NCBI GenBank assembly: GCA_009914755.4
Contig: CP086569.2
Span: 33,664,001 to 33,728,000 of the forward strand
DNA length: 64,000 bases
Source of the DNA: the human T2T-CHM13v2.0 reference genome, Homo sapiens
Direction: 5' to 3'
Shown: positions 1 to 64,000 of the stretch, one piece after another
Numbering within the stretch: position 1 is the stretch's first letter
How the letters are laid out: the number at the start of each line of letters is the position of its first letter
Notes under the pieces: model-generated
Told to the model about the DNA's origin: nothing
Seen by the model: the letters and a program-made list of their open reading frames with translations, nothing else
Databases searched by the model: none
Position numbers and translations under genes: made by a program

Positions 1-3000
1 GAGTCAAATGGAATGGTCTGGAATGGAATGAACACGAATGTAATGCAATCCAATAGAATGGAATCGAATGGCATGGAATATAAAGAAATGGAATCGAAGA
101 GAATGGAAACAAATGGAATGGAATTGAATGGAATGGAATTGAATGGAATGGGAACGAATGGAGTGAAATTGTATGCAGTAGAAGGGAATAGAATGGAATG
201 CAAGCGAAAGGAAAGGAATGGATTGGAATGGAATGGAATTCATTGGAATGGAAGGGAATGTAGTGTAATGGACAGGCCTGGAATAAAGTGGAATGCTACG
301 GTCTCGAATGGAATAAAAATGTATGGAATGGAATGCAATGAAACGGAATCGAATGTCATAGAATGTAATGGAATGCAAAAAAATGGAATCCTAAATCATT
401 GACTGGAAAGGCTGGGTGTCGAAAGGAATTGACTCCAATGGAATGGAATCGAATGGAATGGAAGTGAATAGAATCGAACTAAATCGAATGGAATGGAATT
501 GATAGGAACGGAATGGAAAGGAATGCAATGATTTGGCATGGAATGGAATCGAATGGCATCGAATGGAATGGAATGGAATGCAATGGAATGGAATGTATTA
601 GAATGTAATGAACTTTAATGGAATGTACTCGAATGGATTCGACTGGAATGGAATGTTCTGGAAGTGAATGGACTCCAATGGAATGGATTCAAAAGGAATG
701 GAATCGTACGGAATGGAATCTAATGGAATGGAATTAAATGGAAATGAATCAAATTGAATAGCACGGAATTGAATTGAATGGAATGGAATGCAATGGAATC
801 TAATGAAACGGAAAGGAAAGGAATGGAATGGAATGGAAAGGGCTGGAATGGAAAGGAATCGAAACGAATGGAATGGAATCGAACTGAAGAGACTGGAATG
901 GAATGCACTGGAATGGAAGGGAGTGTAATGGAAGGTTCTCGAAAAAAATGGAATCGAATGGAATGGAATTGAATGGAACGGAATAGAGTCGAATGGAATT
1001 GAATGGAATGGAATGGACTAGAGTGAAATGGAATCGAACCACAAGGAATGGACAGGAATAGAATGGTCTCGAATTGAATGGAATCGTATGGAATGGCATC
1101 AAACGGAATGGAATGGACAGCCACGGAATGGAATGCACTCGAATGCAATGGAGTCGAAACTAATGGACTGGAATAGAATGGACTCGACTGGTACGGACTC
1201 CAATGGAATGGAATCGAATGGAAGGGAATCGAACGGAATGGACTCGAAGGGAAAAGACTGCAATGGAAAGGTCTCGAATGGAATGGAAATTAATGGAATG
1301 GAATGGAATCGAATGTAATGGAGTCAAAAGGAATGGAATCGAATGGCAAGAAATCGAATGTAATGGAATCGCAAGGAATTGATGTGAAAGGAACGGAATG
1401 GAATGGAATCCAAAGGAATGGAATAGAATGGAATGGAATCGAATGGAAAGGACTCGAATGGAAATCACTCGAATAGAATGCAATTTAATAAAATAGGATC
1501 AAATGTAATGGAATGGAATGGAAAGGAATCGAAACGAAAGGAATGGAGACAGATGGAATGGAATGGAACAGAGAGCAATGGTATAGAATGGAATGGAATC
1601 ATCTGGAATGGAATTGAATGGAATGGAATAATATGAAATGGAATGGAATGGAATGGAATGGAATGGAATGGAACGCCCTTGAATTAAATGGACTGGAATG
1701 GAATGGACTCGAACAGAGTGGAATGGAAAGTGTTGAGATAGAATGCAATGGACTCCTTCGGAATGGTCTAGTATGCAATGCAATCGACTGGCAGGGAATC
1801 AAAAGGAATGTAATCGAATGGATTGGACTGGAATGCAGTGGACTCGAATAGATTGGAAACGGAATGCAAAGGAATGGAATGGAATAGTATGGAATGGAAT
1901 GGAAAGGAATGGAGTGGAATAGACTAGAGTGGAATGGAATGGACTGGAAAGCAATGGACTGGAATGGAACTTTCTTGAATGGACTGGAATCAAACGGAAT
2001 GGAATGCAATGCAATCAAATGGCATGCAATAAAATAGAATGAAAGAGAATCAAATGGAATTGAATCGAATGGAATCGAATGGATTGGAAAGGAATAGAAT
2101 GGAATGCAATGGAATGGACTAGAATGGAATGGATTCGAATGGAAGGCAAAGGAATGGAATCTATTGGAATGGACTGTAATGGAATGGAATGGAAGGGATT
2201 GGAATGGACTCGAATGGAATGGACTGCAATAGAAAGGATTCGAATGGAATGAAAAAGAATTGAATGGAATAGAACAGAATGGAATCAAATCGAATGAAAT
2301 GGAATGGAATAGAAAGGAATGGAATGAAATGGCATGGAAAGGATTCGAATGGAATGCAATCGAATGGAATGGAATCGAACGGAATGGAATAAAATGGAAG
2401 AAAACTGGCAAGAAATGGAATCGAAATGAATGGAGTGTTATGGAACGGACTCAAAAGGAATTGAATGTAATAGAATGGAGTGGAGTGGACTCGAATATAA
2501 TGGACTGGAATGGAATGAAATCACAAGGAATGGGAACGAATGGAATGGAATGGAAAGGAATGGAATCGAATGGAAAGGAATCGAATGGAAGGGAATGAAA
2601 TTGAATCAACAGGAATGGAAGGGAATAGAATAGACGGTAATGGAATGGAGTCGAATAGAATGGACACGAATGCTCAAATTGAATGGACTCGAATGGAATG
2701 GAAACGAAAGGAATGTCATCGAATGGAATTGAATGGATTGGAATGAAATCGCATAGAATGGAGTGGAATCAAATGGAATTGAATCGAAAGGAAAGGAAGC
2801 GAATGGACTGAAATGAAATGGAATGGAATTGAATGGAAAGTAGTGCAATGGAATAGAATGGAACGAAATTTCACGGAATGGAATCAAACTGAATGGAATC
2901 AAATCAATGGAATCAAATCAAATGGAATGGAAAGGAATTGAATGGAGTAGATTGGATTGGATGGGATTGGAATGAAATGTACTGGAAAGGACTCGAATTT

Positions 3001-3564
3001 CATGAAACGGAATGGAATGAATTGGAACGGAATGGACTCGAATGGAATGGAATGTCATGGAATGGCATCAAATGGAATGGCATCAAATGGAATGGAATCG
3101 AATGCAATGGAATGCTATGGAATGGAATGGAATGCATTGGAATGGAATGTCCTGTAATGGAATGGATTCGAGTGGAATGGAATCGAATATAATGGAGTCG
3201 AATGAAATGGAATTGAAAGGAATGGGATCGAATACAATGGAATATACTGGAATGTAATGTAATGAACTCGAATGTAATTGACTGGAATGGAATGTACATG
3301 AATGGAATGTAATCGAATGGAAAGTAATCCAATGGAATAGAATCTAATGCAATAAAATCGACTCAGATAGAGTAGAATGTAATGGAATGGAGTGCAGTGC
3401 AATGGAATGGAATGGAATGGAATGCAATGGAATGGAATGGAATGGAATGGAATGGAATGGAATGGGATGGAATGGGATGGAATGGGATGGAATGGATAGT
3501 AATGGACTGGAGTGAAATGGACTGGAAAGGAATGGACTCAAATTGATAGGGCTCGAAAGGAATG
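1..3564 (+). repeat. HOR unit 1 (3564 bp; most diverged copy, carries private variants and small indels relative to units 2-18).
   Basis: Landmark 'gagtcaaatggaatggtctggaatggaatgaacacgaatg' at 1 and again at 3565. Confidence 0.85.
3399..3494 (+). repeat. Near-pure (GGAAT)n / (GGGAT)n microsatellite core inside the HOR unit (unit 1 example).
   Basis: Runs of perfect ggaat followed by two or three gggatgg units. The tract recurs at the same unit offset in every copy with a different repeat count, for example 6968-7070 in unit 2. Confidence 0.8.
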
Positions 3565-6500
3565 GAGTCAAATGGAATGGTCTGGAATGGAATGAACACG
3601 AATGTAATGCAATCCAATAGAATGGAATCGAATGGCATGGAATATAAAGAAATGGAATCGAAGAGAATGGAAACAAATGGAATGGAATTGAATGGAATGG
3701 AATTGAATGGAATGGGAACGAATGGAGTGAAATTGTATGCAGTAGAAGGGAATAGAATGGAATGCAAGCGAAAGGAAAGGAATGGATTGGAATGGAATGG
3801 AATTCATTGGAATGGAAGGGAATGTAGTGTAATGGACAGGCCTGGAATAAAGTGGAATGCTACGGTCTCGAATGGAATAAAAATGTATGGAATGGAATGC
3901 AATGAAACGGAATCGAATGTCATAGAATGTAATGGAATGCAAAAAAATGGAATCCAAAATCATTGACTGGAAAGGCTGGGTGTCGAAAGGAATTGACTCC
4001 AATGGAATGGAATCGAATGGAATGGAAGTGAATAGAATCGAACTAAATCGAATGGAATGGAATTGATAGGAACGGAATGGAAAGGAATGCAATGATTTGG
4101 CATGGAATGGAATCGAATGGCATCGAATGGAATGGAATGGAATGCAATGGAATGGAATGCATTAGAATGTAATGAACTTTAATGGAATGTACTCGAATGG
4201 ATTCGACTGGAATGGAATGTTCTGGAAGTGAATGGACTCCAATGGAATGGATTCCAAAGGAATGGAATCGTACGGAATGGAATCTAATGGAATGGAATTA
4301 AATGGAAATGAATCAAATTGAATAGCACGGAATTGAATTGAATGGAATGGAATGCAATGGAATCTAATGAAACGGAAAGGAAAGGAATGGAATGGAATGG
4401 AATGGGCTGGAATGGAAAGGAATCGAAACGAATGGAATGGAATCGAACTGAAGAGACTGGAATGGAATGCACTGGAATGGAAGGGAGTGTAATGGAAGGT
4501 TCTCGAAAAAAATGGAATCGAATGGAATGGAATTGAATGGAACGGAATAGAGTCGAATGGAATTGAATGGAATGGAATGGACTAGAGTGAAATGGAATCG
4601 AACCACAAGGAATGGACAGGAATAGAATGGTCTCGAATTGAATGGAATCGTATGGAATGGCATCAAACGGAATGGAATGGACAGCCACGGAATGGAATGC
4701 ACTCGAATGCAATGGAGTCGAAACTAATGGACTGGAATAGAATGGACTCGACTGGTACGGACTCCAATGGAATGGAATCGAATGGAAGGGAATCGAACGG
4801 AATGGACTCGAAGGGAAAAGACTGCAATGGAAAGGTCTCGAATGGAATGGAAATTAATGGAATGGAATGGAATCGAATGAAATGGAGTCAAAAGGAATGG
4901 AATCGAATGGCAAGAAATCGAATGTAATGGAATCGCAAGGAATTGATGTGAACGGAACGGAATGGAATGGAATCCAAAGGAATGGAATAGAATGGAATGG
5001 AATCGAATGGAAAGGACTCGAATGGAAATCACTCGAATAGAATGCAATTTAATAAAATAGGATCAAATGGAATGGAATGGAATGGAAAGGAATCGAAACG
5101 AAAGGAATGGAGACAGATGGAATGGAATGGAACAGAGAGCAATGGTATAGAATGGAATGGAATCATCTGGAATGGAATTGAATGGAATGGAATAATATGA
5201 AATGGAATGGAATGGAATGGAATGGAATGCCCTTGAATTAAATGGACTGGAATGGAATGGACTCGAACAGAGTGGAATGGAAAGTGTTGAGATAGAATGG
5301 AATGGACTCCTTTGGAATGGTGTAGTATGCAATGCAATCGACTGGCAGGGAATCAAAAGGAATGTAATGGAATGGATTGGACTGGAATGCAATGGACTCG
5401 AATAGATTGGAAACGGAATGCAAAGGAATGGAATGGAATAGTATGGAATGGAATGGAAAGGAATGGAGTGGAATAGACTAGAGTGGAATGGAATGGACTG
5501 GAAAGCAATGGACTGGAATGGAACTTTCTTGAATGGACTGGAATCAAACGGAATGGAATGCAATGCAATCAAATGGCATGGAATAAAATAGAATGAAAGA
5601 GAATCAAATGGAATTGAATCGAATGGAATCGAATGGATTGGAAAGGAATAGAATGGAATGGAATGGAATTGACTCAAATGGAATGGACTAGAATGGAATG
5701 GATTCGAATGGAAGGCAAAGGAATGGAATCTATTGGAATGGACTGTAATGGAATGGAATGGAAGGGATTGGAATGGACTCGAATGGAATGGACTGCAATA
5801 GAAAGGATTCGAATGGAATGAAAAAGAATTGAATGGAATAGAACAGAATGGAATCAAATCGAATGAAATGGAATGGAATAGAAAGGAATGGAATGAAATG
5901 GAATGGAAAGGATTCGAATGGAATGCAATCGAATGGAATGGAATCGAACGGAATGGAATAAAATGGAAGAAAACTGGCAAGAAATGGAATCGAAATGAAT
6001 GGAGTGTTATGGAACGGACTCAAAAGGAATTGAATGTAATAGAATGGAGTGGAGTGGACTCGAATATAATGGACTGGAATGGAATGAAATCACAAGGAAT
6101 GGGAACGAATGGAATGGAATGGAAAGGAATGGAATCGAATGGAAAGGAATCGAATGGAAGGGAATGAAAGTGAATCAACAGGAATGGAAGGGAATAGAAT
6201 AGACGGTAATGGAATGGACTCGAATAGAATGGACACGAATGCTGAAATTGAATGGACTCGAATGGAATGGAAACGAAAGGAATGTCATCGAATGGAATTG
6301 AATGGATTGGAATGAAATCGCATAGAATGGAGTGGAATCAAATGGAATTGAATCGAAAGGAAAGGAAGCGAATGGACTGAAATGAAATGGAATGGAATTG
6401 AATGGAAAGTAATGCAATGGAATAGAATGGAACGAAATTTCACGGAATGGAATCAAACTGAATGGAATCAAATCAATGGAATCAAATCAAATGGAATGGA

Positions 6501-7138
6501 AAGGAATTGAATGGAGTAGATTGGATTGGATGGCATTGGAATGAAATGTACTGGAAAGGACTCGAATTTCATGAAACGGAATGGAATGAATTGGAACGGA
6601 ATGGACTCGAATGGAATGGAATGTCATGGAATGGCATCAAATGGAATGGCATCAAATGGAATGGAATCGAATGCAATGGAATGCTATGGAATGGAATGGA
6701 ATGCATTGGAATGGAATGTCCTCTATTGGAATGGATTCGAGTGGAATGGAATCGAATATAATGGAGTCGAATGAAATGGAATTGAAAGGAGTGGGATCGA
6801 ATACAATGGAATATACTGGAATGTAATGTAATGAACTCGAATGTAATTGACTGGAATGGAATGTACATGAATGGAATGTAATCGAATGGAAAGTAATCCA
6901 ATGGAATAGAATCTAATGCAATAAAACCGACTCAGATAGAGTAGAATGTAATGGAATGGAGTGCAGTGCAATGGAATGGAATGGAATGGAATGCAATGGA
7001 ATGGAATGGAATGGAATGGAATGGAATGGAATGGAATGGAATGGAATGGGATGGAATGGGATGGAATGGATAGTAATGGACTGGAGTGAAATGGACTGGA
7101 AAGGAATGGACTCAAATTGAAAGGGCTCGAAAGGAATG
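3565..7138 (+). repeat. HOR unit 2 (3574 bp).
   Basis: Same landmark at 3565 and 7139. Confidence 0.85.
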
Positions 7139-10100
7139 GAGTCAAATGGAATGGTCTGGAATGGAATGAACACGAATGTAATGCAATCCAATAGAATGGA
7201 ATCGAATGGCATGGAATATAAAGAAATGGAATCGAAGAGAATGGAAACAAATGGAATGGAATTGAATGGAATGGAATTGAATGGAATGGGAACGAATGGA
7301 GTGAAATTGTATGCAGTAGAAGGGAATAGAATGGAATGCAAGCGAAAGGAAAGGAATGGATTGGAATGGAATGGAATTCATTGGAATGGAAGGGAATGTA
7401 GTGTAATGGACAGGCCTGGAATAAAGTGGAATGCTACGGTCTCGAATGGAATAAAAATGTATGGAATGGAATGCAATGAAACGGAATCGAATGTCATAGA
7501 ATGTAATGGAATGCAAAAAAATGGAATCCAAAATCATTGACTGGAAAGGCTGGGTGTCGAAAGGAATTGACTCCAATGGTATGGAATCGAATGGAATGGA
7601 AGTGAATAGAATCGAACTAAATCGAATGGAATGGAATTGATAGGAACGGAATGGAAAGGAATGCAATGAATTGGCATGGAATGGAATCGAATGGCATCGA
7701 ATGCAATGGAATGGAATGCAATGGAATGGAATGTATTAGAATGTAATGAACTTTAATGGAATGTACTCGAATGGATTCGACTGGAATGGAATGTTCTGGA
7801 AGTGAATGGACTCCAATGGAATGGATTCAAAAGGAATGGAATCGTACGGAATGGAATCTAATGGAATGGAATTAAATGGAAATGAATCAAATTGAATAGC
7901 ACGGAATTGAATTGAATGGAATGGAATGCAATGGAATCTAATGAAACGGAAAGGAAAGGAATGGAATGGAATGGAATGGGCTGGAATGGAAAGGAATCGA
8001 AACGAATGGAATGGAATCGAACTGAAGAGACTGGAATGGAATGCACTGGAATGGAAGGGAGTGTAATGGAAGGTTCTCGAAAAAAATGGAATCGAATGGA
8101 ATGGAATTGAATGGAACGGAATAGAGTCGAATGGAATTGAATGGAATGGAATGGACTAGAGTGAAATGGAATCGAACCACAAGGAATGGACAGGAATAGA
8201 ATGGTCTCGAATTGAATGGAATCGTATGGAATGGCATCAAACGGAATGGAATGGACAGCCACGGAATGGAATGCACTCGAATGCAATGGAGTCGAAACGT
8301 CGAAACTAATGGACTGGAATAGAATGGACTCGACTGGTACGGACTCCAATGGAATGGAATCGAATGGAAGGGAATCGAACGGAATGGACTCGAAGGGAAA
8401 AGACTGCAATGGAAAGGTCTCGAATGGAATGGAAATTAATGGAATGGAATGGAATCGAATGAAATGGAGTCAAAAGGAATGGAATCGAATGGCAAGAAAT
8501 CGAATGTAATGGAATCGCAAGGAATTGATGTGAACGGAACGGAATGGAATGGAATCCAAAGGAATGGAATAGAATGGAATGGAATCGAATGGAAAGGACT
8601 CGAATGGAAATCACTCGAATAGAATGCAATTTAATAAAATAGGATCAAATGTAATGGAATGGAATGGAAAGGAATCGAAACGAAAGGAATGGAGACAGAT
8701 GGAATGGAATGGAACAGAGAGCAATGGTATAGAATGGAATGGAATCATCTGGAATGGAATTGAATGGAATGGAATAATATGAAATGGAATGGAATGGAAT
8801 GGAATGGAATGTCCTTGAATTAAATGGACTGGAATGGAATGGACTCGAACAGAGTGGAATGGAAAGTGTTGAGATAGAATGCAATGGACTCCTTTGGAAT
8901 GGTGTAGTATGCAATGCAATCGACTGGCAGGGAATCAAAAGGAATGTAATGGAATGGATTGGACTGGAATGCAATGGACTCGAATAGATTGGAAACGGAA
9001 TGCAAAGGAATGGAATGGAATAGTGTGGAATGGAATGGAAAGGAATGGAGTGGAATAGACTAGAGTGGAATGGAATGGACTGGAAAGCAATGGACTGGAA
9101 TGGAACTTTCTTGAATGGACTGGAATCAAACGGAATGGAATGCAATGCAATCAAATGGCATGGAATAAAATAGAATGAAAGAGAATCAAATGGAATTGAA
9201 TCGAATGGAATCGAATGGATTGGAAAGGAATAGAATGGAATGGAATGGAATTGACTCAAATGGAATGGACTAGAATGGAATGGATTCGAATGGAAGGCAA
9301 AGGAATGGAATCTGTTGGAATGGACTGTAATGGAATGGAATGGAAGGGATTGGAATGGACTCGAATGGAATGGACTGCAATAGAAAGGATTCGAATGGAA
9401 TGAAAAAGAATTGAATGGAATAGAACAGAATGGAATCAAATCGAATGAAATGGAATGGAATAGAAAGGAATGGAATGAAATGGAATGGAAAGGATTCGAA
9501 TGGAATGCAATCGAATGGAATGGAATCGAACGGAATGGAATAAAATGGAAGAAAACTGGCAAGAAATGGAATCGAAATGAATGGAGTGTTATGGAACGGA
9601 CTCAAAAGGAATTGAATGTAATAGAATGGAGTGGAGTGGACTCGAATATAATGGACTGGAATGGAATGAAATCACAAGGAATGGGAACGAATGGAATGGA
9701 ATGGAAAGGAATGGAATCGAATGGAAAGGAATCGAATGGAAGGGAATGAAATTGAATCAACAGGAATGGAAGGGAATAGAATAGACGGTAATGGAATGGA
9801 CTCGAATAGAATGGACACGAATGCTCAAATTGAATGGACTCGAATGGAATGGAAACGAAAGGAATGTCATCGAATGGAATTGAATGGATTGGAATGAAAT
9901 CGCATAGAATGGAGTGGAATCAAATGGAATTGAATCGAAAGGAAAGGAAGCGAATGGACTGAAATGAAATGGAATGGAATTGAATGGAAAGTAATGCAAT
10001 GGAATAGAATGGAACGAAATTTCACGGAATGGAATCAAACTGAATGGAATCAAATCAATGGAATCAAATCAAATGGAATGGAAAGGAATTGAATGGAGTA

Positions 10101-10715
10101 GATTGGATTGGATGGGATTGGAATGAAATGTACTGGAAAGGACTCGAATTTCATGAAACGGAATGGAATGAATTGGAACGGAATGGACTCGAATGGAATG
10201 GAATGTCATGGAATGGCATCAAATGGAATGGCATCAAATGGAATGGAATCGAATGCAATGGAATGCTATGGAATGGAATGGAATGCATTGGAATGGAATG
10301 TCCTGTAATGGAATGGATTCGAGTGGAATGGAATCGAATATAATGGAGTCGAATGAAATGGAATTGAAAGGAATGGGATCGAATACAATGGAATATACTG
10401 GAATGTAATGTAATGAACTCGAATGTAATTGACTGGAATGGAATGTACATGAATGGAATGTAATCGAATGGAAAGTAATCCAATGGAATAGAATCTAATG
10501 CAATAAAATCGACTCAGATAGAGTAGAATGTAATGGAATGGAGTGCAGTGCAATGGAATGGAATGGAATGGAATGCAATGGAATGGAATGGAATGGAATG
10601 GAATGGAATGGAATGGGATGGAATAGGATGGAATGGGATGGAATGGATAGTAATGGACTGGAGTGAAATGGACTGGAAAGGAATGGACTCAAATTGATAG
10701 GGCTCGAAAGGAATG
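7139..10715 (+). repeat. HOR unit 3 (3577 bp; carries the 8-bp 'gtcgaaac' tandem duplication).
   Basis: Landmark at 7139 and 10716. Confidence 0.85.
8291..8306 (+). repeat. 8-bp tandem duplication 'gtcgaaac'+'gtcgaaac' (unit 3).
   Basis: Seen directly: 'ggagtcgaaacgtcgaaactaatgg' here versus 'ggagtcgaaactaatgg' in most units. Confidence 0.9.
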
Positions 10716-13700
10716 GAGTCAAATGGAATGGTCTGGAATGGAATGAACACGAATGTAATGCAATCCAATAGAATGGAATCGAATGGCATGGAATATAAAG
10801 AAATGGAATCGAAGAGAATGGAAACAAATGGAATGGAATTGAATGGAATGGAATTGAATGGAATGGGAACGAATGGAGTGAAATTGTATGCAGTAGAAGG
10901 GAATAGAATGGAATGCAAGCGAAAGGAAAGGAATGGATTGGAATGGAATGGAATTCATTGGAATGGAAGGGAATGTAGTGTAATGGACAGGCCTGGAATA
11001 AAGTGGAATGCTACGGTCTCGAATGGAATAAAAATGTATGGAATGGAATGCAATGAAACGGAATCGAATGTCATAGAATGTAATGGAATGCAAAAAAATG
11101 GAATCCAAAATCATTGACTGGAAAGGCTGGGTGTCGAAAGGAATTGACTCCAATGGAATGGAATCGAATGGAATGGAAGTGAATAGAATCGAACTAAATC
11201 GAATGGAATGGAATTGATAGGAACGGAATGGAAAGGAATGCAATGATTTGGCATGGAATGGAATCGAATGGCATCGAATGGAATGGAATGGAATGCAATG
11301 GAATGGAATGTATTAGAATGTAATGAACTTTAATGGAATGTACTCGAATGGATTCGACTGGAATGGAATGTTCTGGAAGTGAATGGACTCCAATGGAATG
11401 GATTCAAAAGGAATGGAATCGTACGGAATGGAATCTAATGGAATGGAATTAAATGGAAATGAATCAAATTGAATAGCACGGAATTGAATTGAATGGAATG
11501 GAATGCAATGGAATCTAATGAAACGGAAAGGAAAGGAATGGAATGGAATGGAATGGGCTGGAATGGAAAGGAATCGAAACGAATGGAATGGAATCGAACT
11601 GAAGAGACTGGAATGGAATGCACTGGAATGGAAGGGAGTGTAATGGAAGGTTCTCGAAAAAAATGGAATCGAATGGAATGGAATTGAATGGAACGGAATA
11701 GAGTCGAATGGAATTGAATGGAATGGAATGGACTAGAGTGAAATGGAATCGAACCACAAGGAATGGACAGGAATAGAATGGTCTCGAATTGAATGGAATC
11801 GTATGGAATGGCATCAAACGGAATGGAATGGACAGCCACGGAATGGAATGCACTCGAATGCAATGGAGTCGAAACTAATGGACTGGAATAGAATGGACTC
11901 GACTGGTACGGACTCCAATGGAATGGAATCGAATGGAAGGGAATCGAACGGAATGGACTCGAAGGGAAAAGACTGCAATGGAAAGGTCTCGAATGGAATG
12001 GAAATTAATGGAATGGAATGGAATCGAATGAAATGGAGTCAAAAGGAATGGAATCGAATGGCAAGAAATCGAATGTAATGGAATCGCAAGGAATTGATGT
12101 GAACGGAACGGAATGGAATGGAATCCAAAGGAATGGAATAGAATGGAATGGAATCGAATGGAAAGGACTCGAATGGAAATCACTCGAATAGAATGCAATT
12201 TAATAAAATAGGATCAAATGTAATGGAATGGAATGGAAAGGAATCGAAACGAAAGGAATGGAGACAGATGGAATGGAATGGAACAGAGAGCAATGGTATA
12301 GAATGGAATGGAATCATCTGGAATGGAATTGAATGGAATGGAATAATATGAAATGGAATGGAATGGAATGGAATGGAATGCCCTTGAATTAAATGGACTG
12401 GAATGGAATGGACTCGAACAGAGTGGAATGGAAAGTGTTGAGATAGAATGGAATGGACTCCTTTGGAATGGTGTAGTATGCAATGCAATCGACTGGCAGG
12501 GAATCAAAAGGAATGTAATGGAATGGATTGGACTGGAATGCAATGGACTCGAATAGATTGGAAACGGAATGCAAAGGAATGGAATGGAATAGTATGGAAT
12601 GGAATGGAAAGGAATGGAGTGGAATAGACTAGAGTGGAATGGAATGGACTGGAAAGCAATGGACTGGAATGGAACTTTCTTGAATGGACTGGAATCAAAC
12701 GGAATGGAATGCAATGCAATCAAATGGCATGGAATAAAATAGAATGAAAGAGAATCAAATGGAATTGAATCGAATGGAATCGAATGGATTGGAAAGGAAT
12801 AGAATGGAATGGAATGGAATTGACTCAAATGGAATGGACTAGAATGGAATGGATTCGAATGGAAGGCAAAGGAATGGAATCTATTGGAATGGACTGTAAT
12901 GGAATGGAATGGAAGGGATTGGAATGGACTCGAATGGAATGGACTGCAATAGAAAGGATTCGAATGGAATGAAAAAGAATTGAATGGAATAGAACAGAAT
13001 GGAATCAAATCGAATGAAATGGAATGGAATAGAAAGGAATGGAATGAAATGGAATGGAAAGGATTCGAATGGAATGCAATCGAATGGAATGGAATCGAAC
13101 GGAATGGAATAAAATGGAAGAAAACTGGCAAGAAATGGAATCGAAATGAATGGAGTGTTATGGAACGGACTCAAAAGGAATTGAATGTAATAGAATGGAG
13201 TGGAGTGGACTCGAATATAATGGACTGGAATGGAATGAAATCACAAGGAATGGGAACGAATGGAATGGAATGGAAAGGAATGGAATCGAATGGAAAGGAA
13301 TCGAATGGAAGGGAATGAAATTGAATTAACAGGAATGGAAGGGAATAGAATAGACGGTAATGGAATGGACTCGAATAGAATGGACACGAATGCTCAAATT
13401 GAATGGACTCGAATGGAATGGAAACGAAAGGAATGTCATCGAATGGAATTGAATGGATTGGAATGAAATCGCATAGAATGGAGTGGAATCAAATGGAATT
13501 GAATCGAAAGGAAAGGAAGCGAATGGACTGAAATGAAATGGAATGGAATTGAATGGAAAGTAATGCAATGGAATAGAATGGAACGAAATTTCACGGAATG
13601 GAATCAAACTGAATGGAATCAAATCAATGGAATCAAATCAAATGGAATGGAAAGGAATTGAATGGAGTAGATTGGATTGGATGGGATTGGAATGAAATGT

Positions 13701-14284
13701 ACTGGAAAGGACTCGAATTTCATGAAACGGAATGGAATGAATTGGAACGGAATGGACTCGAATGGAATGGAATGTCATGGAATGGCATCAAATGGAATGG
13801 CATCAAATGGAATGGAATCGAATGCAATGGAATGCTATGGAATGGAATGGAATGCGTTGGAATGGAATGTCCTGTAATGGAATGGATTCGAGTGGAATGG
13901 AATCGAATATAATGGAGTCGAATGAAATGGAATTGAAAGGAATGGGATCGAATACAATGGAATATACTGGAATGTAATGTAATGAACTCGAATGTAATTG
14001 ACTGGAATGGAATGTACATGAATGGAATGTAATCGAATGGAAAGTAATCCAATGGAATAGAATCTAATGCAATAAAATCGACTCAGATAGAGTAGAATGT
14101 AATGGAATGGAGTGCAGTGCAATGGAATGGAATGGAATGGAATGCAATGGAATGGAATGGAATGGAATGGAATGGAATGGAATGGGATGGAATGGGATGG
14201 AATGGGATGGAATGGATAGTAATGGACTGGAGTGAAATGGACTGGAAAGGAATGGACTCAAATTGATAGGGCTCGAAAGGAATG
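10716..14284 (+). repeat. HOR unit 4 (3569 bp).
   Basis: Landmark at 10716 and 14285. Confidence 0.85.
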
Positions 14285-17200
14285 GAGTCAAATGGAATGG
14301 TCTGGAATGGAATGAACACGAATGTAATGCAATCCAATAGAATGGAATCGAATGGCATGGAATATAAAGAAATGGAATCGAAGAGAATGGAAACAAATGG
14401 AATGGAATTGAATGGAATGGAATTGAATGGAATGGGAACGAATGGAGTGAAATTGTATGCAGTAGAAGGGAATAGAACGGAATGCAAGCGAAAGGAAAGG
14501 AATGGATTGGAATGGAATGGAATTCATTGGAATGGAAGGGAATGTAGTGTAATGGACAGGCCTGGAATAAAGTGGAATGCTACGGTCTCGAATGGAATAA
14601 AAATGTATGGAATGGAATGCAATGAAACGGAATCGAATGTCATAGAATGTAATGGAATGCAAAAAAATGGAATCCAAAATCATTGACTGGAAAGGCTGGG
14701 TGTCGAAAGGAATTGACTCCAATGGAATGGAATCGAATGGAATGGAAGTGAATAGAATCGAACTAAATCGAATGGAATGGAATTGATAGGAACGGAATGG
14801 AAAGGAATGCAATGATTTGGCATGGAATGGAATCGAATGGCATCGAATGGAATGGAATGGAATGCAATGGAATGGAATGTATTAGAATGTAATGAACTTT
14901 AATGGAATGTACTCGAATGGATTCGACTGGAATGGAATGTTCTGGAAGTGAATGGACTCCAATGGAATGGATTCAAAAGGAATGGAATCGTACGGAATGG
15001 AATCTAATGGAATGGAATTAAATGGAAATGAATCAAATTGAATAGCACGGAATTGAATTGAATGGAATGGAATGCAATGGAATCTAATGAAACGGAAAGG
15101 AAAGGAATGGATTGGAATGGAATGGGCTGGAATGGAAAGGAATCGAAACGAATGGAATGGAATCGAAGTGAAGAGACTGGAATGGAATGCACTGGAATGG
15201 AAGGGAGTGTAATGGAAGGTTCTCGAAAAAAATGGAATCGAATGGAATGGAATTGAATGGAACGGAATAGAGTCGAATGGAATTGAATGGAATGGAATGG
15301 ACTAGAGTGAAATGGAATCGAACCACAAGGAATGGACAGGAATAGAATGGTCTCGAATTGAATGGAATCGTATGGAATGGCATCAAACGGAATGGAATGG
15401 ACAGCCACGGAATGGAATGCACTCGAATGCAATGGAGTCGAAACTAATGGACTGGAATAGAATGGACTCGACTGGTACGGACTCCAATGGAATGGAATCG
15501 AATGGAAGGGAATCGAACGGAATGGACTCGAAGGGAAAAGACTGCAATGGAAAGGTCTCGAATGGAATGGAAATTAATGGAATGGAATGGAATCGAATGA
15601 AATGGAGTCAAAAGGAATGGAATCGAATGGCAAGAAATCGAATGTAATGGAATCGCAAGGAATTGATGTGAACGGAACGGAATGGAATGGAATCCAAAGG
15701 AATGGAATAGAATGGAATGGAATCGAATGGAAAGGACTCGAATGGAAATCACTCGAATAGAATGCAATTTAATAAAATAGGATCAAATGTAATGGAATGG
15801 AATGGAAAGGAATCGAAACGAAAGGAATGGAGACAGATGGAATGGAATGGAACAGAGTGCAATGGTATAGAATGGAATGGAATCATCTGGAATGGAATTG
15901 AATGGAATGGAATAATATGAAATGGAATGGACTGGAATGGAATGGAATGCCCTTGAATTAAATGGACTGGAATGGAATGGACTCGAACAGAGTGGAATGG
16001 AAAGTGTTGAGATAGAATGGAATGGACTCCTTTGGAATGGTGTAGTATGCAATGCAATCGACTGGCAGGGAATCAAAAGGAATGTAATGGAATGGATTGG
16101 ACTGGAATGCAATGGACTCGAATAGATTGGAAACGGAATGCAAAGGAATGGAATGGAATAGTATGGAATGGAATGGAAAGGAATGGAGTGGAATAGACTA
16201 GAGTGGAATGGAATGGACTGGAAAGCAATGGACTGGAATGGAACTTTCTTGAATGGACTGGAATCAAACGGAATGGAATGCAATGCAATCAAATGGCATG
16301 GAATAAAATAGAATGAAAGAGAATCAAATGGAATTGAATCGAATGGAATCGAATGGATTGGAAAGGAATAGAATGGAATGGAATGGAATTGACTCAAATG
16401 GAATGGACTAGAATGGAATGGATTCGAATGGAAGGCAAAGGAATGGAATCTATTGGAATGGACTGTAATGGAATGGAATGGAAGGGATTGGAATGGACTC
16501 GAATGGAATGGACTGCAATAGAAAGGATTCGAATGGAATGAAAAAGAATTGAATGGAATAGAACAGAATGGAATCAAATCGAATGAAATGGAATGGAATA
16601 GAAAGGAATGGAATGAAATGGAATGGAAAGGATTCGAATGGAATGCAATCGAATGGAATGGAATCGAACGGAATGGAATAAAATGGAAGAAAACTGGCAA
16701 GAAATGGAATCGAAATGAATGGAGTGTTATGGAACGGACTCAAAAGGAATTGAATGTAATAGAATGGAGTGGAGTGGACTCGAATATAATGGACTGGAAT
16801 GGAATGAAATCACATGGAATGGGAACGAATGGAATGGAATGGAAAGGAATGGAATCAAATGGAAAGGAATCGAATGGAAGGGAATGAAATTGAATCAACA
16901 GGAATGGAAGGGAATAGAATAGACGGTAATGGAATGGACTCGAATTGAATGGACACGAATGCTGAAATTGAATGGACTCGAATGGAATGGAAACGAAAGG
17001 AATGTCATCGAATGGAATTGAATCGATTGGAATGAAATCGCATAGAATGGAGTGGAATCAAATGGAATTGAATCGAAAGGAAAGGAAGCGAATGGACTGA
17101 AATGAAATGGAATGGAATTGAATGGAAAGTAATGCAATGGAATAGAATGGAACGAAATTTCACGGAATGGAATCAAACTGAATGGAATCAAATCAATGGA

Positions 17201-17848
17201 ATCAAATCAAATGGAATGGAAAGGAATTGAATGGAGTAGATTGGATTGGATGGGATTGGAATGAAATGTACTGGAAAGGACTCGAATTTCATGAAACGGA
17301 ATGGAATGAATTGGAACGGAATGGACTCGAATGGAATGGAATGTCATGGAATGGCATCAAATGGAATGGCATCAAATGGAATGGAATCGAATGCAATGGA
17401 ATGCTATGGAATGGAATGGAATGCATTGGAATGGAATGTCCTCTAATGGAATGGATTCGAGTGGAATGGAATCGAATATAATGGAGTCGAATGAAATGGA
17501 ATTGGAAGGAGTGGGATCGAATACAATGGAATATACTGGAATGTAATGTAATGAACTCGAATGTAATTGACTGGAATGGAATGTACATGAATGGAATGTA
17601 ATCGAATGGAAAGTAATCCAATGGAATAGAATCTAATGCAATAAAACCGACTCAGATAGAGTAGAATGTAATGGAATGGAGTGCAGTGCAATGGAATGGA
17701 ATGGAATGGAATGCAATGGAATGGAATGGAATGGAATGGAATGGAATGGAATGGAATGGGATGGAATGGGATGGAATGGATAGTAATGGACTGGAGTGAA
17801 ATGGACTGGAAAGGAATGGACTCAAATTGAAAGGGCTCGAAAGGAATG
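14285..17848 (+). repeat. HOR unit 5 (3564 bp).
   Basis: Landmark at 14285 and 17849. Confidence 0.85.
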
Positions 17849-20800
17849 GAGTCAAATGGAATGGTCTGGAATGGAATGAACACGAATGTAATGCAATCCA
17901 ATAGAATGGAATCGAATGGCATGGAATATAAAGAAATGGAATCGAAGAGAATGGAAACAAATGGAATGGAATTGAATGGAATGGAATTGAATGGAATGGG
18001 AACGAATGGAGTGAAATTGTATGCAGTAGAAGGGAATAGAATGGAATGCAAGCGAAAGGAAAGGAATGGATTGGAATGGAATGGAATTCATTGGAATGGA
18101 AGGGAATGTAGTGTAATGGACAGGCCTGGAATAAAGTGGAATGCTACGGTCTCGAATGGAATAAAAATGTATGGAATGGAATGCAATGAAACGGAATCGA
18201 ATGTCATAGAATGTAATGGAATGCAAAAAAATGGAATCCAAAATCATTGACTGGAAAGGCTGGGTGTCGAAAGGAATTGACTCCAATGGAATGGAATCGA
18301 ATGGAATGGAAGTGAATAGAATCGAACTAAATCGAATGGAATGGAATTGATAGGAACGGAATGGAAAGGAATGCAATGATTTGGCATGGAATGGAATCGA
18401 ATGGCATCGAATGGAATGGAATGGAATGCAATGGAATGGAATGTATTAGAATGTAATGAACTTTAATGGAATGTACTCGAATGGATTCGACTGGAATGGA
18501 ATGTTCTGGAAGTGAATGGACTCCAATGGAATGGATTCAAAAGGAATGGAATCGTACGGAATGGAATCTAATGGAATGGAATTAAATGGAAATGAATCAA
18601 ATTGAATAGCACGGAATTGAATTGAATGGAATGGAATGCAATGGAATCTAATGAAACGGAAAGGAAAGGAATGGAATGGAATGGAATGGGCTGGAATGGA
18701 AAGGAATCGAAACGAATGGAATGGAATCGAACTGAAGAGACTGGAATGGAATGCACTGGAATGGAAGGGAGTGTAATGGAAGGTTCTCGAAAATAATGGA
18801 ATGGAATGGAATGGAATTGAATGGAACGGAATAGAGTCGAATGGAATTGAATGGAATGGAATGGACTAGAGTGAAATGGAATCGAACCACAAGGAATGGA
18901 CAGGAATAGAATGGTCTCGAATTGAATGGAATCGTATGGAATGGCATCAAACGGAATGGAATGGACAGCCACGGAATGGAATGCACTCGAATGCAATGGA
19001 GTCGAAACTAATGGACTGGAATAGAATGGACTCGACTGGTACGGACTCCAATGGAATGGAATCGAATGGAAGGGAATCGAACGGAATGGACTCGAAGGGA
19101 AAAGACTGCAATGGAAAGGTCTCGAATGGAATGGAAATTAATGGAATGGAATGGAATCGAATGAAATGGAGTCAAAAGGAATGGAATCGAATGGCAAGAA
19201 ATCGAATGTAATGGAATCGCCAGGAATTGATGTGAACGGAACGGAATGGAATGGAATCCAAAGGAATGGAATAGAATGGAATGGAATCGAATAGAAAGGA
19301 CTCGAATGGAAATCACTCGAATAGAATGCAATTTAATAAAATAGGATCAAATGTAATGGAATGGAATGGAAAGGAATCGAAACGAAAGGAATGGAGACAG
19401 ATGGAATGGAATGGAACAGAGAGCAATGGTATAGAATGGAATGGAATCATCTGGAATGGAATTGAATGGAATGGAATAATATGAAATGGAATGGAATGGA
19501 ATGGAATGGAATGTCCTTGAATTAAATGGACTGGAATGGAATGGACTCGAACAGAGTGGAATGGAAAGTGTTGAGATAGAATGCAATGGACTCCTTTGGA
19601 ATGGTGTAGTATGCAATGCAATCGACTGGCAGGGAATCAAAAGGAATGTAATGGAATGGATTGGACTGGAATGCAATGGACTCGAATAGATTGGAAACGG
19701 AATGCAAAGGAATGGAATGGAATAGTATGGAATGGAATGGAAAGGAATGGAGTGGAATAGACTAGAGTGGAATGGAATGGACTGGAAAGCAATGGACTGG
19801 AATGGAACTTTCTTGAATGGACTGGAATCAAACGGAATGGAATGCAATGCAATCAAATGGCATGGAATAAAATAGAATGAAAGAGAATCAAATGGAATTG
19901 AATCGAATGGAATCGAATGGATTGGAAAGGAATAGAATGGAATGGAATGGAATTGACTCAAATGGAATGGACTAGAATGGAATGGATTCGAATGGAAGGC
20001 AAAGGAATGGAATCTATTGGAATGGACTGTAATGGAATGGAATGGAAGGGATTGGAATGGACTCGAATGGAATGGACTGCAATAGATAGGATTCGAATGG
20101 AATGAAAAAGAATTGAATGGAATAGAACAGAATGGAATCAAATCGAATGAAATGGAATGGAATAGAAAGGAATGGAATGAAATGGAATGGAAAGGATTCG
20201 AATGGAATGCAATCGAATGGAATGGAATCGAACGGAATGGAATAAAATGGAAGAAAACTGGCAAGAAATGGAATCGAAATGAATGGAGTGTTATGGAACG
20301 GACTCAAAAGGAATTGAATGTAATAGAATGGAGTGGAGTGGACTCGAATATAATGGACTGGAATGGAATGAAATCACAAGGAATGGGAACGAATGGAATG
20401 GAATGGAAAGGAATGGAATCGAATGGAAAGGAATCGAATGGAAGGGAATGAAATTGAATCAACAGGAATGGAAGGGAATAGAATAGACGGTAATGGAATG
20501 GACTCGAATAGAATGGACACGAATGCTCAAATTGAATGGACTCGAATGGAATGGAAACGAAAGGAATGTCATCGAATGGAATTGAATGGATTGGAATGAA
20601 ATCGCATAGAATGGAGTGGAATCAAATGGAATTGAATCGAAAGGAAAGGAAGCGAATGGACTGAAATGAAATGGAATGGAATTGAATGGAAAGTAATGCA
20701 ATGGAATAGAATGGAACGAAATTTCACGGAATGGAATCAAACTGAATGGAATCAAATCAATGGAATCAAATCAAATGGAATGGAAAGGAATTGAATGGAG

Positions 20801-21427
20801 TAGATTGGATTGGATGGGATTGGAATGAAATGTACTGGAAAGGACTCGAATTTCATGAAACGGAATGGAATGAATTGGAACGGAATGGACTCGAATGGAA
20901 TGGAATGTCATGGAATGGCATCAAATGGAATGGCATCAAATGGAATGGAATCGAATGCAATGGAATGCTATGGAATGGAATGGAATGCATTGGAATGGAA
21001 TGTCCTGTAATGGAATGGATTCGAGTGGAATGGAATCGAATATAATGGAGTCGAATGAAATGGAATTGAAAGGAATGGGATCGAATACAATGGAATATAC
21101 TGGAATGTAATGTAATGAACTCGAATGTAATTGACTGGAATGGAATGTACATGAATGGAATGTAATCGAATGGAAAGTAATCCAATGGAATAGAATCTAA
21201 TGCAATAAAATCGACTCAGATAGAGTAGAATGTAATGGAATGGAGTGCAGTGCAATGGAATGGAATGGAATGGAATGCAATGGAATGGAATGGAATGGAA
21301 TGGAATGGAATGGAATGGAATGGAATGGGATGGAATGGGATGGAATGGTATGGAATGGATAGTAATGGACTGGAGTGAAATGGACTGGAAAGGAATGGAC
21401 TCAAATTGAAAGGGCTCGAAAGGAATG
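17849..21427 (+). repeat. HOR unit 6 (3579 bp).
   Basis: Landmark at 17849 and 21428. Confidence 0.85.
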
Positions 21428-24400
21428 GAGTCAAATGGAATGGTCTGGAATGGAATGAACACGAATGTAATGCAATCCAATAGAATGGAATCGAATGGCA
21501 TGGAATATAAAGAAATGGAATCGAAGAGAATGGAAACAAATGGAATGGAATTGAATGGAATGGAATTGAATGGAATGGGAACGAATGGAGTGAAATTGTA
21601 TGCAGTAGAAGGGAATAGAATGGAATGCAAGCGAAAGGAAAGGAATGGATTGGAATGGAATGGAATTCATTGGAATGGAAGGGAATGTAGTGTAATGGAC
21701 AGGCCTGGAATAAAGTGGAATGCTACGGTCTCGAATGGAATAAAAATGTATGGAATGGAATGCAATGAAACGGAATCGAATGTCATAGAATGTAATGGAA
21801 TGCAAAAAAATGGAATCCAAAATCATTGACTGGAAAGGCTGGGTGTCGAAAGGAATTGACTCCAATGGAATGGAATCGAATGGAATGGAAGTGAATAGAA
21901 TCGAACTAAATCGAATGGAATGGAATTGATAGGAACGGAATGGAAAGGAATGCAATGATTTGGCATGGAATGGAATCGAATGGCATCGAATGGAATGGAA
22001 TGGAATGCAATGGAATGGAATGTATTAGAATGTAATGAACTTTAATGGAATGTACTCGAATGGATTCGACTGGAATGGAATGTTCTGGAAGTGAATGGAC
22101 TCCAATGGAATGGATTCAAAAGGAATGGAATCGTACGGAATGGAATCTAATGGAATGGAATTAAATGGAAATGAATCAAATTGAATAGCACGGAATTGAA
22201 TTGAATGGAATGGAATGCAATGGAATCTAATGAAACGGAAAGGAAAGGAATGGAATGGAATGGAATGGGCTGGAATGGAAAGGAATCGAAACGAATGGAA
22301 TGGAATCGAACTGAAGAGACTGGAATGGAATGCACTGGAATGGAAGGGAGTGTAATGGAAGGTTCTCGAAAAAAATGGAATCGAATGGAATGGAATTGAA
22401 TGGAACGGAATAGAGTCGAATGGAATTGAATGGAATGGAATGGACTAGAGTGAAATGGAATCGAACCACAAGGAATGGACAGGAATAGAATGGTCTCGAA
22501 TTGAATGGAATCGTATGGAATGGCATCAAACGGAATGGAATGGACAGCCACGGAATGGAATGCACTCGAATGCAATGGAGTCGAAACGTCGAAACTAATG
22601 GACTGGAATAGAATGGACTCGACTGGTACGGACTCCAATGGAATGGAATCGAATGGAAGGGAATCGAACGGAATGGACTCGAAGGGAAAAGACTGCAATG
22701 GAAAGGTCTCGAATGGAATGGAAATTAATGGAATGGAATGGAATCGAATGAAATGGAGTCAAAAGGAATGGAATCGAATGGCAAGAAATCGAATGTAATG
22801 GAATCGCAAGGAATTGATGTGAACGGAACGGAATGGAATGGAATCCAAAGGAATGGAATAGAATGGAATGGAATCGAATGGAAAGGACTCGAATGGAAAT
22901 CACTCGAATAGAATGCAATTTAATAAAATAGGATCAAATGTAATGGAATGGAATGGAAAGGAATCGAAACGAAAGGAATGGAGACAGATGGAATGGAATG
23001 GAACAGAGAGCAATGGTATAGAATGGAATGGAATCATCTGGAATGGAATTGAATGGAATGGAATAATATGAAATGGAATGGAATGGAATGGAATGGAATG
23101 TCCTTGAATTAAATGGACTGGAATGGAATGGACTCGAACAGAGTGGAATGGAAAGTGTTGAGATAGAATGCAATGGACTCCTTTGGAATGGTGTAGTATG
23201 CAATGCAATCGACTGGCAGGGAATCAAAAGGAATGTAATGGAATGGATTGGACTGGAATGCAATGGACTCGAATAGATTGGAAACGGAATGCAAAGGAAT
23301 GGAATGGAATAGTATGGAATGGAATGGAAAGGAATGGAGTGGAATAGACTAGAGTGGAATGGAATGGACTGGAAAGCAATGGACTGGAATGGAACTTTCT
23401 TGAATGGACTGGAATCAAACGGAATGGAATGCAATGCAATCAAATGGCATGGAATAAAATAGAATGAAAGAGAATCAAATGGAATTGAATCGAATGGAAT
23501 CGAATGGATTGGAAAGGAATAGAATGGAATGGAATGGAATTGACTCAAATGGAATGGACTAGAATGGAATGGATTCGAATGGAAGGCAAAGGAATGGAAT
23601 CTATTGGAATGGACTGTAATGGAATGGAATGGAAGGGATTGGAATGGACTCGAATGGAATGGACTGCAATAGATAGGATTCGAATGGAATGAAAAAGAAT
23701 TGAATGGAATAGAACAGAATGGAATCAAATCGAATGAAATGGAATGGAATAGAAAGGAATGGAATGAAATGGAATGGAAAGGATTCGAATGGAATGCAAT
23801 CGAATGGAATGGAATCGAACGGAATGGAATAAAATGGAAGAAAACTGGCAAGAAATGGAATCGAAATGAATGGAGTGTTATGGAACGGACTCAAAAGGAA
23901 TTGAATGTAATAGAATGGAGTGGAGTGGACTCGAATATAATGGACTGGAATGGAATGAAATCACAAGGAATGGGAACGAATGGAATGGAATGGAAAGGAA
24001 TGGAATCGAATGGAAAGGAATCGAATGGAAGGGAATGAAATTGAATCAACAGGAATGGAAGGGAATAGAATAGACGGTAATGGAATGGACTCGAATAGAA
24101 TGGACACGAATGCTCAAATTGAATGGACTCGAATGGAATGGAAACGAAAGGAATGTCATCGAATGGAATTGAATGGATTGGAATGAAATCGCATAGAATG
24201 GAGTGGAATCAAATGGAATTGAATCGAAAGGAAAGGAAGCGAATGGACTGAAATGAAATGGAATGGAATTGAATGGAAAGTAATGCAATGGAATAGAATG
24301 GAACGAAATTTCACGGAATGGAATCAAACTGAATGGAATCAAATCAATGGAATCAAATCAAATAGAATGGAAAGGAATTGAATGGAGTAGATTGGATTGG

Positions 24401-24999
24401 ATGGGATTGGAATGAAATGTACTGGAAAGGACTCGAATTTCATGAAACGGAATGGAATGAATTGGAACGGAATGGACTCGAATGGAATGGAATGTCATGG
24501 AATGGCATCAAATGGAATGGCATCAAATGGAATGGAATCGAATGCAATGGAATGCTATGGAATGGAATGGAATGCATTGGAATGGAATGTCCTGTAATGG
24601 AATGGATTCGAGTGGAATGGAATCGAATATAATGGAGTCGAATGAAATGGAATTGAAAGGAATGGGATCGAATACAATGGAATATACTGGAATGTAATGT
24701 AATGAACTCGAATGTAATTGACTGGAATGGAATGTACATGAATGGAATGTAATCGAATGGAAAGTAATCCAATGGAATAGAATCTAATGCAATAAAATCG
24801 ACTCAGATAGAGTAGAATGTAATGGAATGGAGTGCAGTGCAATGGAATGGAATGGAATGGAATGCAATGGAATGGAATGGAATGGAATGGAATGGAATGG
24901 GATGGAATGGGATGGAATGGTATGGAATGGATAGTAATGGACTGGAGTGAAATGGACTGGAAAGGAATGGACTCAAATTGAAAGGGCTCGAAAGGAATG
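21428..24999 (+). repeat. HOR unit 7 (3572 bp; carries the 8-bp duplication).
   Basis: Landmark at 21428 and 25000. Confidence 0.85.
22580..22595 (+). repeat. Same 8-bp tandem duplication (unit 7).
   Basis: Identical string at identical unit offset (about +1152). Confidence 0.9.
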
Positions 25000-27900
25000 G
25001 AGTCAAATGGAATGGTCTGGAATGGAATGAACACGAATGTAATGCAATCCAATAGAATGGAATCGAATGGCATGGAATATAAAGAAATGGAATCGAAGAG
25101 AATGGAAACAAATGGAATGGAATTGAATGGAATGGAATTGAATGGAATGGGAACGAATGGAGTGAAATTGTATGCAGTAGAAGGGAATAGAATGGAATGC
25201 AAGCGAAAGGAAAGGAATGGATTGGAATGGAATGGAATTCATTGGAATGGAAGGGAATGTAGTGTAATGGACAGGCCTGGAATAAAGTGGAATGCTACGG
25301 TCTCGAATGGAATAAAAATGTATGGAATGGAATGCAATGAAACGGAATCGAATGTCATAGAATGTAATGGAATGCAAAAAAATGGAATCCAAAATCATTG
25401 ACTGGAAAGGCTGGGTGTCGAAAGGAATTGACTCCAATGGAATGGAATCGAATGGAATGGAAGTGAATAGAATCGAACTAAATCGAATGGAATGGAATTG
25501 ATAGGAACGGAATGGAAAGGAATGCAATGATTTGGCATGGAATGGAATCGAATGGCATCGAATGGAATGGAATGGAATGCAATGGAATGGAATGTATTAG
25601 AATGTAATGAACTTTAATGGAATGTACTCGAATGGATTCGACTGGAATGGAATGTTCTGGAAGTGAATGGACTCCAATGGAATGGATTCAAAAGGAATGG
25701 AATCGTACGGAATGGAATCTAATGGAATGGAATTAAATGGAAATGAATCAAATTGAATAGCACGGAATTGAATTGAATGGAATGGAATGCAATGGAATCT
25801 AATGAAACGGAAAGGAAAGGAATGGAATGGAATGGAATGGGCTGGAATGGAAAGGAATCGAAACGAATGGAATGGAATCGAACTGAAGAGACTGGAATGG
25901 AATGCACTGGAATGGAAGGGAGTGTAATGGAAGGTTCTCGAAAATAATGGAATGGAATGGAATGGAATTGAATGGAACGGAATAGAGTCGAATGGAATTG
26001 AATGGAATGGAATGGACTAGAGTGAAATGGAATCGAACCACAAGGAATGGACAGGAATAGAATGGTCTCGAATTGAATGGAATCGTATGGAATGGCATCA
26101 AACGGAATGGAATGGACAGCCACGGAATGGAATGCACTCGAATGCAATGGAGTCGAAACTAATGGACTGGAATAGAATGGACTCGACTGGTACGGACTCC
26201 AATGGAATGGAATCGAATGGAAGGGAATCGAACGGAATGGACTCGAAGGGAAAAGACTGCAATGGAAAGGTCTCGAATGGAATGGAAATTAATGGAATGG
26301 AATGGAATCGAATGAAATGGAGTCAAAAGGAATGGAATCGAATGGCAAGAAATCGAATGTAATGGAATCGCAAGGAATTGATGTGAACGGAACGGAATGG
26401 AATGGAATCCAAAGGAATGGAATAGAATGGAATGGAATCGAATGGAAAGGACTCGAATGGAAATCACTCGAATAGAATGCAATTTAATAAAATAGGATCA
26501 AATGGAATGGAATGGAATGGAAAGGAATCGAAACGAAAGGAATGGAGACAGATGGAATGGAATGGAACAGAGAGCAATGGTATAGAATGGAATGGAATCA
26601 TCTGGAATGGAATTGAATGGAATGGAATAATATGAAATGGAATGGAATGGAATGGAATGGAATGTCCTTGAATTAAATGGACTGGAATGGAATGGACTCG
26701 AACAGAGTGGAATGGAAAGTGTTGAGATAGAATGCAATGGACTCCTTTGGAATGGTGTAGTATGCAATGCAATCGACTGGCAGGGAATCAAAAGGAATGT
26801 AATGGAATGGATTGGACTGGAATGCAATGGACTCGAATAGATTGGAAACGGAATGCAAAGGAATGGAATGGAATAGTATGGAATGGAATGGAAAGGAATG
26901 GAGTGGAATAGACTAGAGTGGAATGGAATGGACTGGAAAGCAATGGACTGGAATGGAACTTTCTTGAATGGACTGGAATCAAACGGAATGGAATGCAATG
27001 CAATCAAATGGCATGGAATAAAATAGAATGAAAGAGAATCAAATGGAATTGAATCGAATGGAATCGAATGGATTGGAAAGGAATAGAATGGAATGGAATG
27101 GAATTGACTCAAATGGAATGGACTAGAATGGAATGGATTCGAATGGAAGGCAAAGGAATGGAATCTATTGGAATGGACTGTAATGGAATGGAATGGAAGG
27201 GATTGGAATGGACTCGAATGGAATGGACTGCAATAGATAGGATTCGAATGGAATGAAAAAGAATTGAATGGAATAGAACAGAATGGAATCAAATCGAATG
27301 AAATGGAATGGAATAGAAAGGAATGGAATGAAATGGAATGGAAAGGATTCGAATGGAATGCAATCGAATGGAATGGAATCGAACGGAATGGAATAAAATG
27401 GAAGAAAACTGGCAAGAAATGGAATCGAAATGAATGGAGTGTTATGGAACGGACTCAAAAGGAATTGAATGTAATAGAATGGAGTGGAGTGGACTCGAAT
27501 ATAATGGACTGGAATGGAATGAAATCACAAGGAATGGGAACGAATGGAATGGAATGGAAAGGAATGGAATCGAATGGAAAGGAATCGAATGGAAGGGAAT
27601 GAAATTGAATCAACAGGAATGGAAGGGAATAGAATAGACGGTAATGGAATGGACTCGAATAGAATGGACACGAATGCTCAAATTGAATGGACTCGAATGG
27701 AATGGAAACGAAAGGAATGTCATCGAATGGAATTGAATGGATTGGAATGAAATCGCATAGAATGGAGTGGAATCAAATGGAATTGAATCGAAAGGAAAGG
27801 AAGCGAATGGACTGAAATGAAATGGAATGGAATTGAATGGAAAGTAATGCAATGGAATAGAATGGAACGAAATTTCACGGAATGGAATCAAACTGAATGG

Positions 27901-28568
27901 AATCAAATCAATGGAATCAAATCAAATGGAATGGAAAGGAATTGAATGGAGTAGATTGGATTGGATGGGATTGGAATGAAATGTACTGGAAAGGACTCGA
28001 ATTTCATGAAACGGAATGGAATGAATTGGAACGGAATGGACTCGAATGGAATGGAATGTCATGGAATGGCATCAAATGGAATGGCATCAAATGGAATGGA
28101 ATCGAATGCAATGGAATGCTATGGAATGGAATGGAATGCGTTGGAATGGAATGTCCTGTAATGGAATGGATTCGAGTGGAATGGAATCGAATATAATGGA
28201 GTCGAATGAAATGGAATTGAAAGGAATGGGATCGAATACAATGGAATATACTGGAATGTAATGTAATGAACTCGAATGTAATTGACTGGAATGGAATGTA
28301 CATGAATGGAATGTAATCGAATGGAAAGTAATCCAATGGAATAGAATCTAATGCAATAAAATCGACTCAGATAGAGTAGAATGTAATGGAATGGAGTGCA
28401 GTGCAATGGAATGGAATGGAATGGAATGCAATGGAATGGAATGGAATGGAATGGAATGGAATGGAATGGGATGGAATGGGATGGAATGGGATGGAATGGA
28501 TAGTAATGGACTGGAGTGAAATGGACTGGAAAGGAATGGACTCAAATTGATAGGGCTCGAAAGGAATG
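25000..28568 (+). repeat. HOR unit 8 (3569 bp).
   Basis: Landmark at 25000 and 28569. Confidence 0.85.
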
Positions 28569-31500
28569 GAGTCAAATGGAATGGTCTGGAATGGAATGAA
28601 CACGAATGTAATGCAATCCAATAGAATGGAATCGAATGGCATGGAATATAAAGAAATGGAATCGAAGAGAATGGAAACAAATGGAATGGAATTGAATGGA
28701 ATGGAATTGAATGGAATGGGAACGAATGGAGTGAAATTGTATGCAGTAGAAGGGAATAGAACGGAATGCAAGCGAAAGGAAAGGAATGGATTGGAATGGA
28801 ATGGAATTCATTGGAATGGAAGGGAATGTAGTGTAATGGACAGGCCTGGAATAAAGTGGAATGCTACGGTCTCGAATGGAATAAAAATGTATGGAATGGA
28901 ATGCAATGAAACGGAATCGAATGTCATAGAATGTAATGGAATGCAAAAAAATGGAATCCAAAATCATTGACTGGAAAGGCTGGGTGTCGAAAGGAATTGA
29001 CTCCAATGGTATGGAATCGAATGGAATGGAAGTGAATAGAATCGAACTAAATCGAATGGAATGGAATTGATAGGAACGGAATGGAAAGGAATGCAATGAA
29101 TTGGCATGGAATGGAATCGAATGGCATCGAATGCAATGGAATGGAATGCAATGGAATGGAATGTATTAGAATGTAATGAACTTTAATGGAATGTACTCGA
29201 ATGGATTCGACTGGAATGGAATGTTCTGGAAGTAAATGGACTCCAATGGAATGGATTCAAAAGGAATGTAATCGTACGGAATGGAATCTAATGGAATGGA
29301 ATTAAATGGAAATGAATCAAATTGAATAGCACGGAATTGAATTGAATGGAATGGAATGCAATGGAATCTAATGAAACGGAAAGGAAAGGAATGGAATGGA
29401 ATGGAATGGGCTGGAATGGAAAGGAATTGAAACGAATGGAATGGAATCGAACTGAAGAGACTGGAATGGAATGCACTGGAATGGAAGGGAGTGTAATGGA
29501 AGGTTCTCGAAAAAAATGGAATCGAATGGAATGGAATTGAATGGAACGGAATAGAGTCGAATGGAATTGAATGGAATGGAATGGACTAGAGTGAAATGGA
29601 ATCGAACCACAAGGAATGGACAGGAATAGAATGGTCTCGAATTGAATGGAATCGTATGGAATGGCATCAAACGGAATGGAATGGACAGCCACGGAATGGA
29701 ATGCACTCGAATGCAATGGAGTCGAAACGTCGAAACTAATGGACTGGAATAGAATGGACTCGACTGGTACGGACTCCAATGGAATGGAATCGAATGGAAG
29801 GGAATCGAACGGAATGGACTCGAAGGGAAAAGACTGCAATGGAAAGGTCTCGAATGGAATGGAAATTAATGGAATGGAATGGAATCGAATGAAATGGAGT
29901 CAAAAGGAATGGAATCGAATGGCAAGAAATCGAATGTAATGGAATCGCAAGGAATTGATGTGAACGGAACGGAATGGAATGGAATCCAAAGGAATGGAAT
30001 AGAATGGAATGGAATCGAATGGAAAGGACTCGAATGGAAATCACTCGAATAGAATGCAATTTAATAAAATAGGATCAAATGTAATGGAATGGAATGGAAA
30101 GGAATCGAAACAAAAGGAATGGAGACAGATGGAATGGAATGGAACAGAGAGCAATGGTATAGAATGGAATGGAATCATCTGGAATGGAATTGAATGGAAT
30201 GGAATAATATGAAATGGAATGGAATGGAATGGAATGGAATGTCCTTGAATTAAATGGACTGGAATGGAATGGACTCGAACAGAGTGGAATGGAAAGTGTT
30301 GAGATAGAATGCAATGGACTCCTTTGGAATGGTGTAGTATGCAATGCAATCGACTGGCAGGGAATCAAAAGGAATGTAATGGAATGGATTGGACTGGAAT
30401 GCAATGGACTCGAATAGATTGGAAACGGAATGCAAAGGAATGGAATGGAATAGTATGGAATGGAATGGAAAGGAATGGAGTGGAATAGACTAGAGTGGAA
30501 TGGAATGGACTGGAAAGCAATGGACTGGAATGGAACTTTCTTGAATGGACTGGAATCAAACGGAATGGAATGCAATGCAATCAAATGGCATGGAATAAAA
30601 TAGAATGAAAGAGAATCAAATGGAATTGAATCGAATGGAATCGAATGGATTGGAAAGGAATAGAATGGAATGGAATGGAATTGACTCAAATGGAATGGAC
30701 TAGAATGGAATGGATTCGAATGGAAGGCAAAGGAATGGAATCTATTGGAATGGACTGTAATGGAATGGAATGGAAGGGATTGGAATGGACTCGAATGGAA
30801 TGGACTGCAATAGAAAGGATTCGAATGGAATGAAAAAGAATTGAATGGAATAGAACAGAATGGAATCAAATCGAATGAAATGGAATGGAATAGAAAGGAA
30901 TGGAATGAAATGGAATGGAAAGGATTCGAATGGAATGCAATCGAATGGAATGGAATCGAACGGAATGGAATAAAATGGAAGAAAACTGGCAAGAAATGGA
31001 ATCGAAATGAATGGAGTGTTATGGAACGGACTCAAAAGGAATTGAATGTAATAGAATGGAGTGGAGTGGACTCGAATATAATGGACTGGAATGGAATGAA
31101 ATCACAAGGAATGGGAACGAATGGAATGGAATGGAAAGGAATGGAATCGAATGGAAAGGAATCGAATGGAAGGGAATGAAATTGAATCAACAGGAATGGA
31201 AGGGAATAGAATAGACGGTAATGGAATGGACTCGAATAGAATGGACACGAATGCTCAAATTGAATGGACTCGAATGGAATGGAAACGAAAGGAATGTCAT
31301 CGAATGGAATTGAATCGATTGGAATGAAATCGCATAGAATGGAGTGGAATCAAATGGAATTGAATCGAAAGGAAAGGAAGCGAATGGACTGAAATGAAAT
31401 GGAATGGAATTGAATGGAAAGTAATGCAATGGAATAGAATGGAACGAAATTTCACGGAATGGAATCAAACTGAATGGAATCAAATCAATGGAATCAAATC

Positions 31501-32145
31501 AAATGGAATGGAAAGGAATTGAATGGAGTAGATTGGATTGGATGGGATTGGAATGAAATGTACTGGAAAGGACTCGAATTTCATGAAACGGAATGGAATG
31601 AATTGGAACGGAATGGACTCGAATGGAATGGAATGTCATGGAATGGCATCAAATGGAATGGCATCAAATGGAATGGAATCGAATGCAATGGAATGTTATG
31701 GAATGGAATGGAATGCATTGGAATGGAATGTCCTGTAATGGAATGGATTCGAGTGGAATGGAATCGAATATAATGGAGTCGAATGAAATGGAATTGAAAG
31801 GAATGGGATCGAATACAATGGAATATACTGGAATGTAATGTAATGAACTCGAATGTAATTGACTGGAATGGAATGTACATGAATGGAATGTAATCGAATG
31901 GAAAGTAATCCAATGGAATAGAATCTAATGCAATAAAATCGACTCAGATAGAGTAGAATGTAATGGAATGGAGTGCAGTGCAATGGAATGGAATGGAATG
32001 GAATGCAATGGAATGGAATGGAATGGAATGGAATGGAATGGAATGGGATGGATTGGGATGGAATGGGATGGAATGGATAGTAATGGACTGGAGTGAAATG
32101 GACTGGAAAGGAATGGACTCAAATTGATAGGGCTCGAAAGGAATG
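28569..32145 (+). repeat. HOR unit 9 (3577 bp; carries the 8-bp duplication).
   Basis: Landmark at 28569 and 32146. Confidence 0.85.
29721..29736 (+). repeat. Same 8-bp tandem duplication (unit 9).
   Basis: Identical string at identical unit offset. Confidence 0.9.
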
Positions 32146-35100
32146 GAGTCAAATGGAATGGTCTGGAATGGAATGAACACGAATGTAATGCAATCCAATA
32201 GAATGGAATCGAATGGCATGGAATATAAAGAAATGGAATCGAAGAGAATGGAAACAAATGGAATGGAATTGAATGGAATGGAATTGAATGGAATGGGAAC
32301 GAATGGAGTGAAATTGTATGCAGTAGAAGGGAATAGAATGGAATGCAAGCGAAAGGAAAGGAATGGATTGGAATGGAATGGAATTCATTGGAATGGAAGG
32401 GAATGTAGTGTAATGGACAGGCCTGGAATAAAGTGGAATGCTACGGTCTCGAATGGAATAAAAATGTATGGAATGGAATGCAATGAAACGGAATCGAATG
32501 TCATAGAATGTAATGGAATGCAAAAAAATGGAATCCAAAATCATTGACTGGAAAGGCTGGGTGTCGAAAGGAATTGACTCCAATGGAATGGAATCGAATG
32601 GAATGGAAGTGAATAGAATCGAACTAAATCGAATGGAATGGAATTGATAGGAACGGAATGGAAAGGAATGCAATGATTTGGCATGGAATGGAATCGAATG
32701 GCATCGAATGGAATGGAATGGAATGCAATGGAATGGAATGTATTAGAATGTAATGAACTTTAATGGAATGTACTCGAATGGATTCGACTGGAATGGAATG
32801 TTCTGGAAGTGAATGGACTCCAATGGAATGGATTCAAAAGGAATGGAATCGTACGGAATGGAATCTAATGGAATGGAATTAAATGGAAATGAATCAAATT
32901 GAATAGCACGGAATTGAATTGAATGGAATGGAATGCAATGGAATCTAATGAAACGGAAAGGAAAGGAATGGAATGGAATGGAATGGGCTGGAATGGAAAG
33001 GAATCGAAACGAATGGAATGGAATCGAACTGAAGAGACTGGAATGGAATGCACTGGAATGGAAGGGAGTGTAATGGAAGGTTCTCGAAAAAAATGGAATC
33101 GAATGGAATGGAATTGAATGGAACGGAATAGAGTCGAATGGAATTGAATGGAATGGAATGGACTAGAGTGAAATGGAATCGAACCACAAGGAATGGACAG
33201 GAATAGAATGGTCTCGAATTGAATGGAATCGTATGGAATGGCATCAAACGGAATGGAATGGACAGCCACGGAATGGAATGCACTCGAATGCAATGGAGTC
33301 GAAACTAATGGACTGGAATAGAATGGACTCGACTGGTACGGACTCCAATGGAATGGAATCGAATGGAAGGGAATCGAACGGAATGGACTCGAAGGGAAAA
33401 GACTGCAATGGAAAGGTCTCGAATGGAATGGAAATTAATGGAATGGAATGGAATCGAATGAAATGGAGTCAAAAGGAATGGAATCGAATGGCAAGAAATC
33501 GAATGTAATGGAATCGCAAGGAATTGATGTGAACGGAACGGAATGGAATGGAATCCAAAGGAATGGAATAGAATGGAATGGAATCGAATGGAAAGGACTC
33601 GAATGGAAATCACTCGAATAGAATGCAATTTAATAAAATAGGATCAAATGGAATGGAATGGAATGGAAAGGAATCGAAACGAAAGGAATGGAGACAGATG
33701 GAATGGAATGGAACAGAGAGCAATGGTATAGAATGGAATGGAATCATCTGGAATGGAATTGAATGGAATGGAATAATATGAAATGGAATGGAATGGAATG
33801 GAATGGAATGCCCTTGAATTAAATGGACTGGAATGGAATGGACTCGAACAGAGTGGAATGGAAAGTGTTGAGATAGAATGCAATGGACTCCTTTGGAATG
33901 GTGTAGTATGCAATGCAATCGACTGGCAGGGAATCAAAAGGAATGTAATCGAATGGATTGGACTGGAATGCAATGGACTCGAATAGATTGGAAACGGAAT
34001 GCAAAGGAATGGAATGGAATAGTATGGAATGGAATGGAAAGGAATGGAGTGGAATAGACTAGAGTGGAATGGAATGGACTGGAAAGCAATGGACTGGAAT
34101 GGAACTTTCTTGAATGGACTGGAATCAAACGGAATGGAATGCAATGCAATCAAATGGCATGGAATAAAATAGAATGAAAGAGAATCAAATGGAATTGAAT
34201 CGAATGGAATCGAATGGATTGGAAAGGAATAGAATGGAATGGAATGGAATTGACTCAAATGGAATGGACTAGAATGGAATGGATTCGAATGGAAGGCAAA
34301 GGAATGGAATCTATTGGAATGGACTGTAATGGAATGGAATGGAAGGGATTGGAATGGACTCGAATGGAATGGACTGCAATAGAAAGGATTCGAATGGAAT
34401 GAAAAAGAATTGAATGGAATAGAACAGAATGGAATCAAATCGAATGAAATGGAATGGAATAGAAAGGAATGGAATGAAATGGAATGGAAAGGATTCGAAT
34501 GGAATGCAATCGAATGGAATGGAATCGAACGGAATGGAATAAAATGGAAGAAAACTGGCAAGAAATGGAATCGAAATGAATGGAGTGTTATGGAACGGAC
34601 TCAAAAGGAATTGAATGTAATAGAATGGAGTGGAGTGGACTCGAATATAATGGACTGGAATGGAATGAAATCACATGGAATGGGAACGAATGGAATGGAA
34701 TGGAAAGGAATGGAATCGAATGGAAAGGAATCGAATGGAAGGGAATGAAATTGAATCAACAGGAATGGAAGGGAATAGAATAGACGGTAATGGAATGGAC
34801 TCGAATAGAATGGACACGAATGCTGAAATTGAATGGACTCGAATGGAATGGAAACGAAAGGAATGTCATCGAATGGAATTGAATCGATTGGAATGAAATC
34901 GCATAGAATGGAGTGGAATCAAATGGAATTGAATCGAAAGGAAAGGAAGCGAATGGACTGAAATGAAATGGAATGGAATTGAATGGAAAGTAATGCAATG
35001 GAATAGAATGGAACGAAATTTCACGGAATGGAATCAAACTGAATGGAATCAAATCAATGGAATCAAATCAAATGGAATGGAAAGGAATTGAATGGAGTAG

Positions 35101-35714
35101 ATTGGATTGGATGGGATTGGAATGAAATGTACTGGAAAGGACTCGAATTTCATGAAACGGAATGGAATGAATTGGAACGGAATGGACTCGAATGGAATGG
35201 AATGTCATGGAATGGCATCAAATGGAATGGCATCAAATGGAATGGAATCGAATGCAATGGAATGCTATGGAATGGAATGGAATGCATTGGAATGGAATGT
35301 CCTCTAATGGAATGGATTCGAGTGGAATGGAATCGAATATAATGGAGTCGAATGAAATGGAATTGAAAGGAGTGGGATCGAATACAATGGAATATACTGG
35401 AATGTAATGTAATGAACTCGAATGTAATTGACTGGAATGGAATGTACATGAATGGAATGTAATCGAATGGAAAGTAATCCAATGGAATAGAATCTAATGC
35501 AATAAAACCGACTCAGATAGAGTAGAATGTAATGGAATGGAGTGCAGTGCAATGGAATGGAATGGAATGGAATGCAATGGAATGGAATGGAATGGAATGG
35601 AATGGAATTGAATGGAATGGAATGGGATGGAATGGGATGGAATGGATAGTAATGGACTGGAGTGAAATGGACTGGAAAGGAATGGACTCAAATTGAAAGG
35701 GCTCGAAAGGAATG
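32146..35714 (+). repeat. HOR unit 10 (3569 bp).
   Basis: Landmark at 32146 and 35715. Confidence 0.85.
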
Positions 35715-38700
35715 GAGTCAAATGGAATGGTCTGGAATGGAATGAACACGAATGTAATGCAATCCAATAGAATGGAATCGAATGGCATGGAATATAAAGA
35801 AATGGAATCGAAGAGAATGGAAACAAATGGAATGGAATTGAATGGAATGGAATTGAATGGAATGGGAACGAATGGAGTGAAATTGTATGCAGTAGAAGGG
35901 AATAGAATGGAATGCAAGCGAAAGGAAAGGAATGGATTGGAATGGAATGGAATTCATTGGAATGGAAGGGAATGTAGTGTAATGGACAGGCCTGGAATAA
36001 AGTGGAATGCTACGGTCTCGAATGGAATAAAAATGTATGGAATGGAATGCAATGAAACGGAATCGAATGTCATAGAATGTAATGGAATGCAAAAAAATGG
36101 AATCCAAAATCATTGACTGGAAAGGCTGGGTGTCGAAAGGAATTGACTCCAATGGAATGGAATCGAATGGAATGGAAGTGAATAGAATCGAACTAAATCG
36201 AATGGAATGGAATTGATAGGAACGGAATGGAAAGGAATGCAATGATTTGGCATGGAATGGAATCGAATGGCATCGAATGGAATGGAATGGAATGCAATGG
36301 AATGGAATGTATTAGAATGTAATGAACTTTAATGGAATGTACTCGAATGGATTCGACTGGAATGGAATGTTCTGGAAGTGAATGGACTCCAATGGAATGG
36401 ATTCAAAAGGAATGGAATCGTACGGAATGGAATCTAATGGAATGGAATTAAATGGAAATGAATCAAATTGAATAGCACGGAATTGAATTGAATGGAATGG
36501 AATGCAATGGAATCTAATGAAACGGAAAGGAAAGGAATGGAATGGAATGGAATGGGCTGGAATGGAAAGGAATCGAAACGAATGGAATGGAATCGAACTG
36601 AAGAGACTGGAATGGAATGCACTGGAATGGAAGGGAGTGTAATGGAAGGTTCTCGAAAAAAATGGAATCGAATGGAATGGAATTGAATGGAACGGAATAG
36701 AGTCGAATGGAATTGAATGGAATGGAATGGACTAGAGTGAAATGGAATCGAACCACAAGGAATGGACAGGAATAGAATGGTCTCGAATTGAATGGAATCG
36801 TATGGAATGGCATCAAACGGAATGGAATGGACAGCCACGGAATGGAATGCACTCGAATGCAATGGAGTCGAAACTAATGGACTGGAATAGAATGGACTCG
36901 ACTGGTACGGACTCCAATGGAATGGAATCGAATGGAAGGGAATCGAACGGAATGGACTCGAAGGGAAAAGACTGCAATGGAAAGGTCTCGAATGGAATGG
37001 AAATTAATGGAATGGAATGGAATCGAATGAAATGGAGTCAAAAGGAATGGAATCGAATGGCAAGAAATCGAATGTAATGGAATCGCAAGGAATTGATGTG
37101 AACGGAACGGAATGGAATGGAATCCAAAGGAATGGAATAGAATGGAATGGAATCGAATGGAAAGGACTCGAATGGAAATCACTCGAATAGAATGCAATTT
37201 AATAAAATAGGATCAAATGGAATGGAATGGAATGGAAAGGAATCGAAATGAAAGGAATGGAGACAGATGGAATGGAATGGAACAGAGAGCAATGGTATAG
37301 AATGGAATGGAATCATCTGGAATGGAATTGAATGGAATGGAATAATATGAAATGGAATGGAATGGAATGGAATGGAATGCCCTTGAATTAAATGGACTGG
37401 AATGGAATGGACTCGAACAGAGTGGAATGGAAAGTGTTGAGATAGAATGCAATGGACTCCTTTGGAATGGTGTAGTATGCAATGCAATCGACTGGCAGGG
37501 AATCAAAAGGAATGTAATGGAATGGATTGGACTGGAATGCAATGGACTCGAATAGATTGGAAACGGAATGCAAAGGAATGGAATGGAATAGTATGGAATG
37601 GAATGGAAAGGAATGGAGTGGAATAGACTAGAGTGGAATGGAATGGACTGGAAAGCAATGGACTGGAATGGAACTTTCTTGAATGGACTGGAATCAAACG
37701 GAATGGAATGCAATGCAATCAAATGGCATGGAATAAAATAGAATGAAAGAGAATCAAATGGAATTGAATCGAATGGAATCGAATGGATTGGAAAGGAATA
37801 GAATGGAATGGAATTGAATTGACTCAAATGGAATGGACTAGAATGGAATGGATTCGAATGGAAGGCAAAGGAATGGAATCTATTGGAATGGACTGTAATG
37901 GAATGGAATGGAAGGGATTGGAATGGACTCGAATGGAATGGACTGCAATAGAAAGGATTCGAATGGAATGAAAAAGAATTGAATGGAATAGAACAGAATG
38001 GAATCAAATCGAATGAAATGGAATGGAATAGAAAGGAATGGAATGAAATGGAATGGAAAGGATTCGAATGGAATGCAATCGAATGGAATGGAATCGAACG
38101 GAATGGAATAAAATGGAAGAAAACTGGCAAGAAATGGAATCGAAATGAATGGAGTGTTATGGAACGGACTCAAAAGGAATTGAATGTAATAGAATGGAGT
38201 GGAGTGGACTCGAATATAATGGACTGGAATGGAATGAAATCACAAGGAATGGGAACGAATGGAATGGAATGGAAAGGAATGGAATCGAATGGAAAGGAAT
38301 CGAATGGAAGGGAATGAAATTGAATCAACAGGAATGGAAGGGAATAGAATAGACGGTAATGGAATGGACTCGAATAGAATGGACACGAATGCTCAAATTG
38401 AATGGACTCGAATGGAATGGAAACGAAAGGAATGTCATCGAATGGAATTGAATGGATTGGAATGAAATCGCATAGAATGGAGTGGAATCAAATGGAATTG
38501 AATCGAAAGGAAAGGAAGCGAATGGACTGAAATGAAATGGAATGGAATTGAATGGAAAGTAATGCAATGGAATAGAATGGAACGAAATTTCACGGAATGG
38601 AATCAAACTGAATGGAATCAAATCAATGGAATCAAATCAAATGGAATGGAAAGGAATTGAATGGAGTAGATTGGATTGGATGGGATTGGAATGAAATGTA

Positions 38701-39283
38701 CTGGAAAGGACTCGAATTTCATGAAACGGAATGGAATGAATTGGAACGGAATGGACTCGAATGGAATGGAATGTCATGGAATGGCATCAAATGGAATGGC
38801 ATCAAATGGAATGGAATCGAATGCAATGGAATGCTATGGAATGGAATGGAATGCATTGGAATGGAATGTCCTCTATTGGAATGGATTCGAGTGGAATGGA
38901 ATCGAATATAATGGAGTCGAATGAAATGGAATTGAAAGGAGTGGGATCGAATACAATGGAATATACTGGAATGTAATGTAATGAACTCGAATGTAATTGA
39001 CTGGAATGGAATGTACATGAATGGAATGTAATCGAATGGAAAGTAATCCAATGGAATAGAATCTAATGCAATAAAACCGACTCAGATAGAGTAGAATGTA
39101 ATGGAATGGAGTGCAGTGCAATGGAATGGAATGGAATGGAATGCAATGGAATGGAATGGAATGGAATGGAATGGAATGGAATGGAATGGAATGGGATGGA
39201 ATGGGATGGAATGGATAGTAATGGACTGGAGTGAAATGGACTGGAAAGGAATGGACTCAAATTGAAAGGGCTCGAAAGGAATG
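35715..39283 (+). repeat. HOR unit 11 (3569 bp).
   Basis: Landmark at 35715 and 39284. Confidence 0.85.
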
Positions 39284-42200
39284 GAGTCAAATGGAATGGT
39301 CTGGAATGGAATGAACACGAATGTAATGCAATCCAATAGAATGGAATCGAATGGCATGGAATATAAAGAAATGGAATCGAAGAGAATGGAAACAAATGGA
39401 ATGGAATTGAATGGAATGGAATTGAATGGAATGGGAACGAATGGAGTGAAATTGTATGCAGTAGAAGGGAATAGAATGGAATGCAAGCGAAAGGAAAGGA
39501 ATGGATTGGAATGGAATGGAATTCATTGGAATGGAAGGGAATGTAGTGTAATGGACAGGCCTGGAATAAAGTGGAATGCTACGGTCTCGAATGGAATAAA
39601 AATGTATGGAATGGAATGCAATGAAACGGAATCGAATGTCATAGAATGTAATGGAATGCAAAAAAATGGAATCCAAAATCATTGACTGGAAAGGCTGGGT
39701 GTCGAAAGGAATTGACTCCAATGGTATGGAATCGAATGGAATGGAAGTGAATAGAATCGAACTAAATCGAATGGAATGGAATTGATAGGAACGGAATGGA
39801 AAGGAATGCAATGAATTGGCATGGAATGGAATCGAATGGCATCGAATGCAATGGAATGGAATGCAATGGAATGGAATGTATTAGAATGTAATGAACTTTA
39901 ATGGAATGTACTCGAATGGATTCGACTGGAATGGAATGTTCTGGAAGTAAATGGACTCCAATGGAATGGATTCAAAAGGAATGTAATCGTACGGAATGGA
40001 ATCTAATGGAATGGAATTAAATGGAAATGAATCAAATTGAATAGCACGGAATTGAATTGAATGGAATGGAATGCAATGGAATCTAATGAAACGGAAAGGA
40101 AAGGAATGGAATGGAATGGAATGGGCTGGAATGGAAAGGAATTGAAACGAATGGAATGGAATCGAACTGAAGAGACTGGAATGGAATGCACTGGAATGGA
40201 AGGGAGTGTAATGGAAGGTTCTCGAAAAAAATGGAATCGAATGGAATGGAATTGAATGGAACGGAATAGAGTCGAATGGAATTGAATGGAATGGAATGGA
40301 CTAGAGTGAAATGGAATCGAACCACAAGGAATGGACAGGAATAGAATGGTCTCGAATTGAATGGAATCGTATGGAATGGCATCAAACGGAATGGAATGGA
40401 CAGCCACGGAATGGAATGCACTCGAATGCAATGGAGTCGAAACGTCGAAACTAATGGACTGGAATAGAATGGACTCGACTGGTACGGACTCCAATGGAAT
40501 GGAATCGAATGGAAGGGAATCGAACGGAATGGACTCGAAGGGAAAAGACTGCAATGGAAAGGTCTCGAATGGAATGGAAATTAATGGAATGGAATGGAAT
40601 CGAATGAAATGGAGTCAAAAGGAATGGAATCGAATGGCAAGAAATCGAATGTAATGGAATCGCAAGGAATTGATGTGAACGGAACGGAATGGAATGGAAT
40701 CCAAAGGAATGGAATAGAATGGAATGGAATCGAATGGAAAGGACTCGAATGGAAATCACTCGAATAGAATGCAATTTAATAAAATAGGATCAAATGTAAT
40801 GGAATGGAATGGAAAGGAATCGAAACAAAAGGAATGGAGACAGATGGAATGGAATGGAACAGAGAGCAATGGTATAGAATGGAATGGAATCATCTGGAAT
40901 GGAATTGAATGGAATGGAATAATATGAAATGGAATGGAATGGAATGGAATGGAATGTCCTTGAATTAAATGGACTGGAATGGAATGGACTCGAACAGAGT
41001 GGAATGGAAAGTGTTGAGATAGAATGCAATGGACTCCTTTGGAATGGTGTAGTATGCAATGCAATCGACTGGCAGGGAATCAAAAGGAATGTAATGGAAT
41101 GGATTGGACTGGAATGCAATGGACTCGAATAGATTGGAAACGGAATGCAAAGGAATGGAATGGAATAGTATGGAATGGAATGGAAAGGAATGGAGTGGAA
41201 TAGACTAGAGTGGAATGGAATGGACTGGAAAGCAATGGACTGGAATGGAACTTTCTTGAATGGACTGGAATCAAACGGAATGGAATGCAATGCAATCAAA
41301 TGGCATGGAATAAAATAGAATGAAAGAGAATCAAATGGAATTGAATCGAATGGAATCGAATGGATTGGAAAGGAATAGAATGGAATGGAATGGAATTGAC
41401 TCAAATGGAATGGACTAGAATGGAATGGATTCGAATGGAAGGCAAAGGAATGGAATCTATTGGAATGGACTGTAATGGAATGGAATGGAAGGGATTGGAA
41501 TGGACTCGAATGGAATGGACTGCAATAGAAAGGATTCGAATGGAATGAAAAAGAATTGAATGGAATAGAACAGAATGGAATCAAATCGAATGAAATGGAA
41601 TGGAATAGAAAGGAATGGAATGAAATGGAATGGAAAGGATTCGAATGGAATGCAATCGAATGGAATGGAATCGAACGGAATGGAATAAAATGGAAGAAAA
41701 CTGGCAAGAAATGGAATCGAAATGAATGGAGTGTTATGGAACGGACTCAAAAGGAATTGAATGTAATAGAATGGAGTGGAGTGGACTCGAATATAATGGA
41801 CTGGAATGGAATGAAATCACAAGGAATGGGAACGAATGGAATGGAATGGAAAGGAATGGAATCGAATGGAAAGGAATCGAATGGAAGGGAATGAAATTGA
41901 ATCAACAGGAATGGAAGGGAATAGAATAGACGGTAATGGAATGGACTCGAATAGAATGGACACGAATGCTCAAATTGAATGGACTCGAATGGAATGGAAA
42001 CGAAAGGAATGTCATCGAATGGAATTGAATGGATTGGAATGAAATCGCATAGAATGGAGTGGAATCAAATGGAATTGAATCGAAAGGAAAGGAAGCGAAT
42101 GGACTGAAATGAAATGGAATGGAATTGAATGGAAAGTAATGCAATGGAATAGAATGGAACGAAATTTCACGGAATGGAATCAAACTGAATGGAATCAAAT

Positions 42201-42860
42201 CAATGGAATCAAATCAAATGGAATGGAAAGGAATTGAATGGAGTAGATTGGATTGGATGGGATTGGAATGAAATGTACTGGAAAGGACTCGAATTTCATG
42301 AAACGGAATGGAATGAATTGGAACGGAATGGACTCGAATGGAATGGAATGTCATGGAATGGCATCAAATGGAATGGCATCAAATGGAATGGAATCGAATG
42401 CAATGGAATGTTATGGAATGGAATGGAATGCATTGGAATGGAATGTCCTGTAATGGAATGGATTCGAGTGGAATGGAATCGAATATAATGGAGTCGAATG
42501 AAATGGAATTGAAAGGAATGGGATCGAATACAATGGAATATACTGGAATGTAATGTAATGAACTCGAATGTAATTGACTGGAATGGAATGTACATGAATG
42601 GAATGTAATCGAATGGAAAGTAATCCAATGGAATAGAATCTAATGCAATAAAATCGACTCAGATAGAGTAGAATGTAATGGAATGGAGTGCAGTGCAATG
42701 GAATGGAATGGAATGGAATGCAATGGAATGGAATGGAATGGAATGGAATGGAATGGAATGGGATGGATTGGGATGGAATGGGATGGAATGGATAGTAATG
42801 GACTGGAGTGAAATGGACTGGAAAGGAATGGACTCAAATTGATAGGGCTCGAAAGGAATG
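39284..42860 (+). repeat. HOR unit 12 (3577 bp; carries the 8-bp duplication).
   Basis: Landmark at 39284 and 42861. Confidence 0.85.
40436..40451 (+). repeat. Same 8-bp tandem duplication (unit 12).
   Basis: Identical string at identical unit offset. Confidence 0.9.
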
Positions 42861-45800
42861 GAGTCAAATGGAATGGTCTGGAATGGAATGAACACGAATG
42901 TAATGCAATCCAATAGAATGGAATCGAATGGCATGGAATATAAAGAAATGGAATCGAAGAGAATGGAAACAAATGGAATGGAATTGAATGGAATGGAATT
43001 GAATGGAATGGGAACGAATGGAGTGAAATTGTATGCAGTAGAAGGGAATAGAATGGAATGCAAGCGAAAGGAAAGGAATGGATTGGAATGGAATGGAATT
43101 CATTGGAATGGAAGGGAATGTAGTGTAATGGACAGGCCTGGAATAAAGTGGAATGCTACGGTCTCGAATGGAATAAAAATGTATGGAATGGAATGCAATG
43201 AAACGGAATCGAATGTCATAGAATGTAATGGAATGCAAAAAAATGGAATCCAAAATCATTGACTGGAAAGGCTGGGTGTCGAAAGGAATTGACTCCAATG
43301 GAATGGAATCGAATGGAATGGAAGTGAATAGAATCGAACTAAATCGAATGGAATGGAATTGATAGGAACGGAATGGAAAGGAATGCAATGATTTGGCATG
43401 GAATGGAATCGAATGGCATCGAATGGAATGGAATGGAATGCAATGGAATGGAATGTATTAGAATGTAATGAACTTTAATGGAATGTACTCGAATGGATTC
43501 GACTGGAATGGAATGTTCTGGAAGTGAATGGACTCCAATGGAATGGATTCAAAAGGAATGGAATCGTACGGAATGGAATCTAATGGAATGGAATTAAATG
43601 GAAATGAATCAAATTGAATAGCACGGAATTGAATTGAATGGAATGGAATGCAATGGAATCTAATGAAACGGAAAGGAAAGGAATGGAATGGAATGGAATG
43701 GGCTGGAATGGAAAGGAATCGAAACGAATGGAATGGAATCGAACTGAAGAGACTGGAATGGAATGCACTGGAATGGAAGGGAGTGTAATGGAAGGTTCTC
43801 GAAAAAAATGGAATCGAATGGAATGGAATTGAATGGAACGGAATAGAGTCGAATGGAATTGAATGGAATGGAATGGACTAGAGTGAAATGGAATCGAACC
43901 ACAAGGAATGGACAGGAATAGAATGGTCTCGAATTGAATGGAATCGTATGGAATGGCATCAAACGGAATGGAATGGACAGCCACGGAATGGAATGCACTC
44001 GAATGCAATGGAGTCGAAACTAATGGACTGGAATAGAATGGACTCGACTGGTACGGACTCCAATGGAATGGAATCGAATGGAAGGGAATCGAACGGAATG
44101 GACTCGAAGGGAAAAGACTGCAATGGAAAGGTCTCGAATGGAATGGAAATTAATGGAATGGAATGGAATCGAATGAAATGGAGTCAAAAGGAATGGAATC
44201 GAATGGCAAGAAATCGAATGTAATGGAATCGCAAGGAATTGATGTGAACGGAACGGAATGGAATGGAATCCAAAGGAATGGAATAGAATGGAATGGAATC
44301 GAATGGAAAGGACTCGAATGGAAATCACTCGAATAGAATGCAATTTAATAAAATAGGATCAAATGGAATGGAATGGAATGGAAAGGAATCGAAACGAAAG
44401 GAATGGAGACAGATGGAATGGAATGGAACAGAGAGCAATGGTATAGAATGGAATGGAATCATCTGGAATGGAATTGAATGGAATGGAATAATATGAAATG
44501 GAATGGAATGGAATGGAATGGAATGCCCTTGAATTAAATGGACTGGAATGGAATGGACTCGAACAGAGTGGAATGGAAAGTGTTGAGATAGAATGCAATG
44601 GACTCCTTTGGAATGGTGTAGTATGCAATGCAATCGACTGGCAGGGAATCAAAAGGAATGTAATGGAATGGATTGGACTGGAATGCAATGGACTCGAATA
44701 GATTGGAAACGGAATGCAAAGGAATGGAATGGAATAGTATGGAATGGAATGGAAAGGAATGGAGTGGAATAGACTAGAGTGGAATGGAATGGACTGGAAA
44801 GCAATGGACTGGAATGGAACTTTCTTGAATGGACTGGAATCAAACGGAATGGAATGCAATGCAATCAAATGGCATGGAATAAAATAGAATGAAAGAGAAT
44901 CAAATGGAATTGAATCGAATGGAATCGAATGGATTGGAAAGGAATAGAATGGAATGGAATGGAATTGACTCAAATGGAATGGACTAGAATGGAATGGATT
45001 CGAATGGAAGGCAAAGGAATGGAATCTATTGGAATGGACTGTAATGGAATGGAATGGAAGGGATTGGAATGGACTCGAATGGAATGGACTGCAATAGAAA
45101 GGATTCGAATGGAATGAAAAAGAATTGAATGGAATAGAACAGAATGGAATCAAATCGAATGAAATGGAATGGAATAGAAAGGAATGGAATGAAATGGAAT
45201 GGAAAGGATTCGAATGGAATGCAATCGAATGGAATGGAATCGAACGGAATGGAATAAAATGGAAGAAAACTGGCAAGAAATGGAATCGAAATGAATGGAG
45301 TGTTATGGAACGGACTCAAAAGGAATTGAATGTAATAGAATGGAGTGGAGTGGACTCGAATATAATGGACTGGAATGGAATGAAATCACATGGAATGGGA
45401 ACGAATGGAATGGAATGGAAAGGAATGGAATCGAATGGAAAGGAATCGAATGGAAGGGAATGAAATTGAATCAACAGGAATGGAAGGGAATAGAATAGAC
45501 GGTAATGGAATGGACTCGAATAGAATGGACACGAATGCTGAAATTGAATGGACTCGAATGGAATGGAAACGAAAGGAATGTCATCGAATGGAATTGAATC
45601 GATTGGAATGAAATCGCATAGAATGGAGTGGAATCAAATGGAATTGAATCGAAAGGAAAGGAAGCGAATGGACTGAAATGAAATGGAATGGAATTGAATG
45701 GAAAGTAATGCAATGGAATAGAATGGAACGAAATTTCACGGAATGGAATCAAACTGAATGGAATCAAATCAATGGAATCAAATCAAATGGAATGGAAAGG

Positions 45801-46429
45801 AATTGAATGGAGTAGATTGGATTGGATGGGATTGGAATGAAATGTACTGGAAAGGACTCGAATTTCATGAAACGGAATGGAATGAATTGGAACGGAATGG
45901 ACTCGAATGGAATGGAATGTCATGGAATGGCATCAAATGGAATGGCATCAAATGGAATGGAATCGAATGCAATGGAATGCTATGGAATGGAATGGAATGC
46001 ATTGGAATGGAATGTCCTCTAATGGAATGGATTCGAGTGGAATGGAATCGAATATAATGGAGTCGAATGAAATGGAATTGAAAGGAGTGGGATCGAATAC
46101 AATGGAATATACTGGAATGTAATGTAATGAACTCGAATGTAATTGACTGGAATGGAATGTACATGAATGGAATGTAATCGAATGGAAAGTAATCCAATGG
46201 AATAGAATCTAATGCAATAAAACCGACTCAGATAGAGTAGAATGTAATGGAATGGAGTGCAGTGCAATGGAATGGAATGGAATGGAATGCAATGGAATGG
46301 AATGGAATGGAATGGAATGGAATTGAATGGAATGGAATGGGATGGAATGGGATGGAATGGATAGTAATGGACTGGAGTGAAATGGACTGGAAAGGAATGG
46401 ACTCAAATTGAAAGGGCTCGAAAGGAATG
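42861..46429 (+). repeat. HOR unit 13 (3569 bp).
   Basis: Landmark at 42861 and 46430. Confidence 0.85.
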
Positions 46430-49400
46430 GAGTCAAATGGAATGGTCTGGAATGGAATGAACACGAATGTAATGCAATCCAATAGAATGGAATCGAATGG
46501 CATGGAATATAAAGAAATGGAATCGAAGAGAATGGAAACAAATGGAATGGAATTGAATGGAATGGAATTGAATGGAATGGGAACGAATGGAGTGAAATTG
46601 TATGCAGTAGAAGGGAATAGAATGGAATGCAAGCGAAAGGAAAGGAATGGATTGGAATGGAATGGAATTCATTGGAATGGAAGGGAATGTAGTGTAATGG
46701 ACAGGCCTGGAATAAAGTGGAATGCTACGGTCTCGAATGGAATAAAAATGTATGGAATGGAATGCAATGAAACGGAATCGAATGTCATAGAATGTAATGG
46801 AATGCAAAAAAATGGAATCCAAAATCATTGACTGGAAAGGCTGGGTGTCGAAAGGAATTGACTCCAATGGAATGGAATCGAATGGAATGGAAGTGAATAG
46901 AATCGAACTAAATCGAATGGAATGGAATTGATAGGAACGGAATGGAAAGGAATGCAATGATTTGGCATGGAATGGAATCGAATGGCATCGAATGGAATGG
47001 AATGGAATGCAATGGAATGGAATGTATTAGAATGTAATGAACTTTAATGGAATGTACTCGAATGGATTCGACTGGAATGGAATGTTCTGGAAGTGAATGG
47101 ACTCCAATGGAATGGATTCAAAAGGAATGGAATCGTACGGAATGGAATCTAATGGAATGGAATTAAATGGAAATGAATCAAATTGAATAGCACGGAATTG
47201 AATTGAATGGAATGGAATGCAATGGAATCTAATGAAACGGAAAGGAAAGGAATGGAATGGAATGGAATGGGCTGGAATGGAAAGGAATCGAAACGAATGG
47301 AATGGAATCGAACTGAAGAGACTGGAATGGAATGCACTGGAATGGAAGGGAGTGTAATGGAAGGTTCTCGAAAAAAATGGAATGGAATGGAATGGAATTG
47401 AATGGAACGGAATAGAGTCGAATGGAATTGAATGGAATGGAATGGACTAGAGTGAAATGGAATCGAACCACAAGGAATGGACAGGAATAGAATGGTCTCG
47501 AATTGAATGGAATCGTATGGAATGGCATCAAACGGAATGGAATGGACAGCCACGGAATGGAATGCACTCGAATGCAATGGAGTCGAAACTAATGGACTGG
47601 AATAGAATGGACTCGACTGGTACGGACTCCAATGGAATGGAATCGAATGGAAGGGAATCGAACGGAATGGACTCGAAGGGAAAAGACTGCAATGGAAAGG
47701 TCTCGAATGGAATGGAAATTAATGGAATGGAATGGAATCGAATGAAATGGAGTCAAAAGGAATGGAATCGAATGGCAAGAAATCGAATGTAATGGAATCG
47801 CAAGGAATTGATGTGAACGGAACGGAATGGAATGGAATCCAAAGGAATGGAATAGAATGGAATGGAATCGAATGGAAAGGACTCGAATGGAAATCACTCG
47901 AATAGAATGCAATTTAATAAAATAGGATCAAATGGAATGGAATGGAATGGAAAGGAATCGAAATGAAAGGAATGGAGACAGATGGAATGGAATGGAACAG
48001 AGAGCAATGGTATAGAATGGAATGGAATCATCTGGAATGGAATTGAATGGAATGGAATAATATGAAATGGAATGGAATGGAATGGAATGGAATGCCCTTG
48101 AATTAAATGGACTGGAATGGAATGGACTCGAACAGAGTGGAATGGAAAGTGTTGAGATAGAATGCAATGGACTCCTTTGGAATGGTGTAGTATGCAATGC
48201 AATCGACTGGCAGGGAATCAAAAGGAATGTAATGGAATGGATTGGACTGGAATGCAATGGACTCGAATAGATTGGAAACGGAATGCAAAGGAATGGAATG
48301 GAATAGTATGGAATGGAATGGAAAGGAATGGAGTGGAATAGACTAGAGTGGAATGGAATGGACTGGAAAGCAATGGACTGGAATGGAACTTTCTTGAATG
48401 GACTGGAATCAAACGGAATGGAATGCAATGCAATCAAATGGCATGGAATAAAATAGAATGAAAGAGAATCAAATGGAATTGAATCGAATGGAATCGAATG
48501 GATTGGAAAGGAATAGAATGGAATGGAATTGAATTGACTCAAATGGAATGGACTAGAATGGAATGGATTCGAATGGAAGGCAAAGGAATGGAATCTATTG
48601 GAATGGACTGTAATGGAATGGAATGGAAGGGATTGGAATGGACTCGAATGGAATGGACTGCAATAGAAAGGATTCGAATGGAATGAAAAAGAATTGAATG
48701 GAATAGAACAGAATGGAATCAAATCGAATGAAATGGAATGGAATAGAAAGGAATGGAATGAAATGGAATGGAAAGGATTCGAATGGAATGCAATCGAATG
48801 GAATGGAATCGAACGGAATGGAATAAAATGGAAGAAAACTGGCAAGAAATGGAATCGAAATGAATGGAGTGTTATGGAACGGACTCAAAAGGAATTGAAT
48901 GTAATAGAATGGAGTGGAGTGGACTCGAATATAATGGACTGGAATGGAATGAAATCACAAGGAATGGGAACGAATGGAATGGAATGGAAAGGAATGGAAT
49001 CGAATGGAAAGGAATCGAATGGAAGGGAATGAAATTGAATCAACAGGAATGGAAGGGAATAGAATAGACGGTAATGGAATGGACTCGAATAGAATGGACA
49101 CGAATGCTCAAATTGAATGGACTCGAATGGAATGGAAACGAAAGGAATGTCATCGAATGGAATTGAATGGATTGGAATGAAATCGCATAGAATGGAGTGG
49201 AATCAAATGGAATTGAATCGAAAGGAAAGGAAGCGAATGGACTGAAATGAAATGGAATGGAATTGAATGGAAAGTAATGCAATGGAATAGAATGGAACGA
49301 AATTTCACGGAATGGAATCAAACTGAATGGAATCAAATCAATGGAATCAAATCAATGGAATCAATTCAAATGGAATGGAAAGGAATTGAATGGAGTAGAT

Positions 49401-50012
49401 TGGATTGGATGGGATTGGAATGAAATGTACTGGAAAGGACTCGAATTTCATGAAACGGAATGGAATGAATTGGAACGGAATGGACTCGAATGGAATGGAA
49501 TGTCATGGAATGGCATCAAATGGAATGGCATCAAATGGAATGGAATCGAATGCAATGGAATGCTATGGAATGGAATGGAATGCATTGGAATGGAATGTCC
49601 TGTAATGGAATGGATTCGAGTGGAATGGAATCGAATATAATGGAGTCGAATGAAATGGAATTGAAAGGAATGGGATCGAATACAATGGAATATACTGGAA
49701 TGTAATGTAATGAACTCGAATGTAATTGACTGGAATGGAATGTACATGAATGGAATGTAATCGAATGGAAAGTAATCCAATGGAATAGAATCTAATGCAA
49801 TAAAATCGACTCAGATAGAGTAGAATGTAATGGAATGGAGTGCAGTGCAATGGAATGGAATGGAATGGAATGCAATGGAATGGAATGGAATGGAATGGAA
49901 TGGAATGGAATGGGATGGATTGGGATGGAATGGGATGGAATGGATAGTAATGGACTGGAGTGAAATGGACTGGAAAGGAATGGACTCAAATTGATAGGGC
50001 TCGAAAGGAATG
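46430..50012 (+). repeat. HOR unit 14 (3583 bp; carries a 14-bp module duplication).
   Basis: Landmark at 46430 and 50013. Confidence 0.85.
49331..49373 (+). repeat. Extra copy of the 14-nt module 'aatcaaatcaatgg', giving three modules instead of two (unit 14).
   Basis: Unit 14: 'aatcaaatcaatgg aatcaaatcaatgg aatcaattcaaatgg'. Other units: 'aatcaaatcaatgg aatcaaatcaaatgg'. This accounts for the +14 bp (3583-bp unit). Confidence 0.8.
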
Positions 50013-53000
50013 GAGTCAAATGGAATGGTCTGGAATGGAATGAACACGAATGTAATGCAATCCAATAGAATGGAATCGAATGGCATGGAATATAAAGAAA
50101 TGGAATCGAAGAGAATGGAAACAAATGGAATGGAATTGAATGGAATGGAATTGAATGGAATGGGAACGAATGGAGTGAAATTGTATGCAGTAGAAGGGAA
50201 TAGAATGGAATGCAAGCGAAAGGAAAGGAATGGATTGGAATGGAATGGAATTCATTGGAATGGAAGGGAATGTAGTGTAATGGACAGGCCTGGAATAAAG
50301 TGGAATGCTACGGTCTCGAATGGAATAAAAATGTATGGAATGGAATGCAATGAAACGGAATCGAATGTCATAGAATGTAATGGAATGCAAAAAAATGGAA
50401 TCCAAAATCATTGACTGGAAAGGCTGGGTGTCGAAAGGAATTGACTCCAATGGAATGGAATCGAATGGAATGGAAGTGAATAGAATCGAACTAAATCGAA
50501 TGGAATGGAATTGATAGGAACGGAATGGAAAGGAATGCAATGATTTGGCATGGAATGGAATCGAATGGCATCGAATGGAATGGAATGGAATGCAATGGAA
50601 TGGAATGTATTAGAATGTAATGAACTTTAATGGAATGTACTCGAATGGATTCGACTGGAATGGAATCGTACGGAATGGAATCTAATGGAATGGAATTAAA
50701 TGGAAATGAATCAAATTGAATAGCACGGAATTGAATTGAATGGAATGGAATGCAATGGAATCTAATGAAACGGAAAGGAAAGGAATGGAATGGAATGGAA
50801 TGGGCTGGAATGGAAAGGAATCGAAACGAATGGAATGGAATCGAACTGAAGAGACTGGAATGGAATGCACTGGAATGGAAGGGAGTGTAATGGAAGGTTC
50901 TCGAAAAAAATGGAATGGAATGGAATGGAATTGAATGGAACGGAATAGAGTCGAATGGAATTGAATGGAATGGAATGGACTAGAGTGAAATGGAATCGAA
51001 CCACAAGGAATGGACAGGAATAGAATGGTCTCGAATTGAATGGAATCGTATGGAATGGCATCAAACGGAATGGAATGGACAGCCACGGAATGGAATGCAC
51101 TCGAATGCAATGGAGTCGAAACTAATGGACTGGAATAGAATGGACTCGACTGGTACGGACTCCAATGGAATGGAATCGAATGGAAGGGAATCGAACGGAA
51201 TGGACTCGAAGGGAAAAGACTGCAATGGAAAGGTCTCGAATGGAATGGAAATTAATGGAATGGAATGGAATCGAATGAAATGGAGTCAAAAGGAATGGAA
51301 TCGAATGGCAAGAAATCGAATGTAATGGAATCGCAAGGAATTGATGTGAACGGAACGGAATGGAATGGAATCCAAAGGAATGGAATAGAATGGAATGGAA
51401 TCGAATGGAAAGGACTCGAATGGAAATCACTCGAATAGAATGCAATTTAATAAAATAGGATCAAATGTAATGGAATGGAATGGAAAGGAATCGAAACGAA
51501 AGGAATGGAGACAGATGGAATGGAATGGAACAGAGTGCAATGGTATAGAATGGAATGGAATCATCTGGAATGGAATTGAATGGAATGGAATAATATGAAA
51601 TGGAATGGAATGGAATGGAATGGAATGCCCTTGAATTAAATGGACTGGAATGGAATGGACTCGAACAGAGTGGAATGGAAAGTGTTGAGATAGAATGGAA
51701 TGGACTCCTTTGGAATGGTGTAGTATGCAATGCAATCGACTGGCAGGGAATCAAAAGGAATGTAATGGAATGGATTGGACTGGAATGCAATGGACTCGAA
51801 TAGATTGGAAACGGAATGCAAAGGAATGGAATGGAATAGTATGGAATGGAATGGAAAGGAATGGAGTGGAATAGACTAGAGTGGAATGCAATGGACTGGA
51901 AAGCAATGGACTGGAATGGAACTTTCTTGAATGGACTGGAATCAAACGGAATGGAATGCAATGCAATCAAATGGCATGGAATAAAATAGAATGAAAGAGA
52001 ATCAAATGGAATTGAATCGAATGGAATCGAATGGATTGGAAAGGAATAGAATGGAATGGAATGGAATTGACTCAAATGGAATGGACTAGAATGGAATGGA
52101 TTCGAATGGAAGGCAAAGGAATGGAATCTATTGGAATGGACTGTAATGGAATGGAATGGAAGGGATTGGAATGGACTCGAATGGAATGGACTGCAATAGA
52201 AAGGATTCGAATGGAATGAAAAAGAATTGAATGGAATAGAACAGAATGGAATCAAATCGAATGAAATGGAATGGAATAGAAAGGAATGGAATGAAATGGA
52301 ATGGAAAGGATTCGAATGGAATGCAATCGAATGGAATGGAATCGAACGGAATGGAATAAAATGGAAGAAAACTGGCAAGAAATGGAATCGAAATGAATGG
52401 AGTGTTATGGAACGGACTCAAAAGGAATTGAATGTAATAGAATGGAGTGGAGTGGACTCGAATATAATGGACTGGAATGGAATGAAATCACATGGAATGG
52501 GAACGAATGGAATGGAATGGAAAGGAATGGAATCGAATGGAAAGGAATCGAATGGAAGGGAATGAAATTGAATCAACAGGAATGGAAGGGAATAGAATAG
52601 ACGGTAATGGAATGGACTCGAATAGAATGGACACGAATGCTGAAATGGAATGGACTCGAATGGAATGGAAACGAAAGGAATGTCATCGAATGGAATTGAA
52701 TCGATTGGAATGAAATCGCATAGAATGGAGTGGAATCAAATGGAATTGAATCGAAAGGAAAGGAAGCGAATGGACTGAAATGAAATGGAATGGAATTGAA
52801 TGGAAAGTAATGCAATGGAATAGAATGGAACGAAATTTCACGGAATGGAATCAAACTGAATGGAATCAAATCAATGGAATCAAATCAAATGGAATGGAAA
52901 GGAATTGAATGGAGTAGATTGGATTGGATGGGATTGGAATGAAATGTACTGGAAAGGACTCGAATTTCATGAAACGGAATGGAATGAATTGGAACGGAAT

Positions 53001-53531
53001 GGACTCGAATGGAATGGAATGTCATGGAATGGCATCAAATGGAATGGCATCAAATGGAATGGAATCGAATGCAATGGAATGCTATGGAATGGAATGGAAT
53101 GCATTGGAATGGAATGTCCTCTAATGGAATGGATTCGAGTGGAATGGAATCGAATATAATGGAGTCGAATGAAATGGAATTGAAAGGAGTGGGATCGAAT
53201 ACAATGGAATATACTGGAATGTAATGTAATGAACTCGAATGTAATTGACTGGAATGGAATGTACATGAATGGAATGTAATCGAATGGAAAGTAATCCAAT
53301 GGAATAGAATCTAATGCAATAAAACCGACTCAGATAGAGTAGAATGTAATGGAATGGAGTGCAGTGCAATGGAATGGAATGGAATGGAATGCAATGGAAT
53401 GGAATGGAATGGAATGCAATGGAATTGAATGGAATGGAATGGGATGGAATGGGATGGAATGGATAGTAATGGACTGGAGTGAAATGGACTGGAAAGGAAT
53501 GGACTCAAATTGAAAGGGCTCGAAAGGAATG
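50013..53531 (+). repeat. HOR unit 15 (3519 bp; carries a 50-bp internal deletion).
   Basis: Landmark at 50013 and 53532. Confidence 0.85.
50657..50666 (+). other. Junction of a 50-bp deletion in unit 15, flanked by the direct repeat 'ggaatggaat'.
   Basis: Unit 15 reads 'gattcgactggaatggaatcgtacgg'. Other units have 50 extra bases, 'gttctggaagtgaatggactccaatggaatggattcaaaaggaatggaat', between 'ggaat' and 'cgtacgg'. Unit length 3519 = 3569 - 50. Confidence 0.85.
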
Positions 53532-56500
53532 GAGTCAAATGGAATGGTCTGGAATGGAATGAACACGAATGTAATGCAATCCAATAGAATGGAATCGAAT
53601 GGCATGGAATATAAAGAAATGGAATCGAAGAGAATGGAAACAAATGGAATGGAATTGAATGGAATGGAATTGAATGGAATGGGAACGAATGGAGTGAAAT
53701 TGTATGCAGTAGAAGGGAATAGAATGGAATGCAAGCGAAAGGAAAGGAATGGATTGGAATGGAATGGAATTCATTGGAATGGAAGGGAATGTAGTGTAAT
53801 GGACAGGCCTGGAATAAAGTGGAATGCTACGGTCTCGAATGGAATAAAAATGTATGGAATGGAATGCAATGAAACGGAATCGAATGTCATAGAATGTAAT
53901 GGAATGCAAAAAAATGGAATCCAAAATCATTGACTGGAAAGGCTGGGTGTCGAAAGGAATTGACTCCAATGGAATGGAATCGAATGGAATGGAAGTGAAT
54001 AGAATCGAACTAAATCGAATGGAATGGAATTGATAGGAACGGAATGGAAAGGAATGCAATGATTTGGCATGGAATGGAATCGAATGGCATCGAATGGAAT
54101 GGAATGGAATGCAATGGAATGGAATGTATTAGAATGTAATGAACTTTAATGGAATGTACTCGAATGGATTCGACTGGAATGGAATGTTCTGGAAGTGAAT
54201 GGACTCCAATGGAATGGATTCAAAAGGAATGGAATCGTACGGAATGGAATCTAATGGAATGGAATTAAATGGAAATGAATCAAATTGAATAGCACGGAAT
54301 TGAATTGAATGGAATGGAATGCAATGGAATCTAATGAAACGGAAAGGAAAGGAATGGAATGGAATGGAATGGGCTGGAATGGAAAGGAATCGAAACGAAT
54401 GGAATGGAATCGAACTGAAGAGACTGGAATGGAATGCACTGGAATGGAAGGGAGTGTAATGGAAGGTTCTCGAAAAAAATGGAATCGAATGGAATGGAAT
54501 TGAATGGAACGGAATAGAGTCGAATGGAATTGAATGGAATGGAATGGACTAGAGTGAAATGGAATCGAACCACAAGGAATGGACAGGAATAGAATGGTCT
54601 CGAATTGAATGGAATCGTATGGAATGGCATCAAACGGAATGGAATGGACAGCCACGGAATGGAATGCACTCGAATGCAATGGAGTCGAAACTAATGGACT
54701 GGAATAGAATGGACTCGACTGGTACGGACTCCAATGGAATGGAATCGAATGGAAGGGAATCGAACGGAATGGACTCGAAGGGAAAAGACTGCAATGGAAA
54801 GGTCTCGAATGGAATGGAAATTAATGGAATGGAATGGAATCGAATGAAATGGAGTCAAAAGGAATGGAATCGAATGGCAAGAAATCGAATGTAATGGAAT
54901 CGCAAGGAATTGATGTGAACGGAACGGAATGGAATGGAATCCAAAGGAATGGAATAGAATGGAATGGAATCGAATGGAAAGGACTCGAATGGAAATCACT
55001 CGAATAGAATGCAATTTAATAAAATAGGATCAAATGGAATGGAATGGAATGGAAAGGAATCGAAACGAAAGGAATGGAGACAGATGGAATGGAATGGAAC
55101 AGAGAGCAATGGTATAGAATGGAATGGAATCATCTGGAATGGAATTGAATGGAATGGAATAATATGAAATGGAATGGAATGGAATGGAATGGAATGTCCT
55201 TGAATTAAATGGACTGGAATGGAATGGACTCGAACAGAGTGGAATGGAAAGTGTTGAGATAGAATGCAATGGACTCCTTTGGAATGGTGTAGTATGCAAT
55301 GCAATCGACTGGCAGGGAATCAAAAGGAATGTAATGGAATGGATTGGACTGGAATGCAATGGACTCGAATAGATTGGAAACGGAATGCAAAGGAATGGAA
55401 TGGAATAGTATGGAATGGAATGGAAAGGAATGGAGTGGAATAGACTAGAGTGGAATGGAATGGACTGGAAAGCAATGGACTGGAATGGAACTTTCTTGAA
55501 TGGACTGGAATCAAACGGAATGGAATGCAATGCAATCAAATGGCATGGAATAAAATAGAATGAAAGAGAATCAAATGGAATTGAATCGAATGGAATCGAA
55601 TGGATTGGAAAGGAATAGAATGGAATGGAATGGAATTGACTCAAATGGAATGGACTAGAATGGAATGGATTCGAATGGAAGGCAAAGGAATGGAATCTAT
55701 TGGAATGGACTGTAATGGAATGGAATGGAAGGGATTGGAATGGACTCGAATGGAATGGACTGCAATAGAAAGGATTCGAATGGAATGAAAAAGAATTGAA
55801 TGGAATAGAACAGAATGGAATCAAATCGAATGAAATGGAATGGAATAGAAAGGAATGGAATGAAATGGAATGGAAAGGATTCGAATGGAATGCAATCGAA
55901 TGGAATGGAATCGAACGGAATGGAATAAAATGGAAGAAAACTGGCAAGAAATGGAATCGAAATGAATGGAGTGTTATGGAACGGACTCAAAAGGAATTGA
56001 ATGTAATAGAATGGAGTGGAGTGGACTCGAATATAATGGACTGGAATGGAATGAAATCACAAGGAATGGGAACGAATGGAATGGAATGGAAAGGAATGGA
56101 ATCGAATGGAAAGGAATCGAATGGAAGGGAATGAAATTGAATCAACAGGAATGGAAGGGAATAGAATAGACGGTAATGGAATGGACTCGAATAGAATGGA
56201 CACGAATGCTCAAATTGAATGGACTCGAATGGAATGGAAACGAAAGGAATGTCATCGAATGGAATTGAATGGATTGGAATGAAATCGCATAGAATGGAGT
56301 GGAATCAAATGGAATTGAATCGAAAGGAAAGGAAGCGAATGGACTGAAATGAAATGGAATGGAATTGAATGGAAAGTAATGCAATGGAATAGAATGGAAC
56401 GAAATTTCACGGAATGGAATCAAACTGAATGGAATCAAATCAATGGAATCAAATCAAATGGAATGGAAAGGAATTGAATGGAGTAGATTGGATTGGATGG

Positions 56501-57100
56501 GATTGGAATGAAATGTACTGGAAAGGACTCGAATTTCATGAAACGGTATGGAATGAATTGGAACGGAATGGACTCGAATGGAATGGAATGTCATGGAATG
56601 GCATCAAATGGAATGGCATCAAATGGAATGGAATCGAATGCAATGGAATGCTATGGAATGGAATGGAATGCATTGGAATGGAATGTCCTGTAATGGAATG
56701 GATTCGAGTGGAATGGAATCGAATATAATGGAGTCGAATGAAATGGAATTGAAAGGAATGGGATCGAATACAATGGAATATACTGGAATGTAATGTAATG
56801 AACTCGAATGTAATTGACTGGAATGGAATGTACATGAATGGAATGTAATCGAATGGAAAGTAATCCAATGGAATAGAATCTAATGCAATAAAACCGACTC
56901 AGATAGAGTAGAATGTAATGGAATGGAGTGCAGTGCAATGGAATGGAATGGAATGGAATGCAATGGAATGGAATGGAATGGAATGGAATGGAATGGAATG
57001 GGATGGAATGGGATGGAATGGTATGGAATGGATAGTAATGGACTGGAGTGAAATGGACTGGAAAGGAATGGTCTCAAATTGAAAGGGCTCGAAAGGAATG
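53532..57100 (+). repeat. HOR unit 16 (3569 bp).
   Basis: Landmark at 53532 and 57101. Confidence 0.85.
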
Positions 57101-60100
57101 GAGTCAAATGGAATGGTCTGGAATGGAATGAACACGAATGTAATGCAATCCAATAGAATGGAATCGAATGGCATGGAATATAAAGAAATGGAATCGAAGA
57201 GAATGGAAACAAATGGAATGGAATTGAATGGAATGGAATTGAATGGAATGGGAACGAATGGAGTGAAATTGTATGCAGTAGAAGGGAATAGAATGGAATG
57301 CAAGCGAAAGGAAAGGAATGGATTGGAATGGAATGGAATTCATTGGAATGGAAGGGAATGTAGTGTAATGGACAGGCCTGGAATAAAGTGGAATGCTACG
57401 GTCTCGAATGGAATAAAAATGTATGGAATGGAATGCAATGAAACGGAATCGAATGTCATAGAATGTAATGGAATGCAAAAAAATGGAATCCAAAATCATT
57501 GACTGGAAAGGCTGGGTGTCGAAAGGAATTGACTCCAATGGAATGGAATCGAATGGAATGGAAGTGAATAGAATCGAACTAAATCGAATGGAATGGAATT
57601 GATAGGAACGGAATGGAAAGGAATGCAATGATTTGGCATGGAATGGAATCGAATGGCATCGAATGGAATGGAATGGAATGCAATGGAATGGAATGTATTA
57701 GAATGTAATGAACTTTAATGGAATGTACTCGAATGGATTCGACTGGAATGGAATGTTCTGGAAGTGAATGGACTCCAATGGAATGGATTCAAAAGGAATG
57801 GAATCGTACGGAATGGAATCTAATGGAATGGAATTAAATGGAAATGAATCAAATTGAATAGCACGGAATTGAATTGAATGGAATGGAATGCAATGGAATC
57901 TAATGAAACGGAAAGGAAAGGAATGGAATGGAATGGAATGGGCTGGAATGGAAAGGAATCGAAACGAATGGAATGGAATCGAAGTGAAGAGACTGGAATG
58001 GAATGCACTGGAATGGAAGGGAGTGTAATGGAAGGTTCTCGAAAAAAATGGAATCGAATGGAATGGAATTGAATGGAACGGAATAGAGTCGAATGGAATT
58101 GAATGGAATGGAATGGACTAGAGTGAAATGGAATCGAACCACAAGGAATGGACAGGAATAGAATGGTCTCGAATTGAATGGAATCGTATGGAATGGCATC
58201 AAACGGAATGGAATGGACAGCCACGGAATGGAATGCACTCGAATGCAATGGAGTCGAAACTAATGGACTGGAATAGAATGGACTCGACTGGTACGGACTC
58301 CAATGGAATGGAATCGAATGGAAGGGAATCGAACGGAATGGACTCGAAGGGAAAAGACTGCAATGGAAAGGTCTCGAATGGAATGGAAATTAATGGAATG
58401 GAATGGAATCGAATGAAATGGAGTCAAAAGGAATGGAATCGAATGGCAAGAAATCGAATGTAATGGAATCGCAAGGAATTGATGTGAACGGAACGGAATG
58501 GAATGGAATCCAAAGGAATGGAATAGAATGGAATGGAATCGAATGGAAAGGACTCGAATGGAAATCACTCGAATAGAATGCAATTTAATAAAATAGGATC
58601 AAATGTAATGGAATGGAATGGAAAGGAATCGAAACGAAAGGAATGGAGACAGATGGAATGGAATGGAACAGAGTGCAATGGTATAGAATGGAATGGAATC
58701 ATCTGGAATGGAATTGAATGGAATGGAATAATATGAAATGGAATGGAATGGAATGGAATGGAATGCCCTTGAATTAAATGGACTGGAATGGAATGGACTC
58801 GAACAGAGTGGAATGGAAAGTGTTGAGATAGAATGGAATGGACTCCTTTGGAATGGTGTAGTATGCAATGCAATCGACTGGCAGGGAATCAAAAGGAATG
58901 TAATGGAATGGATTGGACTGGAATGCAATGGACTCGAATAGATTGGAAACGGAATGCAAAGGAATGGAATGGAATAGTATGGAATGGAATGGAAAGGAAT
59001 GGAGTGGAATAGACTAGAGTGGAATGGAATGGACTGGAAAGCAATGGACTGGAATGGAACTTTCTTGAATGGACTGGAATCAAACGGAATGGAATGCAAT
59101 GCAATCAAATGGCATGGAATAAAATAGAATGAAAGAGAATCAAATGGAATTGAATCGAATGGAATCGAATGGATTGGAAAGGAATAGAATGGAATGGAAT
59201 TGAATTGACTCAAATGGAATGGACTAGAATGGAATGGATTCGAATGGAAGGCAAAGGAATGGAATCTATTGGAATGGACTGTAATGGAATGGAATGGAAG
59301 GGATTGGAATGGACTCGAATGGAATGGACTGCAATAGAAAGGATTCGAATGGAATGAAAAAGAATTGAATGGAATAGAACAGAATGGAATCAAATCGAAT
59401 GAAATGGAATGGAATAGAAAGGAATGGAATGAAATGGAATGGAAAGGATTCGAATGGAATGCAATCGAATGGAATGGAATCGAACGGAATGGAATAAAAT
59501 GGAAGAAAACTGGCAAGAAATGGAATCGAAATGAATGGAGTGTTATGGAACGGACTCAAAAGGAATTGAATGTAATAGAATGGAGTGGAGTGGACTCGAA
59601 TATAATGGACTGGAATGGAATGAAATCACAAGGAATGGGAACGAATGGAATGGAATGGAAAGGAATGGAATCGAATGGAAAGGAATCGAATGGAAGGGAA
59701 TGAAATTGAATCAACAGGAATGGAAGGGAATAGAATAGACGGTAATGGAATGGACTCGAATAGAATGGACACGAATGCTCAAATTGAATGGACTCGACTG
59801 GAATGGAAACGAAAGGAATGTCATCGAATGGAATTGAATGGATTGGAATGAAATCGCATAGAATGGAGTGGAATCAAATGGAATTGAATCGAAAGGAAAG
59901 GAAGCGAATGGACTGAAATGAAATGGAATGGAATTGAATGGAAAGTAATGCAATGGAATAGAATGGAACGAAATTTCACGGAATGGAATCAAACTGAATG
60001 GAATCAAATCAATGGAATCAAATCAAATGGAATGGAAAGGAATTGAATGGAGTAGATTGGATTGGATGGGATTGGAATGAAATGTACTGGAAAGGACTCG

Positions 60101-60664
60101 AATTTCATGAAACGGAATGGAATGAATTGGAACGGAATGGACTCGAATGGAATGGAATGTCATGGAATGGCATCAAATGGAATGGCATCAAATGGAATGG
60201 AATCGAATGCAATGGAATGCTATGGAATGGAATGGAATGCATTGGAATGGAATGTCCTGTAATGGAATGGATTCGAGTGGAATGGAATCGAATATAATGG
60301 AGTCGAATGAAATGGAATTGAAAGGAATGGGATCGAATACAATGGAATATACTGGAATGTAATGTAATGAACTCGAATGTAATTGACTGGAATGGAATGT
60401 ACATGAATGGAATGTAATCGAATGGAAAGTAATCCAATGGAATAGAATCTAATGCAATAAAATCGACTCAGATAGAGTAGAATGTAATGGAATGGAGTGC
60501 AGTGCAATGGAATGGAATGGAATGGAATGCAATGGAATGGAATGGAATGGAATGGAATGGAATGGGATGGAATGGGATGGAATGGTATGGAATGGATAGT
60601 AATGGACTGGAGTGTAATGGACTGGAAAGGAATGGACTCAAATTGAAAGGGCTCGAAAGGAATG
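57101..60664 (+). repeat. HOR unit 17 (3564 bp).
   Basis: Landmark at 57101 and 60665. Confidence 0.85.
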
Positions 60665-63600
60665 GAGTCAAATGGAATGGTCTGGAATGGAATGAACACG
60701 AATGTAATGCAATCCAATAGAATGGAATCGAATGGCATGGAATATAAAGAAATGGAATCGAAGAGAATGGAAACAAATGGAATGGAATTGAATGGAATGG
60801 AATTGAATGGAATGGGAACGAATGGAGTGAAATTGTATGCAGTAGAAGGGAATAGAATGGAATGCAAGCGAAAGGAAAGGAATGGATTGGAATGGAATGG
60901 AATTCATTGGAATGGAAGGGAATGTAGTGTAATGGACAGGCCTGGAATAAAGTGGAATGCTACGGTCTCGAATGGAATAAAAATGTATGGAATGGAATGC
61001 AATGAAACGGAATCGAATGTCATAGAATGTAATGGAATGCAAAAAAATGGAATCCAAAATCATTGACTGGAAAGGCTGGGTGTCGAAAGGAATTGACTCC
61101 AATGGAATGGAATCGAATGGAATGGAAGTGAATAGAATCGAACTAAATCGAATGGAATGGAATTGATAGGAACGGAATGGAAAGGAATGCAATGATTTGG
61201 CATGGAATGGAATCGAATGGCATCGAATGGAATGGAATGGAATGCAATGGAATGGAATGTATTAGAATGTAATGAACTTTAATGGAATGTACTCGAATGG
61301 ATTCGACTGGAATGGAATGTTCTGGAAGTGAATGGACTCCAATGGAATGGATTCAAAAGGAATGGAATCGTACGGAATGGAATCTAATGGAATGGAATTA
61401 AATGGAAATGAATCAAATTGAATAGCACGGAATTGAATTGAATGGAATGGAATGCAATGGAATCTAATGAAACGGAAAGGAAAGGAATGGAATGGAATGG
61501 AATGGGCTGGAATGGAAAGGAATCGAAACGAATGGAATGGAATCGAACTGAAGAGACTGGAATGGAATGCACTGGAATGGAAGGGAGTGTAATGGAAGGT
61601 TCTCGAAAAAAATGGAATGGAATGGAATGGAATTGAATGGAACGGAATAGAGTCGAATGGAATTGAATGGAATGGAATGGACTAGAGTGAAATGGAATCG
61701 AACCACAAGGAATGGACAGGAATAGAATGGTCTCGAATTGAATGGAATCGTATGGAATGGCATCAAACGGAATGGAATGGACAGCCACGGAATGGAATGC
61801 ACTCGAATGCAATGGAGTCGAAACTAATGGACTGGAATAGAATGGACTCGACTGGTACGGACTCCAATGGAATGGAATCGAATGGAAGGGAATCGAACGG
61901 AATGGACTCGAAGGGAAAAGACTGCAATGGAAAGGTCTCGAATGGAATGGAAATTAATGGAATGGAATGGAATCGAATGAAAAGGAGTCAAAAGGAATGG
62001 AATCGAATGGCAAGAAATCGAATGTAATGGAATCGCAAGGAATTGATGTGAACGGAACGGAATGGAATGGAATCCAAAGGAATGGAATAGAATGGAATGG
62101 AATCGAATGGAAAGGACTCGAATGGAAATCACTCGAATAGAATGCAATTTAATAAAATAGGATCAAATGTAATGGAATGGAATGGAAAGGAATCGAAACG
62201 AAAGGAATGGAGACAGATGGAATGGAATGGAACAGAGAGCAATGGTATAGAATGGAATGGAATCATCTGGAATGGAATTGAATGGAATGGAATAATATGA
62301 AATGGAATGGAATGGAATGGAATGAAATGCCCTTGAATTAAATGGACTGGAATGGAATGGACTCGAACAGAGTGGAATGGAAAGTGTTGAGATAGAATGG
62401 AATGGACTCCTTTGGAATGGTGTAGTATGCAATGCAATCGACTGGCAGGGAATCAAAAGGAATGTAATGGAATGGATTGGACTGGAATGCAATGGACTCG
62501 AATAGATTGGAAACGGAATGCAAAGGAATGGAATGGAATAGTATGGAATGGAATGGAAAGGAATGGAGTGGAATAGACTAGAGTGGAATGCAATGGACTG
62601 GAAAGCAATGGACTGGAATGGAACTTTCTTGAATGGACTGGAATCAAACGGAATGGAATGCAATGCAATCAAATGGCATGGAATAAAATAGAATGAAAGA
62701 GAATCAAATGGAATTGAATCGAATGGAATCGAATGGATTGGAAAGGAATAGAATGGAATGGAATGGAATGGACTAGAATGGAATGGATTCGAATGGAAGG
62801 CAAAGGAATGGAATCTATTGGAATGGACTGTAATGGAATGGAATGGAAGGGATTGGAATGGACTCGAATGGAATGGACTGCAATAGAAAGGATTCGAATG
62901 GAATGAAAAAGAATTGAATGGAATAGAACAGAATGGAATCAAATCGAATGAAATGGAATGGAATAGAAAGGAATGGAATGAAATGGAATGGAAAGGATTC
63001 GAATGGAATGCAATCGAATGGAATGGAATCGAACGGAATGGAATAAAATGGAAGAAAACTGGCAAGAAATGGAATCGAAATGAATGGAGTGTTATGGAAC
63101 GGACTCAAAAGGAATTGAATGTAATAGAATGGAGTGGAGTGGACTCGAATATAATGGACTGGAATGGAATGAAATCACATGGAATGGGAACGAATGGAAT
63201 GGAATGGAAAGGAATGGAATCGAATGGAAAGGAATCGAATGGAAGGGAATGAAATTGAATCAACAGGAATGGAAGGGAATAGAATAGACGGTAATGGAAT
63301 GGACTCGAATAGAATGGACACGAATGCTGAAATTGAATGGACTCGAATGGAATGGAAACGAAAGGAATGTCATCGAATGGAATTGAATCGATTGGAATGA
63401 AATCGCATAGAATGGAGTGGAATCAAATGGAATTGAATCGAAAGGAAAGGAAGCGAATGGACTGAAATGAAATGGAATGGAATTGAATGGAAAGTAATGC
63501 AATGGAATAGAATGGAACGAAATTTCACGGAATGGAATCAAACTGAATGGAATCAAATCAATGGAATCAAATCAAATGGAATGGAAAGGAATTGAATGGA

Positions 63601-64000
63601 GTAGATTGGATTGGATGGGATTGGAATGAAATGTACTGGAAAGGACTCGAATTTCATGAAACGGAATGGAATGAATTGGAACGGAATGGACTCGAATGGA
63701 ATGGAATGTCATGAAATGGCATCAAATGGAATGGCATCAAATGGAATGGAATCGAATGCAATGGAATGCTATGGAATGGAATGGAATGCATTGGAATGGA
63801 ATGTCCTCTAATGGAATGGATTCGAGTGGAATGGAATCGAATATAATGGAGTCGAATGAAATGGAATTGAAAGGAATGGGATCGAATACAATGGAATATA
63901 CTGGAATGTAATGTAATGAACTCGAATGTAATTGACTGGAATGGAATGTACATGAATGGAATGTAATCGAATGGAAAGTAATCCAATGGAATAGAATCTA
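60665..64000 (+). repeat. HOR unit 18, partial (3336 bp, truncated by the window end).
   Basis: Landmark at 60665; sequence colinear with other units to the window end. Confidence 0.8.

What the first reader, a model, noticed from the sequence alone, without database searches (positions are those of the whole stretch)
1..64000. Whole window is an HSat3 array with a ~3.57-kb HOR, consistent with Y-chromosome DYZ1
The (GGAAT)n-derived pentamer array has a long, precisely repeating higher-order unit. Seventeen complete copies measure 3519-3583 bp, with a mode of 3569 and three of 3564. The classical DYZ1 block on Yq12 is described as a pentanucleotide (TTCCA/GGAAT) satellite with a unit of about 3.56 kb. 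Unit length, composition and the single HaeIII site per unit all fit. If so, this is constitutive heterochromatin with no genes expected.
Basis: partly seen in the sequence, partly recalled or inferred. Interest (0 to 1): 0.5.

Follow-up and report, generated by a model that had tools for sequence, protein, structure and literature searches.

The report
Human Y-chromosome DYZ1 satellite array
The whole 64-kb window is an unbroken run of about 18 copies of the long-known 3.57-kb DYZ1 (HSat3A6) satellite repeat of the human Y chromosome, which is ordinary, already described gene-free heterochromatin.

Summary
There are 18 in-register anchors and 17 complete units of 3519-3583 bp (3569 six times, 3564 three times). 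Each unit has one HaeIII site, inside a StuI site, and one EcoRI site.

- A published cloned human DYZ1 HaeIII unit (3564 bp, PMC3925983 Additional file 1) aligns to all 17 units at 99.30-99.61 % identity. Two units align gap-free at exactly 3564 bp.
- The window consensus is 3,569 bp, the length Hallast et al. found most abundant for DYZ1 HaeIII fragments.
- Of the 14 HSat2/3 subfamily marker 24-mers of Altemose 2014, only the HSat3A6 (chrY/DYZ1) marker matches, twice per unit. The other 13 have no exact hits.
- Eight published DYZ1 primers, the published Yq12 ChIP primers, GC content (38.9 %) and CpG density (1 per 35.8 bp) all fit.
- No tRNAs or Rfam families were found, and no protein-family match reached Pfam's cut-off. 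The ORFs are pentamer read-through.

Copies are 99.57 % alike. A 3-unit (10,715-bp) tandem duplication and mostly pentamer-multiple indels show turnover by unequal exchange and slippage. Each unit keeps three heat-shock elements, consistent with reported HSF1 binding at Yq12.

The Yq12 location rests on the literature, because no human reference was available to search. Verdict: already known, low interest.

The parts
1..64000 (+). Uninterrupted DYZ1 / HSat3A6 satellite array. The GGAAT-rich strand is the + strand, and the published TTCCA-strand unit aligns to the - strand. It holds 17 complete HaeIII units plus two partial end units. No array boundary, DYZ2 block or transposon lies inside the window.
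   Evidence: composition and a single TRF array; all units 99.3-99.6 % identical to the published DYZ1 clone; the 17 units align in 3611 columns, largest indel 50 bp; partial ends match the consensus.
275..278 (.). HaeIII site GGCC, inside StuI AGGCCT at 274-279. It is the classical DYZ1 unit boundary and recurs at 3839, 7413, 10990, 14559, 18123, 21702, 25274, 28843, 32420, 35989, 39558, 43135, 46704, 50287, 53806, 57375 and 60939.
   Evidence: Hallast et al. define DYZ1 units by virtual HaeIII digestion, with 3,569 bp the most abundant fragment.
236..241 (.). The single EcoRI site (GAATTC) of each unit, 39 bp upstream of the HaeIII site. There are 18 in the window.
14561..18124 (-). Unit U5, 3564 bp. 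It aligns gap-free to the published cloned 3564-bp DYZ1 HaeIII unit with 20 mismatches (99.44 %). Unit U17 (57377-60940) does the same with 18 mismatches.
10992..14560 (-). Unit U4, an example of the modal 3569-bp unit. It has 5 substitutions and 0 indel columns against the window consensus, which is itself 3,569 bp.
   Evidence: The 3,569-bp length equals the most abundant DYZ1 HaeIII fragment in 6 of 7 Y assemblies.
139..292 (.). A 154-bp amplicon bounded by two facing 23-mers, TTGAATGGAATGGGAACGAATGG (139-161, +) and TCCACTTTATTCCAGGCCTGTCC (270-292, -). Both are exact in all 18 units. I recalled them from memory as classical Y-specific sexing primers; that attribution could not be verified.
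   Evidence: 18 of 18 exact, 0 expected by chance. Searches did not find the primers in the held literature.
269..435 (.). Region bounded by the published Yq12-specific HSF1-ChIP primers. The forward primer lies at 269-292 (+, 1 mismatch) and the reverse primer at 414-435 (-, exact). Both are present in all 18 units.
   Evidence: primers printed in PMC7889540; mapping. The in-silico product is 167 bp, whereas the paper says 154 bp.
651..663 (.). Heat-shock element 1, GAAtgTTCtgGAA, at +376 from the GGCC site in every unit except U15, where a 50-bp deletion removes it.
931..943 (.). Heat-shock element 2, GAAggTTCtcGAA, at +656 from GGCC in every unit (+606 in U15).
1967..1979 (.). Heat-shock element 3, GAActTTCttGAA, at +1682 to +1692 from GGCC in every unit.
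   Evidence: The same three elements are present in the published clone.
844..867 (-). First of two copies per unit of the HSat3A6-specific 24-mer TCGTTTCGATTCCTTTCCATTCCA. The second copy in this unit is at 1514-1537.
   Evidence: 36 sites at one mismatch or fewer, 0 expected by chance; the other 13 subfamily markers have 0 exact hits; the same 24-mer occurs twice in the published clone.
28845..39559 (+). Units U9-U11 (3577 + 3569 + 3569 = 10,715 bp), the first copy of a recent 3-unit tandem duplication.
   Evidence: U9/U12 and U10/U13 differ by 1 substitution each, U11/U14 by 8. (about 3 mismatches over 28.9-38.5 kb at offset 10,715; exact 2,718-bp self-match 33951-36668). (shared private CpG variants of the 24-mer in U9/U12 and U11/U14).
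39560..50288 (+). Units U12-U14 (3577 + 3569 + 3583 bp), the second copy of the 3-unit duplication. U14 has since gained a 14-bp insertion.
50289..53807 (+). Unit U15, the short 3519-bp variant. It carries a 50-bp (ten-pentamer) deletion at alignment columns 376-425.

Best explanation
The window is a piece from the interior of a block of the human DYZ1 satellite. DYZ1 is also called HSat3A6 and is the pentamer-derived, roughly 3.57-kb nested tandem repeat that, alternating with DYZ2, fills the Yq12 heterochromatin of the Y chromosome.

Shown here:
- The sequence is DYZ1 (about 99.4 % identical to a cloned unit, with the same length, restriction sites, marker k-mers and primer sites).
- It has no tRNA or known RNA family and no supported protein-coding potential.
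- Its copies are 99.6 % alike.
- It contains a very recent tandem duplication of exactly three units (10,715 bp).
- Most of its length variants are gains or losses of whole pentamers (5, 10, 15 and 50 bp).

Inferred from these patterns and from established satellite biology: the array is kept homogeneous, and changes in size, by out-of-register (unequal) sister-chromatid exchange or conversion at unit or multi-unit register, and by replication slippage at the pentamer scale.

Inferred from the literature, not tested here:
- It is packaged as constitutive, CpG-methylated heterochromatin.
- On heat shock, HSF1 binds heat-shock elements embedded in the unit (three strict GAAnnTTCnnGAA sites are conserved in nearly every copy here).
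- HSF1 binding drives transcription of the G-rich strand, the + strand of this window, into (GGAAU)n-rich SATIII lncRNA, which nucleates nuclear stress bodies and recruits SR splicing factors.
- Testis-expressed and radiation-induced lncRNAs (lnc-RAINY / linc-SPRY3) have also been reported from this unit.
For: Identity:
- 17 of 17 HaeIII units are 99.30-99.61 % identical to the published clone, and two are gap-free at 3564 bp.
- the window consensus is 3,569 bp and differs from the clone by 14 substitutions and one 5-bp indel. Overlapping TTCCA counts are 231-239 per unit against 235 in the clone.
- only the HSat3A6 marker 24-mer is present, twice per unit as in the clone.
- all eight DYZ1 primers of PMC3925983 Table 5 map to every unit in the window that spans their site (17-18 sites each) with 0-1 edits.
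- the published Yq12 ChIP primers are present in 18 of 18 units.
- GC is 38.9 % with 1 CpG per 35.8 bp, against 38 % and 1 per 35 bp published for DYZ1.
- 3,569 bp is the most abundant DYZ1 HaeIII fragment in 6 of 7 complete Y assemblies.
- DYZ1 is a Y-specific HSat3 subfamily with units of about 3.6 kb, most over 98 % identical, in blocks of 80-1,600 kb.
- none of the ACCCGA-containing B-type motifs tested is present.
- independent public contigs (human contamination) carry the same unit at up to 99.6 % identity, with implied unit lengths of 3569 and 3574 bp.

No genes: Rfam 0; tRNA 0; periodic FHSIP-type ORFs with only sub-threshold low-complexity Pfam hits.

Turnover: identity matrix, indel list; 10,715-bp offset nearly mismatch-free; private variants shared by the duplicated units.

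HSF1 and transcription: three HSEs at fixed positions, 53 in total against 2.2 in pentamer-block shuffles; HSF1 ChIP/FISH at Yq12, SRSF1 recruitment, a (GGAAU)n probe; testis and lnc-RAINY transcripts.
Against: - No human reference genome or T2T annotation could be searched, so the Yq12 placement is by literature and not by mapping.
- Altemose 2014 lists HSat3A6 localisation as 'Y, 7'. Y;autosome translocations of Yq heterochromatin exist in healthy carriers.
- The window shows no DYZ2 junction, so the alternating DYZ1/DYZ2 context is unseen.
- The reference clone came from PCR on male genomic DNA, not from a mapped locus.
- PMC7889540 reports four perfect HSEs in X06228 and a 154-bp ChIP amplicon. 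With a strict trimer definition I find three HSEs per unit, and a 167-bp product with one primer mismatch.
- The HSE excess over shuffles amounts to three independent sites amplified 18-fold. It is not evidence of selection.
- All functional steps (methylation, HSF1 binding, transcription) are untested on this sequence.
Confidence: 0.95

Rival explanations
1. It is an autosomal HSat3 array (for example 9q12 HSat3B5, chr15 HSat3A5, or the acrocentric short-arm subfamilies HSat3A1/A2/A4) that happens to have a higher-order period of about 3.57 kb.
For: It shares the GGAAT/ATTCC pentamer ancestry. HSat3 occurs on many chromosomes. At 2 mismatches, some autosomal marker 24-mers find 18-36 sites, as expected for related pentamer sequence.
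Against: All 13 non-A6 subfamily markers give 0 exact hits (12 give none and one gives a single hit at one mismatch), against 30 exact and 36 near-exact hits for HSat3A6. The window is 99.3-99.6 % identical, full length, to a cloned DYZ1 unit, which equals its within-window identity. The HSat3B-type ACCCGA-containing motifs tested are absent. Unit length, HaeIII site, GC content and CpG density equal the published DYZ1 values.
Confidence: 0.01
2. It is another pentameric Y satellite rather than DYZ1 proper. Candidates are pericentromeric HSat3/DYZ17 (HSat3A3), DYZ18, or the 2.7-kb and 3.1-kb DYZ1-derived repeats at the Yq11/Yq12 transition.
For: These arrays are also (AATGG)n-based and Y-linked. 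According to Hallast et al., 77 % of the 2.7-kb unit is 97 % identical to DYZ1.
Against: Units here are 3519-3583 bp, not 2.7 or 3.1 kb. They align end to end with the 3564-bp DYZ1 clone, with gaps of at most 50 bp. The HSat3A3 marker 24-mer has 0 hits even at 2 mismatches.
Confidence: 0.01
3. The sequence is DYZ1 but is not located at Yq12 in its source. It could be a DYZ1 block carried on an autosome or acrocentric short arm by a Y;autosome heterochromatin translocation. It could also be a human-contaminant or misassembled contig inside a record labelled as another organism.
For: Y-heterochromatin translocations in healthy carriers are documented. Whole contigs of pure DYZ1 sit in six 'bacterial' genome records and 33 metagenome contigs, some of them 52-55 kb long. 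The window's origin is not disclosed.
Against: Such translocations are rare compared with the 20 Mb or more of DYZ1 on every Y. Bacterial-record contaminant contigs are mostly below 4 kb, while this is 64 kb of clean, low-indel sequence. The long metagenome contigs show many gap-opens against the unit. Either way, the biological identity of the DNA is unchanged.
Confidence: 0.03
4. The precise order of units and the 3-unit duplication are an assembly artefact (mis-joined or collapsed reads in a near-identical array) and not real structure.
For: Yq12 is the hardest region of the Y to assemble. Units differ by only 1-29 substitutions. Inter-unit variants show an unusual excess of transversions (45 against 26 transitions), which could hint at residual sequencing error.
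Against: 33 of 71 variable columns are shared by two or more units in coherent haplotype-like patterns. Unit lengths match lengths seen independently: 3564 in clones, 3569 in Hallast et al., and 3569 and 3574 in collapsed contigs. Iterative tandem duplications are a documented property of Yq12. This rival concerns fine structure only, not identity.
Confidence: 0.05

Closest known systems
DYZ1 / HSat3A6, Yq12 heterochromatin of the human Y chromosome (Cooke 1976; Nakahori et al. 1986, X06228; Altemose 2014; T2T-Y 2023; Hallast 2023)
   Same: Every feature that could be tested matches:
- Pentamer ancestry.
- Unit of 3564-3569 bp with a single HaeIII site.
- 99.3-99.6 % identity to a cloned unit.
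- The HSat3A6 marker 24-mer twice per unit.
- DYZ1 PCR and ChIP primer sites.
- GC of 38.9 % and 1 CpG per 35.8 bp.
- More than 98 % inter-unit identity.
- A local tandem duplication.

   Different: Nothing substantive differs. Only individual unit variants are specific to this stretch: 8-bp, 10-bp and 14-bp insertions, a 15-bp and a 50-bp deletion, and pentamer copy-number changes in the GGAAT/GGGAT run. The DYZ2 junction and the chromosomal position cannot be seen in the window.
HSat3B5, the 9q12 satellite III and classical site of HSF1-dependent nuclear stress bodies
   Same: It is also a GGAAT/ATTCC-derived satellite. It is reported to bind HSF1 on heat shock and to give (GGAAU)n SATIII lncRNA that recruits SR proteins.
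   Different: It belongs to a different HSat3 branch (B). Its marker 24-mer CTCCATTACATTCCATTCCATTCG has 0 hits at one mismatch or fewer. The ACCCGA-containing motifs that I recall as typical of B-type HSat3 are absent here. No 3.57-kb HaeIII unit is described for it.
Other Y pentameric satellites: DYZ17 / HSat3A3 (pericentromeric), DYZ18, and the 3.1-kb and 2.7-kb repeats at the Yq11/Yq12 transition
   Same: They are Y-linked and (AATGG)n-based. The 2.7-kb repeat is partly derived from DYZ1.
   Different: Their unit lengths differ. The HSat3A3 marker is absent. The window's units are full-length DYZ1.
DYZ2 / HSat1B, the partner satellite of Yq12
   Same: It alternates with DYZ1 in Yq12 and is likewise homogenised by unequal exchange.
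   Different: It is an unrelated sequence: a unit of about 2.4-2.5 kb with an AluY fragment and an AT-rich part, 24 % GC and 1 CpG per 150 bp. None of it is present in this window.

Membership tests
DYZ1 / HSat3A6 | Built from diverged tandem copies of the pentamer TTCCA / GGAAT | tested here: met
   There are 4,359 GGAAT on the + strand and 1 ATTCC. TRF finds one array with the 15-bp consensus AATGGAATGGAATCG. Overlapping TTCCA counts are 231-239 per unit against 235 in the published clone (Table 1 of PMC3925983 gives an in-frame count of 235).
DYZ1 / HSat3A6 | Higher-order (nested) tandem unit of about 3.56-3.6 kb; 3564 bp in the reference clone and 3,569 bp as the most abundant length in complete Y assemblies | tested here: met
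   There are 17 units of 3519-3583 bp, with 3569 six times and 3564 three times, and the consensus is 3,569 bp.
DYZ1 / HSat3A6 | One HaeIII site per unit, which gives the classical male-specific '3.4-kb' (3.56-kb) HaeIII band | tested here: met
   There are 18 GGCC sites in 64 kb, exactly one per unit.
DYZ1 / HSat3A6 | Full-length sequence identity to a reference DYZ1 unit | tested here: met
   Identity to the MZT1a clone is 99.30-99.61 % in aligned columns, and two units are gap-free.
DYZ1 / HSat3A6 | Presence of HSat3A6-specific k-mers and absence of the markers of other HSat2/3 subfamilies | tested here: met
   The HSat3A6 24-mer gives 30 exact hits and 36 at one mismatch or fewer. The other 13 markers give 0 exact hits. 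Only the one published marker per subfamily could be used, not the full set of 2,696 HSat3A6 24-mers.
DYZ1 / HSat3A6 | Base composition of about 38 % GC and about 1 CpG per 35 bp | tested here: met
   GC is 38.9 % with 1 CpG per 35.8 bp, against the published values.
DYZ1 / HSat3A6 | Male-specific and located at Yq12 | not testable with these tools
   No human genome, sexed read set or T2T annotation is searchable. Altemose Table 1 lists 'Y, 7'.
DYZ1 / HSat3A6 | Blocks alternate with DYZ2 (HSat1B) blocks | not testable with these tools
   The 64-kb window is shorter than typical DYZ1 blocks (80-1,600 kb in T2T-Y, median 370 kb) and contains no junction.
HSF1-responsive satellite III (nuclear stress body loci) | Heat-shock elements embedded in the repeat | tested here: met
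   There are three strict GAAnnTTCnnGAA trimers at fixed positions in 17 of 18 units and two in U15. PMC7889540 reports four in X06228 under its own definition.
HSF1-responsive satellite III (nuclear stress body loci) | HSF1 occupancy and stress-induced (GGAAU)n transcription | not testable with these tools
   This is experimental. It is reported for Yq12 in PMC7889540. That paper's ChIP primer sites are present in every unit here.
HSat3B (for example 9q12 HSat3B5) | B-type subfamily markers and ACCCGA-containing inserts (the motif feature is recalled from memory and was not found in the paper) | tested here: not met
   No exact hits for any of the HSat3B1-B5 markers. There are 0 occurrences of CAACCCGA[AG]T or ACCCGA on either strand.

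The most novel reading that the evidence does not exclude
The most novel reading still open has two forms. The first is that this DYZ1 stretch does not lie at Yq12 in its source genome, for example as a DYZ1 block moved to an acrocentric short arm or another autosome. The second is that the U9-U11 / U12-U14 duplication marks an emerging 10.7-kb 'super-unit' periodicity in part of the array. A weaker variant is that the conserved three HSEs per unit are under selection, which would make Yq12 a functional stress-inducible lncRNA locus rather than inert heterochromatin. That idea is already published (PMC7889540).
Probability: 0.03. Interest if true: 0.25.

Novelty: already known. Interest (0 to 1): 0.06.

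Why it matters
It matters little as a discovery. DYZ1 has been known since 1976-1986 and was resolved at base level in the T2T-Y and 43-Y assemblies. The value here is practical.
- The window can be labelled confidently as Yq12-type constitutive heterochromatin with no genes, and excluded from gene or element hunting.
- Its GGAAT-derived 'ORFs' should not be annotated as proteins.
- The same 3.57-kb unit turns up as contaminant contigs in bacterial genome and metagenome records, so DYZ1-like hits in microbial data should be read as human male DNA.
- The fine structure (a 3-unit duplication, mostly pentamer-multiple indels, HSEs conserved in nearly every copy) is a clean small-scale illustration of how such arrays turn over. 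It agrees with published models.

Tried and rejected
- Literal full-text searches for the two 23-mer sexing primers I recalled from memory found nothing, and 'DYZ1 + primers + 154 bp' found only an unrelated STS assay. Their attribution stays unverified, although they match 18 of 18 units exactly.
- The original Nakahori 1986 paper (PMC311781) and Jehan 2007 (PMC1832090) are not held. X06228 and the 67-nt CDC2L2-like stretch therefore could not be compared.
- The lnc-RAINY paper has no supplements held as text, and I found no pentamer-containing oligo in its main text. The transcript could not be placed on the unit.
- No explanation for the 'Y, 7' localisation of HSat3A6 was found in Altemose 2014. 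The ACCCGA-type motif I used to separate A-type from B-type HSat3 is from memory and was not found in that paper.
- Coding potential is rejected. The 90 ORFs of 120 aa or more recur once per unit, use bacterial TTG starts, and translate to FHSIP-type low-complexity strings. Their only Pfam hits are sub-threshold Extensin/Pentapeptide matches (38.8 bits against a cut-off of 105, and 26.7 against 38).
- RNA genes are rejected: 0 Rfam families and 0 tRNAs.
- A single global offset is a poor measure of the periodicity. It gives a match fraction of only 0.659 at offset 3569, because unit lengths drift. Unit-by-unit alignment was used instead.
- The phage, plasmid and E. coli collections, the protein-homology and structure tools, and the covariance-model tools were not used, because they cannot bear on a human satellite.

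Full report
OBSERVATION. The window is one uninterrupted pentamer-derived satellite. The + strand carries 4,359 GGAAT and a single ATTCC. Tandem Repeats Finder returns one array covering 7-63998 with the 15-bp consensus AATGGAATGGAATCG. GC content (0.38-0.40) and GC skew are flat throughout. The first 40 bases recur at 18 positions, giving 17 unit lengths of 3564, 3574, 3577, 3569, 3564, 3579, 3572, 3569, 3577, 3569, 3569, 3577, 3569, 3583, 3519, 3569 and 3564 bp. GGCC (HaeIII) occurs 18 times, once per unit, always within AGGCCT. GAATTC (EcoRI) also occurs once per unit. A multiple alignment of the 17 HaeIII-to-HaeIII units is 3611 columns long. The units differ by 1-29 substitutions, a mean identity of 99.57 %. 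By comparison, TRF's 15-bp pentamer-level array shows 68 % matches, and the match fraction at short pentamer-multiple offsets is about 0.65-0.69. The 3.57-kb period is real and far above background.

IDENTITY. The tools hold no human reference, so I looked for published DYZ1 sequence. PMC3925983 (BMC Genet 2014) gives eight cloned 3.56-kb DYZ1 HaeIII units in its Additional file 1 (GenBank KF941192-99) and eight DYZ1 primers. The 3564-bp 'MZT1a blood' unit aligns, on the - strand, to every one of the 17 units at 99.30-99.61 % identity in aligned columns. Units 14561-18124 and 57377-60940 align with no gap at exactly 3564 bp. The window's majority consensus is 3,569 bp and differs from the clone by 14 substitutions and one 5-bp indel. 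All eight primers map to every unit in the window that spans their site (17-18 sites each) with 0-1 edits.

Hallast et al. (bioRxiv 10.1101/2022.12.01.518658) define DYZ1 units by virtual HaeIII digestion. They report 3,569 bp as the most abundant fragment in 6 of 7 complete Y assemblies, with 38 % GC and 1 CpG per 35 bp. The window has mode and consensus 3,569 bp, 38.9 % GC and 1 CpG per 35.8 bp. The T2T-Y paper (10.1101/2022.12.01.518724) describes DYZ1 as a Y-specific HSat3 subfamily of roughly 3.6-kb nested repeats, most over 98 % identical, in blocks of 80-1,600 kb that alternate with DYZ2.

DISCRIMINATION FROM OTHER HSat3. Altemose et al. 2014 (PMC4022460, Table 1) list the commonest subfamily-specific 24-mer for each of 14 HSat2/3 subfamilies and equate HSat3A6 with DYZ1. 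Only the HSat3A6 marker is present here. It has 30 exact hits and 36 at one mismatch or fewer, two per unit, at the same two places as in the published clone. The six one-mismatch copies are all CpG transitions. The other 13 markers have 0 exact hits, including chr9 HSat3B5, chr15 HSat3A5, the acrocentric A1/A2/A4 markers and the other Y subfamily HSat3A3. ACCCGA-containing motifs, which I recall as typical of B-type HSat3, are absent. The Y-boundary repeats of 2.7 and 3.1 kb and DYZ18 are excluded by the unit length and by the end-to-end alignment. Identity to the DYZ1 clone equals the within-window identity, which leaves no room for a better match elsewhere.

Two 23-mers that I recalled as classical Y-sexing primers match all 18 units exactly and face each other across 154 bp. 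I could not find them in the held literature, so that attribution is from memory only.

INDEPENDENT COPIES. A DYZ1-specific 23-mer across the StuI/HaeIII site finds 6 contigs in 'bacterial' species-representative genomes and 33 metagenome contigs. The six bacterial-record contigs are DYZ1 over their whole length at 98.5-99.6 % identity to a window unit. Two single-unit contigs with terminal overlaps imply units of 3569 and 3574 bp. This is the human-Y HSat3 contamination of microbial databases that the T2T-Y paper describes. It shows the same unit in unrelated samples.

NO GENES. There are no Rfam families at gathering thresholds and no tRNAs. The 90 mechanical ORFs of 120 aa or more recur once per unit and translate to FHSIP-type pentamer read-through. 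Their only Pfam matches are sub-threshold low-complexity hits.

HOW IT WORKS: SHOWN. Units U9/U12 and U10/U13 differ by one substitution each, and U11/U14 by eight. At an offset of 10,715 bp (3577 + 3569 + 3569) the sequence from about 28.9 to 38.5 kb has about three mismatches, and there is an exact 2,718-bp self-match. Private CpG variants of the marker 24-mer are shared by U9/U12 and by U11/U14. So U9-U11 and U12-U14 are the two copies of a very recent tandem duplication in three-unit register. Length variants are mostly whole pentamers:
- a 50-bp deletion in U15;
- a 15-bp deletion and a 10-bp insertion in U1;
- 5-bp and 10-bp changes in a GGAAT/GGGAT run;
- an 8-bp insertion shared by U3, U7, U9 and U12, and a 14-bp insertion in U14.
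Variant types are interleaved along the array rather than clustered.

HOW IT WORKS: INFERRED. These patterns are what unequal sister-chromatid exchange or conversion at unit register, plus pentamer-scale slippage, would produce. This is the mechanism proposed for Yq12 from whole-chromosome data. The very high local homogeneity, 4-15 substitutions from the local consensus, fits the interior of a block as Hallast et al. describe.

FUNCTION: FROM THE LITERATURE. PMC7889540 reports that in heat-shocked male cells HSF1 forms foci at Yq12. It also reports that Yq12 is required for this in hybrid cells, that HSF1 ChIP enriches Y-specific SATIII, and that SRSF1 is recruited. It finds heat-shock elements in the 3564-bp DYZ1 reference. 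Its ChIP primers are present in all 18 units. Each unit carries three strict GAAnnTTCnnGAA elements at +376, +656 and about +1682 from the HaeIII site, and the published clone has the same three. U15 lacks the first because of its 50-bp deletion.

The match to that paper is not exact. I count three elements where it counts four, and my in-silico amplicon is 167 bp where it reports 154 bp. The excess over shuffles reflects three sites amplified 18-fold, not selection. The probe in that paper detects (GGAAU)n, so the RNA-like strand is the + strand of this window. Testis-specific and radiation-induced lncRNAs from the DYZ1 unit (Jehan 2007; lnc-RAINY) are also reported, but I could not place them on the unit. 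A review concludes that the evidence overall points to a minor role, or none, for DYZ repeats in male development.

VERDICT. This is human DYZ1 / HSat3A6. The Yq12 location is inferred from the literature and not mapped here. The finding is already known, carries no genes, and deserves a low interest score. Residual uncertainty concerns only where this copy sits (a rare translocated block or a contaminant record) and whether the fine unit order is assembly-perfect.

Noticed in passing
L001-L006 (BMRF01000076.1 Actinomadura cremea JCM 3308; CALPCJ010000043.1 Senimuribacter sp.; NZ_JBFAJD010000109.1 Streptomyces sp. NPDC050549; BNBB01000077.1 Streptosporangium violaceochromogenes JCM 3281; BMTN01000077.1 Streptomyces kurssanovii JCM 4388; CAYVXY010000078.1 Polyangiaceae MAG): Six contigs in bacterial species-representative genome records are pure human DYZ1 over their entire length, at 98.5-99.6 % identity to a window unit. 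L001 and L006 are single collapsed units with 63-bp and 35-bp terminal overlaps, implying units of 3574 and 3569 bp. This is human male DNA contamination of microbial records, as the T2T-Y paper predicted.
   Followed up: partly
L007-L039 (metagenome contigs, for example BNJT01001888.1 at 55 kb, BNJU01004413.1, BNJU01001848.1): 33 metagenome contigs carry the DYZ1 23-mer. The long ones show site spacing of 3539-3562 bp and many gap-opens against the unit, and are probably noisy long-read assemblies of human DNA. Several contigs are only 74-87 % identical (L016, L037, L036, L012, L013, L028), and L026 has two sites 305 bp apart. These could be diverged DYZ1-like repeats or chimeras.
   Followed up: no
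window, the 71 variable columns of the 17-unit alignment: Between copies, transversions outnumber transitions (45 against 26), which is unusual for human germline substitutions. CpG positions are 2.8-fold over-represented among variants (11 of 71 against 5.5 % of bases, binomial p = 0.002). The cause is unknown. Candidates are conversion between pentamer variants, residual sequencing or assembly error, or small numbers.
   Followed up: partly
window 1-64000: CpG is not depleted: observed/expected is 1.11, 34 % of + strand cytosines sit in CpG, and there are 63-65 TCGA per unit. This is despite the constitutive hypermethylation that Hallast et al. report for DYZ1 arrays. Homogenisation may be outrunning deamination decay, but this was not tested.
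   Followed up: no
window 50289-53807 (unit U15): The only short unit (3519 bp) has a 50-bp, ten-pentamer deletion that removes the first of the three heat-shock elements. It is the only unit with two HSEs.
   Followed up: yes
window 269-435 and equivalent positions in each unit: The Yq12 ChIP primers printed in PMC7889540 give a 167-bp in-silico product here, with one mismatch in the forward primer. The paper states 154 bp. The 154-bp figure matches instead the amplicon of the two 23-mers at 139-161 and 270-292. That paper also counts four perfect HSEs in X06228, where a strict GAAnnTTCnnGAA search finds three per unit.
   Followed up: partly
window, - strand ORFs such as 5063-5980 (305 aa), recurring once per unit: Stop-free read-through of the TTCCA strand gives long FHSIP-type 'ORFs' with weak Extensin/Pentapeptide-like Pfam scores below the cut-off. 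In contaminated microbial records these could be mis-annotated as proteins.
   Followed up: yes

What the first reader, a model, noticed from the sequence alone, without database searches (positions are those of the whole stretch)
7139..28800. Additional mosaic periodicities: +4-unit and +2-unit sharing in the first half of the array
Variant sharing at +4 units (about 14.29 kb):
- Units 3 and 7 share the 8-bp duplication and the 183-aa-ORF haplotype (7858/22147).
- The 3' part of unit 4 matches the 3' part of unit 8 (ECVGMEC 13613/27897, GMRWNG 13762/28046, SIPTHS 13720/28004, MHSVLFPS 14083/28367).
- The start of unit 5 matches the start of unit 9 (NRTECK 14282/28566).
Variant sharing at +2 units:
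- Units 6 and 8 share HYFREPS and FHSIIFENL at 18568/25719 and 'ctcgaaaataatgg' at 18781/25931.
A block across three consecutive units:
- Units 6, 7 and 8 all carry NPIYCSPF, ESYLLQS and TAIDRIRME (19347/22934/26498 etc.).
Breakpoints between haplotype patches fall inside units, as expected from repeated unequal crossing-over and gene conversion. Sharing also occurs at longer range (unit 5 with units 15 and 17: TECNGIEW at 15717/51395/58533).
Basis: seen in the sequence. Interest (0 to 1): 0.5.

Follow-up and report, generated by a model that had tools for sequence, protein, structure and literature searches.

The report
Non-periodic variant patchwork in Y satellite DYZ1
The window is an ordinary stretch of the human Y-chromosome satellite DYZ1, and the "+4-unit / +2-unit periodicities" are not periodic: they come down to a few shared variants, one of them a real 1.4-kb copied patch, which fits the known shuffling of this satellite by unequal exchange and gene conversion.

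Summary
The window holds 18 tandem ~3.57-kb units of human DYZ1 (HSat3A6, Yq12). Each unit has one HaeIII site and is 98–99.5% identical over its full length to a published DYZ1 clone.

However:
- The cited coordinates are the low ends of mechanical ORFs, not the variants.
- The peptide motifs collapse to six variant sites.
- The 8-bp duplication is also in units 9 and 12.

Permuting unit order shows no excess sharing at lag 4 (p=0.20–0.36) or lag 2 (p≈0.27) across the array. Only lag 3 stands out (p≈0.008), because units 9–11 were recently duplicated as 12–14. Equally strong sharing occurs at lags 6, 9, 10 and 12.

One +4 element is solid. Bases 13328–14725 are identical to 27612–29009 (1,398 bp). 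The patch crosses a unit boundary and carries two private SNPs (p≈0.02). It is best read as one recent gene-conversion tract, probably from units 4|5 into units 8|9.

Mosaicism inside units is pervasive (Rm≥9). Unequal exchange and gene conversion in Yq12 are already documented, so this is known biology of low interest.

The parts
1..64000 (-). Human DYZ1 (HSat3A6) satellite array: 18 head-to-tail units of 3,519–3,583 bp (the last truncated). The TTCCA strand is the minus strand.
   Evidence: TRF finds a pentamer-derived array across the whole window. There is one GGCC site per unit, with HaeIII fragments of 3,564 bp (3 units), 3,569 bp (6 units) and 3,577 bp (3 units). The published DYZ1 clone aligns end to end at 98.0–99.5%.
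7139..32145 (.). Units 3–9, the part of the array the finding addresses.
   Evidence: Variant matrix and pairwise differences.
13328..14725 (.). Inferred donor copy of the 1,398-bp shared tract (3' part of unit 4 plus the first 440 bp of unit 5). It carries private SNPs at 13856 (A>G) and 14478 (T>C), and 14267 T.
   Evidence: Exact identity at lag 14,284. It is bounded by differences at 13327 and 14726. It is the only boundary-crossing tract with two private doubleton variants, which happens in 1.4–1.9% of random unit orders.
27612..29009 (.). Inferred recipient copy of the same tract (3' part of unit 8 plus the start of unit 9), with the same private SNPs at 28140 and 28762.
   Evidence: The paralogous stretch in units 11|12 lacks these alleles and differs at 8 sites. 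This points to an overwrite that happened after the 3-unit duplication.
8291..8298 (.). 8-bp tandem duplication GTCGAAAC in unit 3. The same insertion is at 22580–22587 (unit 7), 29721–29728 (unit 9) and 40436–40443 (unit 12). It creates the mechanical 183-aa minus-strand ORF.
   Evidence: It is absent from 26 of 26 external DYZ1 fragments.
18794..18803 (.). Variants shared by units 6 and 8: A>T at 18794/25945, private to these two units, and C>G at 18803/25954, also present in units 14, 15 and 18.
   Evidence: Pair (6,8) ranks 3rd of 153 for shared rare derived alleles.
20087..20087 (.). A>T SNP private to the three adjacent units 6, 7 and 8 (20087, 23674, 27238).
   Evidence: It is absent from 21 of 21 external fragments.
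15858..15858 (.). A>T SNP shared by units 5, 15 and 17 (15858, 51536, 58674). Units 5 and 17 also share C>G at 15168/57984, and they share a 5-bp deletion with unit 7.
28158..49584 (.). Context: a recent 3-unit (10.7-kb) tandem duplication. Roughly 28.2–38.86 kb is repeated as 38.87–49.58 kb. The inferred crossover lies between 38855 and 38873.
   Evidence: Units 9 and 12 differ at 2 sites, 10 and 13 at 1 site, and 11 and 14 at 2 sites up to alignment column 3172. Lag 3 is the only significant lag.

Best explanation
The window is a piece of the human Y-chromosome long-arm heterochromatin satellite DYZ1. It is non-coding, built from 3.57-kb higher-order units of degenerate GGAAT/TTCCA pentamers.

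Its units are 98.6–99.97% alike. They differ by about 80 variant events, which are distributed as a patchwork rather than a periodic pattern. The patchwork arises from two processes on a chromosome that has no homologue here, so the exchanges are presumably between sister chromatids or within one chromatid.
1. **Out-of-register unequal exchange**, which duplicates or deletes whole numbers of units. This is shown by the recent 3-unit duplication of units 9–11 as units 12–14.
2. **Short non-reciprocal transfers (gene conversion)** between units at arbitrary offsets.

The '+4-unit' signal is essentially one such transfer. A tract of 0.6–1.4 kb spanning the unit 4|5 junction was copied onto the unit 8|9 junction after the 3-unit duplication. 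The direction is inferred.

The '+2' signal is one pair of closely related units (6 and 8) inside a small local family (6, 7, 8).

The long ORFs and peptide 'motifs' are by-products of translating a stop-poor pentamer repeat. They have no coding meaning.
For: **Identity**
- The array is pentamer-derived with GC 0.38–0.40.
- There is one HaeIII site per unit, and the modal fragment is 3,569 bp. Hallast et al. report the same for DYZ1: 3,569 bp and 38% GC.
- The published clone MZT1a (3,564 bp; PMC3925983, supplement 1) aligns over its full length at 98.0–99.5% to every unit.
- Four of that paper's six primers match exactly in 17–18 units.

**No periodicity**
- Permutation tests give lag 4 p=0.20–0.69 and lag 2 p=0.26–0.36. 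Only lag 3 is significant, at p≈0.008–0.012.
- The pairs sharing most rare derived alleles have lags 3, 12, 2, 3, 9, 6, 9, 3, 4....
- There is no distance decay.

**Mosaicism**
- 191 of 780 site pairs are four-gamete incompatible, and Rm is at least 9.
- Each unit needs 3–7 donor segments.

**Conversion tract**
- There is 1,398 bp of exact identity at lag 14,284, containing two private SNPs on either side of a unit boundary.
- That arrangement occurs in 1.4–1.9% of random unit orders.
- Outside the tract the partner units diverge strongly. Units 5 and 9 differ at 27 sites.
- Both SNP alleles are absent from 24–28 external DYZ1 fragments, so they are local derived markers.
- Unit 12, the near-identical copy of unit 9, lacks 28762C. 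Unit 11's 3' end differs from unit 8's at 7 sites. One overwrite of 27612–29009 explains both facts, and also why lag-3 identity falls about 0.4–0.6 kb short of three full units.

**Literature**
- 29% of de novo Yq12 SNVs match non-orthologous DYZ1/DYZ2 sites, which the authors attribute to interlocus gene conversion.
- In a later pedigree set, 17% of events were consistent with gene conversion.
Against: - Restricted to units 1–9, rare-variant sharing at lag 4 is nominally enriched (p=0.013; family-wise about 0.11). Each of the four pairs (2,6), (3,7), (4,8) and (5,9) shares something rare. That could be read as the remnant of an old 4-unit duplication. However, the (2,6) item is independent pentamer slippage, and without it p=0.087.
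- Only 18 units are available, so power to detect weak periodicity is low.
- The direction of the conversion is inferred by parsimony, not observed. So is the assumption that the exchanging partners are sister chromatids.
- Raw reads are not available, so mis-polishing between near-identical units cannot be excluded.
- Some 'shared' sites may be homoplasic. Changes toward the pentamer consensus are enriched among shared versus singleton variants (10 of 36 versus 2 of 39, p=0.011).
Confidence: 0.78

Rival explanations
1. There is a genuine higher-order periodicity. An old 4-unit (14.3-kb) segmental duplication copied units 2–5 as units 6–9, or the array has a 4-unit super-repeat. Its traces survive as the sharing seen in pairs (2,6), (3,7), (4,8) and (5,9).
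For: All four consecutive lag-4 pairs in units 2–9 share at least one rare variant, and in units 1–9 lag 4 gives p=0.013 uncorrected. The array clearly does make multi-unit duplications, as the lag-3 event shows.
Against: - Whole-unit distances at lag 4 are not low: (2,6)=22 and (5,9)=27, against a mean of about 17.
- The (2,6) insertion is 5 bp in one unit and 10 bp in the other, with different sequence, in a spot that is length-hypervariable in external DYZ1. Without it p=0.087.
- The 8-bp duplication is equally shared with units 9 and 12.
- Unit 12, copied from unit 9 very recently, lacks the 28762C allele. The 4|5–8|9 identity is therefore younger than the lag-3 duplication, not an old remnant.
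- There is no lag-4 signal in units 10–18.
Confidence: 0.07
2. The cause is recurrent mutation (homoplasy). The same substitutions arose independently in different units, for example at hotspots or through templating by neighbouring pentamers. Sharing would then reflect neither descent nor transfer.
For: Changes toward the pentamer consensus are over-represented among shared variants (p=0.011). The three substitutions that separate the copies of the lag-3 duplication are all AATCG>AATGG. The pentamer run at alignment columns 3480–3545 slips recurrently.
Against: - The variants the finding relies on move away from the pentamer consensus or are neutral to it (193, 945, 2256, 3172). They are absent from 21–28 external DYZ1 fragments.
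- Two private variants sit 622 bp apart in one identical tract at the same lag.
- An 8-bp duplication is unlikely to recur identically.
Confidence: 0.05
3. The cause is an assembly or polishing artefact. Reads from one near-identical unit were assigned to another during consensus building, which created false shared patches.
For: Units are more than 99% identical and the patches are short. Satellite arrays are known problem regions for assembly. Reads cannot be inspected here.
Against: - The variant pattern is internally coherent, with clean tract boundaries and a model that also explains the lag-3 duplication edges.
- Mis-polishing usually erases rare variants rather than copying two private alleles as a block.
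- Independent pedigree data show that real gene conversion occurs in DYZ1.
Confidence: 0.08

Closest known systems
Human DYZ1 (HSat3 subfamily A6), the 3.56-kb HaeIII repeat of Yq12
   Same: - The units derive from GGAAT/TTCCA pentamers.
- There is one HaeIII site per unit, with 3,564- and 3,569-bp fragments.
- GC is 38–40%.
- Identity to a published clone is 98–99.5%.
- Units are more than 98% alike, as reported for T2T-Y.
   Different: Nothing structural differs. This block does have its own majority alleles at six or more sites (alignment columns 1753, 1822, 2548, 2757, 3190, 3502). These are rare or absent in external DYZ1, so it is a locally homogenised sub-variant.
Interlocus (intra-array) gene conversion and unequal sister-chromatid exchange in Yq12 satellites (Rhie et al. 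2023; Porubsky et al. 2025)
   Same: Short patches carrying alleles that already exist in other units. Duplications of whole numbers of units. No homologue is involved.
   Different: Here the events are inferred from a single static sequence rather than observed in transmissions. The window yields one tract with usable bounds (0.62–1.40 kb).
Nested higher-order repeats ('super-HORs') of alpha satellite and other HSat arrays
   Same: A multi-unit repeat at lag 3 exists locally, where units 9–11 are repeated as units 12–14.
   Different: It is a single recent duplication, not an array-wide period. No period of 4 or 2 units is detectable.

Membership tests
DYZ1 / HSat3A6 | Built from diverged copies of the pentamer GGAAT (TTCCA/CATTC). 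| tested here: met
   TRF consensus AATGGAATGGAATCG across 7–63998. Strong G/A strand bias.
DYZ1 / HSat3A6 | Higher-order unit of about 3.56–3.6 kb released by HaeIII (one GGCC per unit). | tested here: met
   Exactly 18 GGCC sites, one per unit. Fragment lengths include 3,564 bp (3 units), 3,569 bp (6 units) and 3,577 bp (3 units). The literature gives 3,564 bp and a modal 3,569 bp.
DYZ1 / HSat3A6 | High sequence identity to an experimentally cloned human DYZ1 unit. | tested here: met
   MZT1a (PMC3925983, supplement 1) aligns 1–3564 to every unit at 98.0–99.5%. Primers DYZ1 C, D, E and F match exactly in 17–18 units, while primers A and B have no exact match. A primer pair recalled from memory gives a 154-bp product in every unit, but it could not be verified in the literature.
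DYZ1 / HSat3A6 | Located in Yq12, in blocks alternating with DYZ2 (HSat1B). | not testable with these tools
   The window is DYZ1 from end to end, so there is no flank and no reference Y to map against.
Periodic super-repeat of 4 (or 2) DYZ1 units | Units separated by that lag are more alike, or share more rare derived variants, than units at other lags across the array. | tested here: not met
   Lag 4: mean difference 17.5 against a null of 16.9 (p=0.69); rare-variant sharing p=0.20–0.36. Lag 2: p=0.26–0.36.
Gene-conversion tract | A short stretch of identity carrying private derived alleles, flanked on both sides by divergence between the same two copies. | tested here: met
   13328–14725 = 27612–29009, with private SNPs at 13856/28140 and 14478/28762. 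Differences resume at 13327 and 14726, and units 5 and 9 differ at 27 sites overall.
Gene-conversion tract | Non-reciprocal transfer: the donor is unchanged and the recipient's earlier state is replaced. | tested here: inconclusive
   The recipient's earlier state is inferred from the paralogous copy in units 11|12. A double crossover cannot be distinguished from a single sequence.
Unequal-exchange tandem duplication | Near-identity over a whole number of units at a fixed lag, with a single hybrid junction. | tested here: met
   At lag 10,715 bp there are 4 differences over about 10.1–10.3 kb once position 193, which lies in the converted patch, is set aside. The junction lies between 38855 and 38873.

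The most novel reading that the evidence does not exclude
Exchange partners in Yq12 might not be chosen at random. Under this reading, out-of-register pairing would favour offsets of about 3–4 units (10.7–14.3 kb), perhaps set by a physical periodicity of the heterochromatin fibre or its loops. The lag-3 duplication and the lag-4 conversion tract would then be two readouts of one preferred offset range.
Probability: 0.03. Interest if true: 0.45.

Novelty: already known. Interest (0 to 1): 0.1.

Why it matters
It matters little beyond housekeeping.

Three points are useful:
1. They are a caution for the scan. Peptide-motif 'haplotypes' read from a pentamer satellite count the same SNP several times, and pairs picked after the fact mimic periodicity.
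2. The window gives one clean, bounded example of a DYZ1 conversion tract of 0.62–1.40 kb, with an inferred donor, recipient and relative timing.
3. Polarising variants with external DYZ1 copies shows that several local 'minor' alleles are in fact ancestral, which changes which sharing is informative.

Tried and rejected
- Fixed-lag autocorrelation was abandoned because indels between units break the register. A unit alignment was used instead.
- A fuzzy-regex anchor search timed out.
- Literature look-up of the 154-bp primer pair recalled from memory found nothing. The exact matches are therefore supporting evidence only, and identity rests on the published clone and the PMC3925983 primers.
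- Treating local minor alleles as derived was rejected after external polarisation. Eight sites were flipped. The (1,10) 'doubleton' at lag 9 is then a shared ancestral allele and carries no information.
- The (2,6) shared insertion was rejected as a marker.
- A proximity effect was tested and not found.
- Coding or RNA function of the ORFs was checked. Only sub-threshold Pentapeptide and Extensin low-complexity hits appeared, with no Rfam family.
- The mosaicism of the MZT1a clone was not used, because the clone was assembled from several PCR amplicons and may be chimeric.
- The other clones in that supplement were not transcribed, since the gain would have been small.

Full report
**1. What the window is**

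Tandem Repeats Finder reports one array over 7–63998, built on AATGGAATGGAATCG. GC is 0.38–0.40 with strong G-over-C skew.

Self-BLAST of a 3,572-bp stretch defines 18 head-to-tail units of 3,519–3,583 bp, the last truncated. GGCC occurs exactly once per unit. The resulting HaeIII fragments are 3,564 bp (3 units), 3,569 bp (6 units) and 3,577 bp (3 units), plus single other lengths.

Hallast et al. (bioRxiv 10.1101/2022.12.01.518658) describe DYZ1 (HSat3A6) as follows:
- a pentamer-derived unit of about 3.5 kb;
- GC of 38%;
- a commonest virtual HaeIII fragment of 3,569 bp.

I transcribed the cloned 3,564-bp DYZ1 unit MZT1a from Additional file 1 of PMC3925983. It aligns over its full length, on the minus strand, to every unit at 98.0–99.5%. 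Four of that paper's six primers match exactly in 17–18 units.

The window is therefore human Y-chromosome DYZ1. Its Yq12 location cannot be tested from the window itself.

**2. Checking the observation**

A MAFFT alignment of the 18 units has 3,611 columns and 181 variable columns. These reduce to 83 variant events, 38 of which are shared by two or more units.

The eleventh, MHSVLFPS, is found only as LHSVLFPS with the initiator TTG read as M. Three caveats apply.

- **Coordinates.** At least three of the cited coordinate sets match the low ends of mechanical minus-strand ORFs, for example 7858..8409 and 19347..20264. They are not the variant positions.
- **Multiple counting.** Several motifs are the same SNP read in different frames or strands. 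The true sites are:

|---|---|---|---|
| 13856 / 28140 | A>G | 4, 8 | ECVGMEC, GMRWNG, SIPTHS |
| 14478 / 28762 | T>C | 5, 9 | NRTECK, 'MHSVLFPS' |
| 18794 / 25945 | A>T | 6, 8 | HYFREPS, FHSIIFENL, ctcgaaaataatgg |
| 18803 / 25954 | C>G | 6, 8, 14, 15, 18 | same three |
| 20087 / 23674 / 27238 | A>T | 6, 7, 8 | NPIYCSPF, ESYLLQS, TAIDRIRME |
| 15858 / 51536 / 58674 | A>T | 5, 15, 17 | TECNGIEW |

- **The 8-bp duplication.** GTCGAAAC|GTCGAAAC and its 183-aa ORF are in units 3, 7, 9 and 12. '+4' is therefore one of six pairings among the four carriers.

**3. Polarising the variants**

A DYZ1-specific 23-mer found human DYZ1 in 33 metagenome contigs and 6 'bacterial' assemblies. I aligned 42 in-register fragments of at least 95% identity to the units.

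- At alignment columns 1753, 1775, 1822, 2548, 2757, 3190, 3502 and 3522, the window's minor allele is the external majority. For example, 22 of 22 fragments carry it at column 2757 and 24 of 24 at column 3190. At these sites the window's majority allele is the local derived one, and sharing the 'minor' allele says nothing about local events.
- The variants used in the finding are absent from 21–28 external fragments (columns 193, 945, 1152ins, 1581, 2256, 3172, 3593). They are valid local derived markers.

**4. Is there a +4 or +2 periodicity?**

I permuted unit order, which keeps the haplotypes intact, and scored two things: mean pairwise difference, and sharing of derived alleles weighted by rarity.

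| Test set | Lag 2 | Lag 3 | Lag 4 |
|---|---|---|---|
| Array-wide | p=0.26–0.36 | p=0.008–0.012 | p=0.20–0.69 |
| Units 3–9 | — | — | p=0.10 |
| Units 1–9 | — | — | p=0.013 (family-wise about 0.11) |
| Units 1–9, slippage insertion removed | — | — | p=0.087 |

The units 1–9 result depends on a 'shared' insertion in units 2 and 6. That insertion is 5 bp in one unit and 10 bp in the other, with different sequence, and it sits in a pentamer run that varies in length among external DYZ1 copies.

The pairs sharing most rare derived alleles are (9,12), (5,17), (6,8), (11,14), (3,12), (3,9), (2,11), (15,18) and (4,8). Their lags are 3, 12, 2, 3, 9, 6, 9, 3 and 4.

Carriers of rare variants are not significantly closer together than chance (mean lag 5.64 against 6.32, p=0.23). 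Distance does not rise with lag (Mantel r=0.10, p=0.15).

**5. What is real**

*(a) Mosaicism.* 191 of 780 pairs of informative sites show all four gametes, and Hudson–Kaplan Rm is at least 9 within a 3.57-kb unit. Greedy 'painting' needs 3–7 donor segments per unit, drawn from donors at many lags.

*(b) A recent 3-unit duplication*.
- Units 9 and 12 differ at 2 sites.
- Units 10 and 13 differ at 1 site.
- Units 11 and 14 differ at 2 sites up to alignment column 3172, and then at 7 sites.

*(c) One lag-4 tract.*
- 13328–14725 is identical base for base to 27612–29009 (1,398 bp).
- It is bounded by differences at 13327 and 14726.
- It crosses the unit boundary and contains two private SNPs 622 bp apart.
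- A boundary-crossing tract with two such private variants appears in only 1.4–1.9% of random unit orders.

**6. A model for the tract (inference)**

An unequal exchange at a 3-unit offset, with crossover at column X, predicts that the stretch from unit 8 (after X) to unit 11 (before X) equals the stretch from unit 11 (after X) to unit 14 (before X).

The data place X between columns 3172 and 3190 (38855–38873). They fit this prediction everywhere except in 27612–29009. There:
- unit 8's 3' end and unit 9's first 440 bp match units 4|5;
- they do not match the paralogous units 11|12.

A single later transfer from units 4|5 into units 8|9 explains three things at once:
- the 7 differences between the 3' ends of units 8 and 11;
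- the difference between units 9 and 12 at column 193;
- the lag-4 identity.

The minimum tract length is 622 bp (13856 to 14478) and the maximum is 1,398 bp.

**7. Why transfer rather than new point mutation**

The three substitutions that distinguish the two copies outside this tract are at column 2757 (units 9 vs 12), column 1822 (10 vs 13) and column 954 (11 vs 14). All three involve alleles already present in other units. For three random new mutations this has a chance of about 4×10⁻⁸.

There is a caveat. All three are AATCG>AATGG changes in the distal copy. Changes toward the pentamer consensus are also enriched among shared versus singleton variants (10 of 36 versus 2 of 39, Fisher p=0.011). 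Recurrent change templated by neighbouring pentamers is therefore an alternative at those particular sites. The finding's own markers are not of this kind.

**8. Comparison with what is known**

- The T2T-Y paper describes DYZ1 as ~3.6-kb nested repeats of CATTC with more than 98% identity between copies. [quoted passage not shown]
- Porubsky et al. (PMC12240836) found that 29% of de novo Yq12 SNVs match non-orthologous DYZ1/DYZ2 sites, and attribute this to interlocus gene conversion.
- A 2026 preprint classifies 17% of Yq12 de novo events as consistent with gene conversion.

**9. No function for the ORFs**

The long minus-strand ORFs give only sub-threshold Pentapeptide and Extensin low-complexity hits, and no Rfam family matches. 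This is the expected result of translating a 5-bp repeat.

**10. Verdict**

This is an ordinary DYZ1 array. The novelty class is 'already known' and interest is low.

Remaining uncertainties:
- There are only 18 units.
- No reads are available to exclude mis-polishing.
- The direction and mode of transfer are inferred.

Noticed in passing
window 28158–49584: Recent 3-unit (10,715-bp) tandem duplication, units 9–11 repeated as units 12–14. The copies differ at only about 5 sites. The inferred crossover lies between 38855 and 38873. This is the only lag with significant excess similarity.
   Followed up: yes
window 31316/42031, 33950/44665, 36669/47384: The three substitutions that separate the two copies of the 3-unit duplication are all AATCG>AATGG, toward the pentamer consensus. 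All three are in the distal copy, and all are at sites polymorphic in other units. Across the array, changes toward the consensus are enriched among shared versus singleton variants (Fisher p=0.011). This hints at biased or pentamer-templated micro-conversion.
   Followed up: partly
alignment columns 1753, 1822, 2548, 2757, 3190, 3502 in most units of the window: The window's majority alleles at these sites are absent or rare in about 20 external DYZ1 fragments. This block is therefore a locally homogenised sub-variant of DYZ1. Units 5, 10, 13, 15 and 18 keep more of the ancestral alleles.
   Followed up: partly
L034–L039 (genome contigs) and L001–L033 (metagenome contigs): Human DYZ1 at up to 99.9% identity sits in contigs deposited as Actinomadura cremea JCM 3308, Streptosporangium violaceochromogenes JCM 3281, Streptomyces kurssanovii JCM 4388, Streptomyces sp. 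NPDC050549, Senimuribacter sp. DSM 106208 and a Polyangiaceae MAG. It also occurs in many metagenome assemblies. This is human male DNA contamination.
   Followed up: partly
window ~50663/50664 (unit 15); 49352–49365 (unit 14); unit 1 (1–3564): Private length changes. Unit 15 has a 50-bp deletion. Unit 14 has one extra copy of a 14-bp motif (AATGGAATCAAATC), which TRF flags at 49311–49376. Unit 1 is the most divergent unit, with about 13 private changes including a 10-bp insertion.
   Followed up: no
alignment columns 2115–2129 in unit 1 and unit 18: A 15-bp deletion is shared by the first and last units of the window (lag 17) and by 1 of 19 external fragments. It is either an old polymorphism or a recurrent repeat-mediated deletion.
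   Followed up: no
alignment columns 3480–3545 of every unit (e.g. window 21297–21360): A run of near-perfect GGAAT/GGGAT pentamers is a length-hypervariable spot. Within the window it gains 5–10 bp, and external DYZ1 copies show 10–40-bp deletions. Indels here are unreliable as markers of descent.
   Followed up: yes
alignment columns 3463–3467 (units 5, 7, 17; e.g. window 17715, 24866, 60531): The 5-bp deletion that makes 3,564-bp rather than 3,569-bp units is also present in the published clone MZT1a and in 8 of 23 external fragments. The classical 3,564/3,569 length difference is therefore an old, array-wide polymorphism.
   Followed up: partly

What the first reader, a model, noticed from the sequence alone, without database searches (positions are those of the whole stretch)
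29288..48686. Tandem ~10.7-kb (3-unit) super-repeat: units 9-11 share private variants with units 12-14
Many rare variants recur exactly 3 units downstream (offset 10715 bp), giving a shared run of about 8.6 kb.
- Units 9 and 12 share the 8-bp duplication and the variants RFNSF (29288/40003), GKELKRM (29346/40061), SKQKEW (30009/40724), HSFCFDSF (30041/40756), FLLFRF (30075/40790), HNIPLHS (31581/42296), QWNVMEW (31623/42338), IPIHPIPF (31925/42640) and HPNPSHS (31944/42659).
- Units 10 and 13 share SHGMG (34410/45125), EITWNG (34580/45295), the MEWERMEW 73-aa ORF (34675/45390), NFSIRV (34756/45471), ECPLMEW (35043/45758) and SSNG/KGVG (35192/45907).
- Units 11 and 14 share HSFHFDSF (37179/47894), QFNSIPFYS (37213/47928) and NGIELTQ (37783/48498).
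The shared run ends near 38.6k/49.3k, where unit 11 follows unit 2's haplotype (ECPLLEW) and unit 14 does not. This looks like a recent 3-unit tandem duplication by unequal exchange, later broken up by conversion.
Basis: seen in the sequence. Interest (0 to 1): 0.6.

Follow-up and report, generated by a model that had tools for sequence, protein, structure and literature searches.

The report
Recent three-unit duplication in DYZ1 satellite
The window is a stretch of the human Y-chromosome DYZ1 satellite in which a block of three neighbouring 3.57-kb repeat units has recently been copied head-to-tail; this is real, but it is the ordinary way such satellite arrays grow.

Summary
The window is 18 tandem ~3.57-kb units built from GGAAT pentamers. 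They match human DYZ1 (HSat3A6, Yq12) on unit length, HaeIII site, GC content, CpG density and published primers.

At offset 10,715 bp (3577+3569+3569), positions 28763-38640 match 39478-49355 over 9,878 bp with 3 mismatches (99.97%). Other unit pairs differ at about 4.5 sites per kb, so about 44 differences are expected (Poisson P ~1e-15). No other offset gives an exact run over 1,682 bp. With one 14-bp insertion allowed, the match reaches about 10.1-10.3 kb of the 10.7-kb period. The remainder is a 0.3-0.4-kb patch at the end of unit 11 that carries a unit-2-like haplotype.

The likeliest cause is en-bloc tandem duplication of three dissimilar units by unequal sister-chromatid exchange, followed by short-tract conversion.

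The unit 10/13 markers are not private to that pair.

Iterative tandem duplication by unequal exchange, and interlocus conversion, are already published for Yq12. This is an ordinary instance, so interest is low.

The parts
1..64000 (+). DYZ1 (HSat3A6-type) satellite array: 17 complete units and one partial unit of ~3.57 kb. Unit starts are 1, 3565, 7139, 10716, 14285, 17849, 21428, 25000, 28569, 32146, 35715, 39284, 42861, 46430, 50013, 53532, 57101, 60665. The + strand is the GGAAT-rich strand.
   Evidence: TRF finds a 15-bp AATGGAATGGAATCG array over the whole window. Anchor k-mers occur once per unit. There is one HaeIII and one EcoRI site per unit, a modal unit of 3569 bp, GC 38.9% and one CpG per 35.8 bp. 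Published DYZ1 primers match once per unit.
28763..38640 (+). Copy 1 of the duplicated block: unit 9 from column 195, unit 10, and unit 11 up to column 2940.
   Evidence: 9,878 bp with 3 mismatches to 39478-49355 at offset 10,715.
39478..49355 (+). Copy 2 of the duplicated block: unit 12 from column 195, unit 13, and unit 14 up to column 2940.
   Evidence: Same comparison. u9-u12 differ by 2 substitutions and u10-u13 by 1.
28762..28762 (+). Left edge of the uninterrupted match: C in u9 (also in u5) against T at 39477 in u12 and in all other units. To the left, the next difference is at 28551. If this one site is allowed, the match starts at 28552.
31316..31316 (+). First of three substitutions inside the block: C here, G at 42031. 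Context is AAT[C/G]GA. C is also carried by u5, u10, u13, u15 and u18.
33950..33950 (+). Second substitution inside the block: C here, G at 44665. C is also carried by u1.
36669..36669 (+). Third substitution inside the block: C here, G at 47384. G is also carried by u6, u8, u15 and u18.
49352..49365 (+). 14-bp insertion (TCAATGGAATCAAT) private to unit 14. It is an imperfect local duplication. It ends the ungapped match. Beyond it u11 and u14 stay identical for another ~236 bp, to 38872/49601.
38873..39266 (+). Discordant patch in the tail of unit 11. It differs at 7 sites from the u14 tail (49602-49995) and at 6 of the same sites from the u8 tail (28158-28551). It carries the u2/u10/u13-type haplotype. 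This includes T at 38876, which is shared only with u2.
   Evidence: (ECPLLEW only in u2 and u11).
29721..29728 (+). 8-bp insertion GTCGAAAC in u9, repeated at 40436-40443 in u12. It makes these units 3577 bp long. It is also present in u3 (8291-8298) and u7 (22580-22587).

Best explanation
The window is part of a DYZ1 (HSat3A6) satellite array of the human Y long-arm heterochromatin.

Within it, a block of three consecutive and mutually dissimilar 3.57-kb units was duplicated en bloc, head-to-tail. The block is 3577+3569+3569 = 10,715 bp. The result is units 9-10-11 followed by units 12-13-14.

The most likely mechanism is homologous exchange between sister chromatids misaligned by three units. 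This part of the Y has no homologue to pair with. Such an exchange leaves no novel junction sequence.

After the duplication, a few short non-reciprocal exchanges with other units altered the copies:
- one 0.3-0.4-kb patch at the end of unit 11, or at the matching ends of units 8 and 14;
- three or four single sites;
- a 14-bp slippage insertion in unit 14.

Shown: the sequence identity, the two-copy structure and the mosaic pattern. Inferred: the gain in copy number, the sister-chromatid mechanism, and the order and direction of the later events.

Age: at the published Yq12 rate of 3.86e-7 per bp per generation, 3 differences in 9,878 bp give about 390 generations (Poisson range 80-1,150). 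The age would be roughly ten to twenty times greater at a euchromatic rate. It is only an upper bound if the differences are conversions.
For: **Identity as DYZ1.**
- Modal 3,569-bp HaeIII unit, 38.9% GC and one CpG per 35.8 bp. Hallast et al. give the same values for DYZ1.
- All 8 DYZ1 primers of PMC3925983 match once per unit, 4 exactly and 4 with one error.
- The 154-bp primer pair I recalled for DYZ1 matches exactly in every unit.

**Duplication.**
- 9,878 bp at 99.97% identity at offset 10,715, against a background of 3.8-5.3 differences per kb.
- P ~1e-15.
- The three units are different types in the same order.
- Units 9-14 have no private substitutions. Variants that would be private appear as pairs at +3 units.
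- The u9/u12 and u11/u14 private variants are absent from 20 and 56 DYZ1 units found in unrelated public contigs. They are therefore rare, local variants.

**Mechanism precedent.**
[quoted passage not shown] It also reports sister-chromatid exchanges in ~15% of Strand-seq libraries.

**Later conversion.**
- The u11 tail is the odd one out against both the u8 and u14 tails.
- All isolated differences lie at sites that are already polymorphic with the same alleles. Possible donor tracts are bounded at under ~0.1-1.6 kb.
- Pedigree data attribute 17-29% of Yq12 de novo SNVs to interlocus conversion.
Against: - A gain of three units cannot be shown without an ancestral or related haplotype.
- The near-identical stretch covers 92-96% of the period, not all of it, so at least one extra event is needed.
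- The arrangement 'u2-like tail followed by a unit with the 8-bp insertion' occurs at both u2/u3 and u11/u12. The u11 tail may therefore be old, with the u8 or u14 tail being the converted one.
- The three internal differences share one sequence context and one direction (C in copy 1, G in copy 2). This could also reflect base-calling or polishing at CpG sites.
Confidence: 0.8

Rival explanations
1. Long-tract gene conversion without change in copy number. About 10 kb of units 9-11 was copied over three pre-existing units (or the reverse), homogenising them without adding units.
For: Interlocus gene conversion is active in Yq12. One haplotype cannot separate conversion from duplication. The match stops short of the full 10,715 bp.
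Against: The tract would have to be about 10 kb long and displaced by exactly three units. The other exchanges inferred in this window are bounded at about 0.1-1.6 kb. Unequal exchange is the documented mode of Yq12 change.
Confidence: 0.1
2. Assembly artefact: a false tandem duplication, or mis-assignment of reads between near-identical units, created the second copy.
For: Satellite arrays at 99.5% unit identity are hard to assemble. The three differences between the copies are all C/G in one CpG context, which is compatible with consensus errors.
Against: The copies have different flanks and different tails. Copy 2 carries a private 14-bp insertion. The differing alleles are real variants seen in other units. 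Nothing in the sequence points to a join.
Confidence: 0.06
3. An older, regular three-unit (10.7-kb) higher-order periodicity of this DYZ1 block, of which units 9-14 are simply the best-preserved part.
For: Ungapped self-identity peaks at 10,715, 21,430 and 32,145 bp. u15-u18 differ by only 6 substitutions.
Against: The offset peaks come from unit lengths that happen to sum to the same value. Other +3 pairs differ by 8-23 substitutions, the same as random pairs. Offset 3 has no other low-difference stretch. Units 6-8 and 15-17 are not copies of units 9-11.
Confidence: 0.03
4. Chance similarity among highly similar units.
For: All units are about 99.5% identical.
Against: About 44 differences are expected and 3 are observed, P ~1e-15. 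The next-best stretch at any offset has 23 events.
Confidence: 0.01

Closest known systems
DYZ1 / HSat3A6 satellite of human Yq12
   Same: Pentamer-derived ~3.57-kb unit with one HaeIII site. Modal length 3,569 bp, 38-39% GC and one CpG per ~35 bp. Published DYZ1 primers match every unit.
   Different: Nothing found. The chromosomal position cannot be verified with these tools.
Iterative tandem duplications in Yq12 described for T2T-Y (Rhie et al., bioRxiv 10.1101/2022.12.01.518724)
   Same: Head-to-tail duplication of several satellite units at higher identity than the surrounding array, attributed to unequal exchange.
   Different: The scale differs. The published examples reach up to 5 Mb and span whole DYZ1/DYZ2 blocks. 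This one is 10.7 kb, three units inside one DYZ1 block.
Interlocus gene conversion in Yq12 seen in pedigrees (Porubsky et al. 2025, PMC12240836; bioRxiv 10.64898/2026.06.03.729890)
   Same: The differences between the two young copies sit at sites whose alleles already exist in other units. One 0.3-0.4-kb patch carries another unit's haplotype.
   Different: Here conversion is inferred from a mosaic pattern in one haplotype. It was not observed between father and son.
Recent local duplications in other Y satellites, such as the ~80-kb DYZ19 duplication shared by haplogroup QR (Hallast et al., bioRxiv 10.1101/2022.12.01.518658)
   Same: A discrete, datable multi-unit duplication inside a tandem array.
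   Different: A different satellite and size. Phylogenetic sharing was not tested here.

Membership tests
DYZ1 (HSat3A6) satellite | Tandem unit of ~3.56-3.57 kb delimited by a single HaeIII (GGCC) site, with 3,569 bp the commonest fragment | tested here: met
   18 GGCC sites, one per unit. Spacings are 3519-3583 bp and the mode is 3569. The criterion comes from Hallast et al. and PMC3925983.
DYZ1 (HSat3A6) satellite | Built from diverged GGAAT/ATTCC pentamers | tested here: met
   TRF consensus is AATGGAATGGAATCG over 7-63998. The top 5-mers are rotations of GGAAT.
DYZ1 (HSat3A6) satellite | About 38% GC and about one CpG per 35 bp | tested here: met
   38.9% GC and one CpG per 35.8 bp, against 38% and one per 35 bp.
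DYZ1 (HSat3A6) satellite | Matches to DYZ1-specific PCR primers | tested here: met
   Eight primers of PMC3925983 Table 5 were tested. Four match exactly and four match with one error, each in 17-18 units. The recalled 154-bp pair matches exactly in 18 of 18 units. I could not find that pair in the searchable literature.
DYZ1 (HSat3A6) satellite | Located in Yq12, alternating with DYZ2 blocks | not testable with these tools
   No human genome collection is available. The window contains no DYZ2 and no flanking sequence.
Tandem duplication by unequal exchange | Two adjacent head-to-tail copies offset by a whole number of units | tested here: met
   The offset is 10,715 = 3577+3569+3569, and the copies abut.
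Tandem duplication by unequal exchange | The copies are much more alike than other unit pairs over the whole duplicated length | tested here: met
   99.97% identity over 9.9 kb against about 99.55% background. This covers 92-96% of the period, with one discordant patch.
Tandem duplication by unequal exchange | No foreign or novel sequence at the junction (homologous exchange) | tested here: met
   Every candidate junction (38641-39477) aligns to ordinary unit sequence. The 14-bp insertion lies at the far end of copy 2, not at the junction.
Tandem duplication by unequal exchange | Related haplotypes lacking the extra units (a copy-number gain) | not testable with these tools
   This needs other Y assemblies of the same locus.
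Established multi-unit higher-order repeat (super-repeat) | The multi-unit period recurs over three or more successive copies | tested here: not met
   Only two copies exist. Units 6-8 and 15-17 are no closer to units 9-11 than random units are.

The most novel reading that the evidence does not exclude
The most novel reading not excluded is that the two copies are a very young pair that have diverged only by templated exchange, not by point mutation. All three internal differences are C/G at AAT[C/G]GA. These are the only three variable columns in that context among the 18 units, and both alleles of each pre-exist in other units. If so, the pair would give a clean estimate of the conversion-to-mutation ratio and of tract lengths in Yq12. 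A second possibility is that the block is the seed of a new 10.7-kb higher-order period amplified outside the window.
Probability: 0.1. Interest if true: 0.3.

Novelty: already known. Interest (0 to 1): 0.12.

Why it matters
It matters little on its own. It is a clear, small-scale example of how the DYZ1 array turns over. Several units are duplicated in one step by unequal exchange, then short conversions patch the copies. Both processes are already described for Yq12 from complete Y assemblies and from pedigrees.

Its practical value is as a local marker. A 21-kb pair at 99.97% identity is a place where assemblies and read mapping can go wrong. If the pair is polymorphic among men, it could serve as a lineage marker within Yq12.

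Tried and rejected
- **The repeat finder on 27000-51000.** It was swamped by the 5/10/15-bp periodicity and returned only 300-nt pentamer families, so it was of no use. My own offset scans replaced it.
- **Multi-unit peaks at 21,430 and 32,145 bp.** I considered them as signs of a larger period. I rejected this because they arise from unit lengths summing to the same value. Pairs at +6 and +9 units are not closer than background.
- **Templating by the neighbouring pentamer (bases at +/-5 or +/-10).** This was tested as the source of substitutions: 31% observed against 28% expected, so there is no enrichment.
- **Literature confirmation of the recalled 154-bp DYZ1 primer pair.** It was not found in the searchable library. 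Published primers from PMC3925983 were used instead.
- **Private variants of u9/u12 and u11/u14 in other people's DYZ1.** I looked for them in human-contaminated public contigs. None was found in 20 and 56 units. This shows the variants are rare, but the contigs are too short to test the three-unit structure.
- **The 'ORFs' and peptide strings** (for example the 73-aa MEWERMEW ORF). These are translations of GGAAT repeats. I used them only as variant markers and did not pursue them as genes.
- **Deciding which tail (u8, u11 or u14) was converted.** Parsimony does not resolve it.
Full report
**What the window is.**

Tandem Repeats Finder reports one array over 7-63998 with the consensus AATGGAATGGAATCG. 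Composition is uniform at 38-40% GC with strong G over C skew.

Anchor 24-mers that occur exactly 18 times divide the window into 17 complete units and one partial unit. Unit lengths range from 3519 to 3583 bp and the mode is 3569. Each unit has one HaeIII site and one EcoRI site. GC is 38.9% and there is one CpG per 35.8 bp.

Hallast et al. (bioRxiv 10.1101/2022.12.01.518658) describe DYZ1 with the same values: a most abundant HaeIII fragment of 3,569 bp, 38% GC and one CpG per 35 bp.

All eight DYZ1 primers in Table 5 of PMC3925983 match once per unit, four exactly and four with one error. A 154-bp DYZ1 primer pair that I recalled from memory also matches exactly in all 18 units. I could not confirm that pair in the searchable literature.

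Unrelated public contigs carry units up to 99.8% identical to the window consensus. These are human contamination of bacterial assemblies and metagenomes. The window is therefore human DYZ1 (HSat3A6) of the Yq12 heterochromatin. The chromosomal location itself rests on published knowledge, not on a test made here.

**Checking the observation.**

A scan of every offset from 3.4 to 60 kb for exact self-matches of at least 1.5 kb found four top runs, all at offset 10,715: 28763-31315, 31317-33949, 33951-36668 and 36670-38640. The longest run at any other offset is 1,682 bp.

Joined, the four runs give 9,878 bp with three mismatches against 39478-49355, or 99.97% identity.

In a MAFFT alignment of the 18 units, u9-u12 differ by 2 substitutions, u10-u13 by 1 and u11-u14 by 8. 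Typical pairs differ by about 15.

Counting substitutions and indel events along concatenated units gave these figures:
- Background at unit offsets 1-9: 3.8-5.3 events per kb.
- Fewest events in any other ~9.9-kb stretch: 23.
- Events in the block at offset 3: 3-4.

The Poisson probability of three or fewer events when 44 are expected is 8e-16.

Of 13 substitutions carried by exactly two units, five are u9+u12 and one is u11+u14. Units 8-14 have no private substitutions at all.

Other pairs three units apart differ by 6-23 substitutions, so there is no general three-unit periodicity.

Every listed peptide marker exists in the stated units and recurs at +10,715 bp. Only MEWERMEW is at the stated coordinate, and the rest are displaced by 24-582 bp. 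Several markers report the same base change in different frames, so the 19 strings correspond to about 11 variant columns.

The variants truly private to u9+u12 are at 29234, 29269, 29428, 30112 and 31696. One variant is private to u11+u14, at 37249.

The following are not private to the stated pairs:
- The u10/u13 markers belong to a haplotype also carried by u5, u15, u18 and partly u2.
- The 8-bp insertion GTCGAAAC is also in u3 and u7.
- IPIHPIPF and HPNPSHS (column 3509) are also in u14.
- QFNSIPFYS and NGIELTQ (column 2119) are also in u17.

**Anatomy of the edges.**

A gapped comparison at offset 10,715 lists every difference.

- Left of the block there are seven substitutions at 28140-28551 (u8 tail against u11 tail), then one at 28762.
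- Inside the block there are substitutions at 31316, 33950 and 36669.
- Next comes a 14-bp insertion private to u14 (49352-49365, an imperfect local duplication).
- After about 236 further identical bases there are seven substitutions at 38873-39266 (u11 tail against u14 tail).

The discordant columns on the two sides are largely the same ones. The tail of unit 11 is therefore the odd one out against both u8 and u14.

The tails relate to other units as follows:
- The u11 tail carries the haplotype of u2, u10 and u13, including a T at 38876 found only in u2 and u11.
- The u14 tail is one substitution away from the u9/u12 tail.
- The u8 tail is identical to the u4 tail.

Allowing the insertion and the single site at 28762, the near-identity covers 10.1-10.3 kb of the 10,715-bp period. 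A patch of 0.3-0.4 kb remains unexplained by a simple duplication.

**Mechanism.**

The three duplicated units are dissimilar: u9 differs from u10 and from u11 by 21 substitutions each. They recur in the same order with the same length variants, as expected for copying en bloc.

Unequal exchange between sister chromatids misaligned by three units produces exactly this result, two abutting copies with no novel junction. [quoted passage not shown] It also reports sister-chromatid exchanges in about 15% of Strand-seq libraries.

Any placement of the junction needs at least one further event in the tail region. A short conversion tract is the simplest candidate. Which tail was changed is not resolved, because 'u2-like tail followed by a unit with the 8-bp insertion' occurs at both u2/u3 and u11/u12.

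The three internal differences, and the one at 28762, all lie at sites where both alleles already occur in other units. Possible donor tracts are bounded at roughly 0.1-1.6 kb. Random new mutations would land on such pre-existing alleles less than 1% of the time each; this figure is my own estimate from 74 minor alleles in 3,569 x 3 possible changes. Micro-conversion or hot spots are therefore more likely than ordinary point mutation. Pedigree studies attribute 17-29% of Yq12 de novo SNVs to interlocus conversion.

**Age.**

At the published Yq12 rate of 3.86e-7 per bp per generation, three differences in 9,878 bp give about 390 generations, with a Poisson range of 80-1,150. At 2e-8 the figure is about 7,600 generations. 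If the differences are conversions, these figures are upper bounds.

**Rival explanations.**

- *Long-tract conversion without a copy gain.* It cannot be excluded from one haplotype, but it needs a ~10-kb tract displaced by exactly three units.
- *Assembly artefact.* This is unlikely given the different flanks, the different tails and a private insertion, but it needs read-level confirmation.
- *An established three-unit higher-order repeat.* This was tested and not met within the window.
- *Chance.* This is excluded.

**Rarity of the variants elsewhere.**

Degenerate patterns spanning the u9/u12 variants (columns 666 and 701) and the CpG hit differently in u9/u12 and u11/u14 (columns 1543 and 1544) were scanned in public bacterial genome and metagenome contigs. 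All 20 and all 56 DYZ1 units found carry the consensus alleles. The variants are therefore rare, which fits a local origin. The contigs are too short to test the three-unit structure in other people.

**Verdict.**

It is an ordinary, small instance of a process already documented for this satellite.

Noticed in passing
31316/42031, 33950/44665, 36669/47384: The three substitutions separating the two copies are all C in copy 1 and G in copy 2, in the context AAT[C/G]GA. These are the only three variable columns of the 18-unit alignment in that context. They could be micro-conversions, hot spots or CpG-related consensus errors. This is not resolved.
   Followed up: partly
30112/40827 (u9/u12) and 37249/47964 (u11/u14): One CpG was hit twice independently: CG to CA in u9/u12 and CG to TG in u11/u14. 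This is the pattern of deamination on opposite strands. Both changes predate the duplication. Neither was seen in 56 DYZ1 units from unrelated public contigs.
   Followed up: partly
window 1-3564 (unit 1), and after 62761 (unit 18): Unit 1 is the most divergent unit. It has 12 private substitutions and a 10-bp insertion at 1665-1674. It also has a 15-bp deletion after 2107 that is shared only with unit 18 (after 62761), 17 units away.
   Followed up: no
after 50663 (unit 15): A 50-bp deletion private to unit 15 makes it 3519 bp long. Other length variants are steps of 5 or 10 bp, an 8-bp insertion (u3, u7, u9, u12) and the 14-bp insertion in u14.
   Followed up: no
whole window (18-unit alignment): The substitution spectrum among units is rich in transversions. 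There are 28 transitions and 46 transversions, and 15 of the 74 changes are G<->C. Changes are not enriched for bases found 5 or 10 bp away (31% against 28% expected).
   Followed up: partly
units 2, 5, 10, 13, 15, 18, and the tail of unit 11: A second unit type recurs irregularly through the array. It is marked by T at column 2549, G at 2698, C at 2758, C at 3191, G at 3259, C at 3395 and A at 3503. Other patchy sharing is also present: the u4 tail equals the u8 tail, u7 and u17 share a 5-bp deletion, and u6 and u8 share two variants. This is a mosaic typical of repeated exchange.
   Followed up: partly
L001 (BMRF01000076.1), L007 (CAYVXY010000078.1) and other loci L001-L060: Contigs deposited as bacterial genomes or metagenomes are DYZ1 units up to 99.8% identical to the window consensus. 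Examples are Actinomadura cremea JCM 3308, several Streptomyces JCM strains and a Polyangiaceae MAG. This is human Y contamination, as the T2T-Y paper warned.
   Followed up: partly
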